In this document: positions 1-62,450 of the stretch, one piece after another | How positions within the stretch are numbered: position 1 is the stretch's first letter | Layout of the letters: every line of letters starts with the position of its first letter | IMG/VR virus record: IMGVR_UViG_3300049012_000046 | Span: 1 to 62,450 of that record | DNA: 62,450 bases | DNA from: a virus | Taxonomy: Duplodnaviria; Caudoviricetes | Direction: 5' to 3' (one strand) | The notes under the pieces: generated by a model | Told to the model about the DNA's origin: nothing | What the model saw: the letters and a program-made list of their open reading frames with translations, nothing else | Databases searched by the model: none | Translations under genes and position numbers: made by a program

Positions 1-1
1 T

Positions 2-724
2 CTCAAGCGCGACGCAGCCGCCCGCGCGCTCAAGCGCGGCCACGCCCTGCAGCGCTTCACGAACCACTCTCCCGGCCGCGCGCGCGCCACCTGCCGGCAC
101 TGCGGCGCTGCAGCCGAGGTTGTGGCCGCGCCGCGCAGCGCCGAGCCCGCGCGCAGCGGCGCCGCACTGGTCACGTGGTGCGCTGCCCGGCCGGCCGCCG
201 ATGCGCACGCCGATGCGCTCGACGCCTCCTGGCCTCGCCCCGACGCTGCGCGCGACATCCTGCAGCAGCACCTGGGCCGGCGCTTCACGGCCGCGCAGGC
301 CCGCCTGTTCGTGGCCGACCTGAACACCCAGGCGCGCCAGCCCGTGCTGGACCCCGACGGCATCCTCGTGGCCATGCTCGAGGCCGCCTATGGCCTGGCG
401 CTGCCCGAGCTCGCCCGCCAGGCGCTGGCGCACTGGCTGCCGGGCAGCGCGCCCAAGCCGCTGCTGCCAAACCCGCTCCCGAGCCCGACAGCCCCAGCCA
501 CGCCCTGCGGGCCTGCCCCGGTGCCGCCCGAGGCGGTAGCCGCGCTCAAGGCGTTCTTCGGCTCCACGCCCGGGCCCGGCGAGGCGCGCACCGAGATCCT
601 GGCCCTCGCACGCCGATGCGAAGGCACGCCCAATGCGCGCGAGCAGGCGCTCGCCGCACAGCTTCAGCAAGCCACCGGCTTGCCCCTTGCCGCGCTTGCG
701 GCGCAACTGAAAGGAGAGACATGA
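2..724 (+). CDS. Hypothetical protein, 5'-truncated (CxxC near N-terminus, Pro-rich linker)
   Basis: Frame is open from nt 2 (LKRDAAARALKRGH...TCRHCG) to the stop at 724, which overlaps the next ATG. Confidence 0.7.
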   Translation, partial: LKRDAAARALKRGHALQRFTNHSPGRARATCRHCGAAAEVVAAPRSAEPARSGAALVTWCAARPAADAHADALDASWPRPDAARDILQQHLGRRFTAAQARLFVADLNTQARQPVLDPDGILVAMLEAAYGLALPELARQALAHWLPGSAPKPLLPNPLPSPTAPATPCGPAPVPPEAVAALKAFFGSTPGPGEARTEILALARRCEGTPNAREQALAAQLQQATGLPLAALAAQLKGET

Positions 725-1216
725 GCGACAACCCCTTCGAAATCGTCCCCATCGAGCTGACGCGGCGCGAGCTGCGCGTGCTGCAAGAGCTGTTGCGCAG
801 TGGCGGATTGATCCAGAGCCAGTTCGAACACCTGCGCTGGGTCCAGCGCAGCAACAACGAGGCAGGCAGCTACAACCGCAGCCACGAGGCCGCACTCGAC
901 CTGGCCGCACTCGATACCGCCATTCAAACCGTCCTCATGGGGGACTGACCATGAACCGACCCCTCACGCTCGATCTGGGCGAAGAAGCGCGCAACGCGCG
1001 CACCGATCGGCTGCTCGCGCACTGGCGCGGCCACAAGCAGGAGTGGTCGATGCTGTTCGGCGTGCTGTGCATGGATCACGGCAGCGTGGAGTATCGCGAG
1101 CGACTCGATCTGGTGTTCAACAACCTGCGCATCGCCGCGCGGCTGGATGAGCTGCGCGCGACGGCCGTCGCGAGGGATTCGAAGATCGCGCAGGTGATCG
1201 GCGGCAACCCGAGGGA

Positions 1217-1447
1217 ATGACCATGCCCAACCAGACCTACCGCGAAGTGCTCGAGCGCGTCGGCACGCCCCCGCACGACCACCCGCCGGCCTACTGGGAA
1301 GAGAAGGCCCACACCGCACAGGCATTCGGCCGGTGGGCCGAGGCCTATTGGCTGTGGCACGCCGCGGCCATCTCGAGTGCCGGGCGCTCGCGCAGCTACA
1401 TGTACGAGTGCCGCGCCGAGACCGCCTGGCAGCACGCCAACAGCTGA
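1217..1447 (+). CDS. Small helical protein, weakly ANR-family-like
   Basis: A..A...GRWAEAYWLWHAA...Y.CRA pattern; coupled start. Confidence 0.45.
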   Translation: MTMPNQTYREVLERVGTPPHDHPPAYWEEKAHTAQAFGRWAEAYWLWHAAAISSAGRSRSYMYECRAETAWQHANS

Positions 1448-1477
1448 CCCACCACCAACCACCAAGGAGATCTGACC

Positions 1478-1822
1478 ATGTACACCATCAGCCGAGAAGT
1501 CGTCCCCCTCTTTGCCGTCTGCGGCCAGATGTGGGAAATCGCCAAGCCCGACGGCAGCCGCCTGTGCATCGTCGCAGGCCCGCGCGAGCAAGCGCAGGCC
1601 GCGGTCGACGCGCTCAACGGTGAGCCCGAGTCCACGTACAGCATCGTGCGTCACTTCGCCAATGGCGAGCGGGAAACGCTGCACACGTGCCTGACGCTGG
1701 AAGACGCGAAGGCGCACTGCCGGGACCCCGAGACCTCGAGCAAGACCTGCACGAGCCGCGAAGGCCTTGCCCTTGCGGCGCAGCGCGGCCCCTGGTTTGA
1801 CGGCTACTACAAGGAGGACTGA
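1478..1822 (+). CDS. Conserved phage hypothetical protein
   Basis: AAGGAG RBS; C-terminal LTLEDAKAHCRDPETSS...WFDGY motif recalled from phage early proteins. Confidence 0.75.
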   Translation: MYTISREVVPLFAVCGQMWEIAKPDGSRLCIVAGPREQAQAAVDALNGEPESTYSIVRHFANGERETLHTCLTLEDAKAHCRDPETSSKTCTSREGLALAAQRGPWFDGYYKED

Positions 1823-2631
1823 TGGCCACGCCTGAAGTCGTCCAGGCGCTCACGCACCGCATGGACAAGGCGCACAAGGCCCTGGCCACGGCCGTGCGCA
1901 ACGGCTACCAGCCGGCGCGCCGCTTGCACCTGGGTGAGAAGTACGACCTGCAGCGCGAGACGCTCAAGCACAGCACCGATGCCGATCTCGTGCGCGCCTG
2001 GTTCGCCTGGTGCGATCGCAGGGACCTGGATCCGGACCATACGGCCGCGCACTTGCTCGCGACGAAGCTGTACACCGACATCGCGGGCATCATCAAGGAG
2101 GCAGATCATGACTGAATTCGAGACGCAGGTTGGGAAGATCGTGCAGGCGCGCGAGGCGGCGGCCGAGATGCTGCGCGTCGTGCAGCTGCAGCAGTGGCCG
2201 GACAGCCACTTCCTGACGTTGTACGAGGTGCTGACGGCCTGGGACGCGCCGCACGCCGCGCGCAACCTCACCCATTGCCTGCAGTACCCGGTGGGCGTGT
2301 TCTACGAGTGCGGCAAGCTGCCCGACGGCACCTACAGCTGGCGCGGCTTCCGCTACGGGCTGGAGGACTTCGAGTACCTGAGTGGCTTCGGGAGGTTCTG
2401 ATGCGCATTCGTGTGCCCGAGCCTGTGACCTTCGACATGCACGGGCCCTACCTCGCAGTCACGGTCGTCTGCCCGGTCTGCCAGGGGCCGAACCTGCTGA
2501 CGCACCTGGAAACCTACAGCAGCCCGGTTAAGCCGGTCCGGATCTGTCGGCACATGCGTGCCTATGGGACGGACGACGAGGGTGCGGGCTTCTTCGAGTT
2601 CGAAGACAACATCGGCTAATCTGTCAACCCT

Positions 2632-2662
2632 CAGGGCCGCAACGGCCCGACTTCAAAGGAGA
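2632..2662 (+). repeat. 31-bp repeat copy 1 (hairpin GGGCC-GCAAC-GGCCC + ACTTCAAAGGAG)
   Basis: CAGGGCCGCAACGGCCCGACTTCAAAGGAGA, identical to 2892-2922. Confidence 0.95.
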
Positions 2663-2666
2663 AACG

Positions 2667-2882
2667 ATGGATGTCTATGTGCTCTGGAATGGCGGCGCCT
2701 GGCTCGTCAAGGAGCGTGATTTCGCCGAGCATCAGTCGCGCTGCGATCCGGTCAATTTCGATGGCCGGCGCTGGCTCGATGCGTGGAAGCTGATCTACGA
2801 TGTGGATGGCCTCGAGCACGCACGGGACAAGGCCAAGCTGATGTTCGGTGAGCGTGGCGAGCGCTGGAAGAACCCCGCCTAG
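2667..2882 (+). CDS. Hypothetical protein flanked by the 31-bp direct repeats
   Basis: 71 aa ORF with strong RBS, lying between the repeat copies. Confidence 0.8.
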   Translation: MDVYVLWNGGAWLVKERDFAEHQSRCDPVNFDGRRWLDAWKLIYDVDGLEHARDKAKLMFGERGERWKNPA

Positions 2883-2891
2883 CCAGTAACC

Positions 2892-2922
2892 CAGGGCCGC
2901 AACGGCCCGACTTCAAAGGAGA
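2892..2922 (+). repeat. 31-bp repeat copy 2
   Basis: Identical to 2632-2662; supplies the RBS for 2929. Confidence 0.95.
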
Positions 2923-2928
2923 TCGAAC

Positions 2929-3183
2929 ATGACGCACGATCGCCACGCCGAACAGACCTGGCGCACCCAGTTCGAAGGCGGCAACCCGGCCAACTGCCCG
3001 CGCTACCCGATCGGGCTGCCGCGCTTCCCGCACAAGCCTGCGACCAACTGGGACACCGTGGCCCTGCTGGTGCTCATCGCCTGCCTGGGCATCGGCTTCG
3101 CGGCCGGCTGCCTGGAGTGGCCCAGGGTGGGCCTGGGTGCGCTCGGCGTGGGCGTGGTTGTCGGACTGGTGGCGCTGGCATGA
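2929..3183 (+). CDS. Small membrane protein (2 TM)
   Basis: Two hydrophobic stretches in the C-terminal half. Confidence 0.75.
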   Translation: MTHDRHAEQTWRTQFEGGNPANCPRYPIGLPRFPHKPATNWDTVALLVLIACLGIGFAAGCLEWPRVGLGALGVGVVVGLVALA

Positions 3184-3555
3184 ACCTCGCCAACAGATGG
3201 AAGTTCGCCGTGGGCATCTCGCACCACACCACCGTGACCGTGAACGCACCCTACTACAAGCTGGCGGTCGATCGAGCACGCGAAGCGATGGACAAGCGCT
3301 ACGAGCGCCAAGACAGAGAGCCGCCCGTCGCCTGGGACCTTGCCCTGGTCGAAGCGTGGCACCACACACGAGGGGGAGACAGACCGTGAGCAAGCCCACA
3401 CGACTGGAGCTGCTGGAGTACGCACTGGAGGGCGTGCGTACGCTGCTCGGTTCGCACCCCGACCCGAACAGATATCCCGACGACATCAACGAGCTCGAAG
3501 CCCACCTGGAGCACATCGAGAAGTTGATCGAGCGCGAACGCGCGAAGGAGAAGAA

Positions 3556-3939
3556 GTGAAGCTCAGGCCCGCGCCCTACAACGCTGTCACGCACGTCCAG
3601 TCCGCCCTGCGCTCGCTGCAGCACGCCGCCGCGCTGCTGCGCTCGGCCGACTGCCCCAAGACACTCGAGCGCACCCGGCTTGCCATCAGCTCGTGTTACG
3701 GCGCGCTGCGCCACGCCGAGCGGCGCGAGCGTGCGCAGATGCGCACCCCGAACGATCTGCTGCGTGCAGACGGCCGCGTTGCAATCACACACGTCGCGCC
3801 TGATGGTGCGATCACGGTCGTTGGCAGAACCGCGACGGTGGCCGATGCGGAGGAGTTTCTCGCACTGTCCGCAACGATCGATCCCGACGAGCTCGAGGCC
3901 GGCAATTACGGCATCGATCCGCCCGAAGAACTGTGTTGA
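3556..3939 (+). CDS. Hypothetical protein
   Basis: GTGA-coupled start with RBS. Confidence 0.7.
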   Translation: MKLRPAPYNAVTHVQSALRSLQHAAALLRSADCPKTLERTRLAISSCYGALRHAERRERAQMRTPNDLLRADGRVAITHVAPDGAITVVGRTATVADAEEFLALSATIDPDELEAGNYGIDPPEELC

Positions 3940-4091
3940 AGGGAGGGACCCGAAATGATTGTCGCTGGCCACTGGCACCTGCGCGATGGCACCGTCATCG
4001 CAACCATCCAGCGCCCCGGCTGGATTGACCGCTGCATCGCCCGCCTGGTGCTGGGCTGGTGCTGGATTCCGACGGAAGGAGAACGCAAGTG

Positions 4092-4598
4092 ATGACCATC
4101 TACCACCTGGACGCGGAGACGTTTGCCAGGCTGGAACAGATCCTCACCCAGCTGTACGGCCATGGCGAGGTGCTCACGCCCGACGCGCGGCGCGACCTGG
4201 CGCACCGGCTTGGCCTGGTGGTCGACACGATCCGCTCGTGCATGGAGCAGGTGGAGGAGCCCCAACCGCAGCCGGAGCTCCAGCCGGAGTCGGACGTGAC
4301 GATGACGCAGCTCGAGAACATCGTGTACGAGCACTGGACGACGGTGCTGCAGCAGGCTGCGGCCAAGGAGGGCTGGTGCCTGTCGGTGTGCTACGGCAGC
4401 ATGTACGGGCCGCTGCAAGTGCAGTCGCTCGACAGCCCCGATGAAGGCGCGCCCCGCTTGGACAGCGACGACGAGGCGCATTTGATCGTGCGGCAGGGGA
4501 CCGAGCGCCACCACATGGAGGCGCTGCGCCTGCTGCGCATCTTCAACCCTGCGGAGTACGAGCGCGTGATGAACGATCACTCGCGCCTCGGCCGCTGA
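4092..4598 (+). CDS. Hypothetical protein
   Basis: TGATG-coupled start; 168 aa. Confidence 0.75.
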   Translation: MTIYHLDAETFARLEQILTQLYGHGEVLTPDARRDLAHRLGLVVDTIRSCMEQVEEPQPQPELQPESDVTMTQLENIVYEHWTTVLQQAAAKEGWCLSVCYGSMYGPLQVQSLDSPDEGAPRLDSDDEAHLIVRQGTERHHMEALRLLRIFNPAEYERVMNDHSRLGR

Positions 4599-4615
4599 CT
4601 TCAAAGGAGCAAACG

Positions 4616-4849
4616 ATGAAGACCAACGGGCAGCTACTCTACGAGCACAAGCATCCCGCCACGATTCGCGTGGTGCTCGCTGATGAGCGGGCCTTTGCGA
4701 CGAAGGACGACGTGTTCGAAGTGCCGAACCCGGCCGCGCCGGTGGCCTGGCGTTTCCTCACCGAAAGCTGCCGCAAGTCCTGGGAGACCAGCGCTGTCGG
4801 CCACTACCTCTTCAGCAAGGCCCAACAACTTCAAAGGAGCAACGAATGA
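4616..4849 (+). CDS. Hypothetical protein flanked by ACTTCAAAGGAGCAA repeats
   Basis: Motif at 4598-4612 and 4828-4842. Confidence 0.75.
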   Translation: MKTNGQLLYEHKHPATIRVVLADERAFATKDDVFEVPNPAAPVAWRFLTESCRKSWETSAVGHYLFSKAQQLQRSNE

Positions 4850-5202
4850 CCGAAGTCTTCTACACCCACGCGCAGATGACGCGCCTGCTCGAAGAGCAGC
4901 GCGCCGAGCTGCAGCAGACCATCAACGGCCTGGCTTCCAACGTGTATGCGTTGGAGCAGAAGGTGCGCGAGCAGGCCGAGGAGCTGGCCGAGCTCAGCCT
5001 GAAGGGCGTGCCCAACCTCGACTGCCTGCCCGAGGGCGACTACCTGCCGACGAAGACGGCCCTCGACCTGCTGGCCGACTACTGCTTCAACAAGCGGGCG
5101 GCCATGAACCTGCGTGCCAGCGGCCGCATCGAGCAGGCACTGGCGTACGAGCGGGACTGCGACCAGATCTACGGCCGGCTGCCGGAGTGGGCGAAATGGT
5201 GA
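4846..5202 (+). CDS. Coiled-coil hypothetical protein
   Basis: Heptad-like N-terminal half; RBS motif upstream. Confidence 0.75.
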   Translation: MTEVFYTHAQMTRLLEEQRAELQQTINGLASNVYALEQKVREQAEELAELSLKGVPNLDCLPEGDYLPTKTALDLLADYCFNKRAAMNLRASGRIEQALAYERDCDQIYGRLPEWAKW

Positions 5203-5567
5203 CCACGATCCATAACGTGGCTGAGCTGTGCGAGCAGCTCGGCGTCGAGCATCCCGAACAGATCGCAAGGTGCCTGTACAAGGCCACCGACTGCGGTGCC
5301 TGGATCAGGCTCAGCGCTGACTCTGTGCTCGTCGGCAGCATCGTGGAGGGCGCCGACTTCGGCACTGCCACCTACCGCTTGCGCTACCCGTTCACGATGG
5401 AGGACTTCGATGCACGCATCCAGGCGATCGAAGTCGAGGCCGACGCGATCTGGCAGTGGGCGAATCTGGAGGGCGAGGACGAGGACGGTAGGACAGCAGC
5501 CGAAGCCGGCTTGCCCCCACCGGACATCGAGTACCCAGAGCTGAACCCCGAGGGAAGGAGCAGCTGA
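5196..5567 (+). CDS. Acidic hypothetical protein
   Basis: Overlapping start; YKATDCGAW...GSIVEG motif. Confidence 0.7.
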   Translation: MVTTIHNVAELCEQLGVEHPEQIARCLYKATDCGAWIRLSADSVLVGSIVEGADFGTATYRLRYPFTMEDFDARIQAIEVEADAIWQWANLEGEDEDGRTAAEAGLPPPDIEYPELNPEGRSS

Positions 5568-6181
5568 TGAGCGCCTACCACGGTGACAAGGAGACCTTCG
5601 TCCACGACGGCCATCGCTTCGAGATGCGGATCGAGCACGACGACAGCATGGGCGCGCCCTGGGAAGAGCACGACGGGCATGGGCCGGTGCGCGTGGTGCG
5701 TGCCTACTACGGCCTGAAGGACACGGGCAAGAAGCGCCCCGGCGAGCGCGTGCTGCACCAAAGCGGCGGCGACTACTGGCTGTACGACTGGCAGGCGGCG
5801 TGCCGGCTCGCGCGCAAGGACGGCTGGGATGCCGACCCAATCGGCGAGCCCAGCCGCGTCGAGCGCGCGGTGCAGGCCGACTTCTATCGGCTACGCGGCT
5901 GGCTCGACGACCAGTGGTACTGGGTCGGCGTGTGCGTGCGCGAGGTGGCTGACGACCATCGAGCGCGCGACGACAGCAGCTGGTACGAGCACGCCCTCTG
6001 GGGCATCGAAAGCGACAGCCCCGACTACCACAAGGAGGTGGCACACCAGCTGGCGGAAGACATCCTGTACCCGCGACGCAAGGCCTGGCGCTTGGCCCTT
6101 GCCCAGGCGCGGGAGCAGCGCAACGCGGAACGGCTTGCGGCTGTCATGGCCGCACCAATCGGAGGTCTGTGGCATGGGTAG
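5567..6181 (+). CDS. Conserved phage hypothetical protein
   Basis: PWEEHDGHG...LRGWLDDQWYWVGV...LWGIESD motifs recalled from phage early proteins. Confidence 0.8.
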   Translation: MSAYHGDKETFVHDGHRFEMRIEHDDSMGAPWEEHDGHGPVRVVRAYYGLKDTGKKRPGERVLHQSGGDYWLYDWQAACRLARKDGWDADPIGEPSRVERAVQADFYRLRGWLDDQWYWVGVCVREVADDHRARDDSSWYEHALWGIESDSPDYHKEVAHQLAEDILYPRRKAWRLALAQAREQRNAERLAAVMAAPIGGLWHG

Positions 6182-6394
6182 CAATCTGGGGAGCCCGAGG
6201 GCGTTCTCGGCGCCGACCGAGGACGACATCAAGCAGGCCTGGCGCGCGGTCTCCAAGCTTGACTCGCTGGGCTACGTCACGTCGCTGGGCATGTCGGTGG
6301 CGCGCTGCGTGTATGCGATCGAGCAGATGCGCGAGGCGCTGGGCATGCACCGGCCCGATGTGCAGGAGTGGACGTTCAAGAAGGGAGACGACTG

Positions 6395-6802
6395 ATGGGC
6401 CTCTCGCTTGACCGTGTCATCGCCATGAAGTCGGTGCTCGTGCAGCGCATCGACGGCATGTTCGCAACCCTCATCAAGGAGCATCGCACGCAGGAGTGGC
6501 TGCTGGAGCGCAGGCGGGAGGAGATCTTCGATGCGCCCGACTACCAGCGCTTGCCCAAGTGGGCGCAGGAGCAGATCCGCGGCTATTACTTCGGCAAGGC
6601 GGACATGGTCAACCGGTACATGACGGTCTTCGCCTATCTGTACAAGGGCCAGCTGTACCGCACGACGTTGGACAAGCACAGCCCGTGGCCGACGTGGGAG
6701 GAGTCGCCGGTGGGCAATCAGATCTGCAACCGGTACGAGCAGTCGGGCTTCTGGTGGCCTGACGGCAAGATGTATTTCGCAACCACGAGGACCGAACAAT
6801 GA
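6395..6802 (+). CDS. Hypothetical protein
   Basis: TGATG-coupled; aromatic-rich, 135 aa. Confidence 0.75.
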   Translation: MGLSLDRVIAMKSVLVQRIDGMFATLIKEHRTQEWLLERRREEIFDAPDYQRLPKWAQEQIRGYYFGKADMVNRYMTVFAYLYKGQLYRTTLDKHSPWPTWEESPVGNQICNRYEQSGFWWPDGKMYFATTRTEQ

Positions 6803-7171
6803 TGAAACTTTGGACGGTGTGTGTCGACCTGGAGGTCGCTGCCGATACCGACGAGGAGGCGTATCGAATCGTCGAGGCTGCCATCCGTCGCCTGTTTGGG
6901 CCGGACATCCAGGACGGCGGCGTGACGTGCGTGTTCGACCCTGAAGACCCTGACGAAGACCAAGAGGAGTTTCCCGAATGACCAAACCCGACATCAACAC
7001 TCTGCGCATGCACCTGGTCGGCTGCGCCTTCCTGCTCTCGCGCATCCAGCACCACGTGCCCGAGATGGATCGCGAGTGCATCCACCAGGCACTGCGTGAC
7101 GTGGTGGACCTGTTCCCCGACAACTTCGAGCTGGTGAGAAGTTCCATCGGCCTCTGCCTGGAGATGAAGCT

Positions 7172-7471
7172 GTGATTCAATCCGATTCCGAAATTCGCCA
7201 CCACGCCGGCGGCACGACCATCACCGGGCCCGACGCGATGAACTACTTCCGCGCCGTGCAGATCAAGCTGTTCATCGGCCTGTACATCAAGACGGGCATG
7301 ATCCCGACGCGGGGCGTGACGATCTCCAGGATGCTGAAGATGGCCACGGAGTACACGGGGCAGAAGTACAAGAACAGCCGGCCCGAGTGGGAGCGGGCGC
7401 GCGCCGACATGGAGGTGTGGTGCGCCACGATGAAGGCGGCGCTGCCGATCGTGCACGAGGGGGAGCAATGA
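7172..7471 (+). CDS. Hypothetical phage protein
   Basis: GTGA-coupled; KTGMIPTRG...TGQKYK motif. Confidence 0.75.
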   Translation: MIQSDSEIRHHAGGTTITGPDAMNYFRAVQIKLFIGLYIKTGMIPTRGVTISRMLKMATEYTGQKYKNSRPEWERARADMEVWCATMKAALPIVHEGEQ

Positions 7472-8123
7472 AGATCCAGCTGGCCAAGTCTCCCTGCTGG
7501 CCACCGTACAGTGTGGTCGTCACCGACGCCCACGGTCGCGAGCTGTGGGATTGGGACTGTGCATCCAGCAGCGTCGAAGACACCTTGGCACTGGCGGCGC
7601 AGCAGTACCCCGGCGAAGAAGTCATCGGCTTCGATGACCCGCGCCACTACAGCCAACAAGGAGGCAAGCGGTGAGCATGATCGTCGAAGGTGGCGCCGAC
7701 GGCCTGGCGCACTTCACGTTCTTCCGGCTGGGCTCGGCGCTGCACGTGGCCAACCACCTGATGACCAACAGCGTCAGCTTCTACTTCGAGCCGGCGGTGG
7801 GCTGCAATACGCACATCACCGTCAACGGTGCGGCGGCCGAGCGCCTGTTCGCGTGGTGCGAGGACCAGGGGCTGACGTTCAAGGTGGAAAGGCAGGTGCA
7901 GCATGACAACTGACCCCGGCCGCGAAGCGCTAGCCACGCTGCAGCGGATCGTCGATGAGTGTGCCGAGCTGCGCCGCTTGGCCTATGACCAGGCGGCGAC
8001 GATCGCGGTGCTCAGGAACGAGCACAACCAGATGCGGGGTTTGCTGGTAGGCCTTGCGGCAACCAGCCGGATTCAGCCGGCGCAGCGTGCGCACATCGCA
8101 GCCGTTCTCGAAAGGACCAAGCC

Positions 8124-8669
8124 TTGAATCTGAAACCCGGCCGCTACCGGCTGACCACGACCATCAAGAACCCGGCGCGCGATCGGCGCCGCACCACCGA
8201 CTGGCGCGTCTGCAAGGACGAGATCAAGGAGGGCACCGAGTTCAACATCTGGCCGCACACGCTCGACTGGGACATCACGTGCAAGGAGACGGGCAAGGTG
8301 CTCAGACCCGCCGGCGAGACCGTCGGCTACAAGCTGGCGCCTCGCAGCAACATGTACAGGCTGAGCCAGTACCTGCTGGTCAAGCTCGACGGCAGCCCGT
8401 GGCACAGGGACCACAAGGACAAGGTGGATGCCCTTGCTCAGGCTCTGCTGGTGAACTTCGAGTACGTCGACGACGAGGTAGAGCCCGAGACCAGGGAGCA
8501 GCGCATCGAGCGCGAGCGCGATGAGCTGCGCGCCGCGCTGGTCGAGCTGCACACCCTCGTGGGCAACGTGCTGACTGACAACCAGCTCGACTTCAAGATC
8601 GGCGATCGCCCGACCATCCGCCAGCGCTACGAGCCGATCACCAAGCTGCTCGAAAGGATTCACCCGTGA
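8124..8669 (+). CDS. Hypothetical protein
   Basis: TTGA-coupled 181 aa ORF with phage-typical codon use. Confidence 0.75.
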   Translation: MNLKPGRYRLTTTIKNPARDRRRTTDWRVCKDEIKEGTEFNIWPHTLDWDITCKETGKVLRPAGETVGYKLAPRSNMYRLSQYLLVKLDGSPWHRDHKDKVDALAQALLVNFEYVDDEVEPETREQRIERERDELRAALVELHTLVGNVLTDNQLDFKIGDRPTIRQRYEPITKLLERIHP

Positions 8670-9013
8670 ACGAAGTCAAGATCTGCACCTTCACCAACCC
8701 CGTCGGCATCCCGATGGCCGCCAAGCTGGTGCCTGTCGGCCGGCGCTATGGCAAGGACATGTGCTGCATCAACGACGAGGGCGTGGCATTCCAGAACGGT
8801 CCGCAGCCGATGGTCGAGTTCTACGACCTGCGCTGGGACCATACGGCGCTCGGCCAGTTCATCAGCCGCTACTACGTCAGCACGCTGCGCGAGCGGCCGA
8901 TCGGCGGGCTGTGCCTGGACGGCGGCGTGCCGGACTGGCACATCAGCGAACGCAACTTCTCGTTCGTGATGTTCGAACTGGACTTGTGCTACCCGAGGGC
9001 GAACGGAGGATGA
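8666..9013 (+). CDS. Conserved phage hypothetical protein
   Basis: VEFYD...GQFISRYYVSTL...GLCLDGG motif. Confidence 0.8.
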   Translation: MNEVKICTFTNPVGIPMAAKLVPVGRRYGKDMCCINDEGVAFQNGPQPMVEFYDLRWDHTALGQFISRYYVSTLRERPIGGLCLDGGVPDWHISERNFSFVMFELDLCYPRANGG

Positions 9014-9260
9014 GCCGCGACCATCTTCTCGGGTCGACTGCGGTACCCTCCCGGCCGCTCGGTCCGCCCACCTTCGAGCCTGGCGACAGTGTGCGGTTCA
9101 AGCCGCCGTACATGGATCGCAAGATCTACACCGTGAGCCGTGTCGTGGGCTCGGGCCGGAAGGCCGATGTGTGGTTCGTCGGTGGCGGTACCGGCTGGGC
9201 GATGAACCTGGAAAGAGTCGCCAAGCGCCAACGCAGTGGCATCAACTTCAAAGGAGCAAC

Positions 9261-9605
9261 ATGAAGATCGCTTTCAACACTGGCCGCCTGTACACCAAGC
9301 AGGGCCAGCCGATGACCGTGACGTTGATCGAGAACCCCGACTACACCTACTCGGCCGTCTTCGTCGACCACGGCCGCGGCATCGACGGCGTCGTGCCAAT
9401 GTTCCGCAGGCCTGACTACAGCTACGACCTGGCGCGTCTGGTGATGCATGCCTACGACCATGGGCAGTACCGTCACGTGAGGACGTACGACCAGAAGGAC
9501 GGCAAGTACGTGGAGACCGCCGAGTACCAGGCCAAGGAGGCGATGCGCAAGGTGGACTGGGCCGAAACCGCCGGCGCCGAGACGATCGAGAAAGGGTGGC
9601 TGTGA
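9261..9605 (+). CDS. Hypothetical phage protein
   Basis: ACTTCAAAGGAG motif at 9245-9256; FNTGRLYT..GQ...FVDHGRGIDG motif. Confidence 0.8.
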   Translation: MKIAFNTGRLYTKQGQPMTVTLIENPDYTYSAVFVDHGRGIDGVVPMFRRPDYSYDLARLVMHAYDHGQYRHVRTYDQKDGKYVETAEYQAKEAMRKVDWAETAGAETIEKGWL

Positions 9606-9882
9606 TGGACGAGAAGGAATTTCACGCGGCGATCTCGGCGACCTGCAGGTCGATGGATCATGTGGCCGCCAACCTGCGCAGCCTGGCCATGTCATTCAGC
9701 CGCACCGGCAACTCGGTCGTCGCGAAGGAGCTGACCAGCTACGCCGATCTGCTGGACGACCGGGCGGAGCAGCTGCAGGCCGATCGCGGTGCGCACCTGC
9801 GGCAGCAGTTCGACGAGTCGACCCAGCAAATGGGGCGCATCCTGACGTCGCTGGCGAACAAGGTCACAGGGGAGGGCAGGTG

Positions 9883-10143
9883 ATGGCACTCGCGCTCAAG
9901 CGATACACCGCCAACGCTGGCGACTTCTATCGGGACGTGCTCGGTCAAGCACTCGACGGTGGCCGCACCATCTCGATCAACACGCTGGGTCGCGCCATCT
10001 ACGAGGGGCAGATTGTCGAGTTGAGCCCGGTCGGTGTTCATCTGGAGTGGACGAACGGCGGCGTCCCAGGCTACCGAGAATACAGTCAGGTGTTCATCGC
10101 CATCGAGCATATCGTTGGCATCAGCGTCAAGGGGGTCAGGTGA
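9883..10143 (+). CDS. Possible Sm/Hfq-like fold protein
   Basis: Helix followed by beta strands (YEGQIVEL...FIAIEHIVGISV) resembling Sm1/Sm2 motifs. Confidence 0.45.
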   Translation: MALALKRYTANAGDFYRDVLGQALDGGRTISINTLGRAIYEGQIVELSPVGVHLEWTNGGVPGYREYSQVFIAIEHIVGISVKGVR

Positions 10144-10976
10144 TGGCGCACTACTTCGCTGATGCCGCGGACTGCATGTGGCGGCTGGCCCAGGTGGCCG
10201 CGGACGACGCCTACGCCAACAAGATCGGCGCCCAGCTTGCCGAGGCGTTGGGTGTCAAGCGTGACACGCAGCACCCCGAGGGCTGGGCCACCACCTACGG
10301 CTGGAAGACCGACGCCGGCTTGGCGCGCACGGCGCTGCGCATTCTGATGGAGGCACAGTGATCAATCGGCTCGAAGCCAAGTACATCCTGGCCGGCAATC
10401 ACGAGCTGCTGACGCAGCTGTTCAACGAACGCGACCGGCTGCGCAACATGCTCAAGTGGGTGCGGCGCGTTCTGCCCGCGGCCGCCGACTGCCCGGAGCC
10501 GGGCGTCAACTTGGTCAACTACACCGACATCGAGTGGGATCAGCTGTGCGAGGTGACCAAGATGATTGACGCGGAGCTGGGCCCGAGCGCCCTGGTGAAG
10601 CTGTTCAAGGAGAAGCTGAAGTGAACGAAGACAAACCCACCGCAGTTGTCACCCTGAAGATCAAGTCGAACACCGGCTATGCGGCCACCAACAACTTCGC
10701 CGGCGTCACGCCCGAGCAGTACGGCGAGGCCTGCGGCGTGCTCAATGGCAACGTCGATCCGATGCGCATGCGCCACCTGCTGCAGGAGTTCAAGCGCTTC
10801 GCCGAGAGCGGGCAGTCGTTCATCTACCCGGCGGGCACGTGGCAGGAGTTGCAGGATTTGCTGAAGTGACCCAGCGTGACACCGCGCCCCAGCTTCTGCT
10901 CACGACCACCTACTGCTGTGAGCGGGCTGTTGGGACTGGCCGGCGCATGTGCGCCGAATGTGAAGGGAGTTTTCCG

Positions 10977-11324
10977 ATGTATCGCGATCACGACGAAGAC
11001 GACCCGCCCCCGCTGCCCCACCGGTGGGAGATCTGCAGCCGCTGCCGCGGCGAGGGCAAGCACTGCAACCCGGCGATCGACGGCAATGGCCTGACACGCG
11101 AGGACTTCGACGAGGACCCCGACTTCGCCGAGATGTACTTCAGCGGGGCGTACGACGTGCCTTGCCACGAGTGCGGCGGCCGCGGCAGCGTCAAGGTGCC
11201 CGACGTCAGCCAGATGACCTTCGCGCAGAAGCGCCAGTACGTGCTGCAGCTGCGCGGCGGGCGTGAGCGCGACGCGGCCTGGGAGAGCGAGCGCTATCTC
11301 CGGATGGCAGAAGGGTGGGAATGA
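10977..11324 (+). CDS. DnaJ-type zinc-finger-like protein
   Basis: CSRCRGEG and CHECGGRG (CxxCxGxG) repeats; RBS GAAGGGAG. Confidence 0.75.
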   Translation: MYRDHDEDDPPPLPHRWEICSRCRGEGKHCNPAIDGNGLTREDFDEDPDFAEMYFSGAYDVPCHECGGRGSVKVPDVSQMTFAQKRQYVLQLRGGRERDAAWESERYLRMAEGWE

Positions 11325-11352
11325 TCTAGGGGGACTGTCACATTTCCCCGAA

Positions 11353-11381
11353 TTGACCCTGGGCACGTGATCTGCTATTCC
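11353..11381 (+). promoter_or_regulatory. Putative sigma70 promoter
   Basis: TTGACC-17 nt-TATTCC with extended -10 TG, in an intergenic gap upstream of 11407. Confidence 0.55.
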
Positions 11382-11646
11382 TTGCAGCATTGGGTAAGGA
11401 GTCCGTATGCAGATTCATCGTGTCCTGGTCATCCACCCGCCCGAGCCGCAGTCAACCACCCAGGTGATCGGCACCCGGTTGGTGCTGTGCGACTCAGTCG
11501 AGTGCGCGATGGCGATCGTCAAGGGGCGCGAGCCCGACGGTTGCACCATCGCCTATGACCACGCCTACGGGCCAGGCGAAGTTATCAAGCATGCCCACAT
11601 GACGATGCCGCGGTCGGAGGCCGCGCAGTGGGCGCGAGAGGCCCCA

Positions 11647-11797
11647 CTCGTCGCTTGAGCTTGATCTAAGCGACGAGCCGTGAAGAAAGTCTGACTGACA
11701 ACTTTACCGAGTAGTTGAAAGGATGCTATCGTCTCGTGCAGAGACGAGGCGGAGCTACGACCACCCCACGCGGCGCAATGCCGCAACTTCAAAGGAG
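11647..11797 (+). promoter_or_regulatory. Regulatory intergenic region: hairpin, putative promoter, palindrome, start motif
   Basis: 10-bp stem 11647-11677; TTTACC-18-TATCGT (11703-11732) with TG; inverted repeat TCGTCTC-5-GAGACGA 11729-11747; hairpin + ACTTCAAAGGAG 11770-11797. Confidence 0.55.
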
Positions 11798-11803
11798 ACC
11801 ATC

Positions 11804-12103
11804 ATGGTCATCACGCATGTTGCTACCCGTGAACTCCATCGTGTCGGCGCCGACCTGACGCCGAACCAATTCCAGGCCCTGCAGGCCGCGCTGCGCGCCG
11901 CCGAGCGCTCCGGTACCACCCTGGCCCAGATCGCGGCCCACGACGCCGCCTTGGCCGACCTGCGCGTGCCCAAGCGCTGCGCGGCGCTGCTCGACCTTGC
12001 CAAGCGGGCGGTGTGGACGCGCCGCGATGCGCTGCGTCAGGAGGAGAAGGAGCTCGTGGCCAGCTTCGGCCGGCTGGATCTGCGGGCGAAGTTGGTGTCG
12101 TGA
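11804..12103 (+). CDS. Helical hypothetical protein
   Basis: Strong RBS motif; first gene after the putative promoter. Confidence 0.75.
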   Translation: MVITHVATRELHRVGADLTPNQFQALQAALRAAERSGTTLAQIAAHDAALADLRVPKRCAALLDLAKRAVWTRRDALRQEEKELVASFGRLDLRAKLVS

Positions 12104-12784
12104 TGAAAGTCGAAGTTACCAAGGAGCGCACCGTCCCCGCGGCGTGCGCGATCGCCATTCCGATCAAGTGGGGGATGACCTTCACGCTGACGGTGGACGC
12201 GCCCAACGTCGAGGCGCACCTGGCGCTGGAGGAGATCGCCCGCGCCTTCAATGATCGCAAGGCGCTGCGCGAGATGCTGCAGCAGGTCCTGGACCGCTGG
12301 GACCAGCCGCTGCGGCCGCTGAGTGCGGCCGATGTCAATTGCATCCAGGCGCTGCTCAACCAGACCAAGGAGATCGAGTGAAGTCCTGCTTCAACTGTGG
12401 CCGCAGCCAACTGAACCCGGGTCAGCCGGGCCTGCTGTGCACGGAACCGCGCGGCGCGGCCTGGCGCGACCACACCAACCCGGGCGTCTGCGCCTTGCCT
12501 GGCGCCCCCGACAGCCCGAGCATCGTTCGCATCAATGCGCTGCGCTGCGAGACGCTGGCCACGTACTGCAGCGTGTACATCGAGGAGAGCTGCGCGTGAA
12601 GACTCTCTACTTCGTCTCGAAGTACGACTTCAAGAACAACCTGTGGATCCGCTTTCTCGTGACGGCGCGCTGCCCCGAGCAGGCGAGCAAACAGGTGGCC
12701 GACTACTGCGAGGGCATCGACGGCCAGCTCAAGGCGCCGCTGATGGTGTGCAGCACGTCGCAAGACGTTTTCATGGAGGTCTGA

Positions 12785-13069
12785 ATGCCGGCAATCACAG
12801 CAGACATGGTGATGGCACTGTCCGCATGCACGGAGTGCCCGATGGTCGAGTGCAAGGCAGCACTTGTCGCTTGCGGCGGTGACATGCAGCGGGCGATCGA
12901 CTGGCTGCGCGCGCCGTCGCACATTCGTGAGCGGCGCCGGCAAGAAGCGCTCGAGGCGCGCGTTGATCGGCTGGAGGAGCTGGTCACGCAGCAGGCTGCC
13001 CTGCTGGCCAAGGTGCCGGCACTGATCGCCGAGATGGCCGGCGCTCCTCGCAAGCGGGAGGCGGAATGA
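12785..13069 (+). CDS. Protein with EF-Ts N-terminal UBA-like domain plus coiled coil
   Basis: ITADMVMALSACTECPMVECKAALVACGGDMQRAIDWLR parallels EF-Ts ITA..VKELR..TG..MMDCKKAL....GD...AI..LR. Confidence 0.75.
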   Translation: MPAITADMVMALSACTECPMVECKAALVACGGDMQRAIDWLRAPSHIRERRRQEALEARVDRLEELVTQQAALLAKVPALIAEMAGAPRKREAE

Positions 13070-13338
13070 CCAGCCCCGAGCGCAAGAAGGCGCAGGCCGA
13101 GGCCTACGAGAGCGGCTACCAGGCGTTTCGTGACGGCGCCCACTCTTCACACAACCCGTACGGCTGGGGCGACGGCTGCAGCAGCCGCTGGTTGGATGGC
13201 TGGGAGGCTGCGAGGCGTGAGCACGCGGCCTCCCAGGCACAGGAGAAGGAGGACGAGATCGACGCGCGCATCCGGCGCATCGTGCTGGAGGAGCTGGTGA
13301 AGCACCGGCTGATCGCAGTGCGGGAGTACGGCGAATGA
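13066..13338 (+). CDS. Rmf/CrpP-fold protein (ribosome modulation factor-like)
   Basis: AYESGYQA...G.....NPY.......WLDGWEAA matches Rmf A..RGYQAG..G.....CPY......WLGGW..A. Confidence 0.7.
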   Translation: MTSPERKKAQAEAYESGYQAFRDGAHSSHNPYGWGDGCSSRWLDGWEAARREHAASQAQEKEDEIDARIRRIVLEELVKHRLIAVREYGE

Positions 13339-13751
13339 GCCCCAATGACCACGCCCTCTACAAGGCGTTCCAGCGGATGTGCGATCGGTTCGCCGAGATC
13401 ATCGAGGAGCACCCCGAGCTGGCGACCGCAGAGCTCTCAGCGGAGGCCGACGAGCTGGATCGCCTCGCCGACATCTACGAGCGTGAGCACGCCGAGGACA
13501 TGTGGGTGGTCGTCTACAGCCCGGAGACCAACGAGGAGTACCTGCGCCGCACGGTGGGCGAGCACGAGCACCTCGACACGCTGGCCATTGCGCAGTCGAT
13601 CGCCGAAGAGTGCGACCAGCTGATCGCCGAGCCCAACGGCCACATCCCGAACTGCTGCGGCGACATCCGCGTCGAGTTCCGCCGCGACCCCGACAACTCG
13701 ACCCTCATCTGGTCGGGCGAGTCCTTCTATTTCAAGCGAGAGGACGAATGA
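13335..13751 (+). CDS. Acidic hypothetical protein
   Basis: ATGA-coupled; D/E-rich 138 aa. Confidence 0.75.
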   Translation: MSPNDHALYKAFQRMCDRFAEIIEEHPELATAELSAEADELDRLADIYEREHAEDMWVVVYSPETNEEYLRRTVGEHEHLDTLAIAQSIAEECDQLIAEPNGHIPNCCGDIRVEFRRDPDNSTLIWSGESFYFKREDE

Positions 13752-14003
13752 CATGAGCCTTGCCCTGACCAGCGGCACCGTTCGCAGCCTGAGCCCGCGC
13801 ACCAGGCTGAAGAAGCGGCATCTCGACGCGCTGCAAGCGGCCATCTCCGATGCTGAGGCCTGGCGCGGCTCGCTGATGGGGCACTACCCCGACGACGAGG
13901 AGAGCATCCTGGCCGAGCAGGAACGGCTTGCCAAGTTCGACGCACGCATCAAGGTGATGCGCGAAGCGTTGGCCTTGGTGCGCAAGATGAACAAGGAGAA
14001 GTG

Positions 14004-14321
14004 ATGGACTGGACCGAACGAAACCGCGAACAGACAGCCAATGACCGTCTCGACCAGCTCGCTCGCCACGAGCAACAGCTGATCGATCGCATCGCGGCGT
14101 TGGAGGCCAAGGTCGACAAGCGGCTTGTCGATGTGGGCGAGCGTGTGATGAAGGCCGACCAGCTGCTGATGCAGCGGATCGTGGAGCTCGAGGTGTGGAA
14201 GGAAGGGCAGGACCAGATCAATCAGCGCGTCGTGCACAACATGGAAGGCGCCATTGCGGCGCTGAAGGACCATCACCAGACGCTGGAGATGGTGCTGGAA
14301 GTCGTGAAGGTGAGGAGTTAG
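14004..14321 (+). CDS. Coiled-coil hypothetical protein
   Basis: Heptad pattern throughout; RBS AAGGAG. Confidence 0.75.
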   Translation: MDWTERNREQTANDRLDQLARHEQQLIDRIAALEAKVDKRLVDVGERVMKADQLLMQRIVELEVWKEGQDQINQRVVHNMEGAIAALKDHHQTLEMVLEVVKVRS

Positions 14322-14323
14322 CG

Positions 14324-14674
14324 ATGGATCAGATCAACATCAACGACCACAACAGCCAGGCTGCGCGGTTCCTGCGCGAGGCGCTCGAGGCCTGGCGCAA
14401 GAAGCAGCCGTACTACAGCATTCAGCCGTTCAACCCGTTCAACAAGGTGAACGTCACGCTGATGGCCAACGACATCGAGCTGCCGTTCACCGAGGTCGTG
14501 GAGACCATCTACGCGAGGATGCACGAGCATTTCGAGCGGCGGGTGCTGGTCGAGGCGCGCGAGCTGGTGGACAGGGCCCAGCTCGACAAGCTGCAGGAGA
14601 CGCTGTCGCAGGTGGATGAGACCATCAATGCGGCGCTGCACGCGCTCTGGGAGCAGAAGCAGCGCGGCCGATGA
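14324..14674 (+). CDS. Hypothetical protein
   Basis: RBS GAGGAG; 116 aa. Confidence 0.75.
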   Translation: MDQININDHNSQAARFLREALEAWRKKQPYYSIQPFNPFNKVNVTLMANDIELPFTEVVETIYARMHEHFERRVLVEARELVDRAQLDKLQETLSQVDETINAALHALWEQKQRGR

Positions 14675-14769
14675 GATGGACCCGCTTTCATTCCTTGCCG
14701 GCCTGGCCGTCGGCGTCGTCGTGACGCTGGCGGGCTACTGGCTGATCCACACGTTCTTCGGAGACTGAC

Positions 14770-14982
14770 ATGGCCGACTACACAGCATCCGTCTGGTTTG
14801 AGCGCGATCGCGCCATGGTCGCGCTGCTCGACAACGACAAGGAGGTCTTCTGTCTTTGGGATGACGACGTGTACGGGGCGATTCAGGACGGCTTCCTGCC
14901 CAAGCCGCGCCACCCGCGGCCGAGCGAGGCCGAGTGGCTGCCGTGCCTGATCGAGTATGCCAACTACTACGGACTGATCTGA
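14770..14982 (+). CDS. Conserved phage hypothetical protein
   Basis: WFERDR...WDDDV..AI.DGFL motif. Confidence 0.75.
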   Translation: MADYTASVWFERDRAMVALLDNDKEVFCLWDDDVYGAIQDGFLPKPRHPRPSEAEWLPCLIEYANYYGLI

Positions 14983-14983
14983 C

Positions 14984-15319
14984 ATGACCGAAGGCCAATA
15001 CCAAGAGCAGTACGGCATCGATCCGCCTGCGCCCGGCCAGCCATCTCCCAACGAGGAGATCTGGACGACTCGCGACGGCCGGAAGATCCCGGTCGGCGAG
15101 ATGGACGAGGACCACGTGCGCAATGCGCTGCGCATGTGCATCCGGGTGATGCGTAAGAACAAGGCCAAGCTGGCCGAGCTGAAGGCTGTGCTCAAGCCGC
15201 TGCTCGACGACTACCACGAGATGCGCAAGGAGCGCAGGTTGCGCATGGAGCAGCGCCTGGATCAGTTCCCCGACGATGACGTCTGGGGCGACAACGACAG
15301 CACACAAGGAGGTAAGTGA
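14984..15319 (+). CDS. Phage hypothetical protein
   Basis: WTTRDGRKIPVGEMDEDHVRNALRM motif. Confidence 0.75.
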   Translation: MTEGQYQEQYGIDPPAPGQPSPNEEIWTTRDGRKIPVGEMDEDHVRNALRMCIRVMRKNKAKLAELKAVLKPLLDDYHEMRKERRLRMEQRLDQFPDDDVWGDNDSTQGGK

Positions 15320-15524
15320 GGTGACGACAGCACACCTGCTGGCCGCCGCACTCGAGGAGTGCTTGCCGTACTTCGAGGGGGCGCAGAACCGGAGTCTCAA
15401 TGACTGGCGAGCAGCTGATGCCACCAGACGTGAGGCCGAGGCCGCTCTGTGCCGCGCAGCCCAGTATCGCGTCCTTCTTGCGCAGGCCCACAGCAACAAC
15501 GACAGCACACAAGGAGGTAAGTGA
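15291..15524 (+). repeat. 29-bp exact direct repeats (15291-15319 and 15496-15524) flanking ORF 15321-15524
   Basis: ACAACGACAGCACACAAGGAGGTAAGTGA occurs twice; both ORFs end NDSTQGGK*. Confidence 0.95.
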
Positions 15525-15773
15525 ATGGGACAAGCCAAGCAACGCGGCACCTTCGAGGAGCGCAGGAAGTTGGCGCTGGATCGTGCGGCCGCCGAGGCGC
15601 TGCGCAAGGCCGAGGCGGAGCTCGAGCGCGTGGAGCGTCAGCGCGCCTTCGAAGCGACCTTGCCCGCGCACGAGCAAGCGCTGCTCCGCGAGCACCGGCT
15701 GCGGGCGCAGGTGCGCATCGCGCAGCTGATGGGGTTGCCGTTGATGATGACCAAGGGAAAGGAGAGCCTGTGA
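15525..15773 (+). CDS. Helical phage protein (MGQAKQRGTFEER family)
   Basis: Recognisable N-terminal motif; RBS from the repeat. Confidence 0.75.
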   Translation: MGQAKQRGTFEERRKLALDRAAAEALRKAEAELERVERQRAFEATLPAHEQALLREHRLRAQVRIAQLMGLPLMMTKGKESL

Positions 15774-15984
15774 ACCGTACCTACCGCTGGGTGATCGAGC
15801 CCAACACCAAGTTCCCCACGACGCACATGCTGGAGGCCAGCTACAACCCGCTGTGCACGCACCGGCACGCAGTCAACTGCGACAGCTGCAGCATCCCGAA
15901 CGTCATCGCGCACGCCGTGGCGTTCGCCGCGAACTTCGGCGTGATGCGCATGGAGATCGACGGCCAGCTGCTGGAGTGCGTGAA

Positions 15985-16272
15985 GTGAGCGAGCTGCTGG
16001 GCTGTCCCTGGGACGGTGAGAAGCCGACCCTGGAGGTCCGCAAGGTGGGCCACCGTGATGAGCCGAGCACGTATGTCTACTACGAGTGCCCGAAGTGCGG
16101 GGCCACGCGAGGCACCTGCGTGGACTACGAAGGCGAGGAGCTGGCGCATGCCTTCATGTACGGCTACGGCTTCGCGAAGCCGCCTGGCTGGCCCAGCCTG
16201 GATTGGTGGCATGCAGCAATGCTGGCCATGGAGTCGACGGTGCGAGGGAAGTGGAACAGGAGGGCGTCGTGA
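15985..16272 (+). CDS. Lar-like (restriction alleviation) zinc-ribbon protein
   Basis: ELLGCPWDG...ECPKCGA...KWNRR follows the Lar pattern (L.PCPFCG...C..CGA...WNRR). Confidence 0.6.
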   Translation: MSELLGCPWDGEKPTLEVRKVGHRDEPSTYVYYECPKCGATRGTCVDYEGEELAHAFMYGYGFAKPPGWPSLDWWHAAMLAMESTVRGKWNRRAS

Positions 16273-17337
16273 AGCGAAGCATTAGCGATGACGACCTGTG
16301 CTCCGACTGCAAGCTGTGTCGCTATAACCCCGGCGGCATGAGCGAGTGCGAGTCGGACTGGCCAGGGCTGTTCGATGCGAACGGCTACTGCGTCGAGTGC
16401 GTGCACTTCATAGCTGTCGAGAAGCGGGGTGACAACTGGGAGTTGACCGATGAATGACGGTTCTTTCTACACCGGCCCGGATGGGCCCATCACGCTGGAG
16501 ATGATCGAGCATGCCAAGGCGGCGTTCGACGCCGCCTGCGGTCCCGAGCCCTTCGGCGAATACATGCGCAAGGCGGGCTTCCCGCCCGAGGACAACTGGG
16601 TCCTCTTCCTGCCGGCGTCGATGGTCGTCGACAAGACGTTGCTGCCTCGCTATGTGCAGGTGACGACGCTGTTCGAAGACCCGACCTTCATCATGTCACC
16701 CTTCCTGAGCAATGCCCTCGACCAACTCTACCGCTCCGAACGCTGAGCAGATCGCCGCCATCGAGCGCTTTGCAGATCTACGCGGCCGGCTGTGGAAGTC
16801 GGCTCTTCGCCACTACTGGGAGCGTGGCTTCCCGGTCTGGATGGGCGATGACGCAGCGCTGCTGCAGCAGCTGCGCAACACGTGCGGGCCGCGATGGCTG
16901 ATCAAGTATCGGAGACCGAAATGATCGACGACTACAAGGCCTACAACTACTGGAGAAAGGAGATGACGCACAAGGTGGTCGACCACAAACACGTCGAGCT
17001 CGGCTTGCTTGGCAAGCCGCACACGGTGTACTTCAAGAGCCTGGGGGCGGCAATGCACTACGCCAAGGCGCTGAGCAACGCGGGCCACGGCTTTCGGTAC
17101 CAGGTGTTTCCGTGCGGGGAGAGGGAATGATCGGCCTCATGTCTGTGAAGGACTACGCCAAGGCGTATCCCGATCATCACTGCCTGATCGTTCGGAACTT
17201 CGCCGGCTATGCCATCTGTGCGCAGCGCGGCGGCGTGCTCGAGCATTTCCCGTCGCGCTCCGATTGCATGGAGGTGCTGACGGCTGCCGGCTACGAGCTG
17301 CGCAACCGGCAGTGGGTTCAAAGGAAGGAGGATTGTC

Positions 17338-17580
17338 ATGCCCTGGGATCGTGAGTCCGACGAGGAGTACGACGACGGCTACACCCGCGAGAGCTTCGAG
17401 CGGGCCGAGGAAGACACGCCGGAGAACGCCGAGCCCTTGCCCGAGCGGTTCGTCGTCTGCGTGGGGATGTCCGCGCAGATGAAGATCTACGGGCCGTTCG
17501 ACTCGTATGACAGTGCCGATGAGTTCGCAGATCGGATCTGCTCCTCGGAGCCGGTGTGGGTGCAGCAGTTGGAGGATTGA
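17338..17580 (+). CDS. Highly acidic small protein
   Basis: 23 D/E vs 6 K/R in 80 aa (hand count); RBS GGAGG. Confidence 0.75.
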   Translation: MPWDRESDEEYDDGYTRESFERAEEDTPENAEPLPERFVVCVGMSAQMKIYGPFDSYDSADEFADRICSSEPVWVQQLED

Positions 17581-18018
17581 GATGACCAGCTACCAGAAGA
17601 TCACCAACTTCCTGCACGAGCACGGCCGGCGCCTGTCCGTCATCGACGGGCCCAACAAGTCGGAGCTCGAATTCTGGACGCTGGGCAAGCGCGTGCTGAT
17701 CCTGCAGCGCTTCGACGAGCAGTACGGCGGCTGGGAGCTCTTCACCAGCTCGCTCTACAACCGAGCCGACCTGGTCCTCGACCAGCTGCAGGGGCTGCTG
17801 CATGAGTGAGATCCGAATCGCACGCCCCTTCCACCACATCGTGGACGTCAACGGCAAGCGTCGGGCGTGCTTCAACGAGTACAACGGCGGCGCCGAGGCC
17901 GCGGAGAAGAACCGCAAGCCGGGCGAGCGCGTCGAGCCGCGTGCTTGCCCCTTTGCAGGCTGCCCTTGCAGCCCGGATGCGCACCCGCCGTGCGGACTTT
18001 GCTACGAATGAGAGCTCA

Positions 18019-18393
18019 ATGAAGCGAGTCGTCATCGACTACACGAACCATCGCGGCGAGCGCAGCAAGCGCGTGATCGAGCCGCTGGCCGAGCACTTTC
18101 ACTACGCCCGCAACGACTACCACACCGAGCCGCAGTGGCTGCTCGATGCGTTCGACGTGTGCAAGGGTGAGATGCGCACCTTCGCGGTGAAGGACATCCA
18201 CAGCTGGCAGCCGTTCGACAACGAGGTGCGCTACTCGGTGTGGCGTGGCGACGTTCAGGGCGGCGACTACGAGCTGGTGCTGTTCGAACACCTGACCATT
18301 CACGAGAAGGCGCAGACGGCTGCCGGCACGCTCAAGCCGACGCATGGCCGGCACGACTACCTGCTGCCCAAGCACATGCGGGCAAAAGCATGA
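18019..18393 (+). CDS. Stand-alone WYL-like domain protein
   Basis: IDYTNHRGERSKRVIEP...QWLLDAFDVCKGEMRTFAVKDI matches the WYL consensus (Y....G....R.V.P...WYL.A.D......R.F....I). Confidence 0.75.
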   Translation: MKRVVIDYTNHRGERSKRVIEPLAEHFHYARNDYHTEPQWLLDAFDVCKGEMRTFAVKDIHSWQPFDNEVRYSVWRGDVQGGDYELVLFEHLTIHEKAQTAAGTLKPTHGRHDYLLPKHMRAKA

Positions 18394-18411
18394 CCCGCAA
18401 GGAGTAGCGAG

Positions 18412-18741
18412 ATGCACCCCTTCTACAACTTCATCTCGTTCGACGACGCGGGCAACTGGGGCTGGGTGCCGGCGCCGGGCAAGTTCCGGCGCGACCCCTT
18501 CCTGGACGAGAAGGGGAACGCGCAGCTGCCGTCGGAGATCGGCTTCGAGATCCTGAGTACCGGCGAGCAGACGACGGCGTGGGAGCGCGTGTTCGACAAC
18601 GGGCGCGTGCTGATCACCAACCAGGCTGGCACGTCGCACGAGTACGGCCTGGTGGCGCGCATCACCTACCTCGGCCCGGACAACAGGGTCTGGGCCGAGT
18701 ACAACGCCGGCGCGGACGGCATCACGCCGCGCCGGAAGTAA
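18412..18741 (+). CDS. Hypothetical protein
   Basis: RBS AAGGAG; 109 aa. Confidence 0.75.
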   Translation: MHPFYNFISFDDAGNWGWVPAPGKFRRDPFLDEKGNAQLPSEIGFEILSTGEQTTAWERVFDNGRVLITNQAGTSHEYGLVARITYLGPDNRVWAEYNAGADGITPRRK

Positions 18742-19046
18742 CTTCAAAGGAGATTGAGTGAAGATTCTTTACACCGTGGTGCTGCTGCGGCCCAAGTACC
18801 TGTGCAGCGATGTCGAGTACGGCATCGACACGTACACCGCGCAGCTGGCGCTGGATCCCAGCAAGGCGTTCACGGACGACATCATCTGGGCGGCGCGCGA
18901 GGAGGCGTATCAGGCGGACCGGAAGGCGCATCGCAATGGGGACGTGCCACGCGGCCCCAAGCTGCGTGCGGACTACAAGGTCTGCATGATCTTCGAGGGG
19001 CATCCGAAGATTGTGTTGTTCGGGTGGCAGGCTTAAGGAGCAAACG

Positions 19047-19661
19047 ATGACCAACACCAACCCCACCACCGGCATCCGCTACGGCGTGATCGCCGGCAAC
19101 AGCCTGAATACGTACGTCCTGGACGACTTGTTCCACGGCGATGGAGCTGTCGACCTGAGCTGGCAGGACGCGATGGCGCAGCTCAAGAGCGAGATCAGTC
19201 TGGAGGCCGATGCGTTTGAGCAGGAGCTGGAGGAAGAGATCGAGGATCGGATCCGCAAGCAGATGGGCGGTGAGCCGGTGTTTGCGTTTCGCGAGGCCGT
19301 CGACGCTGAGTTCGAGAAGATCTGGGACAAGCACAAGGGCTACCCCGATCGCGACAGCTTCATCGACGGCGAGTTCGAGCGGCGCAGCCAGGACATCGAC
19401 ATCAGCGAGCCGACGATCGAAGGCGAGTACGACGGCGTCAAGTACCGCATCAGCTGGCTTGGCGGCGCGCCGCTGGTGTGGGTGCTCGAGGGGCCTACCG
19501 GCTACTGCCGCTCGCTGTGCTCGCCCTGCGTGCCGAATGCGGCGGACCTGGACAGCGGGTTCCAAGACGAGGCCGATCCGGCCGTGCAAGACGAGCGGGC
19601 CTATGACTGGTACTGCTACGTGGTGCCGGCCGACTGGCTGCCGAAGGAGGACGAGGAGTGA
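19047..19661 (+). CDS. Conserved acidic phage protein
   Basis: TGIRYGVI...CSPCVPNAADLD motifs; strongly acidic middle; RBS variant CTTAAGGAGCAAACGATG. Confidence 0.8.
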   Translation: MTNTNPTTGIRYGVIAGNSLNTYVLDDLFHGDGAVDLSWQDAMAQLKSEISLEADAFEQELEEEIEDRIRKQMGGEPVFAFREAVDAEFEKIWDKHKGYPDRDSFIDGEFERRSQDIDISEPTIEGEYDGVKYRISWLGGAPLVWVLEGPTGYCRSLCSPCVPNAADLDSGFQDEADPAVQDERAYDWYCYVVPADWLPKEDEE

Positions 19662-20090
19662 ATTCCGCGCATGAAGTGGACCGCTTGGCGCAGGCGTTCA
19701 TTGCGCACCTGCGCCACAACCTGAGCTTCGATGAGCTGCACCTCATCGACCAGGGTTACGAGGCACCGCCGGCGTTGATCTACGCGGCGTTCCTCGATAC
19801 GTTCAATCGCATGCCTGACCACGACGAGGACAGCATGCTGATTGGTGTGGCCTGGCAGACCGCCAGGCGGATGGGCTTCTTGCCCGTGCATTGAAGGAAG
19901 AGTGGATGAGCTGGTTTCACACGTTGTTCAACCGCCGCGTCGCGGACAAGCTGATCGAGCTGAAGGACGAAGCCGAACGGCATCACATCGATCACGAGAT
20001 CGCGGCACGCCACCACGCGGCCCTTGCCGAGATGTATGCCCGGCGCGTGGTGTGGGCGCAGGAGCAACTCAACTTCCGAGGAGAGACGAA

Positions 20091-20333
20091 ATGACGGCAG
20101 CGAAGAGGCCTTACAACGGGCACCCGAGCTACAGCCTGTGGAACGTGGCGCTGTGGTTCGGCAACGACGAGGGGCTGTACAACATGGCGCGCCAGGCGAT
20201 CCGCCACTACGGCAGCCGGGACAAGGCGGCCGAAGCGATCTGCGCGGAGCTGCACGAGGCGGGCATCATGAAGACGCCCGACGGCGTGCCGTACTCGAAG
20301 ACGTCGATCCGCCACGCGCTGCGGGGGCTGTGA
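20091..20333 (+). CDS. Conserved phage protein (YNG..Y..WNVALW..NDEGLY family)
   Basis: YNGHPSYSLWNVALWFGNDEGLY and KTPDGV motifs. Confidence 0.8.
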   Translation: MTAAKRPYNGHPSYSLWNVALWFGNDEGLYNMARQAIRHYGSRDKAAEAICAELHEAGIMKTPDGVPYSKTSIRHALRGL

Positions 20334-20587
20334 TGAAGCAGGCCTATGTGAAGAAGACCGGTGAGAAGATCATCGGCACGTATGACCTGATCCCAGGTAC
20401 TGCGCTGATCAACGGTTTCGACGATGCCGGCGAGCCGGAATACTACGGAGAGACCGACGTGCACTGGGATGACCAGCGGCAGCAGGCGTGGGATGGCAAG
20501 TTGGTGTACGTCTGCGAGAGCGGGCAGCTGTGGACGCTCGATGATTGCGAGTTCCGCGAAGAAGGGCAAGAGGAAGACGACGAATGA
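20333..20587 (+). CDS. Acidic hypothetical protein
   Basis: TGATG-coupled; IIGT...EYYGET.V.WD.Q motif. Confidence 0.75.
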   Translation: MKQAYVKKTGEKIIGTYDLIPGTALINGFDDAGEPEYYGETDVHWDDQRQQAWDGKLVYVCESGQLWTLDDCEFREEGQEEDDE

Positions 20588-20992
20588 AGATCACCGACCC
20601 CGATACCGTCGAGGCCAGCCGCAAGATGATCGCGCTGATCGACGAGGGCTACACCTTCGCGCATGCCTGGCATGTGCTGTCCAAGGAGCTGCCGCCTGCA
20701 ACGCAGGTGGTGGTGTCGTTCAACTGCGCGGACTGGCTGAAGGCGGCCGGCCTGCCGCTGTGCGAGGAGAACGTGATCGCGGCGATGAGGGAGATCGCGG
20801 CGTGAGCGTGAGTCTCTCCCAACTGATCCGTGGACGCGAGTACCTGCATCGGGTGCGGGGGCAGTGCACGTTCATCGCTTCGCATCCGCACGACGGCGCC
20901 TACCTGGTTATGGAGGCATACGACGCGGAGGAGGACGTGTACTTCTACTTCAGCTGTGAGAGTGAGGAGCTGTCTGTGTTGGAGGCGGAGGC

Positions 20993-21622
20993 ATGAAGCA
21001 GCAATTCCCTGACGTCTCATCGAAGTACGGCGCCCCGATGGGGCGCGACGACTTCGTGCACAACCCCGACGCTGAAGTCACGCTGTTCAAGGTGCGCTTC
21101 GTCGACGGCGACTACGACGACGGCGGCGCGTACTGGGGTGGCTACGAGCCGCTGTACTGCGCCCGTGACGACGAAGGCGAGGTGCAGACCTTCATTCGCG
21201 CCGACAGCCGCAAGGCCGCAGAGGCCGCGCTGCTGGCCGACCATCCCGACCTGAAGATCAAGCCGGACTTCGACCTGGACGGCATGGTCATCGGCTACCT
21301 GGTGTGCGCGCTGTGGTCGAGTACCGATGAGGAGGGCGACCCGCTCGACCACCAGTTCGGCATCGACGACTTCAGCGAAGAGGCGCAGGCCCAGGCGCGC
21401 GAGGACTGCGCAGAGTTTGCCCAGCTGTGCGGCACGGAACGTTTGATGCAGGCCCTGGAGCCGGAGAGCGTCGGCAACGACTTCTGGCTGACCCGCAACG
21501 GGCACGGCGCCGGGTTCTGGGACCGCGGCCTGGGCGACCTGGGCGACCACCTCACCAAGGTTGCGAAGAGCTTCGGCTCATGCGATGCGTATGTCGGCGA
21601 CGACGGAAAGGTTTACTTCTGA
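20993..21622 (+). CDS. Two-domain conserved phage protein
   Basis: N-domain YGAPMGR...DYDDGGAYWG; C-domain ALWSS...DFWLTRNGHGAGFWDR. Confidence 0.8.
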   Translation: MKQQFPDVSSKYGAPMGRDDFVHNPDAEVTLFKVRFVDGDYDDGGAYWGGYEPLYCARDDEGEVQTFIRADSRKAAEAALLADHPDLKIKPDFDLDGMVIGYLVCALWSSTDEEGDPLDHQFGIDDFSEEAQAQAREDCAEFAQLCGTERLMQALEPESVGNDFWLTRNGHGAGFWDRGLGDLGDHLTKVAKSFGSCDAYVGDDGKVYF

Positions 21623-21887
21623 TGCACACCATCGACATTCACCCGGAGCTCGGGCTTGCGCTCGTGCAGGACACCGACGACTGGCGCGGCGAGAACAACA
21701 ACAACACCCGCTACGTGCCCTGCGCCGATGCGCCGCCCTTGTCCGATGTGGACATCCCGCAGACGTATCTCGGCCAGCTGCACTACGTCGCTTCGCACAT
21801 CCCGGTCTTCCTGCAGGTGCACCAGCGTGTGATGCCGAACGGGCAGGCCTATCCCAAGGGCGGCTGGACTCGCTGGAGGAACTGGTG

Positions 21888-22247
21888 ATGGGTATCGGCG
21901 GACAGAACTACATCGACTCGCGTGAAGTCGACGAGGAGATCAATCGGGTCTCGCAGGAGCTGTCGGACAAGGGCGTGCTGGCCGAGGACGACCCGGACTT
22001 CGAATACCTGCAGCAGCTTGAGCAGCTGCGCGACGACGTCAACCATCCGTACTGGGAGAGCGGGCTGACGCTGATCCTGCGCGAGAGCTTCGAGGAGTAT
22101 GCCGTGCAGCTCGCCGAGGACGTGACCGGCTGCCGCATGACCAACTGGCCCTTCCATCGAATCGACTGGGAGTTGGCTTGCGCTGATCTGGAGGCTGATT
22201 TCAAAGAGGTCACCTTCCAGGGCGACACCTACCTGTACAGGAGCTGA
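21888..22247 (+). CDS. ArdA-like acidic antirestriction protein (C-terminal-domain-like)
   Basis: FEEYAVQLAED...NWP...IDWELACADL..DF motif; about 28 D/E vs 9 K/R in 119 aa (hand count). Confidence 0.6.
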   Translation: MGIGGQNYIDSREVDEEINRVSQELSDKGVLAEDDPDFEYLQQLEQLRDDVNHPYWESGLTLILRESFEEYAVQLAEDVTGCRMTNWPFHRIDWELACADLEADFKEVTFQGDTYLYRS

Positions 22248-23322
22248 GATGGAACGCAACGAACACAACGATGAATTGGTCTGGGAGTCCCAGCGCTTGC
22301 TGGGGGACCTGGCACGCCGCTGGAAGCAGCGGCGCGAGAACATGGGCCTGAAGCCGGGCACGATCAAGCACGCCCGGGCGCAGCTCGAGTTCTTCATCGG
22401 CGCGTGCACGATGTACCAGATCGAGCGCGACGACGAGAAGGCCACGCCATTCAGTCCGATGGTGATGGTGCTGATGACTCATGGCACGGACTCATACGCT
22501 CAGTGGGGGCATCTGTGAAATCTTGCAAGGAGTAGTACCAATGGGCAGCGGCGAACCTATCAAGTACAAGGACGGCACGGTTGACGTGCCCCACCTTGGG
22601 ATCACGTTGCGTTCGCTGTTTGCCGCAGCAGCGAACGAACACGACATCGAGTTGCGCGGGCGCAAGGTGCGCGTGACGACTCGCGGGGTATATATCGGCA
22701 CGATCCAGTTGGCCGATGACAGGAAGAAAGGAAAGCGATGATCATTCCCGACTGGATGCGCGAGCCTCTGACATCCGGCGACGAGTTTGCACTGCCGATC
22801 TCCGGCGTGTACTCGACGCAGGAGATCTACGCGGCGGCAGTGAACGAGTACCTGCGGATCGAGCCGCACGGGCACACGCCGCCGAACCTGGCCAGCCCCT
22901 ACACCTGGGGGCGGGTCCTGGCGGACTACATCGCGATGCAGGCCACGCTTGCCGCGGCACAGGAGATCATCGCTTCACAGGAGCGGCTGGTCTTCAGCCT
23001 GAACGCGGCGCTGCAGGCCAAGGAAAGGAACACATGAACGAGGAAGAGCTGAAGCAGCGTATTCAGGCGCTGCAGATCGAGCGGGGGCGGGACTTCGAGC
23101 TGGTGCTGCGGTACCTGCGCGCTGATCTGACGCACGCAGCCAACCGGCTCGGCACGCGGCAGTGGGCGATGTACCGGGAGGGCTGCTTCGACAGCTACGA
23201 GCAGCGGCTGAACATCAACCACCCCACGTGCGTGAAGGATCTGAAGAACGCCTTTGACGTGCATGCGGGCTGCAGCATCTACCTGCGAGCCTGGGATCGC
23301 GATCACCCGAAAGGAGACTGAC

Positions 23323-23610
23323 ATGCCACGAGGACAATACGATTACGCGGCGGCCAACGCCAAGCGGGCCGCGACGATCGCGGCGAAGAAGGCCGGACGC
23401 AAGCCGGCGCGCAAGGCGTCGGCGCAGGTCATCGACTTCAAAGTCAGCGAGCTGGCGGCAAAGCCTCGCTTGCTGATCGAGGTGGAGTTCGATGACGTCG
23501 AGCATCTGCTGGCAGGCAAGGACGTGATCATGGACTCTTGCAAGTCCTACGGCACAACGCTGCGGCTGGAGGCACATGGCGTGCCGCCGGTGGTGAGGTT
23601 CATGCCTTGA
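23323..23610 (+). CDS. Hypothetical protein with basic Ala/Lys-rich N-terminus
   Basis: RBS AAGGAG; AKRAATIAAKKAGRKPARKAS. Confidence 0.75.
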   Translation: MPRGQYDYAAANAKRAATIAAKKAGRKPARKASAQVIDFKVSELAAKPRLLIEVEFDDVEHLLAGKDVIMDSCKSYGTTLRLEAHGVPPVVRFMP

Positions 23611-23948
23611 TCGTCTACGCCATTCGCCACAAGCCGACGCAGCAGTTCATGCCCACGCGCCTGAACAGGTCGCCCGGCGGCTGGTCGCACTGGAGTCCCG
23701 GCTACGTGCATCCCGAGTACGGTGAGGACAAGCCGCACGACCCGAACCCGCGGCTGTTCTTCACGCCGATCGCGGCGCGCAACGCGCTGGCGATGTGGCT
23801 GCAGGGCACATGGAAGCGCGACCGCGGCACGGCGTGGAACCTGGAGGGGCCGGAGGACTGGGACCACGTGCTTGTCAACCCGCCGCCGGCGCCGCGCCGG
23901 CGCGAGGACATGGAGATCGTGCGGTTCACGCTGGAGGAGCTGAGATGA
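23607..23948 (+). CDS. Hypothetical phage protein
   Basis: TTGA-coupled; YAIRHKPT...PRLF...A.NAL..WLQG motif. Confidence 0.7.
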   Translation: MIVYAIRHKPTQQFMPTRLNRSPGGWSHWSPGYVHPEYGEDKPHDPNPRLFFTPIAARNALAMWLQGTWKRDRGTAWNLEGPEDWDHVLVNPPPAPRRREDMEIVRFTLEELR

Positions 23949-24256
23949 TCGAGCCCATCTTGGTGTGGCTGGGCGTTACCTTGGGCGTCGTCGTGGCCTG
24001 GTGGGGCTGGCGCGCAATCCGGCTGCACCACTGGCAGCAGGCGGCGCGGGACGTGTGCGAGCTGTTCCCGCCGGAGCCGCCGCCCGGCGAGATCTGGGCG
24101 CCCAACATCACACCGCGGCGGCGCTACGTGCACACCCCGCGCGTGCCCTACCCGCCGCCTGAGATCGTGCGTGCATGCGCCGAGCCGCCCCTGGCCTGGC
24201 CCGACGTCGACTGGCCGGAGGACACCCAGCCAGGGGTCAGGCGCGACTTGCAATGA
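23945..24256 (+). CDS. Membrane-anchored Pro-rich protein
   Basis: N-terminal TM (ILVWLGVTLGVVVAWWGW). Confidence 0.65.
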   Translation: MIEPILVWLGVTLGVVVAWWGWRAIRLHHWQQAARDVCELFPPEPPPGEIWAPNITPRRRYVHTPRVPYPPPEIVRACAEPPLAWPDVDWPEDTQPGVRRDLQ

Positions 24257-24633
24257 CCCAGCGCGAGCTCGACCTGGACGGCTGGCATGCCGGGCCGCTG
24301 TTCGTCGTGGTCAAGCGGCGTGCGCCCAAGCTGGTGTCGGCCTTCGACGGCAGCCGGCGCATCTGGGGCATGCGCCGGCGTGCCAGCGAGCGCCAGGCCA
24401 CGCCGGCGTGGGCTGATCCGGACCTGACGCGCGCCTTCTACAGGCTGGCCAGGATCTACACCGAGGCGCTCGGCGAGCGCTTCAGCGTCGATCACATCGT
24501 GCCGCTGACCGACCCCCGCGTGTGCGGCTTGCACTGGCACGGCAACTTCCAGATCCTGCCGCTGCTCGACAACGTCAGCAAGGGCACGTCGCACTGGCCG
24601 GGCATGCCCGAGGAGCAGCTCGAGCTGCAATGA
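24253..24633 (+). CDS. HNH endonuclease-like protein
   Basis: ATPAWAD...SVDHIVPL....VCGLH...NFQILP..DN..KG motif. Confidence 0.85.
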   Translation: MTQRELDLDGWHAGPLFVVVKRRAPKLVSAFDGSRRIWGMRRRASERQATPAWADPDLTRAFYRLARIYTEALGERFSVDHIVPLTDPRVCGLHWHGNFQILPLLDNVSKGTSHWPGMPEEQLELQ

Positions 24634-24668
24634 GAAAGGCCCACCAGCTTTCGCTGGCGGGCCTTCTC
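24634..24668. terminator. Intrinsic terminator between convergent HNH and H-NS genes
   Basis: AAGGCCCACCAGC-TTTC-GCTGGCGGGCCTT stem-loop; on the - strand a GAAA loop followed by TTTCT. Confidence 0.75.
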
Positions 24669-24728
24669 GGGCGGTACAGGGGTCCCTGGCAAAGTGGGTT
24701 GAAGTATCCCAGGTCCACTGGGGATACG

Positions 24729-25052
24729 TCAAGCCGCGAGCTTCAATTCCTTCTGCAGGTTGGCCGGCTGCACCTCGAAGTCCTTCAGGGCCTTGCCGCT
24801 GGCCAGCGCCTTCGTCAGCCAGCTGGGCCGCTTGCCCTTGCCCGACCAGGTGTTCACCCCGTCGGTGTACTTGGCTGCCTGCTTGCGCAGGAATGCTTCC
24901 AGATCAAGGAGCGTGACTTCGTTCTCCATCATGATGGCCATGACTTCGCGGATCGCGGTGTCTTTCTTGGCCGCGATCTCCAGTGCGGCACTCTTTCGAA
25001 GCTCGGCCATCTGAGCTTCGAGACGCTTCAATTCCTCAAGGGCGGAAGACAT
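24729..25052 (-). CDS. hns: H-NS family nucleoid-associated protein
   Basis: N-terminal coiled coil plus C-terminal KY......TWSGKGKRPSW (TWTGxGRxP) DNA-binding motif; GGAG RBS. Confidence 0.92.
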   Translation of the reverse strand: MSSALEELKRLEAQMAELRKSAALEIAAKKDTAIREVMAIMMENEVTLLDLEAFLRKQAAKYTDGVNTWSGKGKRPSWLTKALASGKALKDFEVQPANLQKELKLAA

Positions 25053-25228
25053 TGCAAGACTCCATAATCAAAAGGAGGGAAAGTACCAATATAGCTTTTG
25101 TGTCAGCTTCCGCAAGGGGTTCGACCCCCTAACAGAGTGGCTAAATTGTAATGCAGTTAGGGGAAGCCCTAACGAAAATCGGTAAGTCCTACCGCTATTG
25201 TGTAGATTGTTTAGAAAGGGATTCTGCA

Positions 25229-25732
25229 ATGAACTTGGACAAGGCTCAAAGGCTGGTCGAGCGCGACATCTGCTACTGCGTGAGCGGCCTGGTGGCCACG
25301 GCGATGCGCGAGGGCTGGGATGCCGATCCGTTGATCGACACGGTGGCGTACCAGGCGGACTGGGAAGAGGCGGCGCTGCAGCACCTGAGCGGCCTGACCC
25401 ACGCGGAGTGGCACACGATCGTCGCGCAGGATCTCGGCGGCGAGGGGCTGATCACGGACCCCCTCGGCTGGATCATGGCCGCGCTGCGCAAGCAGGAGCG
25501 TGGCTTCCAGGACTTCTGCCAGCACCGTGGGATCGACCCGCACGAGTGGGAGGTCTACGAGCACTGGATCGTCACCGAGTGGCTGGCAGCGCAGCTGCGC
25601 GAGAAGGGCGAGTGTGTCTGCGACGACTGGCAAGGCCTGACGATCTGGGGGCGCACGACGACCGGCCAGGCCATCGCGATGGACCCGGTGATCCAACAGA
25701 TCGTGAAGGAGACGTATGGCACCGACGACTGA
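25229..25732 (+). CDS. Conserved phage hypothetical protein
   Basis: EVYEHWIVTEWLA..L..KGE...WGRTTTGQAI.MD motif. Confidence 0.8.
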   Translation: MNLDKAQRLVERDICYCVSGLVATAMREGWDADPLIDTVAYQADWEEAALQHLSGLTHAEWHTIVAQDLGGEGLITDPLGWIMAALRKQERGFQDFCQHRGIDPHEWEVYEHWIVTEWLAAQLREKGECVCDDWQGLTIWGRTTTGQAIAMDPVIQQIVKETYGTDD

Positions 25733-25863
25733 CCCCTGGCGCAGGGAAGAGACCTGGACCGTCGGGGAGCTCCACATGCTTTTCTGGTCGGCATTCGCCG
25801 CAGGTGTTTGCCTTGGTCTTCTGCTTATGGCAACCTACATCTTCTTTGGAGAAGGAGAATTCA

Positions 25864-26172
25864 ATGCAGTGCGAGAAATGCGGAACCACAATGAGTTGCG
25901 TCGACCAGCGCAGCACCCTCCGAGAGTACAGCTGCTCGTGCGGACACACGATGAAGACGATCGAGGTGGATCAGTTCGCGATCAACCGCGCGCAGTCCGC
26001 GCAGTTTCTCGCTGAGCGCGAAGCGGCGATGCTGCGCAAGGAGCTGCAGGACATGGCCAAGACCCGGACGCCGCAGCTGCGCGTCGTGGTCGAGAACAGC
26101 GCGCCGGCGAACACGCCACTACCGGTGGCGCACCGTGACGCACTGGGCATGAGCCCGAAGAGGCAGCTGTGA
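25864..26172 (+). CDS. Zinc-ribbon protein (NrdR-N-like)
   Basis: MQCEKCG....VDQR...REYSCSCGH.MKT.E; RBS AAGGAG. Confidence 0.65.
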   Translation: MQCEKCGTTMSCVDQRSTLREYSCSCGHTMKTIEVDQFAINRAQSAQFLAEREAAMLRKELQDMAKTRTPQLRVVVENSAPANTPLPVAHRDALGMSPKRQL

Positions 26173-26531
26173 GACGCACCGGGCCGCGGGTAGACTTCGC
26201 CCCCTTCGAAGGCGATGGGCGCAAGCGCATCGAGCCGATGCGCAACCTGCAGGAGCCGGCTGTGCGCGGCGCCGACAGCAAGCCGCTGACGCGCAGCCAG
26301 TGCCGCGACGCCATCCAGCGCTTCGTCGACACGGGCATGTCGGCGCACAGCGGCGCGGGCAACACGTTGTGGGTGGTGATCGCATGGTGCGAGCACCACA
26401 ACATCTCCTACGCCATCGACGGTGCGTGGGGGTGGGGCTGGGAAGTCAGGAGACTCGATGATGGAAACCTGGGAAGAAAGACTCGACCACACACCGCTGG
26501 ACTTCGGCAAGCACGCCGGCAAGACGCCTGA
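26169..26531 (+). CDS. Hypothetical protein
   Basis: GTGA-coupled ORF; 3' end overlaps the next gene. Confidence 0.55.
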   Translation: MRRTGPRVDFAPFEGDGRKRIEPMRNLQEPAVRGADSKPLTRSQCRDAIQRFVDTGMSAHSGAGNTLWVVIAWCEHHNISYAIDGAWGWGWEVRRLDDGNLGRKTRPHTAGLRQARRQDA

Positions 26532-26697
26532 GCAGATCGCCGAGATCGATCCGAGCTACATCGTGTGGCTCGGCGAGAAGTTCGACGGCCCGCAGGCGGT
26601 GAGCGCAGCGCTGGTGCGGGCCTGCCAGCAGGATCTGCGGGAGATGGACGCCGAAGGCGATCTTGATCACTGGGACGACTACCCGGGAGACTACTGA
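26461..26697 (+). CDS. DUF3820/ExoX-C-terminal-like small protein
   Basis: LDFGKHAGKTPEQIAEIDPSYIVWL (FGKHxGK...DPxYxxW motif). Confidence 0.75.
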   Translation: METWEERLDHTPLDFGKHAGKTPEQIAEIDPSYIVWLGEKFDGPQAVSAALVRACQQDLREMDAEGDLDHWDDYPGDY

Positions 26698-26768
26698 CCA
26701 GACTGAAGTTGCAGGATGTGTCCATTTCGGGGCACAATCCGTTTCCCTTTTAGCAAAGGATTCTGCTT

Positions 26769-27145
26769 TGTCACCTGCTGACTTCGTTGAGCAGATCAAG
26801 CGGCCGTACTGGTCGCCCTATCACCCTTCCCAATACATTTCCAAATTCGTTTCGAGAGACGGGCGCCGTCTCATCCTGAACGGGTGGGGGCTGCTGTTTC
26901 CCGAAGACATCGGCGGCTTCAACCTCGCCTGGCTGGTCAGCGGTGTCGGCGGCCCGCCCGCCGACTACGGTCCCTACCGCACGCAGACCCTGTGGGTCGC
27001 CGCGCGATCGCACTGGATGGTGGGCGACTACCAGCTGCGCGAGCTGGCCTGGCAGCCGCTGGATCGCTTCGCCGCGACGCTCAAGGCCTGCCCGGATGCC
27101 AACCGCTTCGAGCTGGTGCTGGACGCGCTGGCACTGCGCCTATGA
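26769..27145 (+). CDS. Hypothetical protein (start uncertain)
   Basis: ORF ends in an ATGA overlap with the helicase. Confidence 0.55.
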
Positions 27146-28545
27146 GCGAGCAGCTGATCCGCGAGGTGCTGGAGCGGTACCAGCTGCCCTTCACGATGCG
27201 GCCGGACCAGTACAAGACGTGCGTCGATCTGGTGGGCTGGCCGCGCGCCGGGCTGTACTGCGAGGTGGGCACCGGCAAGACCGTGCTGTCGACCGTCATC
27301 GCGCTGGCCTGGGGTGCGGACATCAACGTCGTCACGATGCCGCCGATCCTGCTGCGCTCCTGGCAGCGCTGGCTGCAGAGCATCGGCGGCATCGACGGCG
27401 TGATGATCTACCGCGGCACGCCGAAGGAGCGCGCGGCGATGCCCATCCACCAGGCCAAGTGGCTGCTGATGTCGATGGCCATCTTCAAGAAGGACCACGA
27501 GCGGCTTGCTCGTGCGTTCATCGGCAAGAAGAAGACGCTGATCGTCGACGAGGCGACGTCGATCAAGAACCCCGGCACCGACAACCACAAGCTGACCAAG
27601 TCGTTCTCCGAGGGGCACAACCTGGCGCTGCTCACCGGCACGCCGCTGTCCTCGCCGCACGACGCCTATGCCTACGTGCGGCTGATTTCGCCGCAGATCT
27701 ACCGCAGCAAGGGGCAGTTCGACAACATCCACGTCGATGAGCTCGACTTCTTCGGCAACGTCGTCAGCTGGAAGAACCTCGACTTGATGCAGGAGAACCT
27801 GATGCAGCACAGCGTGCGGCTGCTCAAGGAGAACGTGCTCAAGGATCTGCACAAGCCGAACTACATCCCGATCGAGTACGAGCTGGAGCCGTCGCACTTC
27901 GCGCTGTACAAGGAGCTTGCCGAAGAGCAGCTGCTGATTCTCGAGAACGGCGGCAAGATCGACGCGACGACGGCGCCCAAGCTGTACAACGCGCTGCAGC
28001 AGATTATCGTCAACTGGGACTACTTCAGCGGCAACGAGGATGCGCGCTCAGCCACGTTTGACCTGATCGACATGGTCATGGACGAGGCCGAGGTGATGAA
28101 CCCGAGCAACTCGAAGCTGATCATCTACACCTACTACCAGCGCACCAGCGCGAAGATCCTTGAATACCTCCAGGAATTCAGCGCCGTGGGCTGCTACGGT
28201 GCTATCTCTCAGAAGCGCCAGTCCGACAACCTCGACAAGTTCCTCTTCGATCCGAAAACACGCATCCTGGTTGCGCAGCCGCTGTCAGGCGGCGTCGGCT
28301 TCAACCCTCAGCAGGTCTGCAGTGAGGTGCTTTTCATTGAGTCGCCGTCGATACCGTGGCACTTTATCCAGGCTGTTGGCCGCGTATATCGAGACGGGCA
28401 GCCGCGAGTGCCTAATGTCCATATTGGTATCGCCAGCGGAACCATTCAGCATCGTCTGCATGCGCGCCTCCTTGCGCAAGATGCGCTGCTGAACCAGGTG
28501 CAAGGCGGCTTCCAGGATCTGCGGGACGCGATCTATGGCCGGTGA
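27142..28545 (+). CDS. SNF2-like superfamily 2 helicase
   Basis: EVGTGKT (I), IVDEATSIKN (II), LLTGTP (III), GGVGFN (V), QAVGRVYRDGQ (VI). Confidence 0.9.
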   Translation: MSEQLIREVLERYQLPFTMRPDQYKTCVDLVGWPRAGLYCEVGTGKTVLSTVIALAWGADINVVTMPPILLRSWQRWLQSIGGIDGVMIYRGTPKERAAMPIHQAKWLLMSMAIFKKDHERLARAFIGKKKTLIVDEATSIKNPGTDNHKLTKSFSEGHNLALLTGTPLSSPHDAYAYVRLISPQIYRSKGQFDNIHVDELDFFGNVVSWKNLDLMQENLMQHSVRLLKENVLKDLHKPNYIPIEYELEPSHFALYKELAEEQLLILENGGKIDATTAPKLYNALQQIIVNWDYFSGNEDARSATFDLIDMVMDEAEVMNPSNSKLIIYTYYQRTSAKILEYLQEFSAVGCYGAISQKRQSDNLDKFLFDPKTRILVAQPLSGGVGFNPQQVCSEVLFIESPSIPWHFIQAVGRVYRDGQPRVPNVHIGIASGTIQHRLHARLLAQDALLNQVQGGFQDLRDAIYGR

Positions 28546-29038
28546 GTCCGACCGTAGCATCAGTGAACGCACCTGGGCGGCGCAGGCCGCCCAGGGCCTG
28601 CCGCCGGCGCAGCGCGCGCTGTGGAACGAGTGCAAGGTGGCGCACCGCGTGCCGCTGTACCAGAACCGGATCTTCGTGATCTGGAAGGCCAATGCCGACG
28701 GCACGCCTTGCCCGATCAACTCGTTGCATGTCACGGGGGTCAACGTGACCTTTGCACGAGGCGTCGAGATCGAGATGCGCGATGCTTCGCACCGCTTGCT
28801 GGTGGTGCCACAGCATCCGGTGCAGGTCTTCGATCACGACCTGTTCATGTGGTCTCCGTTCTTCAACGATGTGTGCTGGGTGCCGCACCCGCATGCCAAT
28901 GGCCAGCACGTACTTCGCCTGTCCATTGTCATGCGGATGCGCAGCCACCCTGATTATTGGGAAGCAGGGCATACCTACATCACGGATGTTGCGGCCCTTC
29001 GATCGAAATGGCCGCAGTTCACCGGACAAAAATTCTGA
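28535..29038 (+). CDS. Hypothetical protein
   Basis: 167 aa ORF filling the helicase-primase gap. Confidence 0.7.
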   Translation: MAGESDRSISERTWAAQAAQGLPPAQRALWNECKVAHRVPLYQNRIFVIWKANADGTPCPINSLHVTGVNVTFARGVEIEMRDASHRLLVVPQHPVQVFDHDLFMWSPFFNDVCWVPHPHANGQHVLRLSIVMRMRSHPDYWEAGHTYITDVAALRSKWPQFTGQKF

Positions 29039-29040
29039 GT

Positions 29041-31998
29041 ATGTACAACTACACGCAGATGGTGGGAGGCGAGGAGACGTGGCAAGCAGTGCCTGTGGCA
29101 ATGCTGCCGAGCGTCCTTGCCAAGAAACCGCGGTTCACCACGGTTCTGTCGGTGTCGCAACTGGTCGAGGTGCTCGCCAATGAAGATCGTGACAAGCTGA
29201 AGTACCAGGGCCCGTTCTATCTGGACTGGGACGGGGACCTGGACTTGACGACGGAGAAGTGCGCGACGCTGCTGGCATCGCTGCAGGACAAGGGGCTGAA
29301 CCTGCAGGCCTGCCGCCTGTACGCCACCGGCGGGCGCGGCTACCACTGCGAGATCCCGCTCGAGTGCTTCATGCCGAAGGTGCCCAAGGGCGGCATCGCG
29401 CACCTGCCGGTGATCTTCAAGTACATGGCGCTGGACATCGCGGTCGACACGCTGGACCTGCGGGTCTATTCCGGCGGCCGCGGCCGGATGTGGCGCACGC
29501 CGAACGTCGAGCGAGAGAACGGCCGCTTCAAGGTGCCGATCCACTATCACGAGCTGCTCGAGATGACACCCGAGCGCTACGTTGAAATCACCTCCAAGCC
29601 GCGCGAGCTGTGGCCGCTGGACCCGCCGACGCAAGCGGTGGGCCTGACCTTGATCTACGACAAGGCGGTGCAGGAAGTCTCGGCCAAGCTGGCCAAGCGC
29701 AAGAAGAAGGGCAACGAGGCGGGCATCCTCAAGGGCCGCTCGCTGCCGTCGCTGCAGGCGATGATGGAAGGCCGCGGCATCAAGGGCGACACGGGCTTCC
29801 ACCAGCTGTCTATGCAGCTGGGCATCATCGCCGACGGCCTGGGCTGGGACGAAGACCGCCTGGCGCAGGAGTGCGAGGGCCTGATCCAGAGCCACAGCGG
29901 CGACGGCACCCGCTACAACACGCCGGAGAAGCGCCGCTTCGAGCTGGTCCGCATGCACCGGTTCATGGCCGACAACCCGTGCTACGAGTTCTCGGTCGGC
30001 GCGGTCAAGGTGCTGCTGACGCACGACGCTCCCGATCTCGACGGCGTCCCGGCCTCGCGCGAGCAGATCGACGAGGACATCGAGAAGGCGGCCACTCGCG
30101 TCATCAATCCCGACGGCGAAGCGCTTGCCAAAGAGATCCTCGGCGAGTACGAGGATGTCGGCATCACGGTCGAGCTGACCAAGTACGGCGTCTACGTCGA
30201 CACCGAGCACGGCAAGAAGCGCATCTGCGCGATGTCGTTCGACAACATCCACATCCTGCGCGACGTGGGAACGAACCAGGTGTCGTGCTACGAGGCGGAC
30301 ATCCTGATCAACGGCCGCTTCGTCGGGCGGCAGACCATCGAGCTCGACATCTTTTCCGGCTTGCAGGCATTCAACCGCTTCTGCAGTCGCCACGCTCATG
30401 CGCTGCAGGGGCAGGACCATCACGTGAGGGGGCTGATGATGAGCATCGCCAAGAAGGGGGCCGAAGAGGGCAAGGTCATGTACGTCGCCAAGCGCGAGGG
30501 CCTGGATGTCATCAACATCCCCGGGCACGAGAACGAGCAGCTGCGCGAGCCGTTCATGGTCTGGTCCGACAGCCGCGGCGTGCTGATGCAGCCGCGGGCC
30601 CGCGAGACCGGTGTGCAGATGTCATTCCAGGGCTTCCCCGATCCGCGCGGCAACTACCGCACCGATATCGCCGACGCGCCGCGGCTGGTCGAGTGGATCC
30701 AGGACGAGGCCAACCAGGAGACGCTCAAGACCGCGCTGCACAGCTTCTTCACCTGCCAGCGCCCCGACGTCATCGGCAACATGGTCGGGTGGAACACGGC
30801 GTGCTTCTACCGGATGCTGTTCCACAAGGCGTTCGACAAGTTCCCGCTCATGCACGTCAACGGCGCGGCCGGCGCCGGCAAGACGGAGATGAACCTGAAG
30901 ATGCTCTCCCTGAACTACTTCAGGCAGGAGCCCAAGCAGCTGACGCCCGAGTCCACCCTCTTCGCGATCCAGCAGCACCTTGCCTCGTCGGCCAGCATCC
31001 CGCTGATGATCGACGAGTACAAGCCGCACGAGATGGGCTACGAGCTGCACAACAAGCTGAAGCTGCTGTTCCGTGACGCCTACAACAACCGCGAGGTGAT
31101 GCGAGGCGGAGGCACTCGGGAGAGTGACGACTACCGCATGCTGCACTCCACGCAGCTGTCCGCGCCGATCCTGTTCATCGGCGAGGTGATGGAAGAAGAG
31201 CCTGCGGTGATGGAGCGCGTGGTGCTGGTCACCGTGGTGCGCCCGCCCTCCGCGGTGGCCATGAAGTGGTCGGCCCGCTTCAACGTGTTCAAGCGCAGCT
31301 GCCACGTGATGGCCATCCTGGGCCAGTACCTGGCCGCCTCGATCGTCAACGACTACTCGGTCAAGCAGCTGATCGACGAGTTCTCGCCGATGTACGACGC
31401 GGCCAAGGACAAGTACCTGCTGACCGAGGCCGACATGACGGCCGGCTTGCCGGAAGAGGTGCTGCGGGCCAAGCAGGGTGCGAAGGAGCGCACGGTCTAC
31501 AACTTCACGGTCTCCAAGTTCGGCTTGCTCAAGATGAAGGCCTTGCTTGCCGAGATCTTCGGCCCCGAGGAGTTCGCCGAAGAGTTCGCCGCGATGGAAG
31601 ACGCGATCTACTCTCGCATGGCGGATCTGCTGCCGGCCACCCAGGCCGAGTATCTGCGTGTGCTCAACACCATGGCGCACATGAGCTACGGCGATCGCGA
31701 GCACGACTCGATGTCGGTCCTGCAGAAGGGACGCGACTACGAGTTCCTGTCCTTCGGCGGCAAGGATGCGATCGAGTTCTCGATGCGCACGGCCTACGGC
31801 CGCTACCGCATCCACCAGAAGAACGTCGGCTACAAGCCGCTCTTCTCTGGCGACATGGCGTTCCTGCACGCCATGAAGGACTCTCCAGCACTGCTTGCCC
31901 ATGGGCCAGGCCAAGTGCTGGAAGTCGCCGGCGGCTCGTACATCTTTGATCTAGACGAATTGAGAAAACTTGGCGTTGATGAGTTCAAGTCTTCTTGA
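29041..31998 (+). CDS. AEP-type primase fused to P-loop helicase
   Basis: FYLDWD, YATGGRGYH and RMWRTPN AEP motifs; C-terminal GAAGAGKT Walker A and LMIDEYK Walker B. Confidence 0.85.
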   Translation: MYNYTQMVGGEETWQAVPVAMLPSVLAKKPRFTTVLSVSQLVEVLANEDRDKLKYQGPFYLDWDGDLDLTTEKCATLLASLQDKGLNLQACRLYATGGRGYHCEIPLECFMPKVPKGGIAHLPVIFKYMALDIAVDTLDLRVYSGGRGRMWRTPNVERENGRFKVPIHYHELLEMTPERYVEITSKPRELWPLDPPTQAVGLTLIYDKAVQEVSAKLAKRKKKGNEAGILKGRSLPSLQAMMEGRGIKGDTGFHQLSMQLGIIADGLGWDEDRLAQECEGLIQSHSGDGTRYNTPEKRRFELVRMHRFMADNPCYEFSVGAVKVLLTHDAPDLDGVPASREQIDEDIEKAATRVINPDGEALAKEILGEYEDVGITVELTKYGVYVDTEHGKKRICAMSFDNIHILRDVGTNQVSCYEADILINGRFVGRQTIELDIFSGLQAFNRFCSRHAHALQGQDHHVRGLMMSIAKKGAEEGKVMYVAKREGLDVINIPGHENEQLREPFMVWSDSRGVLMQPRARETGVQMSFQGFPDPRGNYRTDIADAPRLVEWIQDEANQETLKTALHSFFTCQRPDVIGNMVGWNTACFYRMLFHKAFDKFPLMHVNGAAGAGKTEMNLKMLSLNYFRQEPKQLTPESTLFAIQQHLASSASIPLMIDEYKPHEMGYELHNKLKLLFRDAYNNREVMRGGGTRESDDYRMLHSTQLSAPILFIGEVMEEEPAVMERVVLVTVVRPPSAVAMKWSARFNVFKRSCHVMAILGQYLAASIVNDYSVKQLIDEFSPMYDAAKDKYLLTEADMTAGLPEEVLRAKQGAKERTVYNFTVSKFGLLKMKALLAEIFGPEEFAEEFAAMEDAIYSRMADLLPATQAEYLRVLNTMAHMSYGDREHDSMSVLQKGRDYEFLSFGGKDAIEFSMRTAYGRYRIHQKNVGYKPLFSGDMAFLHAMKDSPALLAHGPGQVLEVAGGSYIFDLDELRKLGVDEFKSS

Positions 31999-32023
31999 CG
32001 AATTTACCAAGTTTGTCTACGAT
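31995..32023 (+). promoter_or_regulatory. Putative sigma70 promoter
   Basis: TTGACG-17 nt-TACGAT in an AT-rich gap upstream of 32109. Confidence 0.65.
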
Positions 32024-32108
32024 CATCGTTAGATAACAGAATTGCGGTAGCCCGCACGACAGGCCGGAAAGAACGGCCACAACAACGTGAACTTGACTGG
32101 AAACAAAA

Positions 32109-32957
32109 ATGCCTTTGATTCGAAAGAACCCTGCTGCCAAATTCGAAGAGCCGGCTGCCGGCGCCGCGGTGCAAGAAGCGGAGAAGCCGGAGACTCCGGC
32201 GGCCGCCCCCGCCCCCGCTGCTGCACCGGCCGCCCCTGCTGCCGCCCCGGCGGCAGCGCCCGCCGAGACCAAGACGGTCACCTCGACCGGCCAAGGTCGC
32301 CCGGCTGCGGGGCACCCGAACTACCAGGCGCCGCAAAGCGCCCTGGTGCGTCAGCAGGTCAACGCCGGCGCCCTGGCCGTGCAGCAGCCCAAGGTCGACC
32401 CGGTGCTGCAGGAGCTGAAGGACGCGATGCCGGTGGAATGGGACACGTTCCCGCGGCTGAAGGCGGGTCCGGGTTGCATCATCGACGCCGATGGCAAGTC
32501 GCTGGGAAGCGAAATCGAGATGCAGGTGGTGTCGTGGCAGGACGGCTGGGACGTGTCGCCCGGTGAGGACAGCGAGCGCGCCAAGCAGCACGTGGGCTAC
32601 TCCGACGACGGCGTCCACATGAAGGACACCGGCATGACGGTGGCCGACTACCTGGTGGAGTTGCGTTCGCTGGGCTTCAAGGACGCGAAGACCATCCAGA
32701 AGGCCACGGTCGTCGGCATCCTGATCGCTTCGGAGAAGGACTCGACCCACCTGGGCAACACGGTGCAGCTGTCGCTGTCGAACCAGGCGCGCAAGACCTT
32801 CGAGCGCTACCGCTTCGACCGCACGATCAAGGCGCAGATGGGCAAGCAGTCGCCTGTCGGTGCCGAGTTCATCAACGTCAAGGCCCACCTCAAGAAGACC
32901 AGCGGCAACAAGGACTGGACCCTGCTGGACGTCACCGGCGCCGCCGTGCCGGCCTGA
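32109..32957 (+). CDS. Putative ssDNA-binding / replication accessory protein
   Basis: Ala/Pro-rich N-terminal tail plus beta-rich domain; own promoter and terminators; follows the primase (function inferred from context). Confidence 0.5.
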   Translation: MPLIRKNPAAKFEEPAAGAAVQEAEKPETPAAAPAPAAAPAAPAAAPAAAPAETKTVTSTGQGRPAAGHPNYQAPQSALVRQQVNAGALAVQQPKVDPVLQELKDAMPVEWDTFPRLKAGPGCIIDADGKSLGSEIEMQVVSWQDGWDVSPGEDSERAKQHVGYSDDGVHMKDTGMTVADYLVELRSLGFKDAKTIQKATVVGILIASEKDSTHLGNTVQLSLSNQARKTFERYRFDRTIKAQMGKQSPVGAEFINVKAHLKKTSGNKDWTLLDVTGAAVPA

Positions 32958-32973
32958 TTCCCGACGAGAGCGG

Positions 32974-33036
32974 CCCCCTGCGAACCGGAAGTCCAGGGGG
33001 TTTTGGCCCGGTCGTCGAAAGGCGACCGGGCTTTTT
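32974..33036 (+). terminator. Tandem intrinsic terminators
   Basis: CCCCCTG...CAGGGGG-TTTT then GCCCGGTCGTC-GAAA-GGCGACCGGGC-TTTTT. Confidence 0.85.
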
Positions 33037-33053
33037 CAAACCAAGGAGAGAAG

Positions 33054-33416
33054 ATGACCCGACAACTCACGGGGCACATCGTGAACCCGGCCAACGACCA
33101 GATCGTGATCGAGGTGCTGGACGAACCTGGCCACGGCGGCGCCTGCCATGAGTACAGCGTGTCGTTCCCTGGCGCCATGGGGAACATCGACATCTGCTTC
33201 CAGAACGGCCCCATCGCCGAAGCTGGTGTCAACGGCCTGACGCACGAAGTGCTGCTGGCCATCCTCGAGGACCGCCTGAAAGGCTTCCAGGCCGGTCCCT
33301 ATGCGTGCGAAGAGAACCGCCTGGCTCTCGAGTACATCCGGGCTGCCCAAGAGCAGCTGCAAAGCCGGACGAAGGCGCGCATGGCGCGCGGCGTCGAAGG
33401 CACTCATCAACCCTGA
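33054..33416 (+). CDS. tad1: Tad1-family anti-defence nucleotide sponge (anti-Thoeris/CBASS)
   Basis: GHGGACHEY...FQNGP...GV....LL.IL.DRLKGFQAGPYACEENRLAL...RT..R.ARGVEGT parallels Tad1 ([41 protein letters not shown]). Confidence 0.85.
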   Translation: MTRQLTGHIVNPANDQIVIEVLDEPGHGGACHEYSVSFPGAMGNIDICFQNGPIAEAGVNGLTHEVLLAILEDRLKGFQAGPYACEENRLALEYIRAAQEQLQSRTKARMARGVEGTHQP

Positions 33417-33430
33417 AAGGAACCACAACC

Positions 33431-33619
33431 ATGGCAACCAAGAACCCGTTCAAGATCAACAGGACCGTCCGCTTCACCCGCCGCAACGGCGTCGTCGCCA
33501 CCGGCCGCATCAGCGCCCAGGACCACTCCAACGGACCTTGGGTCCTGGTCAACACCGCCGAGAAGGGCAAGGCGCCGAAGATCACCAAGGTCCGCCCGTC
33601 GCAGCTGCAGTTCGTCTGA
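33431..33619 (+). CDS. Small basic SH3/KOW-like protein
   Basis: FKINRTVRF...TGRI...WVLV...KVRPSQL beta pattern; RBS GAAAGG. Confidence 0.6.
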   Translation: MATKNPFKINRTVRFTRRNGVVATGRISAQDHSNGPWVLVNTAEKGKAPKITKVRPSQLQFV

Positions 33620-33621
33620 CC

Positions 33622-33747
33622 ATGGCTCTGCGCTACCAGATCGTCTGCCGCGCCTGCGGCAAAGCCAAGAGCGTGCTGGGCGGCTCCGGTGGCGCAATCC
33701 CCACCACCTGCGCAACCTGCCGCAACGCGAGCAAGAAGGCGAAATGA
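33622..33747 (+). CDS. Small zinc-finger protein
   Basis: CRAC and CATC pairs; ATGA-coupled to the next gene. Confidence 0.55.
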   Translation: MALRYQIVCRACGKAKSVLGGSGGAIPTTCATCRNASKKAK

Positions 33748-34418
33748 ACTACTGGATCTGCGACACCGAGACCACCGGTCTGTACAACGCCGGCGCCGTT
33801 GAGATGGCGTTGATCCAGATCGACGAACAGCTCAACATCCTGCGGCAGTACGAATCGCTCACCAACCCCGGCATCCCGATCGAGCCGGGCGCCACGGAGA
33901 TCCACGGCATCACCGACGCGGACATCGCCGAGGCGCCGTCGCCCGAGCAGTTCGTGCAGGAGATGATCGACGACGGCGCGGACTTCAGCGACGTGTGCTT
34001 CATCGCGCACAACAGCAAGTTCGACCTGAAGTTCTACCGCCCGTTCCTGGGCGTCAGGGTCGACATGTGCACCCTTGCCATGGCGCGTCGCTCGATCCGC
34101 GGCAGTCCCAACTACAAGCTGGTCACGCTGGTCGAGTTCCTCGGCTTGCCACAGCGCCAGGCGCACTCAGCGATGGGTGACTGCCTGAGCGTTCACGACC
34201 TTCTGTGCCGCCTTGTCGCTGACAGCGGCCGTCCCTTCACCACTTATGTGGGCCTGGCTCAGAAGCCTCAGATGGTTCACATCATGTCGTTCGGCAAATA
34301 CCAAGGCCGCTCGATCATGTCCATTCCGCGCAGCTATCGCCAGTACATGCTCAACAACTTCGAGCTGGACAACGACATGCGCTACACCCTCGAAACCCTC
34401 GCGAAGACAGGAGTCTGA
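33744..34418 (+). CDS. DEDDh 3'-5' exonuclease (exonuclease X-like)
   Basis: DTETTG, HGIT, AHNSKFD, HSAMGD motifs; C-terminal MSFGKYQG domain. Confidence 0.92.
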   Translation: MNYWICDTETTGLYNAGAVEMALIQIDEQLNILRQYESLTNPGIPIEPGATEIHGITDADIAEAPSPEQFVQEMIDDGADFSDVCFIAHNSKFDLKFYRPFLGVRVDMCTLAMARRSIRGSPNYKLVTLVEFLGLPQRQAHSAMGDCLSVHDLLCRLVADSGRPFTTYVGLAQKPQMVHIMSFGKYQGRSIMSIPRSYRQYMLNNFELDNDMRYTLETLAKTGV

Positions 34419-34419
34419 A

Positions 34420-34992
34420 ATGAACTTCCAACAATACGTGCAGACCGTGCGCCTGCGCTGCAAGCAGTTGGATCACAAGGATCAGATCGATCACGCCAAG
34501 ATCGGCATGATCACCGAGCTGGGCGAGCTGGGCGATCTGCTCAAGCGCGCCTTCGTCTACGGCAAGGAGTTCGACCCGGTCAACCTGCTCGAAGAAGTCG
34601 GCGACTTTCTGTGGTACTTCGTGCTGTACCTCGACGAGATCCGGATGCACGCCGCCGAGATCGACGCTGCAGCGGCAAGGGCGCAAGTGGCGGTGTCGAA
34701 CGACGGTGGGCGCGACAGCGAGATCTCCTACTGCTTCGCGCTGTCGCTCTTCGTTGGCAATGTGGCGTCGCACGGAGAGCTCCCGCAAGAAGCGCATGGC
34801 ATGGCGGCCGAAGGCGTGCTGATGATCTGCCTGGGGCTGCTGCGCAAGCACGGCTTCACGCTGGAGCAGTGCCTGGACACCAACGACGCCAAGCTCGAGA
34901 AGCGCACCGGCAAGGCGTTCAACGCTGCGGCGATCCTGGATCGCGACGTGGCCGCCGAGCGCGCGATTCTGGAGGGAGGCGCGAATGGGTGA
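34420..34992 (+). CDS. MazG-like NTP pyrophosphohydrolase
   Basis: [11 protein letters not shown]...EEVGDFLWY (ExxE...ExxD); N.AKL..R tail. Confidence 0.85.
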
Positions 34993-35809
34993 GTACGAGA
35001 GCTACCTCGACCACATCATGCAGCACGGGGTCGACAAGGGAGACCGCACCGGCACCGGCACGCGCAGCGTGTTCGGCTACCAGATGCGCTTCGACCTGTC
35101 GAAGGGCTTCCCGCTGATCACCACCAAGCACGTGTCATTCAAGACGATCGCGCTGGAGCTGCTGTGGTTCCTCAAGGGCATGACCAACGTGCGCTGGTTG
35201 CAGGAGCGCGGCGTGACCATCTGGGACGAGTGGGCCGACGAGAACGGTGATCTGGGGCCCGTGTACGGCTCGCAGTGGCGCAGCTGGCCGGTGCTCCACG
35301 AGAACGAGCCGCCCTCCACCGGCTGGTGGCGCGACAGCATCGACCAGCTTGCCGACGTCATCTACACGATCAAGACGAACCCCAACAGCCGGCGCATGCT
35401 GGTCACGGCCTGGAACCCGGCCGAGGTGGCGCTGCAGGCCCTGCCCCCTTGCCACTGCCTGTTCCAGTTCTACGTGGCCGACGGCAAGCTGAGCTGCCAG
35501 CTGTACCAGCGCAGCTGCGACTCGTTCCTGGGCGTGCCGTACAACATCGCGAGCTACGCGCTGCTGACGCACCTCATCGCCAAGATGTGCAACCTGGAGG
35601 CGGGCGACTTCATCTGGACCGGCGGCGACTGCCACATCTACTCGAACCACTTCAAGCAGGTGGTGGAGCAGCTCGGCCGCACGATGCGGCCTTTCCCTCG
35701 GCTGCTGGTGCACAGCGCACCGGAGAAGATCGAGGACTATGGCCTGAGCAACTTCGAGATCGTCGGCTACAACCCGCACCCGGCGATCAAGGCACCGGTG
35801 GCTGTCTGA
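34985..35809 (+). CDS. thyA: Thymidylate synthase
   Basis: [47 protein letters not shown]. Confidence 0.98.
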
Positions 35810-36846
35810 TGGCCACACGCCGAGACCTACCACTGGCCAAGGCGGTGGCCCGGGCGTTCAACCGCCTGGGCTTCTCGTCTCAGGACCTGCTGACCGGGCA
35901 GATCGTGCACACGACCTTGCCCTGGCAGAACCCACCGCTGATGTGCGATGCCACGCTAGACGGCCTACCACTGACGGACTACCTGAACTACAGCCTGCCG
36001 ATCGACATCGACAGGCTGTATGACTTCTGGCTGCAGGGATTGCAGGATCTGGGCGAGCAGCCGACCAAGGCGATCGGGCCTGGCGGCTGGCGCGGCACGT
36101 CCGCGGCGCTGCCCAACGTGTCCGCCGGCGAGCGCCTGCTGCGCCTGTCGATCCCCGAGGGCTTTCCCGAAGACGTCGAGCCCTTCGCCGGGCAGACGTT
36201 CTCGATGGAGATCGCCCAGATCGTCTACCTGTCCTGGGACCAGGTGGAAGAGCTGGTCAGCAACGACCACAGCTACTACGTGAGGCTGAAGGACGGGCGC
36301 GCGATCGGCGTGGCCAACGGCGTGCCGATCGCACCCTCGACCTGGAACGTGCCGCTGGACAGCGTGCAGCTGCACCTGCAGCGCGGCCGCGGCCGCACCG
36401 TGACGACTTGCCGGTATGACCTGCTGGCCAAGGTGCGCTCCGTGCTGTACGAGAGCGCCGCGCGCTTTGACGAGTTCGACGGCCTCGACTGGGCGCTGCA
36501 GGCGCTGCAGCGCATGTGCGGCGACCAGCTGTGCGCCGCGCTGCAGCACGCCATCGAGGGCATGTCCTACGACGCCGCCGAGGCGCGGCGCAAGCTGAAG
36601 GCAGTCAGCGAGGCGCTGGCCTTGATGGAGTCGTGGCATGTGCACGACCGCGTCAAGATCACCTCGATGTTCGAAATGCTCGTGCCGCGTGTGCTGAAAG
36701 CCTCGCAGTTCCAACGCAGCATCTTCAACATGTACCAGACAATTCCGGCGGTGCTGACGCCGGCGACCGAGAAGAAGATCACCACCTTCCTACGCAACCT
36801 CAAACAACGACTGGAGCGGGAATGCAAACCTATCGACCGTACCTGA
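35809..36846 (+). CDS. Hypothetical protein (345 aa)
   Basis: TGATG-coupled to thyA; no motif recognised. Confidence 0.75.
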   Translation: MATRRDLPLAKAVARAFNRLGFSSQDLLTGQIVHTTLPWQNPPLMCDATLDGLPLTDYLNYSLPIDIDRLYDFWLQGLQDLGEQPTKAIGPGGWRGTSAALPNVSAGERLLRLSIPEGFPEDVEPFAGQTFSMEIAQIVYLSWDQVEELVSNDHSYYVRLKDGRAIGVANGVPIAPSTWNVPLDSVQLHLQRGRGRTVTTCRYDLLAKVRSVLYESAARFDEFDGLDWALQALQRMCGDQLCAALQHAIEGMSYDAAEARRKLKAVSEALALMESWHVHDRVKITSMFEMLVPRVLKASQFQRSIFNMYQTIPAVLTPATEKKITTFLRNLKQRLERECKPIDRT

Positions 36847-37385
36847 TTGGCCTGGCCGGCAAGGCAGGTGTCGGCAAGGACACCGTGGCGCACATGCTGG
36901 AGGCACCGCGGTACCACTACGCTTTTGCCAGGCCGCTGAAGGCGATGCTGACCACGATCGGCATCTACGAGCCGATACGCGAGAAGAAGGAGGCCGTGCT
37001 GCCGCGCTTCGGCTTCTCCTACCGGCAAGCAGCGCAGACGCTGGGCACCGAATGGGGCCGCGCACTGCACCCCGAGCTGTGGCTGCTGCTTGCCCAGATC
37101 GAGTGGGAAGAGCGCGCCAAGGCCTACCACTCCTTCATGATCATCACCGACGTGCGCTTCGAGAACGAGGCGCAGTGGGTGCGCGAGAACGGCACGGTCG
37201 TGCACATCGTCGGGCGAGAGACGACGGTGCAAGGTGCGGCAGCCGGGCATGCAAGCGAGGCAGGCTTGGCGGTGTGGCCGCACGACGACTACATCCTGCA
37301 CAACGACAGCACGATGGAAGTTCTGCGGGCACGGGTGGAAGAGCTTGGCGAGTGGATTCGTCAGCGCAAGGAGGCGCGTAAGTGA
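36822..37385 (+). CDS. Deoxynucleoside monophosphate kinase
   Basis: IGLAGKAGVGKDT, FARPLK, QTLGTEWGR, ITDVRFENE, HASE motifs. Confidence 0.93.
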   Translation: MQTYRPYLIGLAGKAGVGKDTVAHMLEAPRYHYAFARPLKAMLTTIGIYEPIREKKEAVLPRFGFSYRQAAQTLGTEWGRALHPELWLLLAQIEWEERAKAYHSFMIITDVRFENEAQWVRENGTVVHIVGRETTVQGAAAGHASEAGLAVWPHDDYILHNDSTMEVLRARVEELGEWIRQRKEARK

Positions 37386-40300
37386 AGATCGCATTTGACA
37401 TGTCGTCCTACATCTGGACGGCACTGCTGGTCGGCAAGGACGAGGAGGGCGGCTACCAGGTGCCGCACCCGAGCAAAGCGGAGAAGATGGTTCACGTCAA
37501 CTCCGCGGACTACGGCTACGAGAACGTCATCAACATGATGTGCGCGGCGCTGCACACCTTCCAGTGCGCGCCCATCGACTGCCTGCTCATCTTCGAAGGC
37601 ATGCAGTCGAAGAAGCAGCGCATGATGATCGACAAGGAGTACAAGGCCGGGCGCGATGCGGACCGGCCGGCGGAAGCCTACGTTGAATTCGAGAAGGTGC
37701 GCGAGCGGGTGCGCAAGACGTGGAAGGACCTGGGCGCCTGCGCGGTGAGCCAGCCCTTCGTCGAAGGTGACGACGTGCTGGCCTGGCTGGCGCGCGAGAC
37801 CGAAGAGGACATGGTCATCGCAACGCGCGACCGTGACCTGACGGTGCTCAACCAGGTCAACGACTACGGCGCGACGGTGCAGGTCCTGTGCGGCGACCAC
37901 AAGATCGGCGAGAACCCGTACGGACCGTGGGATCTGAAGCTGCTGCCGCTGTACAAGGCGCTGGTCGGCGATTCCAGCGACAACATCAAGGGTGTCGTCG
38001 GCTTCGGCGACGGGAAGTGGATCGACTTCCTCTCGAAGTACGGCGAGGACGGCGCGCTCGAGCTGCTGGAGCTGCTCGAGCAAGGCGCGCTGGGCCCGCT
38101 GCACGCCCAGGCCGAGGAGTGCAAGCTGATCAAGCTGATCTGCTCGCAAGAGGCCAACGCGATCAAGTCGTACAAGTGCGGCCGCCTCTACCCCGACTGG
38201 GTCAACACGCTCAAGCACCAGGTCGAATTCAGCCCCGGCATGGTCTCGCTCGAGCACCAGGCTGATGAGCGGCTGCAGCGCTGGGCCGGCGAGGCGCACC
38301 TGATCACGGCCGACAACTTCGACTTCATGACCCAAGCGGCCGAGCGGCCCCTTGCCGCCTCGCCCGAGCTGATCCTGGACATCGAGACGTCCACGCCGCC
38401 GGAGTCGGACGAATGGCTGGCCGCGCAGGGCGATCCCGAAGGCGTCGACGTGCTGGGCAGCAAGCTCACCGGCCTGGGCCTGACCTTCGGGCGCAACAAC
38501 AACATCACCTACTACTTCTCGGTCGACCACGCCCGTACGCAGAACGTGTCGAGCCAGCAGGTGTGCGGCTTCATCGCGAACGCCTGCAAGCTGGGCAAGC
38601 CGCTCGTGATCCAGAACGTCAGCTTCGAGCTGGCGGTGCTGTACAACGAGTGGGCGGCCGAGATGGAGAAGGCCTTCCCCGAGTACCGCGGCTTCCTGCC
38701 CCGCGTGCTGGACACCAAGTTCGAAGCGAGCTACGTCAACGAGAACGAGAAGACGGGCCTGAAGGGCCGCTCGAAGATGCATCTGGGCTACGAGCAGCAG
38801 ACGTACGACCAGACGACCAAGCTGTCCGGCAAGATGGGCACCTTGCCGCCGGGCGGGCGCCAGCTGCGGGTCTGGGACATCCCGCTGGACATCCCCGAAG
38901 GTGCACCGGCGCAGCCGCTGGAGCGCCACGAGGAGCGGCGCTACAAGGTGAACGAGCTGAGCGCGGAGCACGTGTTCGGCTACGGCATCGACGACACGAT
39001 CTGCACGGCGGCGCTGCACAACTACTACCGCCTGGTGATGCAGCTGGAGCATACCTGGGACGTCTACCTCGACGTCGAGATCGACGCGGCCTACCAGCAC
39101 GCGAAGAACTTCATCGATGGCACGCCGGTGTCGATCGAGACCAGCAATCAGCTGATGCGTGCTGACGACGCCAAGTCGGAGGCGGCCTGGGCGACGGTGC
39201 GCAACTACCTGATCGAGCAAGGCTTCGAAGGCACGGTGTGCCCCGAGCTCGACGCCAGCGCTCCGCTGGAGCTGGCCGACATCAAGGAGATCTTCTCGAT
39301 CTGCGCGCCGCGCAACTTCCGTGGCTACCAGGACGTCGACGAGGACGGCGAGCCTTGCCCTCGCAAGCTGCGCAAGGCCGATCGCGCCGTGGGCAACATG
39401 TCGCTGCCCAAAGTCATCGTGCACATCAAGGAAGTCGAGGATGAGCCGACCCTGGCGCTGCTGCTCAAGCCGCTGATTGAACCTGGCTTCGCCCAGGCCG
39501 ACGTCGATCGCCTGAACAAGTACATCGCTGATCACTTCAACGGTGAGCCGGAGAACCCGGTCGGCTCGCCGAAGAAGCTGGCCAAGCTGATGTATGAAGT
39601 GATGGGCCTGCCGATTCGGGTGCGCAACAACCCGACGGATGCGATGCGCAAGGCGGGCATCTTCGAGGGCAACCCGAAGACGGACGTGCTGGCCATCGAG
39701 TACGCGATGCGAGACGCCAAGAACGAGCAGCAGAAGGCGGTGCTCAAGGCGATCAAGATCATCCAGATGGTGCGCACGCGCCACTCGCTGTACTACGACA
39801 AGTACCCCGGCTTCGTGCACTGGAAGACCGGCCGGGTGCATTCGCAGCACAACCAGTGCCAGGCCAACACCCGCCGGGCGAGCGAGTCGGGCCCGAACAA
39901 GCAGCAGCTGCCCAAGCACATGAAGATCGAGGGCGAGCCGCCGCTGTACCGCGAGGTGGTCGTCCCGCATCACCGCAACGCCGTGGTTGTGTCGCTCGAC
40001 TTTGAATCGCAGGAGCTGGTGATCCTGGCCGAGAAGAGCCACGACCCGAACCTGATCTCGATCTTCGTGCCGCCCCCCGGCGAGGACAAGAAGAGCCAGC
40101 ACACCATCACCGGCCTGGGTATCTTCCAGAAGCTGAAGGCCGAGTATCGGGACACCACCTACCAGCAGTTCGCGGCGATCCTGGAGGACAAGACGCATGC
40201 CTGGCACGCCGAAGCCAAGGCAGCGCGCGCACTAGGCAAGAAGCTCAACTTCACGGCTGAGTACGGCGCCATGGCCGAGAAGGTGAAGCAGACGCTGCTG

Positions 40301-40849
40301 CTCGACAGCGTCGACGAAGCGCAGGACTTCCTGGATGCGCGTGAAGCGCAGTTCCCGCTGCTGACCAGGTGGAAGCGCAGCGTGGTCGAGTTCGTGAAGC
40401 GGTACGGCTATGTGCTGACCATGGAAGGCGCGCGGCGCCACCTGCGCGACTCGATCATGGGCGACGATGCGTGGGAGGCGATGAAGGCCGAGCGTCAGGC
40501 CATCAACATGGAGATCCAAGGCAGCGCGGCCGAGCAGACCAAGAAGGCCGAGGGGCGCATGTGGCAGGCTGGCTTGTCGTTCAAGTACGACGCGATCTGC
40601 TACGGCCCGATTCACGACGAGGTGGTCTGGAGCGTGGCGATCGACGACCTGCACGAGTTCCTACCCGAGCTGCACGCTTGCATGGTGGCGCCGTACGGCG
40701 GTATCACCGTGGTGCCGATTGGCTCGTCCATCTCGTTCGGCCCGGACTTCTACAACCAGATCGAGATCGGCAACCAGCCGACTCGTGAAGCCATCGAAGG
40801 CGGTTTGAAGAAGTACGCCGAGATGATGGACGAAAGGCTGGCAGCGTGA
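37382..40849 (+). CDS. polA: Family A DNA polymerase with 5'-3' and 3'-5' exonuclease domains
   Basis: YKAGR, EGDDVLA, TRDRDL, LVGDSSDNIKGV (5' nuclease); LDIET, DTK, YGIDD (3' exo); LDFESQEL, KKLNFTAEYG, IQGSAA, IHDEV (motifs A-C). Confidence 0.95.
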   Translation: MKIAFDMSSYIWTALLVGKDEEGGYQVPHPSKAEKMVHVNSADYGYENVINMMCAALHTFQCAPIDCLLIFEGMQSKKQRMMIDKEYKAGRDADRPAEAYVEFEKVRERVRKTWKDLGACAVSQPFVEGDDVLAWLARETEEDMVIATRDRDLTVLNQVNDYGATVQVLCGDHKIGENPYGPWDLKLLPLYKALVGDSSDNIKGVVGFGDGKWIDFLSKYGEDGALELLELLEQGALGPLHAQAEECKLIKLICSQEANAIKSYKCGRLYPDWVNTLKHQVEFSPGMVSLEHQADERLQRWAGEAHLITADNFDFMTQAAERPLAASPELILDIETSTPPESDEWLAAQGDPEGVDVLGSKLTGLGLTFGRNNNITYYFSVDHARTQNVSSQQVCGFIANACKLGKPLVIQNVSFELAVLYNEWAAEMEKAFPEYRGFLPRVLDTKFEASYVNENEKTGLKGRSKMHLGYEQQTYDQTTKLSGKMGTLPPGGRQLRVWDIPLDIPEGAPAQPLERHEERRYKVNELSAEHVFGYGIDDTICTAALHNYYRLVMQLEHTWDVYLDVEIDAAYQHAKNFIDGTPVSIETSNQLMRADDAKSEAAWATVRNYLIEQGFEGTVCPELDASAPLELADIKEIFSICAPRNFRGYQDVDEDGEPCPRKLRKADRAVGNMSLPKVIVHIKEVEDEPTLALLLKPLIEPGFAQADVDRLNKYIADHFNGEPENPVGSPKKLAKLMYEVMGLPIRVRNNPTDAMRKAGIFEGNPKTDVLAIEYAMRDAKNEQQKAVLKAIKIIQMVRTRHSLYYDKYPGFVHWKTGRVHSQHNQCQANTRRASESGPNKQQLPKHMKIEGEPPLYREVVVPHHRNAVVVSLDFESQELVILAEKSHDPNLISIFVPPPGEDKKSQHTITGLGIFQKLKAEYRDTTYQQFAAILEDKTHAWHAEAKAARALGKKLNFTAEYGAMAEKVKQTLLLDSVDEAQDFLDAREAQFPLLTRWKRSVVEFVKRYGYVLTMEGARRHLRDSIMGDDAWEAMKAERQAINMEIQGSAAEQTKKAEGRMWQAGLSFKYDAICYGPIHDEVVWSVAIDDLHEFLPELHACMVAPYGGITVVPIGSSISFGPDFYNQIEIGNQPTREAIEGGLKKYAEMMDERLAA

Positions 40850-41058
40850 GCGCGGTCAAGCAGCTGCGGCGAAAGGTCGGCTATGAAGGCGACACGCCGC
40901 GCTGCTGCAGCTGCGTGCACTACAAGCGGCCCGGAATGATGCTGATCAACAGCTTGCCCCGGGCTGTGCCGCCCTGGTGCAAGTTGCACGAGTTTCGTGT
41001 CGGCGTGAACGGGCTGTGCAACACATGGGCAGGCACCAACGGAGACGTACTGGCATGA
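40846..41058 (+). CDS. Small Cys-rich protein
   Basis: CCSCVHY...C..H.F.V.....C..W motif. Confidence 0.7.
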   Translation: MSAVKQLRRKVGYEGDTPRCCSCVHYKRPGMMLINSLPRAVPPWCKLHEFRVGVNGLCNTWAGTNGDVLA

Positions 41059-41270
41059 GCAACACACCACCTGACTGGAAGACCTGGGCCGAGCAGTTTG
41101 AGCGCACGCTTCGAAGGGATTTCGACGACTGGAGCAACCAGCAGACCCAGTGGCCGAACCCACCGGGCATTGAAGAGGCCATCAGCTTTCACCACTTCTT
41201 GCTGGGCAAGATTGGTGGTGCGCTGGTCATCACACTCAAGCGACTTGCAGAACTGGAGGCGCGCCAGTGA
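41055..41270 (+). CDS. Hypothetical protein
   Basis: ATGA-coupled. Confidence 0.6.
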   Translation: MSNTPPDWKTWAEQFERTLRRDFDDWSNQQTQWPNPPGIEEAISFHHFLLGKIGGALVITLKRLAELEARQ

Positions 41271-41271
41271 T

Positions 41272-41592
41272 ATGGCCTGGATTTACCGTTGCAGCCGATG
41301 CCGGACGAGAAACACGTTCCGTCGTGCGGTGCACGACTACATCATCAAGCGCAAGTGCCGGCACTGCGGACACCGACGTTTCTATGTGGACAAGGAGCGA
41401 GTCCGTCGCAAGCCCTGCAAATGCGCTGGCTACCACCATCCCCATCGCATGTTCTCGAAGTTCTGCGATCACCGGCCCGAGTCCATCGTCCACAGGGCAG
41501 CGCGCGAGGGCACTGCCGGCGAGGCGCTGTGGGATGTAGCGATGGAGGCGGCTTGGAGCGGTGGCCGCGTAACGGACGTCTGTCCATTTTGA
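41272..41592 (+). CDS. Basic Cys/His-rich zinc-binding protein
   Basis: CSRC, CRHC, CKC.GYHHPHR..S.FC. Confidence 0.7.
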   Translation: MAWIYRCSRCRTRNTFRRAVHDYIIKRKCRHCGHRRFYVDKERVRRKPCKCAGYHHPHRMFSKFCDHRPESIVHRAAREGTAGEALWDVAMEAAWSGGRVTDVCPF

Positions 41593-41601
41593 AAGGCAAC
41601 T

Positions 41602-42051
41602 ATGAGTCTTACTTTTGACGTACTCCGGCAGGCCAACATTGCGCGGCTGCCGCAATTCAAGAACAAGCACGGTGACCTTGCGCACCGCATGCCCGACGGC
41701 AGTGACTGGAGCCCGGCACAGTGGCTGCAAGCGCTGATTGGCGAGCTTGGCGAGCTGGCCAACGAGCGCAAGAAGTTTGAGCGCGGTGACCTAACGATCG
41801 CCGAGTTCCAGGAGAAGGCGGCGCGCGAGCTGGCCGATGTGCAGACCTACCTCGACATCTACGCACGGCGCATTCTCGACATCGTCGACGACGGTCGGGT
41901 TGTGCATGCCCATCCGACTGGCGTGAATCTCGGCGAGGCGACGATCCAGAAGTTCAACGAGGTGTCGCGGCGCGTGGACGCAAACGTGTTCATCACGCAT
42001 ACCTTCGTCGACGGGAAGTGGCTCAGCCACGTGGCGGGAGGAAAGCTGTGA
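41602..42051 (+). CDS. Second MazG-like pyrophosphohydrolase
   Basis: GELGELANERKK...ELADVQTYLD...KFNEVS. Confidence 0.85.
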   Translation: MSLTFDVLRQANIARLPQFKNKHGDLAHRMPDGSDWSPAQWLQALIGELGELANERKKFERGDLTIAEFQEKAARELADVQTYLDIYARRILDIVDDGRVVHAHPTGVNLGEATIQKFNEVSRRVDANVFITHTFVDGKWLSHVAGGKL

Positions 42052-42251
42052 CCACAATCGGTGAAGCCCTCCCCTACGAGATGCGGCGTTGCCGCCAGAT
42101 CCTCGTGCACGCCAAGGAGATCGGCCCCGAGGGCGTGTTCCTTGTGCACATGCTGCAGCTGGCGCTGCTGCAGGCCGAGCGGGCCCTGGCCAACGGTGAC
42201 GTGGCCGGGATGCTTGTGGCCTACGAAGAGCTGAAGGACTTCAAGGAGTGA
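42048..42251 (+). CDS. Conserved small helical phage protein
   Basis: EIGP.G.F...GDV..M..AYEELK motif. Confidence 0.7.
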   Translation: MTTIGEALPYEMRRCRQILVHAKEIGPEGVFLVHMLQLALLQAERALANGDVAGMLVAYEELKDFKE

Positions 42252-42691
42252 CGCCCTTCGACGACTTCTTTCGCCACAACTACCGCCGGATGGTGGGGTA
42301 CTGCTCAGCCTTCTTCAACGAGTCGGACGTGGAGGAGGAAGTCGCCTCGGTCATCTATGCCTGCTACGACGAGTACGCAGCCAAGATCGAGAGCGCGGGG
42401 CGCGAGGCAACGATGCGGGCCTGGATGAACCGGCGCGTGCTGCTCAACCTGCGCAGCCGCTACCGCAACCATGACATCGCCCGCACCGAGCAGCTCGAGA
42501 CGTACGAGCAGCTGACGTTCGACGACCCCGAAAGCATTCTCGAGCTCAAGCAGACCTTGCCCCCTGTGCATCCCATCCTGATCGACTACGAGCCCTACGG
42601 CGGCGCGGCAAGCGCGCGGGGCGAGAACACCAGCGCCGACAAGACGCGGTTCTGCCGCGAGAGGAAGAAATTCATGGAGGCATTCCGATGA
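42248..42691 (+). CDS. Sigma70 region-2-like protein
   Basis: F..FFRHNYRRM......DVEEEV....Y......RAWMNRRVLLN.RS.YR resembles ECF sigma region 2. Confidence 0.5.
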   Translation: MTPFDDFFRHNYRRMVGYCSAFFNESDVEEEVASVIYACYDEYAAKIESAGREATMRAWMNRRVLLNLRSRYRNHDIARTEQLETYEQLTFDDPESILELKQTLPPVHPILIDYEPYGGAASARGENTSADKTRFCRERKKFMEAFR

Positions 42692-43140
42692 GCGCAGCCA
42701 ACCGCGGCAAGTACGCCGAAGGCGAGGTGCGCAAGCACCTGCAGAAGATCGACACGAAGACCGTCTGCTTCGACTGGGAGCGCGTGCTCGACGCCCACGC
42801 CGCCGGCGGCCGCTTCGCCGCACGCACCGGCGACTTCGCCTGGTGGGCGCCCAACGCACACGGCGTGCTCGAGTGCAAGGAGGTGGAGCACGCCTTTCGC
42901 TTGCCCTACAAGAACTACGAGCGCAGTGCGGTGGCCAAGGTCTACAAGCGGCAGCTTGCCGGCGGCAAGGTCAACGTCGTGGTGTGCCACATGCCGATGA
43001 AGGTGTGGCGCAACGTGCCGTTCGAAGTCTTCCGAAAGCGCAACGAAGCCACTCCCAGCGGCAGCTGGGATCTGTCAGAATTTCCAACTTTCAACACGCT
43101 GGCGGATGCCCTGAAGGGCACGATGCTGGCAATTAGCTAA
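42688..43140 (+). CDS. Holliday junction resolvase (RecU-like, PD-(D/E)xK)
   Basis: NRGKYAE...GDF...LECKE motif; adjacent to SbcCD. Confidence 0.75.
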   Translation: MSAANRGKYAEGEVRKHLQKIDTKTVCFDWERVLDAHAAGGRFAARTGDFAWWAPNAHGVLECKEVEHAFRLPYKNYERSAVAKVYKRQLAGGKVNVVVCHMPMKVWRNVPFEVFRKRNEATPSGSWDLSEFPTFNTLADALKGTMLAIS

Positions 43141-43147
43141 GGACTCT

Positions 43148-44191
43148 ATGCGCCCACTCTTCCACATCAACGACGTCCACATCGGCGCGATCCGCACGGC
43201 CGGCACCACGCCGGCGACGGCGTACCAGCTGCGGCTGGACCTGATCGAAGGCTTCGGCTCGCTGCTGGAGATGGCCACCGGCTGCGACCTGATCATCAAC
43301 GGCGACCTGTTCGACAAAGAGAACGTGCCGATGAGCGACCTGTATGCGGCCTACTCGCTGCTGCGCACCTGGATGCTGGCCAACCCGCCGAGCTACCTGA
43401 TCATGCCGCCGGGCAACCACGACCTGTCCAAGACGTCGACGGTCTTCACGTCGTTCGATCTGCTGGTCAAGCTGCTGGAGAGCGAGTTCGGTGCGCGGGT
43501 CTTCTCGATGCGCACGGGTGTCGGCTTCGCCGGCTCGTGGATCATCCCCCACGTGCCCAATCAGGACCTGTTCAACCTCGAGCTGGCCAAGGTACCGCCG
43601 GGCACGAAATACCTCTTCCTGCACTGCAACGTCGACAACGGCTTCGCGGTCGAGGCCGATCACTCGCTCAACCTGTCGCTGGAGCAGGCCGAGAAGCTGC
43701 CCGTCGAGCGCATCATCGTGGCGCACGTCCACCAGCGCGCCGAGTACCTGCACGGCAAGGTGCTGCTGCCGGGCAACCAGGTCCCGTCGAGCGTGGCCGA
43801 CTGCCTGGGCAACGATCGGAAGTACGCGCTGAAGCTCCACGCCGATAAGGTCGAGTACGTCGAGACGTGCCGCATGAGCGACTGCTTCCTGCGGGTCGAC
43901 TGGCGTGCGCTGGACGGCGCGGACACGGACATCGCGTTCGTCCGGGTCGAGGGCGAGTGCGAGGCCCACGAAACGAGCGAGGCCGTGAAGGCGATCAGCC
44001 AGAAGCGCAAGACGTCGCCCGCCCTGGTCATCACCAACAGCGTGAAGATCGAAGGCATGGACGACCAGAAGCAGATCAAGACCAACCTCGAGGAGATCAA
44101 GTCGTTCAAGGTGCTCGACGCCTTGCTGGAGATCCTCACCGAAGAAGAGCGCGCGATCCTCGTGCCGCTGATGGAGGAGAACAATGTCTGA
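43148..44191 (+). CDS. SbcD/Mre11-like metallophosphoesterase nuclease
   Basis: DVHIG, GDLFD, GNHD, FLH, AHVH motifs. Confidence 0.9.
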   Translation: MRPLFHINDVHIGAIRTAGTTPATAYQLRLDLIEGFGSLLEMATGCDLIINGDLFDKENVPMSDLYAAYSLLRTWMLANPPSYLIMPPGNHDLSKTSTVFTSFDLLVKLLESEFGARVFSMRTGVGFAGSWIIPHVPNQDLFNLELAKVPPGTKYLFLHCNVDNGFAVEADHSLNLSLEQAEKLPVERIIVAHVHQRAEYLHGKVLLPGNQVPSSVADCLGNDRKYALKLHADKVEYVETCRMSDCFLRVDWRALDGADTDIAFVRVEGECEAHETSEAVKAISQKRKTSPALVITNSVKIEGMDDQKQIKTNLEEIKSFKVLDALLEILTEEERAILVPLMEENNV

Positions 44192-44447
44192 AGAGCAAGT
44201 TCCTGTACACCCTGTGCAGACGTCGCGCCACTGGCGCGGCCAGGCCCATGCACCGCAAGCGGTGACGCTGCGGGCCTACGAGGTCTACTGCCACGTGCAC
44301 GGCCCGCAAGAGGCAATGGTCACAGGCGGCTGCCGTGGCGGGTTCTCCACGGGCGAGCTGGTTGCCTTCCTGTACGCCCACTCCTTTCCGAAGGGTGAGT
44401 GGCGGCAGCGCGTCAATGAAGCCTTCCGGGGGATGAAGAATGTTTGA
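44184..44447 (+). CDS. Conserved small phage protein inserted between sbcD and sbcC
   Basis: AYEVY....G.Q......RGGF...EL motif; overlaps both neighbours. Confidence 0.7.
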   Translation: MSEEQVPVHPVQTSRHWRGQAHAPQAVTLRAYEVYCHVHGPQEAMVTGGCRGGFSTGELVAFLYAHSFPKGEWRQRVNEAFRGMKNV

Positions 44448-46551
44448 CCAACTCGTACTTACCAACTTCCGGCAGCACGAGTCGCTGACGATCGACTTCG
44501 AGCCGGGCCTGATCGCGATCCGCGGCGCCAACGAGCGCGGCAAGACGACCATCAACGAGGCGATCGGTTACGCCATGTTCGGCAGCGACGCGCTGCGCGA
44601 CCCCATCGACGACGTCGTGACCTGGGACAAGCCGCTCAACTCGATGCAGGTGCAGCTGGACTTCACCCACGACGGCGTGCGCTACCGCGTCACGCGCAGC
44701 AAGCGCGGCGCCGAGCTTGCCGCACCTGGCTTGTCCGTCACCGGCCAGGGCGAGACGCGCAAGTTCATCGAGACGCTGCTGGGCACCACCGCCAAGACGG
44801 CCACCAACCTGATGATGGCCGACCAGGGCAAGCTGCGCGGCGCGCTGACCGACGGTCCGGCCAAAGCCGTCGAGCTGATCAGCGAGCTGGCCGACTTCGA
44901 CCTGATCGACCGCATCGTGTCGCTGGTGCAGTCCAAGCTGCCCACCGGCAGCGCCAAGGCCGCCGAGGAGCGCCTGGCCACGCTCAGCACGCAGCTCGAG
45001 CAGCACACGGTGCCCGAGCTGGACGTCTCGGCCGAGGAGGCCGAGCTGGAGCAGACCAACCAGACGCTCCAGCTGCGCTACGCCGCGCAGCTGGAGCTCG
45101 ACGCCTCGCTCAAGGAAACGGGCGCCGAGGCGGCGCGCGCCGCGATCAACGCCGCGGCGGCCGCCGAGCGCGACGCGGCGCGGCTGGAGCAGCAGGTCGC
45201 CGACGCGCTGCAGGCCTCGCTGGTGGTGCCCAAGGCACCGGAAGCCAGCGAGGGCCAGGTCGAGGCTTGGCGCGCGGCCATGGTCGAGGAGAAGGCCGCC
45301 GGCGCCGCGCGCACCGCCTGGGCGGCGCTGAGCGCGCTGGTCGAGCCCGAAGCGCTGTGGGAGGGCGACCGCGCCTCATTCGAGGAGGAGCGCGCCCAGT
45401 ACCAGAAGTTGGTGAGGGACTACTCCACGCGAATGCACGCCGCCGACCTGGAGCGCACGCAGGCCGTCAGCCAGATCATCAAGGAGCAGACGTGCGGGCT
45501 GTGCGGCAAGGACCTGTCGGACGTGCCGGAGGTGGTGCGCCGCAATGCGGAGCTGGAGGAGCGCGGCAAGGGGGCCTGGGAGCGTCGGGAGGCCGCCGGC
45601 AAGGCGCTGCAGGACGCGCAGGCGGCGCTGGCCGACCTGGACGCCCTGGCGCGCGTGGCCGCGGCCTACGAGGCCACGGTGAACCGCTACAGCGCCTACG
45701 TCGACCTGATCGACGACCGGGTGCCCGCGCGCTGGGTGTGGCGCGGCGAGCCGCCGACGGCCGCCGGTTCGGCGCCGAACTACGACGCCCTGATCCGCGG
45801 CGCCGAGATGGCCCTGCGGGCGCACCAGACGGCCCTGGGCGCCCACGAGGCGGCCAAGGCGAACCACCTGCGCCTGGCGGCTCAGCTCGAGTCCTTCCTG
45901 CCCTCCGTGGCCGCGCTGCAGGCCGCCGTGCCGGCGGCGCGCGAGAAGCTCAAGCAGGCCGACCTGCTGGCCGCCCGGGTGCGCGAGGTGGGCGACGAGA
46001 TCACGGCGCTGCGGGCGCAGGCCCGGGCGCTAGCCACGGCCATCACGCACAAGCAGGAGCTGCACGCCCAGCGCGAGCGCACGCAGCGGCTGCTGGAGCA
46101 GCAGGTCGCCGATGCCAAGGTCGAGCTGGCCAACCTGAACCGCAACAACGCCCTGCTGGCCAAGCTGCGCAACGCCCGGCCACAGATCGCCGACAAGCTG
46201 TGGGGCATCGTGCTGGCGCTGGTCAGCAGCGAGTTCACCAAGATCCGCGGCACGCAGACCGTCGTCACCCGCTCGGACAACGGCTTCCAGGTCGACGGCC
46301 GGCGCATCGGCAAGGGCGGCTTGTCAGGCTCGGCGCTCGACGCACTGGGCCTGGCCATCCGCTCGGCACTGACTCGCACGTTCCTGCCGGGCATCTCGTT
46401 CATGATGCTCGACGAGCCGGCGGCGGCGTGCGACGATGAGCGCGAGATCAACATGCTGGGCATGATCGCGGCCAGCGGCTTCGCGCAGGTGCTGCTTATC
46501 ACGCACAGCGAGCATGCGGATGCGTTCGCAAGTCAGGTGGTGCGGCTGTGA
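44440..46551 (+). CDS. SbcC/Rad50-like SMC ATPase
   Basis: GANERGKTT, Q-loop DQG, coiled coil with CGLC zinc hook, LSGSA signature, LDEP, ITHS. Confidence 0.93.
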   Translation: MFDQLVLTNFRQHESLTIDFEPGLIAIRGANERGKTTINEAIGYAMFGSDALRDPIDDVVTWDKPLNSMQVQLDFTHDGVRYRVTRSKRGAELAAPGLSVTGQGETRKFIETLLGTTAKTATNLMMADQGKLRGALTDGPAKAVELISELADFDLIDRIVSLVQSKLPTGSAKAAEERLATLSTQLEQHTVPELDVSAEEAELEQTNQTLQLRYAAQLELDASLKETGAEAARAAINAAAAAERDAARLEQQVADALQASLVVPKAPEASEGQVEAWRAAMVEEKAAGAARTAWAALSALVEPEALWEGDRASFEEERAQYQKLVRDYSTRMHAADLERTQAVSQIIKEQTCGLCGKDLSDVPEVVRRNAELEERGKGAWERREAAGKALQDAQAALADLDALARVAAAYEATVNRYSAYVDLIDDRVPARWVWRGEPPTAAGSAPNYDALIRGAEMALRAHQTALGAHEAAKANHLRLAAQLESFLPSVAALQAAVPAAREKLKQADLLAARVREVGDEITALRAQARALATAITHKQELHAQRERTQRLLEQQVADAKVELANLNRNNALLAKLRNARPQIADKLWGIVLALVSSEFTKIRGTQTVVTRSDNGFQVDGRRIGKGGLSGSALDALGLAIRSALTRTFLPGISFMMLDEPAAACDDEREINMLGMIAASGFAQVLLITHSEHADAFASQVVRL

Positions 46552-46820
46552 AGCTCGAGGACATGATCGACTCGATGGGCTGGATCCCGCTGAAGCGGTA
46601 CATCCAGATCACCGGCGAGAAGAAGTCCACCCTGCACATGCGCCGCATCAACGGCGTGTGGAAGGAGGGCGTGCACATCGCGACGCCGCCGGGAGGCGGC
46701 GCCTACATCAACTTCAAGGCGGTTGCCGAGTGGTGTGCGGCGAGTGCGCGCCCGGTGCACGACGTGCCCAAGCTGCTGGCCGAGCAGGTGCGCAAGGAGC
46801 TGAGCGAGGCTGGCAGCTAG
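46548..46820 (+). CDS. Excisionase-like winged-helix DNA-binding protein
   Basis: WIPLKRY...TG........R..G.W.EGVH.......YIN..AV.EW pattern. Confidence 0.7.
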   Translation: MKLEDMIDSMGWIPLKRYIQITGEKKSTLHMRRINGVWKEGVHIATPPGGGAYINFKAVAEWCAASARPVHDVPKLLAEQVRKELSEAGS

Positions 46821-47038
46821 CGGATCAGACCCTGGCGGAACGCCAGGGTCACCGCGTGCGTTCGGGTGAACGCGCGCAGCCTGTACAGCACCGCCCGCAT
46901 ATGATCGCCCGCCGTGGTCTGGGAGCACCCCAGCTGGCGGGCGATCATCTTGTCGGTCAGCCCCTCGGCGGCCAGCTGCAGGACACGCAGCTGCTTGTCC
47001 GTCAGCGGGTCGCCAGGCTTGCCGTGCAGAAGGCTCAT
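46817..47038 (-). CDS. LuxR-type HTH-only regulator
   Basis: LTDKQLRVLQLAAEGLTDKMIARQLGCSQTT...H...V...L....RTHAV..A...GLI. Confidence 0.9.
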   Translation of the reverse strand: MSLLHGKPGDPLTDKQLRVLQLAAEGLTDKMIARQLGCSQTTAGDHMRAVLYRLRAFTRTHAVTLAFRQGLIR

Positions 47039-48213
47039 GGCGTCAGCAGCATCTTGCCGTTGCCGAGCAGCTCGGCATGGCAATCCTTCATCACGTTGAC
47101 GCAGTTCGCCATGAACACGTCCATGGGACCCTTCTCCTCTTCCTGGATCACGCCATCGCCGTTGGCGTCGAACGTCTGCTTCCAGGCCATGAAGTAGTCG
47201 GCATGCAGGCTGTAGCCGCGCTTCTTGCGCCCCGTCGCCGCGTACATGTCCGACGACAGGCCCATGTTGGTGGCCAGCTCGGGATCGCCCACCGGGATGT
47301 CGTAGATCACCTCGTAGGAGATCTTCGGCAGCGCCACCGGATGCGTCGCCGGGCACGACTTGATCTTGCCTGTCGGATCGAGATCCCAGCGCGTGGTCGG
47401 GTAGCTCATGTGCGACCGATGATCGGCACTGTCGAGGTCCACGCCGTTCCAGCACTCCGGAAAGTAGATGACCTGCCACATCTTCGTGCCGCCAGGGCAA
47501 GGCGGGATGAAGGTGCCCTTCTCGATCACCACGGCCGCGGTCTCGGTCGTCACAGGGATCACCTCGAAGGTGTCCTTGTGCAAGCCGTACTGCTGCGGCG
47601 TGTTCCAGCCCACGCACTTGTACTCGATCTTGCCGGCGTTGACCGGAGCGTCGTCGGTCATCTTGGCGCCGGCCACCATCTTCAGACCGAACGGCACGGC
47701 CGACAGCTGCGGGTGCTGCGCGCGCTTGAACAGGTGCCCCCACTTGTAGTAGATCATCACCTGTGCCGACAGCGGCTTGCCCGTGCGCAGATCGATCGAC
47801 GAGGGCACCCAGAGCGCGGTCCTGTTCAACGCCCCGCCGCGGCAGTTCGACTTGCCCATCAGCAGCGCCGCAAGGTCGGTGTAGGCGTCCAGCGCGTCGT
47901 TGCCGAAGACCGTATGCAGGTGCGACACACCTGGCTGGTTCGGGTAGACGATCGGATCGTCGAAGGTGAAGTGCGAGAAGAAGCAGGTCGTGCGAAACGC
48001 CCCACCGGACTCGGTCGTGTACTGCGTGGGCGGCACGCCTTGCTCGTTGCCGAGCTTCTCGAGATCGGTGCCAGGGTGTGCTACGGGGATCTCGCTCATG
48101 ACGACTTCGGCCATCTCGTGGCCGGCCATGAGCGAGTTCGGCCCACCCTTGACGCCGGCCATCGCCGGCACGCCCAGCAACAGCAGGGCAAACGCAACTA
48201 GCAACTGCTTCAC
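47035..48213 (-). CDS. Secreted DUF1996-domain protein
   Basis: Signal peptide; DDPIVYPNQPGVSHLHTVFGN, NRTALWVP, FPECWNG, DHRSHMSY, CPATHPV, HADYF motifs. Confidence 0.88.
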   Translation of the reverse strand: MKQLLVAFALLLLGVPAMAGVKGGPNSLMAGHEMAEVVMSEIPVAHPGTDLEKLGNEQGVPPTQYTTESGGAFRTTCFFSHFTFDDPIVYPNQPGVSHLHTVFGNDALDAYTDLAALLMGKSNCRGGALNRTALWVPSSIDLRTGKPLSAQVMIYYKWGHLFKRAQHPQLSAVPFGLKMVAGAKMTDDAPVNAGKIEYKCVGWNTPQQYGLHKDTFEVIPVTTETAAVVIEKGTFIPPCPGGTKMWQVIYFPECWNGVDLDSADHRSHMSYPTTRWDLDPTGKIKSCPATHPVALPKISYEVIYDIPVGDPELATNMGLSSDMYAATGRKKRGYSLHADYFMAWKQTFDANGDGVIQEEEKGPMDVFMANCVNVMKDCHAELLGNGKMLLTP

Positions 48214-48398
48214 GACATCTTCTCCGCTTTGGCCTCGACACGATCGAGGGTTTCACCGAGCGTGGCCTTGGCCGCCGCAACTTCTTCGTCCGACACCTCG
48301 ACGGCGCCGGTGCTGATCGCTTCCTTGAGCAGCGGCATCAGCACGTTCTGCAGCGCCACTGCATCGTTGATCGCCTGCACCAGGTCGATGGTTCTCAT
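48210..48398 (-). CDS. Small helical protein
   Basis: Coupled at both ends (ATGA/GTGA); amphipathic. Confidence 0.7.
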   Translation of the reverse strand: MRTIDLVQAINDAVALQNVLMPLLKEAISTGAVEVSDEEVAAAKATLGETLDRVEAKAEKMS

Positions 48399-48739
48399 TT
48401 CACAGCTCCCTGTTGTTCGCGCAGCTGCCGCTCGTACTCGATCAGCAGCGGCTGCACGGATTGAAGAATGCTTGTGCCGTCGCATGGCTCGACCTTGCAG
48501 CTGGCAAGCAGCCGCTCGGCCTCCTCGACCTTGGCCCGCGCCTTCTTGGCGGTGGCGACCCGCGCAAGCGCGGTGGCCTTGTCGATGCGGCCACGGTCGA
48601 TGCCGTTTTCGATCAGCAGCACGTAGGCGTTGATCGTCTGGTAGGCCTTCTGCGTGGCCTGGTTCTTCGTCGGCGTGCTGGCGCAAGCCGCGAGGAACGC
48701 CAGCACGAATGCCAGCAGGAACAGCTTGAGGGCCTTCAC
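48395..48739 (-). CDS. Lipoprotein (spanin-like candidate)
   Basis: KALKLFLLAFVLAFLAAC lipobox; helical body; downstream of endolysin. Confidence 0.75.
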   Translation of the reverse strand: MKALKLFLLAFVLAFLAACASTPTKNQATQKAYQTINAYVLLIENGIDRGRIDKATALARVATAKKARAKVEEAERLLASCKVEPCDGTSILQSVQPLLIEYERQLREQQGAVK

Positions 48740-48993
48740 TGCGTCGCCTCCGCGAAGTCGACGTAATACTTCTTGCCCGGTTCGAACTTGCCGAGCAGCG
48801 CCGGGTTGTTGATGTGCACCTCGCACGTCGCCGAGGGGGTCCACTTCGCGAACGTGTTGTCCTCGTCGCTGCCGTCGGCCGGGTAGCCACCCGACTTCGC
48901 GACCGCGGTGAACTTCACCTTCTCGCTCTTGTGCTCGCCGCTGCCGAAATGCTCGACGCTGCAAACTTGAAACTTGGCACGCATGAGGGCCAT
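48736..48993 (-). CDS. Conserved small phage protein
   Basis: RAKF...ED..FAKWTPS......NP.....F..GKKYYVDF motif. Confidence 0.8.
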   Translation of the reverse strand: MALMRAKFQVCSVEHFGSGEHKSEKVKFTAVAKSGGYPADGSDEDNTFAKWTPSATCEVHINNPALLGKFEPGKKYYVDFAEATQ

Positions 48994-49038
48994 CGGAATC
49001 TCCTGATCAGATTGCCGCCTGTCCCGGGCGGCGCGGGA

Positions 49039-49671
49039 CTACACGATCGAGACGTGGCTGAGCGCTTCTTGCGCAGCGGCGTACAGCGCGCGCCGCTCGA
49101 CTTCGCCGTTGTTGCCGCCATTGATGCGCCGCGTGGTGCGATCGAACTCGCCCTGCTCAGCCATCTTGTTGCAGCCCGTCGTCGCCCAGTACCAGCCGGC
49201 CGTCATCACGGCGTCTTCAGGCTGCAGCACGAGCTCGGGGTGATCCTTGTAGGGCCGCCCAGCGGCATCGCCGGCGGCCATGTAGATGGCGCGGCCAGTG
49301 AGCTGGAAGAGACCACGGCCGCGGTACCGCCAGCCATCGCCGCTGCTGACATCACCGTTGCCGTTGATGTTGGCGTAGGCCAGGTTGGCCAGCTCCTTCG
49401 GCTTGCGGCAGTAGCTGGCCAAGGTGCCCAGGCCCAGCGGCTGCAGCCGGCGGTAGGCGTTGAAGATCGCCTGCGGCGTCTTGTAGTACAGGCTCTCTTC
49501 GAGGTGCGTGAAGTTCGCGCTCTCGTGCATGGCCTGCGCGATGAACGCCGCCTGCTGCAGATTCGTTCGGATGTCGAATCGCTTGAACGCTTTGTCCAAG
49601 TGCGGAGCAAACAGCTTGGCCTGCGTCGGTCGAACACCGCAAGCCAACAGACGGGGAACATCGATCGTCAT
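49039..49671 (-). CDS. Glycoside hydrolase family 19 endolysin
   Basis: AAFIAQAMHES, DGWRYRGRGLFQLTGR, TRRINGGNNG..ER. Confidence 0.95.
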   Translation of the reverse strand: MTIDVPRLLACGVRPTQAKLFAPHLDKAFKRFDIRTNLQQAAFIAQAMHESANFTHLEESLYYKTPQAIFNAYRRLQPLGLGTLASYCRKPKELANLAYANINGNGDVSSGDGWRYRGRGLFQLTGRAIYMAAGDAAGRPYKDHPELVLQPEDAVMTAGWYWATTGCNKMAEQGEFDRTTRRINGGNNGEVERRALYAAAQEALSHVSIV

Positions 49672-49759
49672 ATGGGTTGGAAAGCGGTTTCGCTTTCGGG
49701 TTCGCTTATGGAGCCCTCATTCTGCGCTTCCTAACGCAAAACGCAACCTGTAATGTGTG

Positions 49760-49978
49760 TCAGTGCTTGGTCGGACCGACGAATGCGTGGTATAGGCCAG
49801 CCAGGCCGGTGCCAATTGCAATGGCCCAGGGCAGGAAGACCTTGACCTTCTTGCGCAGCCACGTCGCATGGGAATCCTCGAGCAGCATCTGGCGCAGATG
49901 CCTCAGCTCTTCCGCAGACAGCGGCGGCGGATTCATTGGGGAATATGTTTCCAAACCGCCACTGTCTTCGTCGTTCAT
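49760..49978 (-). CDS. Putative holin (single C-terminal TM)
   Basis: One TM (FLPWAIAIGTGLAGLYHAFV) preceded by basic residues; directly upstream of the endolysin; alternative in-frame ATG at 49936. Confidence 0.55.
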   Translation of the reverse strand: MNDEDSGGLETYSPMNPPPLSAEELRHLRQMLLEDSHATWLRKKVKVFLPWAIAIGTGLAGLYHAFVGPTKH

Positions 49979-49980
49979 GA

Positions 49981-50847
49981 TCAGGCAAAGGTAATGCTGA
50001 GGGTGTCTGCATCGTAACTCGGTGCAGCGCCGCCAGATGATACCGTTTTCGGAACACTTGGTGTGCCCCAGAAAAGCAAATTCCCCGCAGTAATAGCATC
50101 GTGAATACCCTGACCGTTCACAGTTCCCCAATCGGCATTCGGAGAAGCGAAGGTAATTGCGGCGTTATTCGCGATTCGGCCGGTGCTGCCTGTGCTCGCC
50201 ACCGTGGTGCCGGCGCCCTGAGTGCCGCACAGCGACGTCAAGCTGGGCACCAGCGCGACCCGCGCGTAGTTGCCGGCTGAGAACTCGGTGCCGCCGCCGG
50301 CGTTCGTCGGCGCCGCGCTGAAGAGGCTGCAGTACAGCGTGGCTGGCCAGGTGTATGCCTGGCCGCGGAAGATCAGGTCGATCATCTTGTTAGCCAGGTA
50401 GTCGCTCATGCCGCCCACCAGGCCCAGCGTCATGTAGAGCGACCCGGCCGGCAAGCTCACCGGATCGCCGCTGTTGATCGTGATCGGCGCGACCAGCGGC
50501 AGGTAGAACCACATGTTGCCGCCACTCGAGGTATCGAAGATGCCCACGTGCGTTGCAGTGCCCCACGCAGAGCCTGCAGTGCCGAAGTTGACGGCACTGT
50601 TGTTGCTGGTCGCATGGCTTGTGCCGGTGCTGGCCAGCGTCGTGCCGCCGCCCTGCGTGCCGGCCATGGCGGACAAGCTGCGAGTGATGCCTTGCCGTAG
50701 GTAGCTGGTGCCCGACAGCTCCGTCAGCGAGCTGTCCGTCGGCGTGCCGCTGAGCAGAGCGACATACCAGGTGGCAGGAAGCGTGAGCCCCTGCGCACGG
50801 ACAAAATCGGCAAGTTTGTTCTCAGCGTAGTCGGTGATGTAAGACAT
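49981..50847 (-). CDS. Tail-associated protein with internal tandem domain duplication
   Basis: Two ~145-aa halves (TDYAENKL..F / SDYLANKM..L...WGT....GI.D....GN..F). Confidence 0.8.
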   Translation of the reverse strand: MSYITDYAENKLADFVRAQGLTLPATWYVALLSGTPTDSSLTELSGTSYLRQGITRSLSAMAGTQGGGTTLASTGTSHATSNNSAVNFGTAGSAWGTATHVGIFDTSSGGNMWFYLPLVAPITINSGDPVSLPAGSLYMTLGLVGGMSDYLANKMIDLIFRGQAYTWPATLYCSLFSAAPTNAGGGTEFSAGNYARVALVPSLTSLCGTQGAGTTVASTGSTGRIANNAAITFASPNADWGTVNGQGIHDAITAGNLLFWGTPSVPKTVSSGGAAPSYDADTLSITFA

Positions 50848-50858
50848 CGGATCTTCCT

Positions 50859-53561
50859 TTAAGCGCCGCCGGAATTTGCACCAACTTCCGCACGGATAGT
50901 GATCTGAGCAGACTGCTGCAGGGTCTCGCTGGCCACATCTCGAATCTCAATCAACAGCACGCATTCGAGAACTGTTGGCTGTGCCGCCCCGTTAGTAAGT
51001 GTCCAGGTGCGGTTGGTGTCCATCGACAACCAGCTGCCAAGTGCGGTCCCGGCGGGGATCGTGCCCGACACGAGCGTGGCGCGCATCTGGAACAGCGCCG
51101 CAGACGACGCTTCCACTGGCGAGATCGTCAGCCATTGCCCGGAGATGACCGTGGTGACGGGACTGCTGATACCGTTGTTCTCGGTCTTGTACGCGCGGCC
51201 GTTGTTCTGCAGCCCGAAGGTCGCAGTAGCGGTAAAGCCCGCCTCGACCCCGGAACTCACCGTACGGCTGGTCAGGCTCACCAGCGGCAGGAATTCACCA
51301 TCTCCACCCAGATCCGCAGCCCCAGTGACCGGGTCTTGAATCTCCCCTGGGCCCGGCAATAGCGCGTTATCTGCGGAGTGGATACGCGGATCGTCGATCT
51401 CCGCGGTGATGCTGTACAGCTGCGCACCGTCATCGGTCGTGCCGCCGTCAGAGATGCTGCTGATCTTCACCAGCTCATCGCTGCTGCCTTGCACGCCGAA
51501 CAGGAACCGCGGCCGCTCGCGATTGCCGTCGTCGAGCACCAGCGTGAAGTCCGGCAGCGCCGGCAACGTCACGTCAAACGGTGTGGGCCCGGGCCCGACC
51601 GCAACAGGCGTGGTCAGCGTCCCGTCGTCACGCATGAGCGTGAGGTAGTTCGACGTCGTGAAGACCGGCGGCTCGCTCAGCGTCATCACGCGCGTGCCGC
51701 TGTCCCAGGCCACCACGTCGCCGGTCTGCCCATAGCCGTAGATCTCCGGCATCCAGCGCACAGGTGCCATGTAGGCCGGCAGGATGCCTTGCATCTCCGT
51801 CACGCACGACATCGTGCGTCGACGGTAGAGCATGCGCGCAGCCTCGTAGCGCCCCTCCCGCTCTGCGTGCTTCGACCCAGTGATCCCCTCCAGCTTCATA
51901 TGCACCGGCTTGACCATCGTGCTGACCCCTGGGCAAGGGCACTCGATGGGCAGCCAGGTCCAGCTGCGGTTGTTAAAGTATTGGACGATCACACCGTCCG
52001 GCGTCTCGGTCTTCTGCAGCACCTCGTCGACAGACATCGAGCCGGGCTGCGTGTTGCGCGCGGTGAAGGCGGTCACACCGACCGTGGCCAGCTCATCCCG
52101 CGCGATGCTCAGGATGCCGTAGCGGCGGAACACGCGCGCTCGACCTGCGCGTGCGATCAGCTGCATCGCATCCCACGCATCCATCGTCACGTCGAAGTTG
52201 TAGTCGAAGCGGTCCTGCCGCGCATCCCATGTCAGGCTGTAGTCGTAGAAGGACTGCAGGTCGATGCGGCTGTCCGCCATTCCCAGCCCCCAGACCGAGC
52301 TGGTGGCAAGCTCGAGGATCCACCAGGCAGGGTTGCGCGTGTGCGTCGCCGCTTGCCACACCAGGCTGGAGTTGAGCGTGCGGCACTTCGCTTGGAGGAT
52401 CAGGGCCAAGCTGCGCTGGCTGAGTTGGCTCAACTGCTCGCTGGCGCGCATCACGATCTCGTAGTGCGCGACGTTGGGATTGAGCGTTGGCGACGTCTCC
52501 AGGTAGGCACGCAGACCCGCCCACTGGATCTCATCAAAGTCGCGCCCACTCGGGCTATCCGAATTCGTGCGGACCACGCGCACCTCGACACGCATCGCAC
52601 TGGGCAAGGTGTACTTCACGGTCCAGCGCTGAGGCTTAAGCGTGTTGTTGGCGCGTGACTCGTTGCCGAGCACCGACCACAGGGCAAGGCCCGCACCGAA
52701 GTCGTCGATCGGCCGGTAGTCCACCCGCCACGTGGCCTCGCGCGTCGTCAGCGAGCCGTCGTCGTTCTGGCCGCCCAGCCCATGCGGCGCGATGATGTCG
52801 ATGCCGATGGCCGTGGCTTTCAGCCCTGGGCCGCATGCCGAGAAGGGGCCGACGACCTGCGCGTCCTGCATGTCCTGCCCGGTCACCTCCGGCGCGGTGA
52901 TGACGTTCACCAGCGCCTGCGAGGGCTGCACGCCAGGTGCCAGGTACTGGCTGACCAGCACGTCGTCGAAGTGGGTGATGATGGTGTCATCGATCAGCGC
53001 GCGCTCGACGTCGTAGTCCCCGACACCGACCACCAGCACCGCGTAGTAATACTGGTCCGACTCGTCGTCGTACTCGAGATACGGCTGGCCGGCAAAGGGC
53101 GGCAGCACGCGGATGCGGCCGCAGGCGCGCGGGATGGGCGCATCAGGCTGCGCCTGATTTCCGCTCAGCGAGACCGAGTAGGTCGGCGACGGCTGGTCAG
53201 GCGTCGTCGGCGGCTTGATCGGCAGGAAGACGTTGGCGGCCACGCTCGCCGAGATCGCCCACAGCGGGTTGCCGGTGTAGATCGACAGGATCGCGCCGGC
53301 GATCTGCAGCAAGCCGCGCAGAGCCTCCCGGTCCTGCGGATACTCGACGAACTCGACGACATCGCCAGGCCGCACGCGGTACAGCGCCCAGTCCTCACGA
53401 TGCACGTAGTCCGGGCCGCCGTTGACGCGGCACACCAGCAGGCCCTGCGTGGCAGGGGCAAGCTCGGCCAGCGTCGCGCCGATGTGCACGGGCCGCATGT
53501 CCTGCGCACGCAGGCCGGCCAGCGGGTTCCGGCACACACCCACTACGGGAAGAAAACTCAC
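50859..53561 (-). CDS. Central tail tip / host specificity J-like protein
   Basis: 900 aa; PIPRACG, TRNPAW, FDY.FD, A.AGRA motifs; follows NlpC/P60. Confidence 0.88.
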   Translation of the reverse strand: MSFLPVVGVCRNPLAGLRAQDMRPVHIGATLAELAPATQGLLVCRVNGGPDYVHREDWALYRVRPGDVVEFVEYPQDREALRGLLQIAGAILSIYTGNPLWAISASVAANVFLPIKPPTTPDQPSPTYSVSLSGNQAQPDAPIPRACGRIRVLPPFAGQPYLEYDDESDQYYYAVLVVGVGDYDVERALIDDTIITHFDDVLVSQYLAPGVQPSQALVNVITAPEVTGQDMQDAQVVGPFSACGPGLKATAIGIDIIAPHGLGGQNDDGSLTTREATWRVDYRPIDDFGAGLALWSVLGNESRANNTLKPQRWTVKYTLPSAMRVEVRVVRTNSDSPSGRDFDEIQWAGLRAYLETSPTLNPNVAHYEIVMRASEQLSQLSQRSLALILQAKCRTLNSSLVWQAATHTRNPAWWILELATSSVWGLGMADSRIDLQSFYDYSLTWDARQDRFDYNFDVTMDAWDAMQLIARAGRARVFRRYGILSIARDELATVGVTAFTARNTQPGSMSVDEVLQKTETPDGVIVQYFNNRSWTWLPIECPCPGVSTMVKPVHMKLEGITGSKHAEREGRYEAARMLYRRRTMSCVTEMQGILPAYMAPVRWMPEIYGYGQTGDVVAWDSGTRVMTLSEPPVFTTSNYLTLMRDDGTLTTPVAVGPGPTPFDVTLPALPDFTLVLDDGNRERPRFLFGVQGSSDELVKISSISDGGTTDDGAQLYSITAEIDDPRIHSADNALLPGPGEIQDPVTGAADLGGDGEFLPLVSLTSRTVSSGVEAGFTATATFGLQNNGRAYKTENNGISSPVTTVISGQWLTISPVEASSAALFQMRATLVSGTIPAGTALGSWLSMDTNRTWTLTNGAAQPTVLECVLLIEIRDVASETLQQSAQITIRAEVGANSGGA

Positions 53562-53971
53562 AGTCGCCTCCAGATCTCGAGGTCGCCATACCCCTCGGCG
53601 AGCACCTCGGCAATGGTCTGCCGCATCACGCAGCCCACCGGGCCACGAGCAGACTCGTAGCCATTCGCATGCAGCACGTACAGCTTGCCCTGCACGTCGA
53701 TCATCACGCCCACATGCCGGCCACTGCGCCCGCGCATGAGCACAATGTCATCGGCCTGCGCCGGCTCCTGCACGCAGCGCCAGCCGTGGTGCTTGACGAT
53801 CTGCTGCATGGCGCGCACGTTGGTGTCGGTGCCGACGTACACCTCCGGCAGGTCCAGCCCATAGCGCAGGAGAAAGACATCCCGCACCAGCCCCCAGCAG
53901 TTGAAGGCGTGCGGCCCCATCGCGCCGCTGCGCCATGGCTTGCCGATGTAGTCGTAGGCCCAGTGTTTCAT
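53558..53971 (-). CDS. NlpC/P60 tail assembly protein
   Basis: YIGKPW..G..GP.AFNCWGLV...HVGV...LHA catalytic Cys-His-His. Confidence 0.9.
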   Translation of the reverse strand: MKHWAYDYIGKPWRSGAMGPHAFNCWGLVRDVFLLRYGLDLPEVYVGTDTNVRAMQQIVKHHGWRCVQEPAQADDIVLMRGRSGRHVGVMIDVQGKLYVLHANGYESARGPVGCVMRQTIAEVLAEGYGDLEIWRRL

Positions 53972-54519
53972 CGCGCGTACAGCCCCGGGTATTCGGTCAC
54001 CTTGAACGTCAGCTTGGGGATCGCGATGTTCACCGGATCACCGAAGCTGGCACGCAGCACGACGTGCGTGTCAGCCACACGCACGCGGTCGAGCTCGAGC
54101 TTCATCGTCGGCAGCCTGGCCGGGCCCGTCAGGTCGTTGCTCGCATAGAGCCGCTCGATCAGCGTCCAAGGCTCGAGCGAATCGCGCGCCACCTTCAGTG
54201 CCTCGCTGACCAGGCCGCTGACGTTGCTGATCGTCAGCGACACCTCAGGGGTGGCGGCGACGTCTGACTCCTCCGGCGGTGTCGGCTCGACTGAGGCCGC
54301 GAGGAACGTCACGTACGTGCTCGGGTTGATCGGCGCCGTGGCTTCGAGCTGCGCGGTGATCGACTCGTGGTTGCGCACGAAGCGCACCGGCGCGCTGAGC
54401 GTGGGGTGGTAGAGCTCGAAGGCCGACAGCACCGCGTAGGTGACCGGTGCGTACGTGGCCGACTGGGCAAGCGCTTCGCTGAGCTGAATGCCCCGGTACT
54501 TGGGAAGGTAGGTAGGCAT
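53968..54519 (-). CDS. DUF1833-like minor tail protein
   Basis: ELYHP...P.RFV...L.ISNVSG...R.Y...DL.GP...F....YPGL; canonical position. Confidence 0.8.
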   Translation of the reverse strand: MPTYLPKYRGIQLSEALAQSATYAPVTYAVLSAFELYHPTLSAPVRFVRNHESITAQLEATAPINPSTYVTFLAASVEPTPPEESDVAATPEVSLTISNVSGLVSEALKVARDSLEPWTLIERLYASNDLTGPARLPTMKLELDRVRVADTHVVLRASFGDPVNIAIPKLTFKVTEYPGLYAR

Positions 54520-54522
54520 CGA

Positions 54523-54894
54523 TCACCCCGAAAGCGCGCCGGCGCCACGCAGCGTGACGACAGCGTTGACACGCCACACGGCGTCACCGTCTTGCTCGTT
54601 GCCCACCTGCTGCCACACCGGCGTGCCGACGAACTGCCGCACGTGGCTGCCCCCGCTGGGCGCCGTCCAGGACGCTGTGAACCAGGCCGCGCCGTAGCTC
54701 AGGTCGTTCTGCCACCAGGCCTGGAAGATGGCCGCCTGGGCCGCGGTGAGCATCCAGGTCACGCGCTGCATCGCCTGGCGATCGCGCTGCGCCAGGCGGG
54801 ACTCGCGCGGCCCCAGGCCGGGAGAGAAGCGCCGGCGCTCCTCGGCGGTGACCGGCGCCACTTCCGGATTGGGCAAGGTGCTGGGATAGCTCAC
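54523..54894 (-). CDS. Distal-tail-like minor tail protein (paralog C)
   Basis: YP..LP.P...VTW.LT..Q...F.AWW..DL.YG..WF...W.V motif. Confidence 0.75.
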   Translation of the reverse strand: MSYPSTLPNPEVAPVTAEERRRFSPGLGPRESRLAQRDRQAMQRVTWMLTAAQAAIFQAWWQNDLSYGAAWFTASWTAPSGGSHVRQFVGTPVWQQVGNEQDGDAVWRVNAVVTLRGAGALSG

Positions 54895-55724
54895 AGCTTC
54901 ACTCCCGTGACGGTGGATGTGCCGGCGGCCGAGCCGCGCGCCGCCCAGCGGCCCACGCCGCCGACCGTGCTCGTGCCCGCAGCCTGGCCGCGGTTGGCGA
55001 AGGTGCCGGTCGCGGCCGTCGTCGACGTGCCGTAGGACAGGCCCACGTTGTCACTGCGGGCCTGGGCCGTGGACGTGCCGGCCGCCGCGCCCGTGCCCGG
55101 CCGGATCGGCACAGCCACGGCCGTGGATGTGCCGGCGGCGCTGCCGGCGCGCGCCACGTTGGGCGGGCTGCGGCCATTCCCTGTGCCCACGCCGGCGGCC
55201 GTGCCCACTGCCGTCACGGTGCTGGGCGCCGGCGGCAGCAGCGCCACGGTGATGCCCAGGGACAGCTTCTTGTCGACCTGCGGAGAGGCGCTGCCCAGCA
55301 GCGCCGCGGTGACGCCCAGGCGCAGCGTCGAGGGCACCGGCGCGACCGTGGTGCCCGTGCCGGTCAGCCGCAGCCGGCCGCTGACGCGCCAGTCGGCGAT
55401 CTGGCCGGGATTGGCCTCGTAGGGCTCCTCCCACTCGGCCGTCCACCACAGCAGCCCCGCGCCCTGGTTGGCCACCTGGGCGGCGAACTGCCGCTTGCCG
55501 GCCTCGAGGATGTCCTCGTACCAGTCGTCGACGGCGGCCATCTGCGATTCCGTCAAGTCCCAGTCCACGCGCACGATCCGCGGTGCCGTCGTGAATAGCC
55601 GTCGCGTGCGGCTGTGGCCAGCCGCGAATCCCACCGTGGCGAACACCGGAACAAGCTCGATCTCGTGCGGCGCCGAAAGAAACGGCGGCAAGCCGGCGGG
55701 CACGGTGAGCTCAGGCAATGCCAT
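54891..55724 (-). CDS. Distal-tail-like domain fused to Gly/Thr/Ala-rich repeats (paralog B)
   Basis: R.RR.FT..P..V.V.W.LT..Q.....WY...L..G...F; C-terminal G.AAGTST repeats. Confidence 0.75.
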   Translation of the reverse strand: MALPELTVPAGLPPFLSAPHEIELVPVFATVGFAAGHSRTRRLFTTAPRIVRVDWDLTESQMAAVDDWYEDILEAGKRQFAAQVANQGAGLLWWTAEWEEPYEANPGQIADWRVSGRLRLTGTGTTVAPVPSTLRLGVTAALLGSASPQVDKKLSLGITVALLPPAPSTVTAVGTAAGVGTGNGRSPPNVARAGSAAGTSTAVAVPIRPGTGAAAGTSTAQARSDNVGLSYGTSTTAATGTFANRGQAAGTSTVGGVGRWAARGSAAGTSTVTGVKL

Positions 55725-56304
55725 AGCCAACCTCCGGATCAATCTCGAATTGCAGACGCCACACGCGGTTCAACCCAAGCCGGCGAATGCGGCCTAGCGC
55801 AGGGCCGATCGGATACTCGACGGTGTAGCGGTCCTTCTGCTGACGCACATACAGCATGCCGTCGCGGATGTACGCGAAGATCACATCGCTGAAGGCGTTG
55901 TTGTATGTGCGCTTGTCATCCATGTGCAGCTTGAAGCTGGTAACTCCGACGTAGGTGTCCGTCTGGAACTGCGCAGTCAGCGAGTTGAACCAGTAGAACT
56001 TCGTCACGCCCTCGGTCATGTACGCCACCGCTGGCTGGATGTTGGTGTCGAAAGCGAGTGACACCGCGGTGATGCCGGGCGCGGTAGCGATGACCGTCAC
56101 CGGCGAGCCGCTGACTGGCGACACCTTGACAGTCGAGTCCTCCACGTAGCACTTCCACAGCTGGTAGTCGCGCCCCAGACTCGCGTCGTTCAACGCAACG
56201 CCACCGCGCTCGTAGCTGATCATCAGCTCCGTGTCGGTATCTTCCGGTGCCAGAAACTCCGACACCAGCGCCGTATCCGATGCGACTCCCTGCGGCATCA
56301 CCAT
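55711..56304 (-). CDS. Virion structural / tail protein
   Basis: YERGGVALND.S.G...Q.W...SLAFD.N..P..AY...DVIFAY.R...L..R.Q.DRY..EY motif recalled from siphovirus tail regions. Confidence 0.75.
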   Translation of the reverse strand: MVMPQGVASDTALVSEFLAPEDTDTELMISYERGGVALNDASLGRDYQLWKCYVEDSTVKVSPVSGSPVTVIATAPGITAVSLAFDTNIQPAVAYMTEGVTKFYWFNSLTAQFQTDTYVGVTSFKLHMDDKRTYNNAFSDVIFAYIRDGMLYVRQQKDRYTVEYPIGPALGRIRRLGLNRVWRLQFEIDPEVGYGIA

Positions 56305-56306
56305 GA

Positions 56307-57224
56307 TCAGTGCCGTGCCCAGGCTTGCCGCAACGTCAGCGTCAGCACATTGGTCGACGTCTTCGGGATGTTGGGCGAGAACTCGATCTGATTGCGACTG
56401 AACGAACCATTGACGATGATCGCAATGGACTTGATCCCACCGGCCAAATTGCCTTGTGAAATCGAAGCGGTGATCGTGTAGTCCCGATAGAAGGTGCCAT
56501 TCACATATGACAGCATCGACCCTACGGACATCGAAGCAGCCGAGCCGGAAGGCCCGCCCGCCGTAATGGCCCCCAGTGCCCCCGTATACGCAGTCGCCTG
56601 CGACGGGTTGCCCATGTATTGCCCAGAGGTGTGCAGACCGATCGCGATTGTCGTAGCAATGCTGAACCAACGCGCCGTGTAGTTGTACGTCGTCCCGCTG
56701 ATGTCCACCGTCCCTGTGGAATCAGTCAGCTGCGGGTATGCGGTTAGCCGGTAGGTGACTTGAAGGATCTCACTCGAAAGGACCGTAATGGTAGTGGGCG
56801 AGCCACCGCCATCCAGGATGCGCGAGCGCGAGAACAGGGTCGAGGCTGAAGATGCCGTCCACCCAAGACCCAGCTCCGCCATGTTCCCCACGACTGCACC
56901 CAGCGCGAATTCATAGGTCGACGTGGTCTGTGTCTCGTAGTTCGGTGAACCCGCATTGGTCGTCGATTGGCCGATGACATTATTTGTCGAAGCAGACTGT
57001 GAAACAAGCGCGGTATCGGTGAACGCTGGGGCGGTGGTACCGGTACCGATTCGACAAAAATTGCCTACCGCACCGACTTGCTGCCCGATGCGATCCATCC
57101 CAAGATTGGTGATGAGGTTCGGAATCCAATCCGACTCATAACGAACCGACCGATCTGCACGCAAGATGCGCAGCTTGTAGTCGCCCTTCAAGCCAACTTT
57201 GATGCCTACCTTGATGGCGGTCAT
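56307..57224 (-). CDS. Virion structural / tail protein
   Basis: NLITN.G.D.IG...GTGTTAP..TDT.L...F..GA..GN.AE.G...LFSR..I.D..G.P.TITV...E.L.V.Y; Thr/Ser/Gly-rich. Confidence 0.8.
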   Translation of the reverse strand: MTAIKVGIKVGLKGDYKLRILRADRSVRYESDWIPNLITNLGMDRIGQQVGAVGNFCRIGTGTTAPAFTDTALVSQSASTNNVIGQSTTNAGSPNYETQTTSTYEFALGAVVGNMAELGLGWTASSASTLFSRSRILDGGGSPTTITVLSSEILQVTYRLTAYPQLTDSTGTVDISGTTYNYTARWFSIATTIAIGLHTSGQYMGNPSQATAYTGALGAITAGGPSGSAASMSVGSMLSYVNGTFYRDYTITASISQGNLAGGIKSIAIIVNGSFSRNQIEFSPNIPKTSTNVLTLTLRQAWARH

Positions 57225-57982
57225 ACGAGAGTGCCTCCAACTGGAACTGACGGAGCAATGTTGATTTCTTCAGGCGAGTGACTGTAGGTGACCAATGTCT
57301 CCACCAGCGTGCCGGACAGCGGAGTCGACACCAGAACGTCGAGCAGCTCCGGTGCGTTGTGGTTGTACGTGACCAGCACCTCCACCAGCGTGCCGGACTG
57401 CGGAGTCGACACCAGAACGTCGAGCAGCTCCGGCGTGACGTGGTTGTAGCTTTGCAGCGTGCTGACCAGCGTCCCAGACAGCGGGATCGACGGCGGCACA
57501 TCCAGCTCTTCGATCGGCCACTGGATCAGGTACCCACCTACCGGTACCGATACGATCATCTCCAGCAGCTCGATCGGATCGAGCGGGTACAGCCGGCTGG
57601 TGTAATAAATCCGCTCCAGCGGCTGCAGCCGCACCTCGCACGTCACACTGACGCGCCAGGCGCCATTGCCCAAGTGCGCCCAGTGCGGTGTGGCGATCAT
57701 CTTGCGCTGCGCGAACTTCCAGCCCTGCGGCAAGGGCCACACCGCGATGAACCACTTCGTGCCGTAGTTGAGATCGTTCGCCCACCAGGCCGCGAAGATC
57801 GCCGCCTCTTCCGCGGCGAACATCCACGTCAAGTCCTGCAGGTACAGCCGCGCACGGTGCCCTGCACGGGTTTCGCGCACGCCCCTCGTCGGCCCAACCA
57901 CGCGCCGCTCGTCCGCGCGCAGCGGCCCCAGCTCCGGTCCACGCAGGATCGGAGGGTAGACGTGGTGGTTGCCGGCGGCCAT
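57221..57982 (-). CDS. Distal-tail-like domain plus 27-aa repeats (paralog A)
   Basis: N-domain similar to 54523-54894; YYTSRLYP junction; repeats PELLDVLVSTPxSGTLVE. Confidence 0.78.
   Translation of the reverse strand: MAAGNHHVYPPILRGPELGPLRADERRVVGPTRGVRETRAGHRARLYLQDLTWMFAAEEAAIFAAWWANDLNYGTKWFIAVWPLPQGWKFAQRKMIATPHWAHLGNGAWRVSVTCEVRLQPLERIYYTSRLYPLDPIELLEMIVSVPVGGYLIQWPIEELDVPPSIPLSGTLVSTLQSYNHVTPELLDVLVSTPQSGTLVEVLVTYNHNAPELLDVLVSTPLSGTLVETLVTYSHSPEEINIAPSVPVGGTLV
57290..57500 (-). repeat. 81-bp coding tandem repeat
   Basis: CCACCAGCGTGCCGGAC at 57301 and 57382; degenerate flanking copies. Confidence 0.85.
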
Positions 57983-57986
57983 TCAC

Positions 57987-60900
57987 TCAGTTGCGCCGCG
58001 GCAAGCGGCCCGTCATGTTGACGCCCTGCGACTTGATCGCTTGCGCAGTCGAGCCACCCGTCACGATCTGCCGATTCACCTCGGCCACCACCGCGCGCAC
58101 CATCAGCTTCATCTCGCGCTCGCCGTTGGGTTTGCGGGTCTCCGTCTGCGTGATCTGCGCGCCGTGGTTCTCGATGACGATCGAAACGTTGCTGCCACTG
58201 CCGGCGCCCTGAGCCACGACGCCCAGCGAGCCGTCGGGCCCGCGGCGCAGCGGCATGACAGCCTCCGGCCCAGCCTCGCCCAGCTCGCCCAGGGCCATGC
58301 CACCACCCTTCGCGAACTGGAAGATCGTGGGTCGATGGAACACGTCGCCCTTGGCGTACTGCTGCACGCCGCCCTTGAACGCACCGCCGTCAGCGAGAAA
58401 CAGGCCCAGGTCCTCCATGCCGAAACCGAGACCGGTGCCGAAGCCGCCGCCAGCGAAGTTCCCCAGCCCGAGGCCACTGCCGTTGAAGAGGCTGCCAATC
58501 GAGCTGAAGAGCCCACTGATCGAGCCGCCCGAATTCAGCAGCTGCGCGATCCAGCTGCCCAGCGCGCTGACCGCATCCATCGCGCCACTGCCAAGCTGAC
58601 GCAGACCGTCGACCGCCGGGTTGGCCGCGTTGCGCACATCGTCGAACATGCGCTTCGCATTGGTGGCGAGATTGCTGAAGGGGTTGTCCTGCGGCTGACC
58701 ACGGTCGTTGCGCGCGAAGTCGCCGGTGGACGTCTCCTTGCGCTGGCCATAGGCAAAGCCCGCTGCCATCTTGCCGAAGTCGCGGAAGTACGGCGCAAGC
58801 TGCTGCTGGTAGACCTGCTTGGCCAGCTCATCGCGAATGAAGTTCAACAGGTCGCGGCCGCTCAGCTTGCCGGTCTGCACGAACTTCATCCACATGTCCT
58901 GGCCCTTCTGCACGACGCCAGTGATCATGTCGTCGTAGGCCTTCTGCATCGACCGCATCGTGTTCGCCCACTCTTCGGCGTCACGCTTCCACTGCGGGGC
59001 CACACTGCGCGTGGCGATCTGCGCGGCGCGCGCAGACTGCACATCGCGCTGCTCCTGGATGCGCCGCAGATCTTCCTCAAGCTCGGCCACGCGGGCGCGC
59101 AGCTTCGGCACGATCGGGTCGTTCTCCGCTGCCTTGTCGATGTCGCGCGTGAGGTCGCTGATGGCAAGCTGGGCCTTCTGGATCAGGCCGACGTACTTCT
59201 CGGCCTCGGCGTTGCGCGCGGTCAGCGCCGCCTGCTCTTCCGGCAGCAGGCGGTCGTACGCGAGCTTGGCGTCCATCTGCCGCTCCTGCAGGTCGACGCC
59301 TTGCCGCAGCTTCTCGAGCTCTGAATCGAGCGAACGGTCCGCACGGTTGGCCGCGCCTTGCTCCTTCAGGTCGGCGATCTTCTTGCGCTGCACCAGCTCC
59401 AGGTCGAGCCGCTTGAGCATCTCGTCGATGGCCACTGCCTCGGCATTGCCCTTGCTGACCTTGCCCTCCTTGGCCATCTGCCCGCGCAGCGTTTCGAACC
59501 TCGTCTTGTAGTCCTGCAGCAGCGCCAGCTCGGCGTCGTACTGCCGCTGGGCCAGATCCTGCGAGCGCAGCGCATAGCCAGCCTCGGAGATCAGCTTGCC
59601 CTCGTGCGACTTGTCGAGCAGCTTCTGCTCGAAGGCGTACATCTCCTTCAGCGTCTTCTCGCGCTCGGCGTACTCACTCTTCAGGTTGCTGGCCAGGCTG
59701 CCGGCAGCCTCAGGCTTGACCGGGCGCACGTTCTCACCGGTGGGCTTGGGCGCATTGGCCTGCGCATCGGCCGCAGCCGACACGCGCCCGCTCAGATCAC
59801 GCAGCTCATCCAGGCGCGCAGTGATCTGCTGCTTGAGCTGCAGCGACTCGCTGTACGACTTCTTCGCCGCCTCGAGGTCCGCACGTGCGGCCGCAACGTA
59901 GGGGTTCTCGACGCTGGTGTTGCGCTTGTCGCCGGCCATCCGACGATCGAGAAGCTCCTGCGCCTTCTTCACGCGCTCCGCCTGCGCAGCCAAGTCGGTC
60001 TCGATCCCCTCCAGCGCCTGCCGGCCGGAATCCTGGATCGCCTTCTGGTCGCTTGCGTCCTTCTGCCCCGTCAGGGCCAGCCAGTTGTCGCGCGTACGCT
60101 TGACCTGGTCCTGCAGGTTCGCCAGCAGCGCCTTGTTCGCCGCCAGTGCATCAGCTTGAGCGTTGTTCTTCTTGCCGGAAGCCGCAGCCCAGTAGAGATC
60201 CCACGCAAGAATGCCGCCGGCGATGATGCCCCCCACCACCGGAATGAACCGGGCAAGCCGGCCCATACCGGTCAGCGCCGCGGTGGCGCCCGCCGCGGCG
60301 CTGGCTTCCGTCGCCACCGTGTCGGCAGTCTTCGCCGCCGTCAGGCCGCGGTAGGCCACCGTCAGCGAAGCGATGCCTGCAGCTGCGGCGGTGAAGACGT
60401 TGCTGGTCAGCATCGCCGCCTTCCAGGCCAGGTAGGCGATCGCGAGATTCTTGATCGTGTCCAGGTGCGTGACGAGATACACGCCCAGGTTGCCCACCGC
60501 CACCGCCAGGTTCTGCACGTTGGCCTGGAACTGCGGCGAGCCGAAGGTCTCGCGCAGGCGCGTGGAGATCGACAGGATCGCCGGCTCGAGACCTTGGAAG
60601 GCCGAGGCAAGCGAGGCCTGGAACGAGCTGGCCACCGAGGCCATCTGGTTCTTCGCGGTCAAGCCCAGGCGCGCCGCGGCAAGCGCTTGGTAGCCGAACG
60701 ACTCGTCGATCTGCTTGCGGATCGCCGCAAGCTGGCTGATGCCCTGCTGCCCTTGCTCCTTGGACATCGTGTTGTAGGCGTTGATCAGCGCCACCAGGTC
60801 CTTGCCGCCTCGGGTGTTCGACAGGTCCTGAATGAAGCGCGTCTGATCCGGGCCCTTCAAGCTGTTGTACTTGCCGGCCAGCTGCTCGATCAGCGGCAGC

Positions 60901-62450
60901 AGTTCCTTGATCTTGCCGCTCTGCGGATCGAGCGCATCGATCTTCCAGGCGATCATGTTCCGGCGCACGATGGACGTGCTGCCCGACAGCTCGGCGTACA
61001 TGTTCTTCAGCGCCGTGCCGGCCGCCGTGCCGCGAATGCCCAGCTGGCTCAGCAGAGCAAGGTTGGTCGCAACGTCAACCAGCGACTGCCCGTACAGCAC
61101 GTGCACCTCGGAGGCCGACTGCATCGACTGGGTCAGCGACTCGACGCTCGACAGCGACACCGCCGCAGCCTTGGCGATCACATCGCCCACGCGACCGAAG
61201 CCGTTGGCCGAGTAGCCGAAGGCTGTGGCGATCTGCACCATCGACTGCGCCGCACGATCGATCGTCGTCGTGCCGGCGATGGCGAAGTTCATCACGTCGT
61301 TGATCGCCGTCTTCTGCTCGGCCACCGACAAGCCGGCCAGTGTCAGCTGCTTGAACGCCTCGGCGATCTGCCGCGGACCGAACGGGCCGGTGCGCGCCAT
61401 CTCGAGCAGCTGCTCGTTGAGCTGGCCCACCGACTGCGCCGTCTCCTCGCCCAGGATCTTGACGACCGCCAGCTCATGCGCCACGTCGGCGCCGACCTTC
61501 ACCGTCTGCACGAAGGCGTTGGACAGCGCCGCGCCGGCCAGCAGCGGACCCAGGTTGCCCCAGGTCAGGAACATCGCGTTGAAGCCGCTGGCCAGGCCGC
61601 GCGCCGCGCTGTGGCCATCGCGCATCGCGTCGGCCATGCCCTTGAACTTGGGCGTGCCGTCGGCGGCCACCTGGTTCGCCCCCTGCCCAGCAGCCTTCAG
61701 CGCCTGCAGGCTGCTCGCCGCCGACGCCGCGCCGGCGGCCGTGGGGCCGAACGTCGCCTCGACGTCCTCCCGCGACCGGCCAGCATCGAGCTGCGCGCGG
61801 GCGCGCACCTGGGTGCGCAGCTGGCCGCCGGCGTCACGCGCCTGGTAGGCCGCCTCCGCCTTGCGGATCCGGTCGGCCGCCTGCTTCAGCGCGTCCGCCT
61901 CGCGCGCCGCCGCGGCAAGCTGCTCCTCGGCGATCTGCAGCGAGCCGCGCTGCATCTTGGCGATCCAGGCAAGCCGGGCGTCCTGCTCGCGCTGCGCGGC
62001 GCGCTCCATCGCCTCGGCGATCTTGAGCGAGCCGACCTGCAAGCGGGCCTGCCAGGCGAGCGCGCCGGAGGCGGCCTTGGTCGCCGCCTTGTCCTGCTCC
62101 TCGGCGATCTTGAGCGCGCCGGTCATCATCTTGGCGCGCCACGCCAGCGCCGCGGCCTGCTCGCGCGCATTGGCCGCTTCGATCGCCTCGGCGATCTTGA
62201 GCGAGCCGACCTGCAGCTTGGCCGCCACCCCAGGGCGGCCGACGCCGCCTTCGTGGCGGCCAGCTCCTGGCCCTCGGCGATCGCCGCCGAGCCGACCATC
62301 ATCTTGGCCTTCCAGGCGAGCTTGGCGCGGCTCTCGCGCGCCTCCGCGGCCTCGATCGCCTCGGCGATCTTGAGCGAGCCGACCTGCAGCTTGGCCTGCC
62401 ACCCCAGGGCGGCCGACGCCGCCTTCGTGGCGGCCAGCTCCTGGCCCTCG
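57987..62450 (-). CDS. Tail tape measure protein (5' end outside window; 1-nt frameshift near 62224)
   Basis: >1400 aa Ala-rich helical protein; TP901-type core (L...G..G..AGTALKN); C-terminal GEAGPEAVMPL.R..DG.LGV motif. Confidence 0.93.
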   Translation of the reverse strand, partial: RGPGAGRHEGGVGRPGVAGQAAGRLAQDRRGDRGRGGAREPRQARLEGQDDGRLGGDRRGPGAGRHEGGVGRPGVAAKLQVGSLKIAEAIEAANAREQAAALAWRAKMMTGALKIAEEQDKAATKAASGALAWQARLQVGSLKIAEAMERAAQREQDARLAWIAKMQRGSLQIAEEQLAAAAREADALKQAADRIRKAEAAYQARDAGGQLRTQVRARAQLDAGRSREDVEATFGPTAAGAASAASSLQALKAAGQGANQVAADGTPKFKGMADAMRDGHSAARGLASGFNAMFLTWGNLGPLLAGAALSNAFVQTVKVGADVAHELAVVKILGEETAQSVGQLNEQLLEMARTGPFGPRQIAEAFKQLTLAGLSVAEQKTAINDVMNFAIAGTTTIDRAAQSMVQIATAFGYSANGFGRVGDVIAKAAAVSLSSVESLTQSMQSASEVHVLYGQSLVDVATNLALLSQLGIRGTAAGTALKNMYAELSGSTSIVRRNMIAWKIDALDPQSGKIKELLPLIEQLAGKYNSLKGPDQTRFIQDLSNTRGGKDLVALINAYNTMSKEQGQQGISQLAAIRKQIDESFGYQALAAARLGLTAKNQMASVASSFQASLASAFQGLEPAILSISTRLRETFGSPQFQANVQNLAVAVGNLGVYLVTHLDTIKNLAIAYLAWKAAMLTSNVFTAAAAGIASLTVAYRGLTAAKTADTVATEASAAAGATAALTGMGRLARFIPVVGGIIAGGILAWDLYWAAASGKKNNAQADALAANKALLANLQDQVKRTRDNWLALTGQKDASDQKAIQDSGRQALEGIETDLAAQAERVKKAQELLDRRMAGDKRNTSVENPYVAAARADLEAAKKSYSESLQLKQQITARLDELRDLSGRVSAAADAQANAPKPTGENVRPVKPEAAGSLASNLKSEYAEREKTLKEMYAFEQKLLDKSHEGKLISEAGYALRSQDLAQRQYDAELALLQDYKTRFETLRGQMAKEGKVSKGNAEAVAIDEMLKRLDLELVQRKKIADLKEQGAANRADRSLDSELEKLRQGVDLQERQMDAKLAYDRLLPEEQAALTARNAEAEKYVGLIQKAQLAISDLTRDIDKAAENDPIVPKLRARVAELEEDLRRIQEQRDVQSARAAQIATRSVAPQWKRDAEEWANTMRSMQKAYDDMITGVVQKGQDMWMKFVQTGKLSGRDLLNFIRDELAKQVYQQQLAPYFRDFGKMAAGFAYGQRKETSTGDFARNDRGQPQDNPFSNLATNAKRMFDDVRNAANPAVDGLRQLGSGAMDAVSALGSWIAQLLNSGGSISGLFSSIGSLFNGSGLGLGNFAGGGFGTGLGFGMEDLGLFLADGGAFKGGVQQYAKGDVFHRPTIFQFAKGGGMALGELGEAGPEAVMPLRRGPDGSLGVVAQGAGSGSNVSIVIENHGAQITQTETRKPNGEREMKLMVRAVVAEVNRQIVTGGSTAQAIKSQGVNMTGRLPRRN
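61990..62450 (-). repeat. 174-bp (58-aa) coding repeats in tape measure
   Basis: CTCGGCGATCTTGAGCGAGCCGACCTGCA recurs with unit ends at 62046, 62220 and 62393. Confidence 0.9.

Follow-up and report, generated by a model that had tools for sequence, protein, structure and literature searches.

The 12-mer ACTTCAAAGGAG is a start-associated sequence in the early gene array of a soil phage from an uncultured PolA family without a close isolate: it stands before gene starts, is enriched in the array, is conserved across phages, and coincides with recombination junctions. Our preferred explanation, held with moderate confidence, is that this sequence is an extended translation initiation region that spread through start-site recombination and that the hairpin in front of some copies is a separate RNA module. 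Within the window, by which we mean the whole 62,450-nt stretch of DNA analyzed, ACTTCAAAGGAG occurs in seven exact copies, all on the + strand, compared with 0.11 expected (shuffle mean, 0.11; maximum, 2), and a search of the whole window allowing up to one mismatch found no matches beyond these seven. All copies lie at 2.6 to 18.8 kb, with none at 25 to 62 kb. In 7/7 cases the start codon follows after 4 to 7 nt (six ATG and one GTG, at 18758), opening ORFs of 71 to 118 amino acids as predicted by a simple in-house gene caller. The downstream proteins are mutually nonparalogous, and no Pfam family was found among them. These observations bear out the initial annotation, which had placed the 12-mer ahead of seven starts and read it as a genuine cis element tied to gene starts. 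A variant suspected near 19032 is likewise real, being CTTAAGGAGCAAACGATG, and the conserved part is longer than the Shine-Dalgarno (SD) core, as had been proposed, with ACTTC sitting 5' of the SD sequence. The coordinates of these features are collected in Table 1.

Table 1. Copies of the 12-mer, related start regions and associated hairpins in the window
Feature	Position	Strand	Context
12-mer copy 1	2650..2661	+	ATG 2667, 71-aa ORF
12-mer copy 2	2910..2921	+	ATG 2929, 84-aa ORF
12-mer copy 3	4598..4609	+	ATG 4616; first A is the final base of the upstream TGA stop
12-mer copy 4	4828..4839	+	Within 3' end of gene 4616-4849; ATG 4846
12-mer copy 5	9245..9256	+	Within upstream ORF, in a frame different from copy 4; ATG 9261
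12-mer copy 6	11786..11797	+	ATG 11804; closes a 145-nt intergenic gap
12-mer copy 7	18741..18752	+	GTG 18758; first A is the final base of the upstream TAA stop
Variant start region CTTAAGGAGCAAACGATG	19032..19049	+	Belongs to gene 19047-19661
Degenerate 12-mer copy ACTTCCGAGGAG	20072-20083	+	Ahead of ATG 20091
Diverged copy, weak (12.8 bits)	689..716	+	Hairpin GCCGC-GCTT-GCGGC, then GCA, then ACTGAAAGGAG; ATG 721
Hairpin copy 1	2634..2648	+	GGGCC-GCAAC-GGCCC; 14 nt past the stop of gene 2401-2619; centroid -11.7 kcal/mol
Hairpin copy 2	2894..2908	+	Within direct repeat 2892-2922
Hairpin copy 3	11770..11784	+	GCGGC-GCAAT-GCCGC

Copies 4 and 5 lie inside upstream ORFs in different frames, indicating that the constraint is on the nucleotides. 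With respect to junction type, ACTTCAAAGGAG was found at 5/20 junctions whose gap measured 10 nt or more, compared with 2/56 other junctions (Fisher P = 0.012). The start regions carrying it have a GC content of 44%, compared with 58% in 70 other array genes, and a higher predicted mean unpaired probability (0.575 versus 0.477; P = 0.008). The seven copies are identical and few intermediates occur, a pattern that resembles recent spread more than independent selection.

The + strand of the window has exactly three hairpins in which a 5-bp stem carries a GCAAY loop (shuffles, 0.19), and all three end exactly 1 nt before a 12-mer, so that 3/7 copies are equipped in this way, just as the initial annotation described. 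Hairpin copies 1 and 2 belong to a 31-nt direct repeat (2632-2662 and 2892-2922; 100% identical), and the three hairpins therefore provide only two independent sequences. Between the two stem types, two pairs are changed on both sides, and a possible sixth pair is G-C in one type and G-U in the other. The covariation claimed for the stem holds to the extent that pairing is kept through these two-sided changes; however, it involves two sequences only, and 54/500 shuffles do equally well. Similarly, the proposed GCAAY pentaloop is matched at three sites, but RNAfold folds copies 1 and 2 into a 6-bp stem capped by a CAA triloop. A stem remnant reported before 4828 is present as GCAAGGCCC (4815-4823) but cannot fold, and the same 9-mer appears again at 52684. 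Hairpin stability is unremarkable at this GC content (z-scores of -1.1 to -1.9), no U-run follows the hairpin, and a search of Rfam gave no match. We regard the hairpin as a module distinct from the 12-mer: a short GC stem-loop that follows the preceding stop codon and whose pairing is kept by compensatory changes. Its most likely role is at the RNA level, where it may be an intercistronic barrier, a stabilizer or a weak terminator.

Comparison with three strain variants from metagenomes (L220, L228, and L233) showed that the 12-mer tag marks sites of gene swapping between strains. In L228 and L233 the ORF at 2667-2882 is replaced by an unrelated ORF of 81 amino acids, and homology to the window stops at 2662 and restarts at 2915, that is, inside the two motif copies. 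The ortholog of gene 2929 in these two strains keeps AAAGGAG and lacks both ACTTC and the hairpin, which shows that the extension is dispensable for at least this gene. The variants also show at least 12 single-gene indels joined at start-site microhomologies; L220 differs from the window at 12 junctions, which all fall at gene boundaries, with overlaps of 7 to 25 nt at SD or start sites. Since the majority of the 12 L220 indel junctions do not involve the 12-mer, start-site recombination is general here and not specific to ACTTCAAAGGAG. The 12-mer itself is unchanged at 5/5 sites covered by the variants while its flanks differ; at the 9245 copy, L220 has the 25 to 32 nt directly upstream replaced and the 12-mer retained. 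In the L220 hairpin at 11770, the loop is GCAAC, which makes the sixth pair G-C and not G-U. An ORF missing from L220 is enclosed by a second start-region repeat, 32 nt long, with copies at 15288 and 15493.

The recurrence in relatives that the initial annotation anticipated was found in 2 of the 50 related phages compared, where ACTTNAAAGGAG precedes unrelated genes: G001 (61% GC) and G015 (48% GC), whose PolA proteins are 53% and 44% identical to that of the window, respectively. There are 8 occurrences of the pattern ACTT.AAAGGA[AG] in G001 and 12 in G015, compared with at most 0.09 expected, and the opposite strand of both genomes has none. A start and ORF follow in 7/8 and 10/12 cases, and no similarity was found between the proteins downstream of the motif in the window and those in G001 and G015. 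Both phages show free variation at position 5 of the motif. A third relative has a start-region motif of its own type. Set against eight relatives, the genes of the early array are ORFans. Orthologous starts can be better kept than the proteins behind them: the start region of gene 19047 is nearly identical to that of its G003 ortholog although the proteins share only 45% amino acid identity. The same holds for gene 18758 and its G001 ortholog, which share 30% amino acid identity; the ortholog has a diverged version of the motif.

We hypothesize that the 12-mer is an extended translation initiation region in which the 7-nt SD sequence AAAGGAG is joined to an A/U-rich extension. ACTTC is mostly unpaired and unable to pair with the 16S rRNA tail, and together with AAAGGAG it resembles the core of the T7 gene 10 leader, in which an enhancer precedes the SD sequence; we infer an enhancer activity of ACTTC. 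The tag may serve a subset of presumed early genes, chiefly those not translationally coupled to the preceding gene. In such a hyperplastic array, genes are gained, lost, and replaced when start regions recombine through short homologies. An incoming gene would thereby bring a copy of its start region, and the copies would be kept alike. The letter-for-letter identity of the 12-mer before unrelated genes would then be due to recombination-driven evolution of the array.

Alternatively, a dedicated trans-acting factor that coordinates a set of early genes may bind or cut the 12-mer, alone or together with the hairpin. This factor could be a phage or host protein or an RNA, for example a translational repressor or activator or an endoribonuclease cutting the SD sequence. 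We consider this unlikely. The identity of the ACTTCAAAGGAG copies in the window, the invariance of the 12-mer across strain variants despite changed flanks, and the retention in three phages of widely different GC content of ACTT, which cannot pair with 16S rRNA, are what such a factor would explain. The analogous start-associated sequences (SAS) of Cluster K mycobacteriophages are likewise suspected factor sites, according to the Cluster K literature (PMC3203893, PMC11373665). However, position 5 of the motif is free to vary in G001 and G015, and gene 2929 manages without the tag in a close strain. The 81 array proteins match 7 Pfam families only, none of which is a known RNA-binding regulator. 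The array does encode a protein resembling ribosome modulation factor, but the match is below threshold and is missing from G001 and strain L220. For recognition by a phage protein, as originally suggested, no candidate gene emerged, although such a protein may exist: no gene is common only to the motif-bearing phages G000, G001, and G015, which leaves no lead to a dedicated protein of phage origin. A related and still less probable proposal is that ACTTNAAAGGAG is a portable start adaptor in a soil-phage lineage, often behind a stem-loop, combining a translation signal for a dedicated factor with shared homology for the exchange of early ORFans. If so, the role of the tag in one gene pool would parallel that of attC sites in integron cassettes, and the subthreshold ribosome modulation factor-like early protein could join a translational takeover favoring tagged messages.

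It is similarly doubtful, in our view, that ACTTC and the hairpin are functionless passengers copied with a strong SD sequence during short-homology cassette insertion. One small ORF is flanked by the identical 31-nt direct repeat, the gene replacement in L228 and L233 is bounded by repeats, the 32-nt repeat flanks an ORF that L220 lacks, and gene 2929 is presumably expressed in L228 and L233 without ACTTC, all of which such passengers would account for. However, G001 and G015 are both enriched for the motif despite PolA identities of 44 to 53% and unrelated early genes; neutral sequence would have been lost across this divergence. Cassette exchange in a shared phage gene pool could nevertheless let the motif survive without a translational role. 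The initial annotation had set against its own reading a strong ribosome-binding site spread by duplication. This scenario is partly borne out by the cassette-bounded replacement and by the state of gene 2929. The hairpin pairing, which is maintained by compensatory, two-sided changes, speaks against functionless passengers.

A transcription signal is very improbable. The conserved letters would in this case belong to a class of phage promoters, either as the promoter itself or as the bases transcribed first, and would be used by a host polymerase in modified form or by an unrecognized phage polymerase. A C-rich box (AACCCTCA; ACCCTCA in G001) does lie ahead of some copies, and one G001 copy is behind TTGACA-N18-TAAAGT. 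However, sigma-70-like sites number 1, on the opposite strand, in 20 kb (2.4 expected) and 8 in G015 (19.7 expected), and the copies within coding sequence and the variable spacing of 4 to 7 nt to the start fit an SD sequence better. A search of 5 records for a T7-type RNA polymerase gave no match, but neither did the control genomes in that search.

The analogy to boxB-type antitermination drawn in the initial annotation, in which an N-like protein would bind the hairpin and allow RNA polymerase to pass terminators of the early array, can hardly be sustained. As in a lambda nut site, there is a 5-bp GC stem with compensatory changes and a 5-nt loop starting with G, in the early region. In G015 the same 12-mer stands behind a longer imperfect hairpin with a T5 run, which is terminator-like although a terminator scan made no call, and read-through must occur there. 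A GNRA-like pentaloop has G first, A last, and one base flipped out. In contrast, the loops GCAAC and GCAAT end in a pyrimidine, and a triloop is predicted in 2 of the 3 copies. A boxA element stands a few nucleotides upstream of boxB, and no boxA-like box was found within 2 mismatches of the consensus on the + strand in approximately 100 nt upstream of 2634, 2894, and 11770. Unlike a nut site, which lies behind an early promoter and ahead of terminators, the hairpins directly abut the SD sequence, and two tandem copies, spaced by 260 nt, enclose one small gene. Neither promoter-like nor terminator-like sites are enriched. Only one terminator-like site, a weak one, is present on the + strand of the array, the 81 array proteins include no match to an antiterminator family and no N-like protein was found, and Rfam offered no match.

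Several known systems are closer to the window element. PeSL (promoter-early stem-loop) cassettes of T4-type phages are likewise short, conserved regulatory elements that contain a stem-loop and sit between small ORFans of a hyperplastic region; they bound indels and replacements among close relatives, as 2662 and 2915 do in L228 and L233, and single ORFs are flanked by direct repeats. According to their descriptions, however, they carry a strong sigma-70 promoter and an effective terminator (Arbiol et al. 2010, PMC2839356; Comeau et al. 2014, PMC4122927), whereas the window element has no detectable promoter, a stem-loop without a U-run, and a ribosome-binding region as its conserved core. 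The T7 gene 10 leader, whose sequence is ACTTTAAGAAGGAG in NC_001604, contains an A/U-rich "epsilon" enhancer, as stated in PMC8748333. It shares with our motif the order of hairpin, A/U-rich stretch, and SD sequence, with ACTTTAA followed by AGGAG, to be compared with ACTTTAAAGGAG in G001 and G015 and ACTTCAAAGGAG in the window. T7 has two extra bases, however, its leader is a single site and not a repeat family, and its hairpin is at the 5' end of the transcript, approximately 30 nt further upstream. Judged by sequence likeness, the resemblance may be due to chance.

The SAS of Cluster K mycobacteriophages provide a close analogue, and this kind of element is not undescribed. In the Cluster K report (PMC3203893), SAS are asymmetric repeats of approximately 13 bp that contain the SD core, lie in one orientation 3 to 9 bp before starts in the nonstructural part of the genome, precede different gene families, preferentially after larger intergenic gaps, and show conservation that extends past the positions able to pair with rRNA and is shared by related phages. 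An inverted repeat sits directly upstream in about half of the copies, and a subset is associated with ESAS, 17-bp imperfect inverted repeats with SigA-like -35 and -10 hexamers. Passages from 2024-2025 still call SAS function unknown (PMC11373665, PMC12699233). The window 12-mer is likewise an SD-core repeat on one strand at a short distance from starts (4 to 7 nt, 7/7), extends past the rRNA-pairing positions, is restricted to 2.6 to 18.8 kb, and is kept in G001 and G015. In contrast, the consensus is unrelated (GGGATAGGAGCCC in Cluster K), the phages there are actinobacteriophages, and the upstream repeat of the window is a covarying stem of 5 to 6 bp without promoter hexamers, whereas ESAS repeats do not covary as an RNA stem. 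The window strain variants, moreover, have recombination junctions at the element. The window element resembles SAS rather than a lambda-type antitermination site and is an analogue of SAS, not a member of that family.

The 12-mer ACTTCAAAGGAG, in which ACTTC is joined to AAAGGAG, was found seven times in the window, and a search allowing one mismatch returned no additional match there. A start codon (ATG or GTG) lies 4 to 7 nt after every copy and opens an ORF of 71 to 118 aa. The recurrence of a 12-mer before starts, proposed in the initial annotation, was borne out by these seven exact copies, all on the + strand, against a shuffle mean of 0.11. The proposal that the conserved part extends beyond the Shine-Dalgarno sequence (SD) also held, since the same five letters precede AAAGGAG in all seven copies, or 7 of the 12 occurrences of AAAGGAG on the + strand. 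AAAGGAG is able to pair with the 3' tail of 16S rRNA, and ACTTC, which lies beyond the end of that tail, is not. Because two copies fall inside the ORF before them and their frames differ, the letters of the 12-mer are constrained as nucleotides. The proteins encoded behind the copies are not paralogs and belong to no Pfam family. Among junctions that leave 10 nt or more between genes, 5 of 20 carried the 12-mer, although the gene caller may miss genes in some of these gaps, compared with 2 of 56 junctions without such a gap (p=0.012), and the predicted openness of the tagged start regions was 0.575, compared with 0.477 for 70 other array genes (p=0.008). The position, strand and variable 4- to 7-nt spacing of the 12-mer are those of a ribosome-binding site. 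A search of viral contigs for the 12-mer followed by ATG gave at least 116 loci and was set aside as chance-level noise, since all 80 loci listed were single matches. A second start-region motif, TTAG(A/C)AAAGG(G)ATTCTGC, precedes two further genes, and a similar box lies before the ortholog of gene 26768 (48% aa identity) in G001, a phage related through PolA.

The window record (62,450 bp, 64.9% GC, completeness estimate 57%) comes from an uncultured virus that encodes a tape-measure protein, a J-like tail protein, PolA, helicase, primase and SbcCD. Its PolA is about 27% identical to those of Vibrio and Pseudomonas phages, with no close isolate relative. Megablast and blastn against 50,697 phage records returned no close relative except one 162-nt match, and none was found by single-protein scans of viral contigs. 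Our own codon-usage caller placed roughly 80 to 90 small + strand genes at 1-24.6 kb, the majority overlapping through ATGA-type junctions, and we named this stretch the presumed early array. The 81 proteins called at 1-27 kb, a range that takes in the array and the few genes after it, gave matches to just seven Pfam families, with one protein each. Eight relatives contain homologs of the replication and tail genes but of almost no array gene, and a search of the window against Rfam at gathering thresholds gave no match. One array protein of 90 aa resembles ribosome modulation factor (RMF); its match to PF04957 spans the entire profile and scores 24.4 bits, short of the cut-off of 27.9. This match is sub-threshold in the window, weaker in the related phage G015 and lacking in G001, and the gene is absent from the strain variant L220; as a correlate of the motif the protein was rejected, the weak match in G015 and its absence from G001 leaving no clean link. 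In a rhizosphere metatranscriptome library (X24), contigs match parts of the array with full identity (window 9322-9862 and further short stretches), and the 541-nt match spans most of the tagged gene 9261-9605, which is not proof of transcription. At the far end of the window, a 9-mer recurring at 87-nt spacing suggests tandem repeats within the tape-measure gene; the 11-mer CCTCGGCGATC occurs seven times in the window as a whole.

Positions of the start element, hairpins, repeats and associated genes in the window
Feature	Position	Strand	Remark
12-mer, seven copies	2650-18741	+	
Hairpin copies 1, 2 and 3	2634, 2894, 11770	+	stem starts
Putative hairpin remnant (9-mer)	4815-4823		same 9-mer also at 52684
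ORF replaced in L228 and L233	2667-2882		
GC palindrome CGGCGCATGTGCGCCG	10941-10956	+	about 9 nt before SD of gene 10977
RMF-like gene	13066-13338	+	
32-nt direct repeat	15288-15319, 15493-15524	+	97% identical; flanks ORF 15321-15524
Start region shared with G003	19032-19049		
Second start-region motif	25211-25227, 26750-26766	+	before genes 25229 and 26768
9-mer in tape-measure gene	62018, 62105, 62192; 62365	+	87-nt spacing of first three; gene on - strand; region 62018-62373

Metagenomes were scanned with a pattern of 3' arm plus 12-mer that allowed no change in the loop, in the outer pair of the stem or in the 12-mer. The stem was fully paired in 4 of the 21 loci recovered, all of them strain variants of this phage (93-99.7% identical); the remaining 17 had zero to four pairs and unrelated flanks, and the scan added no new stem type. 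In the variants L228 and L233, the flank is homologous up to 2662 and homology returns at 2915, within the second motif copy. The ORF between is replaced by an unrelated 81-aa ORF, for which tblastn found no match in the window or the eight relatives. The TAA stop of this replacement ORF runs into AAAGGAG, so that gene 2929 has an SD without ACTTC and without the hairpin. The refuting scenario of the initial annotation, in which the element is only a strong ribosome-binding site spread by duplication, thus gained ground, as gene 2929 has only an SD in these strains and the replacement is bounded by motif copies. Over 12 kb (window 7000-19000), L220 and the window differ by indels or replacements at 12 junctions, all at gene boundaries, several with 7- to 25-nt overlaps that include the SD or start codon. 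The 32-nt direct repeat, which comprises C-terminal codons, SD, stop and start, is reduced to a single unit in L220, and the ORF that it flanks is gone; another junction removes the RMF-like gene. At site 9245, the 25 to 32 nt directly upstream vary between strains and the 12-mer and gene are kept. Turnover of genes at homologies in their start sites is thus a general trait of this array, of which the pair of 31-nt cassettes with the first two hairpins is one clear case, and it accounts for the way one start region comes to stand before unrelated genes. The presumed early array is hyperplastic between strains that are 93-98% identical (window 7000-19000 versus L220; 1778-4262 versus L228). The stretch is present in 23 DNA sequencing runs from soil or rhizosphere and in one RNA run; their contigs are short and fragmentary and listed no difference at the sites of the motif, where cover is not assured.

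The PolA homologs, of which one search gave 536, belong to a large metagenomic phage family with genomes of about 82 to 93 kb. When 21 relatives were searched whole for the 12-mer with at most one mismatch, G001 and G015 alone showed enrichment and the remaining 19 had zero or one match; 29 more distant relatives had none. The form ACTT.AAAGGA[AG] occurs 8 times in G001 (61% GC; PolA 53% identical to that of the window) and 12 times in G015 (48% GC; PolA 44% identical), where at most 0.09 was expected, and never on the opposite strand. In 7 of 8 and 10 of 12 cases, respectively, a start with an ORF comes after it. The proteins behind these copies show no similarity to one another or to those of the window, and the tagged 667-aa and 670-aa proteins of G001 and G015 matched no Pfam family, only a PHROG of unknown function. 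No gene is common only to the three ACTT-type phages, which gives no pointer to the phage protein that was earlier suggested to recognize the element. T7-type RNA polymerase was detected in none of five records, the controls being negative as well. The start region shared with the related phage G003 is nearly identical in letters to that of the G003 ortholog at 45% aa identity, and the start at 18741 has letters related to those of its G001 ortholog at 30% aa identity; by this comparison, orthologous start regions are kept better than their proteins. G003 has a start tag of its own, CTAAGGAG, present 25 times on the PolA strand and never on the opposite one; in most cases it takes the form AACCCTAAGGAG after a pyrimidine box, YTCCYC, that could pair with the SD. 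G003 also carries tandem repeats of about 24 nt near 67.2-67.6 kb of its record (ATGGCCCCGGG counted 13 times), and in the related phage G008 the 11-mer CCAGACACCAG is repeated 34 times, probably in tandem.

The + strand of the window carries exactly three hairpins that combine a 5-bp stem and a GCAAY loop, compared with 0.19 expected, and all three end 1 nt 5' of a 12-mer. The 5-bp stem with a pentaloop described initially is therefore present in the letters, although for copies 1 and 2 the fold favoured by RNAfold has a 6-bp stem and a CAA triloop; the z-scores for folding range only from -1.1 to -1.9. The claim of compensatory stem changes fared similarly. Two pairs are changed on both sides between the two stem types, with a possible sixth pair going from G-C to G-U, but copies 1 and 2 are parts of one identical 31-nt direct repeat, so that the covariation rests on only two sequences, and its level was equalled by 54 of 500 shuffles. 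In L220 the last loop base of the third hairpin is C for T, turning the G-U pair into G-C. As for the supposed remnant before 4828, the 9-mer is there but does not fold and recurs elsewhere in the window. The covariance model proposed earlier, built from the three copies, found only these three as full members in the window; no intact hairpin homolog was found in 671,525 bases of eight relatives, and viral contigs gave no match to the hairpin-plus-motif pattern. An apparent stem at an extra 12-mer copy in L233 (position 1258) was rejected as unsupported by RNAfold. In G015 (84.4-85.9 kb of the record, minus strand), each of four consecutive small genes stands behind a conserved cassette, about 45 nt in length, in the order longer, imperfect 11- to 13-bp hairpin, T5 run, GCCCT and ACTTCAAAGGA(G/A). 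The T-rich tail gives this hairpin a terminator-like look, but a terminator scan made no call on it, and the window hairpins have no U-run after them. In G001 one motif copy lies 2 nt after an 8-bp hairpin, itself behind a stop codon. The recurring design is stop codon, stem-loop and start tag. With these cases, the GC palindrome before the SD of gene 10977 suggests that intergenic gaps here commonly have a stem-loop just 5' of the ribosome site. Because two palindromes share loop and spacing in one genome, we infer that the hairpin functions as a folded strand and not as a dimeric protein site; it would be an intercistronic RNA structure, such as a decay barrier, processing boundary or weak terminator. 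The initial boxB reading was abandoned, as no boxA-like box was found upstream at up to two mismatches, none of the 81 proteins matched an antiterminator family, and a triloop is predicted for copies 1 and 2.

Taken together, the element is real and conserved, and the best description of it is that of a start-associated sequence, to which a stem-loop may be added, within a gene array driven by recombination. In the T7 gene 10 leader (NC_001604), ACTTTAAGAAGGAG follows a 5' stem-loop, and the A/U-rich enhancer of gene 10 is described in excerpts of PMC8748333 as raising translation; the likeness of the 12-mer to this leader is suggestive only. The promoter-early stem-loop (PeSL) cassettes of T4-type phages, as portrayed in parts of PMC2839356 and PMC4122927, similarly combine a stem-loop cassette, a hyperplastic region and recombination at the cassettes, but differ from the window element in carrying promoters. 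The closest analogue is the system of start-associated sequences, or SAS, and their extended form, ESAS, of Cluster K mycobacteriophages, so that the element can no longer be called undescribed, as it had been. Excerpts of PMC3203893 describe SAS, known since 2011, as a 13-bp asymmetric repeat with an SD core, lying 3 to 7 bp before starts in 11 to 19 copies. They place it in the non-structural half, before different gene families and preferentially in larger gaps, with conservation past the rRNA-pairing positions and upstream inverted repeats at half of the copies. Its role is still called unknown, and ESAS are now thought to contain promoters, in the corresponding portions of PMC11373665 and PMC12699233. 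Unlike the window tag, SAS occur in a different phage lineage and have an unrelated sequence. The element belongs to this known but unexplained kind, as a variant not seen before. Phages of 48-65% GC retain the tag, gene swaps in natural strain variants have it at their borders, and it joins two ideas usually kept separate, that of strong ribosome sites common to several genes and that of genes shuffled as modules. An independent instance of this kind, unrelated in sequence and in another, uncultured lineage, suggests that such tags belong to the general plan of phage early regions and are more than a curiosity.

Follow-up and report, generated by a model that had tools for sequence, protein, structure and literature searches.

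Two small genes, ORF1 and ORF2, lie in tandem on the plus strand of the window, the whole 62,450-nt stretch of DNA that was analysed, which belongs to an uncultivated, siphovirus-like phage of soil or rhizosphere with 65% GC. They encode two separate small proteins of the early region, a label taken from gene order alone, within a dense array of small genes on the same strand (Table 1). Both frames lie where the original prediction had placed them and are coupled through ATGA as it had described. All junctions between 12784 and 14321 are overlaps or gaps of at most 1 nt, and overlaps of 4 nt occur at 11 of the 53 junctions of the array. The GC content at third codon positions is 0.77 in ORF1 and 0.88 in ORF2, against only 0.66 in an antisense ORF of 307 aa at 12422-13345. 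The region 9500-17500 showed no promoter-like site. Metatranscriptome contigs from two libraries are identical to 13167-13323, within ORF2, and to 12605-12792; DNA carry-over is possible, and they are a weak sign of expression. No exact contig of the RNA libraries covers the interior of ORF1, which is uninformative as to its expression.

Table 1. Features of the ORF1-ORF2 locus, in coordinates of the window.
Feature	Positions	Strand	Content or basis
Shine-Dalgarno-like GGAGG, 5 nt 5' of the ORF1 start	12775-12779	+	Read from sequence
Stop of the preceding small ORF, directly abutting the ORF1 ATG	12782-12784	+	Read from sequence
ORF1, 94 aa	12785-13069	+	EF-Ts N-terminal domain standing alone, then helical tail
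TS-N (UBA-like) three-helix domain, ORF1 residues 1-45	12785-12919	+	PF00627, TIGR00116, AF2, column counts
Long helix, ORF1 residues 44-86, putative coiled-coil/oligomerisation tail	12914-13042	+	AF2 pLDDT 89-98 over residues 51-80; sequence reading
Shine-Dalgarno-like GGGAGG, 4 nt 5' of the ORF2 start, within the ORF1 3' end	13056-13061	+	Read from sequence
ATGA overlap, ORF1 TGA / ORF2 ATG	13066-13069	+	Read from sequence
ORF2, 90 aa	13066-13338	+	RMF/CrpP-fold head, then helical tail
RMF-like fold, ORF2 residues 1-53 (helix 4-22, loop, start of helix 40-88)	13066-13224	+	PF04957, E. coli RMF alignment, AF2
ORF2 tail motif, 16 residues (64-79)	13255-13302	+	BLASTP
ATGA overlap, ORF2 stop / ATG of the following gene	13335-13338	+	Read from sequence

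Among phage records, megablast found no close relatives of 11000-16000. A word-indexed protein search gave no close relatives of ORF1 or ORF2, and single-protein scans of IMG/VR with ORF1, ORF2 and PolA gave no close ones either; the best cultured-phage match of PolA is 27.7% identical. None of ORF1, ORF2, ORF3 and the upstream ORF has a family in PHROGs. PADLOC matched ORF1 (DpdH over the coiled coil, E 0.0021, 14 bits) and ORF3, but only weakly, and these matches were taken as noise. In the protein collection, the exact ORF1 protein occurs on 19 contigs.

ORF1 begins, as had been read from the letters by eye, with the UBA-like N-terminal domain of EF-Ts (TS-N). The Pfam UBA/TS-N profile PF00627 matches residues 20-41 with 25.1 bits (cut-off, 22.4), and residues 1-52 align with positions 1-52 of the 293 positions of TIGR00116, the NCBIfam profile of tsf (E 1.4e-8). 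The whole-protein score on the latter is 34.3 bits, far under the cut-off of 104.05 bits, and the EF-Ts core, PF00889, has no match in ORF1 at E<=1. The best PDB chains found by phmmer are all EF-Ts (2cp9, E 8e-4; 1xb2, E 1.4e-3; 1efu_B, E 0.018), residues 3-51 of 1efu_B pairing with residues 4-52 of ORF1. In a single-sequence AF2 model (mean pLDDT 77), helices at 6-16, 21-29 and 34-42 form a three-helix part (pLDDT 64-69) and are followed by a long helix at 44-86, and the claim that a helical tail replaces the EF-Ts core is thereby borne out. With this model Foldseek gave no PDB matches at E<=10 and five BFVD matches, all at E>3; in the ESM Atlas feature search ORF1 scored 0.80, a level that shuffled proteins often attain. 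ORF1 is not an EF-Ts, the catalytic TDFV segment of the core (Asp80/Phe81) being missing, and without the exchange core it therefore cannot recycle EF-Tu.

The conservation of the head was assessed by column counts over 117 unique genuine EF-Ts N-termini. Among positions conserved in at least 95% of these, ORF1 keeps A6, V9, L12, T16, C23, K24, A26, L27, G32, D33, A37, L41 and R42. It departs from EF-Ts at position 13, which is Ser in ORF1 and Arg in all 117 N-termini, and at position 21, which is Val in place of a Met conserved at 99%. The EF-Ts signature is present as Cys23-Lys24, Ala26-Leu27, Gly32-Asp33 and Leu41-Arg42, and, like the N-terminal domains of known EF-Ts structures (1EFU chain B, 7VMX, 2CP9, 1XB2), with which it is collinear from residue 1, the head is a predicted three-helix bundle. 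Unlike EF-Ts, ORF1 lacks the core, dimerisation and C-terminal modules, carries a heptad helix instead and is phage-encoded in an array of small genes. Identity to genuine tsf N-termini on metagenome contigs of 67-71% GC reaches 26 of 42 residues (62%), and these best matches are of the same N-terminal type as the tsf of Ralstonia (Burkholderiales). At the nucleotide level the nearest tsf agrees at just 79-82 of 126 positions, and the capture is therefore an old one after which the frame was kept. On these comparisons the head derives from EF-Ts specifically, beyond mere UBA-likeness, and ORF1 is a non-catalytic offshoot of a host EF-Ts, its best head matches being tsf of the Burkholderiales type.

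The tail of ORF1 carries hydrophobic residues at a spacing of three to four (L56, V60, L63, V67, L74, V77, I81 and M84, with Q70 in one such position), and residues R59, L63 and E64 form an R..LE motif that is invariant across five family members. About 20 of the 119 remote hits of ORF1 have a short architecture other than that of EF-Ts; in 12 of them an N-terminal TS-N domain is followed by a helical tail (P0002, P0003, P0005-P0008, P0014, P0036, P0039, P0094, P0109 and P0112); the combination recurs in at least 12 clusters with mutual identity below 50%. In a second form, found in IMG/VR contigs (L003, L005), TS-N lies at the C-terminus of proteins of 195-200 aa. The short phage proteins have the same head as ORF1, with 32-47% overall identity, and continue after the domain with Pro or 'P-x-H-I-R', as opposed to the 'K-G-L' of EF-Ts. 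They differ from ORF1 in that most keep Arg13 (10 of 13 members; Cys23-Lys24 is kept in all 13), and the lengths and sequences of their tails vary. ORF1 belongs to this family of short TS-N proteins of phage type, which is rare. Since the TS-N and helical-tail architecture is recurrent and the R..LE motif is invariant in five members, ORF1 is not a decaying fragment.

Where a source annotation of the short phage TS-N proteins is given, it reads 'elongation factor Ts'. Literature searches turned up no paper describing such proteins. A metagenome scan with the family alignment A2 returned 80 matches, all of them genuine tsf, full-length or cut by the contig end, with no short member among them; a motif scan of genome contigs for the family gave genuine tsf in 81 of 81 cases, and the corresponding scan of IMG/VR gave no matches. 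A match in "Pseudomonas phage Y1" was rejected as a phage TS-N gene, since the DNA there is the host's rpsB-tsf-pyrH, in a record marked UNVERIFIED.

According to the passages cited from PMC9529903, Lys24 of EF-Ts in the M. tuberculosis EF-Tu/EF-Ts complex forms a salt bridge with D144/D145 of EF-Tu, and the R13A mutant of EF-Ts disrupts the complex on gel filtration; K24A is absent from the disruptive mutants that those passages list. ORF1 had been proposed to contact EF-Tu, and the proposal held for one of these two N-domain contact residues, Lys24, which is kept, and failed for the other, Arg13, which has become Ser. Because Arg13 is lost, EF-Tu binding by ORF1 is uncertain though plausible; the change of Met21 to Val also speaks against it. 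In the likeliest mechanism, put forward tentatively, the head of ORF1 would dock on the G domain of the host EF-Tu, at the site of the EF-Ts N-domain, and the tail may oligomerise the protein or tether it to another partner; under this model the role of ORF1 would be that of an adaptor, competitor or decoy, not of an exchange factor.

Genuine EF-Ts always has Arg13, on which the M. tuberculosis complex depends, and its loss would also suit a different history, in which the TS-N head was repurposed. It would then be a general protein-binding module, as other UBA-like three-helix bundles are, whose partner is not EF-Tu but another protein of the phage or host, with the tail serving to oligomerise it. 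The attachment of TS-N to the end of unrelated phage proteins of about 195-200 aa, in the manner of a portable module, points the same way. We consider such repurposing somewhat unlikely: the simplest reason for the retention of Arg13 in most short-family members, and of Cys23-Lys24 in all of them, is that the ancestral partner was EF-Tu, and an alternative partner is indicated by none of the results.

A phage-encoded piece of EF-Ts of similar size, roughly 95 aa, has a precedent in gp247 of Caulobacter phage CcrColossus, a 98-aa 'truncated EF-Ts' which, in the passages cited from Gill et al. 2012 (PMC3556154), is proposed to modulate translation. As described there, gp247 corresponds to subdomain N of the EF-Ts core and includes the equivalent of Phe81, that is, the catalytic part. 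ORF1, in contrast, holds the N-terminal docking domain without the catalytic part, and to the extent of that description the two proteins are complementary pieces of EF-Ts and not homologous.

ORF2 carries the RMF/CrpP pattern that had been predicted for it: the columns identical to E. coli RMF (31% identity) are G17 Y18 Q19 A20, G24, P31 Y32, W42 L43 and G45 W46, and include the GYQA, PY and WLxGW elements. Its scores stay under the curated cut-offs of the profiles. With the Pfam RMF profile PF04957, residues 1-53 align on positions 1-52 of 53 at 24.4 bits (E 3.1e-5; cut-off, 27.9), and a six-frame search with the same profile gave 25 bits, again not over the cut-off. The best NCBIfam match is NF041886 (Rmf_CrpP_fam), on which residues 13-50 cover positions 2-39 of 39 with 20.3 bits (E 3e-4; cut-off, 28); NF011162 gave 17.2 bits (cut-off, 40). 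The relatives of ORF2 in the PDB are RMF chains only (E 0.055-0.22). The AF2 model consists of helices at 4-22 and 40-88. With this model Foldseek found no PDB matches at E<=10, and the ESM Atlas feature search with ORF2 gave no usable match; in the Atlas structure search the neighbours were viral clusters of hypothetical proteins, with PF04957 in a minority of their members. ORF2 is best described, from these alignments, as a distant fold relative of Rmf/CrpP that is not callable as a family member.

Like the RMF of Gammaproteobacteria (PF04957, NF011162; 6H4N, 4V8G, 2JRM), ORF2 has a helix-loop-helix head with a G-Y-Q-A...P-Y...W-L-x-G-W core. It is unlike RMF in its length (90 aa vs 55), its added long helix, its scores below the cut-offs and its charge. 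The head is near-neutral, with 7 K/R vs 8 D/E and a pI of 6.25, and the whole protein has a pI of 5.81, whereas that of E. coli RMF is 10.86. In the passage cited from bioRxiv 10.1101/382572, Arg3, Lys5, Arg8, Arg11 and Arg15 of RMF grip the 16S rRNA backbone; the five equivalent positions in ORF2 are S3, R6, A9, E12 and S16, of which one is basic. It had been cautioned beforehand that the RMF-like fold also occurs in proteins with no shown role at the ribosome, and this is the likelier case for ORF2. The Rmf/CrpP family (NF041886) and the CrpP-like proteins of Pseudomonas ICEs and plasmids resemble ORF2 in being small RMF-fold proteins on a mobile element. CrpP is described as a determinant of ciprofloxacin resistance carried by ICEs, and resistance does not always accompany it; nothing in the results points to a link between ORF2 and quinolones. 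ORF2 is an acidic member of a wide RMF/CrpP-fold superfamily with an extra C-terminal helix. Probably it binds a protein partner and not 16S rRNA, and it would not be a hibernation factor.

The two genes had been interpreted together as a candidate translation-hijack module. In such a dedicated two-gene unit, EF-Tu would be the target of ORF1 and, as for RMF, the 30S subunit that of ORF2, and the pair would either redirect translation or act as decoys against translation-targeting defences. The genes do adjoin with an ATGA overlap, and both heads are descended from translation-related proteins; overlaps of 4 nt are, nevertheless, generic for this array, ORF2 is acidic and keeps one of the five basic rRNA contacts, and ORF1 has Ser13. 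Linkage of the pair in other phages was looked for, and TS-N and RMF-fold genes were found together in none of 21 other viral records, which are distant and often fragmentary (CheckV completeness 6-100%). PF04957 was found in none of four TS-N-bearing viral records of IMG/VR, and the TS-N profile in none of four records sharing ORF3 and none of 13 sharing a 161-aa zinc-finger protein; positive controls were detected in both TS-N profile searches. RMF-like matches without TS-N occur in one of the four ORF3-sharing records and in three of the 13 sharing the zinc-finger protein.

The tail of ORF2 also bears on this question. Its 16-residue motif agrees at 12 positions with the tail of the 69-aa P0014/P0123, which belongs to the ORF1 family of TS-N proteins, and this would speak for a functional unit, but the likeness is borderline (E 0.013 vs 239 proteins, with 1 of 200 shuffled tails equalling the real score). 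The motif occurs once in the window, the 33-aa tail had no match in phages by tblastn, and BLASTP of ORF1 against ORF2 returned no alignment. The ORF2 and P0014 tails could be alike because both meet the same partner or because such tails form a heteromeric coiled coil. On balance, a dedicated two-gene unit is improbable, and it is likely that ORF1 and ORF2 adjoin through operon packing and do not form a conserved module. A further proposal combines two claims, namely that proteins with an EF-Ts head and a heptad tail may be an undescribed class of EF-Tu-seizing phage proteins, and that in this phage ORF1 and ORF2 may pair through their C-terminal helices, by way of the motif common to ORF2 and P0014. 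One complex would then hold an EF-Tu-docking and an RMF-fold head, and would serve either for reprogramming translation or for weakening defences that target EF-Tu; taken as a whole the proposal is quite doubtful.

The two near-invariant EF-Ts residues missing from ORF1, the scores of ORF2 under every curated cut-off and the lack of close relatives in IMG/VR or by word-indexed protein search might suggest that at least one of the ORFs has no function, ORF1 being what is left of the 5' end of a captured host tsf and ORF2 a drifting RMF-fold gene. This is very improbable given two intact frames, each with a Shine-Dalgarno motif and a good GC content by codon position, the recurrence of TS-N with a helical tail and a conserved tail motif in at least 12 clusters, the 19 contigs with the exact ORF1 protein and an old tsf capture whose frame has been maintained. 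The best overall explanation, held with middling confidence, would be that of separate proteins, an EF-Ts-derived ORF1 and a non-RMF-like ORF2.

Bacterial cells contain few proteins in greater amounts than EF-Tu, which is repeatedly exploited by phages, toxins and abortive-infection systems, as with Q-beta replicase, Lit/Gol, Doc and CDI toxins. The pairing of ORF1 with ORF2, which was the source of the apparent specialness of the locus, is unsupported. ORF2 adds a case to a pattern in which phage RMF-fold proteins are acidic and without the rRNA grip, and such proteins should therefore not be annotated as hibernation factors. Of the two proteins ORF1, a piece captured from a translation factor of the host, is the more interesting; if the docking model is true, an EF-Ts docking head joined to an oligomerising tail would be a simple phage means of gripping EF-Tu.

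ORF1, the gene with a TS-N head, derives from elongation factor Ts (EF-Ts). The original prediction of an EF-Ts N-terminal domain with a helical tail replacing the EF-Ts core was borne out: the product scores above the gathering threshold of the Pfam UBA/TS-N profile (25.1 bits; threshold 22.4), its residues 1-52 align to positions 1-52 of the NCBIfam model for tsf, the EF-Ts gene (E 1.4e-8), and its top solved-structure chains are EF-Ts proteins. The core is absent, with no match to PF00889 and 34 bits against the 104-bit cut-off of the tsf model, and a single-sequence AF2 model places one long helix (residues 44-86) after three short ones. Along this helix L56, V60, L63, V67, (Q70), L74, V77, I81 and M84 fall, by eye, at a spacing of 3-4, which suggests a coiled coil. 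Third-position GC is 0.77 in ORF1 and 0.88 in ORF2, the next gene, both typical of the window, versus merely 0.66 in a 307-aa antisense frame spanning the two. A metagenome scan left 80 loci, all genuine tsf (80/80), complete or cut by the contig end; ORF1 shares at most 26 of 42 residues with their N-termini, on contigs of 67-71% GC, and the tsf of one named Ralstonia (Burkholderiales) has the same N-terminal type. Nucleotide identity of the head to tsf is just 79-82/126, and the capture of the tsf head is therefore old. The host is probably a high-GC soil betaproteobacterium.

The family to which ORF1 belongs is rare. When 1.84 billion representatives were searched exhaustively with phmmer (E<=1e-3), 120 matches were returned, including ORF1 itself; among the 119 others, 49 examined in full and 70 by positions, lengths and partial sequences, about 20 are by inspection neither EF-Ts nor EF-Ts fragments. 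The TS-N head is N-terminal and followed by a non-EF-Ts, mostly helical tail in 12 proteins, and lies C-terminal to another domain in others. The C-terminal form likewise occurs in large IMG/VR phages (two of four loci inspected, L003 and L005); these phages, of 105 kb and 223 kb, have lower GC. Tail residues R59, L63 and E64 are invariant among five N-terminal-type members, and source annotation of the short TS-N proteins, where any exists, reads 'elongation factor Ts'. The architecture is therefore one kept by selection and not that of a decaying gene fragment. Two of the remote matches (P0012 and P0019), each a short protein, contain two TS-N-like repeats, so the protein collection includes tandem heads. 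A candidate locus, L002 (OQ572403.1, 'Pseudomonas phage Y1', UNVERIFIED), was rejected as bacterial DNA, since host-type rpsB, a complete tsf and pyrH are arranged there as on a chromosome.

Features of the window and of related sequences
Feature	Position or members	Strand	Description
ORF1	12785-13069	+	94 aa; intact frame; Shine-Dalgarno-like motif upstream
ORF2	13066-13338	+	90 aa; intact frame; Shine-Dalgarno-like motif upstream
ORF3	13335-13751		138 aa; acidic
Zinc-finger protein	10839-11324		161 aa; CxxC-type motifs; matches the DnaJ central domain weakly (E 0.0013)
32-nt direct repeat	15288-15319, 15493-15524		97% identity; 205-nt spacing
RMF-like matches, phage G005	71383-75275 (L187-L189)	-	three within 4 kb
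C-terminal TS-N in large phages	L003 3560-4147; L005 3548-4150		195-200 aa; TS-N in last ~45 residues; unrelated N-terminal region
N-terminal TS-N head form	P0002, P0003, P0005-P0008, P0014, P0036, P0039, P0094, P0109, P0112		phmmer matches, by inspection
C-terminal TS-N head form (n=8)	P0018, P0031, P0052, P0054, P0088, P0093, P0102, P0114		by inspection

EF-Tu docking would be the simplest function for the short TS-N family. A report on the M. tuberculosis EF-Tu/EF-Ts structure (PMC9529903) describes a salt bridge between Lys24 and EF-Tu D144/D145, bonds of EF-Ts Arg13 to EF-Tu P114 and E155, and, by gel filtration, R13A among three mutations that disrupt the complex. Residues were counted in 117 unique genuine EF-Ts N-termini from 156 of 161 tsf loci, a sample biased by the scan motifs, with positions 23, 24, 27, 32, 33 and 37 fixed by the search pattern and position 13 free. 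Position 13 is Arg in 100% of these and Ser in ORF1; position 21 is Met in 99% and Val in ORF1. Arg13 is present in 10 of 13 aligned members of the short family. ORF1 retains Lys24, together with the other near-invariant positions. The case for docking by ORF1 itself is weakened by the two substitutions, and such docking seems possible but somewhat doubtful.

The RMF fold motif predicted for ORF2 was also recovered, the whole 53-position Pfam RMF profile being matched at 24.4 bits, under the 27.9 threshold; ORF2 is likewise under the cut-off of both NCBIfam models, and its PDB relatives are RMF chains only (E 0.055-0.22). In its AF2 model a loop joins helix 4-22 to helix 40-88. An ESM Atlas structure search set it alongside a number of viral clusters made up of hypothetical proteins, in which just 10-48% of members carry PF04957. 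Cryo-EM work on the E. coli 100S ribosome (bioRxiv 10.1101/382572) gives Arg3, Lys5, Arg8, Arg11 and Arg15 as the conserved basic residues with which RMF binds the 16S rRNA backbone, whereas ORF2, as aligned, has S3, R6, A9, E12 and S16. E. coli RMF has 12 K/R versus 5 D/E (pI 10.86), and the ORF2 head 7 versus 8 (pI 6.25). ORF2 is an acidic RMF-fold phage protein which, judged from the alignment, differs from RMF at functionally key rRNA-binding residues.

That the two genes form a module hijacking translation through EF-Tu and the ribosome was not upheld. Their shared ATGA is a 4-nt overlap of a kind found at 11 of 53 junctions of a GC3-based gene list, and every junction in 12784-14321 overlaps or is gapped by at most 1 nt. 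When whole viral records were searched for both families, RMF was found in 0/4 TS-N-bearing records; records with an ORF3 homologue (44-59% identity, n=4) gave an RMF-like match in one and TS-N in none; and those with the zinc-finger protein (n=13) gave a weak RMF-like match in three and TS-N in none, both positive controls being detected in this last search. TS-N and RMF occurred together in 0/21 viral records, which are distant and often incomplete. In a phmmer comparison of ORF0-ORF5 with all frames of loci L170-L186, ORF3 was the sole match, and the neighbourhood is therefore mosaic. ORF2 tail residues 64-79 are identical at 12 of 16 positions to the tail of a 69-aa TS-N protein (P0014/P0123), with E 0.013 among 239 proteins and the real score reached by 1 of 200 shuffled tails. 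This likeness is at most suggestive and leaves room for a reading in which the tails may pair with one another or have a common partner.

Conservation of ORF3 is confined to residues 53-138, and flanking genes differ in all four IMG/VR contigs with a homologue. One of these, G005 (the record of L170), is a complete 87-kb phage without any TS-N gene; it holds a small cluster of RMF-fold genes, one match, within a 349-aa open frame, being above the Pfam cut-off. The zinc-finger gene is the region's most widely shared (41-65% identity, 13 IMG/VR contigs). At its end the direct repeat has AAGGAGGT, a strong Shine-Dalgarno motif, and then AAGTGA, so that two consecutive small ORFs share their last residues; its 19-nt core has exactly 2 copies in the window versus 0 expected by chance.

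The window, 62,450 bases long, is a full virus record of IMG/VR, without end repeats, at 65% GC and 57% CheckV completeness. Among its products are a tape-measure protein and a GpJ-like tail protein, together with a SNF2 helicase, an SbcC-like ATPase and a DNA polymerase of family A that includes a 5'-3' exonuclease domain. ORF1 and ORF2 sit within an extended + strand series of small genes (951-26697), for which no family assignment was obtained. No close relative was found among cultured phages (best PolA match 27.7% identity; no megablast match to 11000-16000). Many soil and rhizosphere metagenome runs contain near-identical DNA. Contigs identical to 12605-12792, 13167-13323 (within ORF2) and 13899-14047 are present in metatranscriptome libraries, a weak hint of expression given that DNA carry-over is possible.

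A literature search found no paper on a TS-N domain, or on the N-terminal domain of EF-Ts, in phages. The sole phage EF-Ts piece found, gp247 of Caulobacter phage CcrColossus, holds, according to its description (PMC3556154), catalytic subdomain N and not the N-terminal domain, whereas ORF1 holds the latter. Both domain identities hold, and the reading as a module is unsupported. ORF1 is a new form within a known family of domains: in it a phage-borne EF-Ts head stands alone, followed by a tail read as a coiled coil, and its link to EF-Tu is putative.
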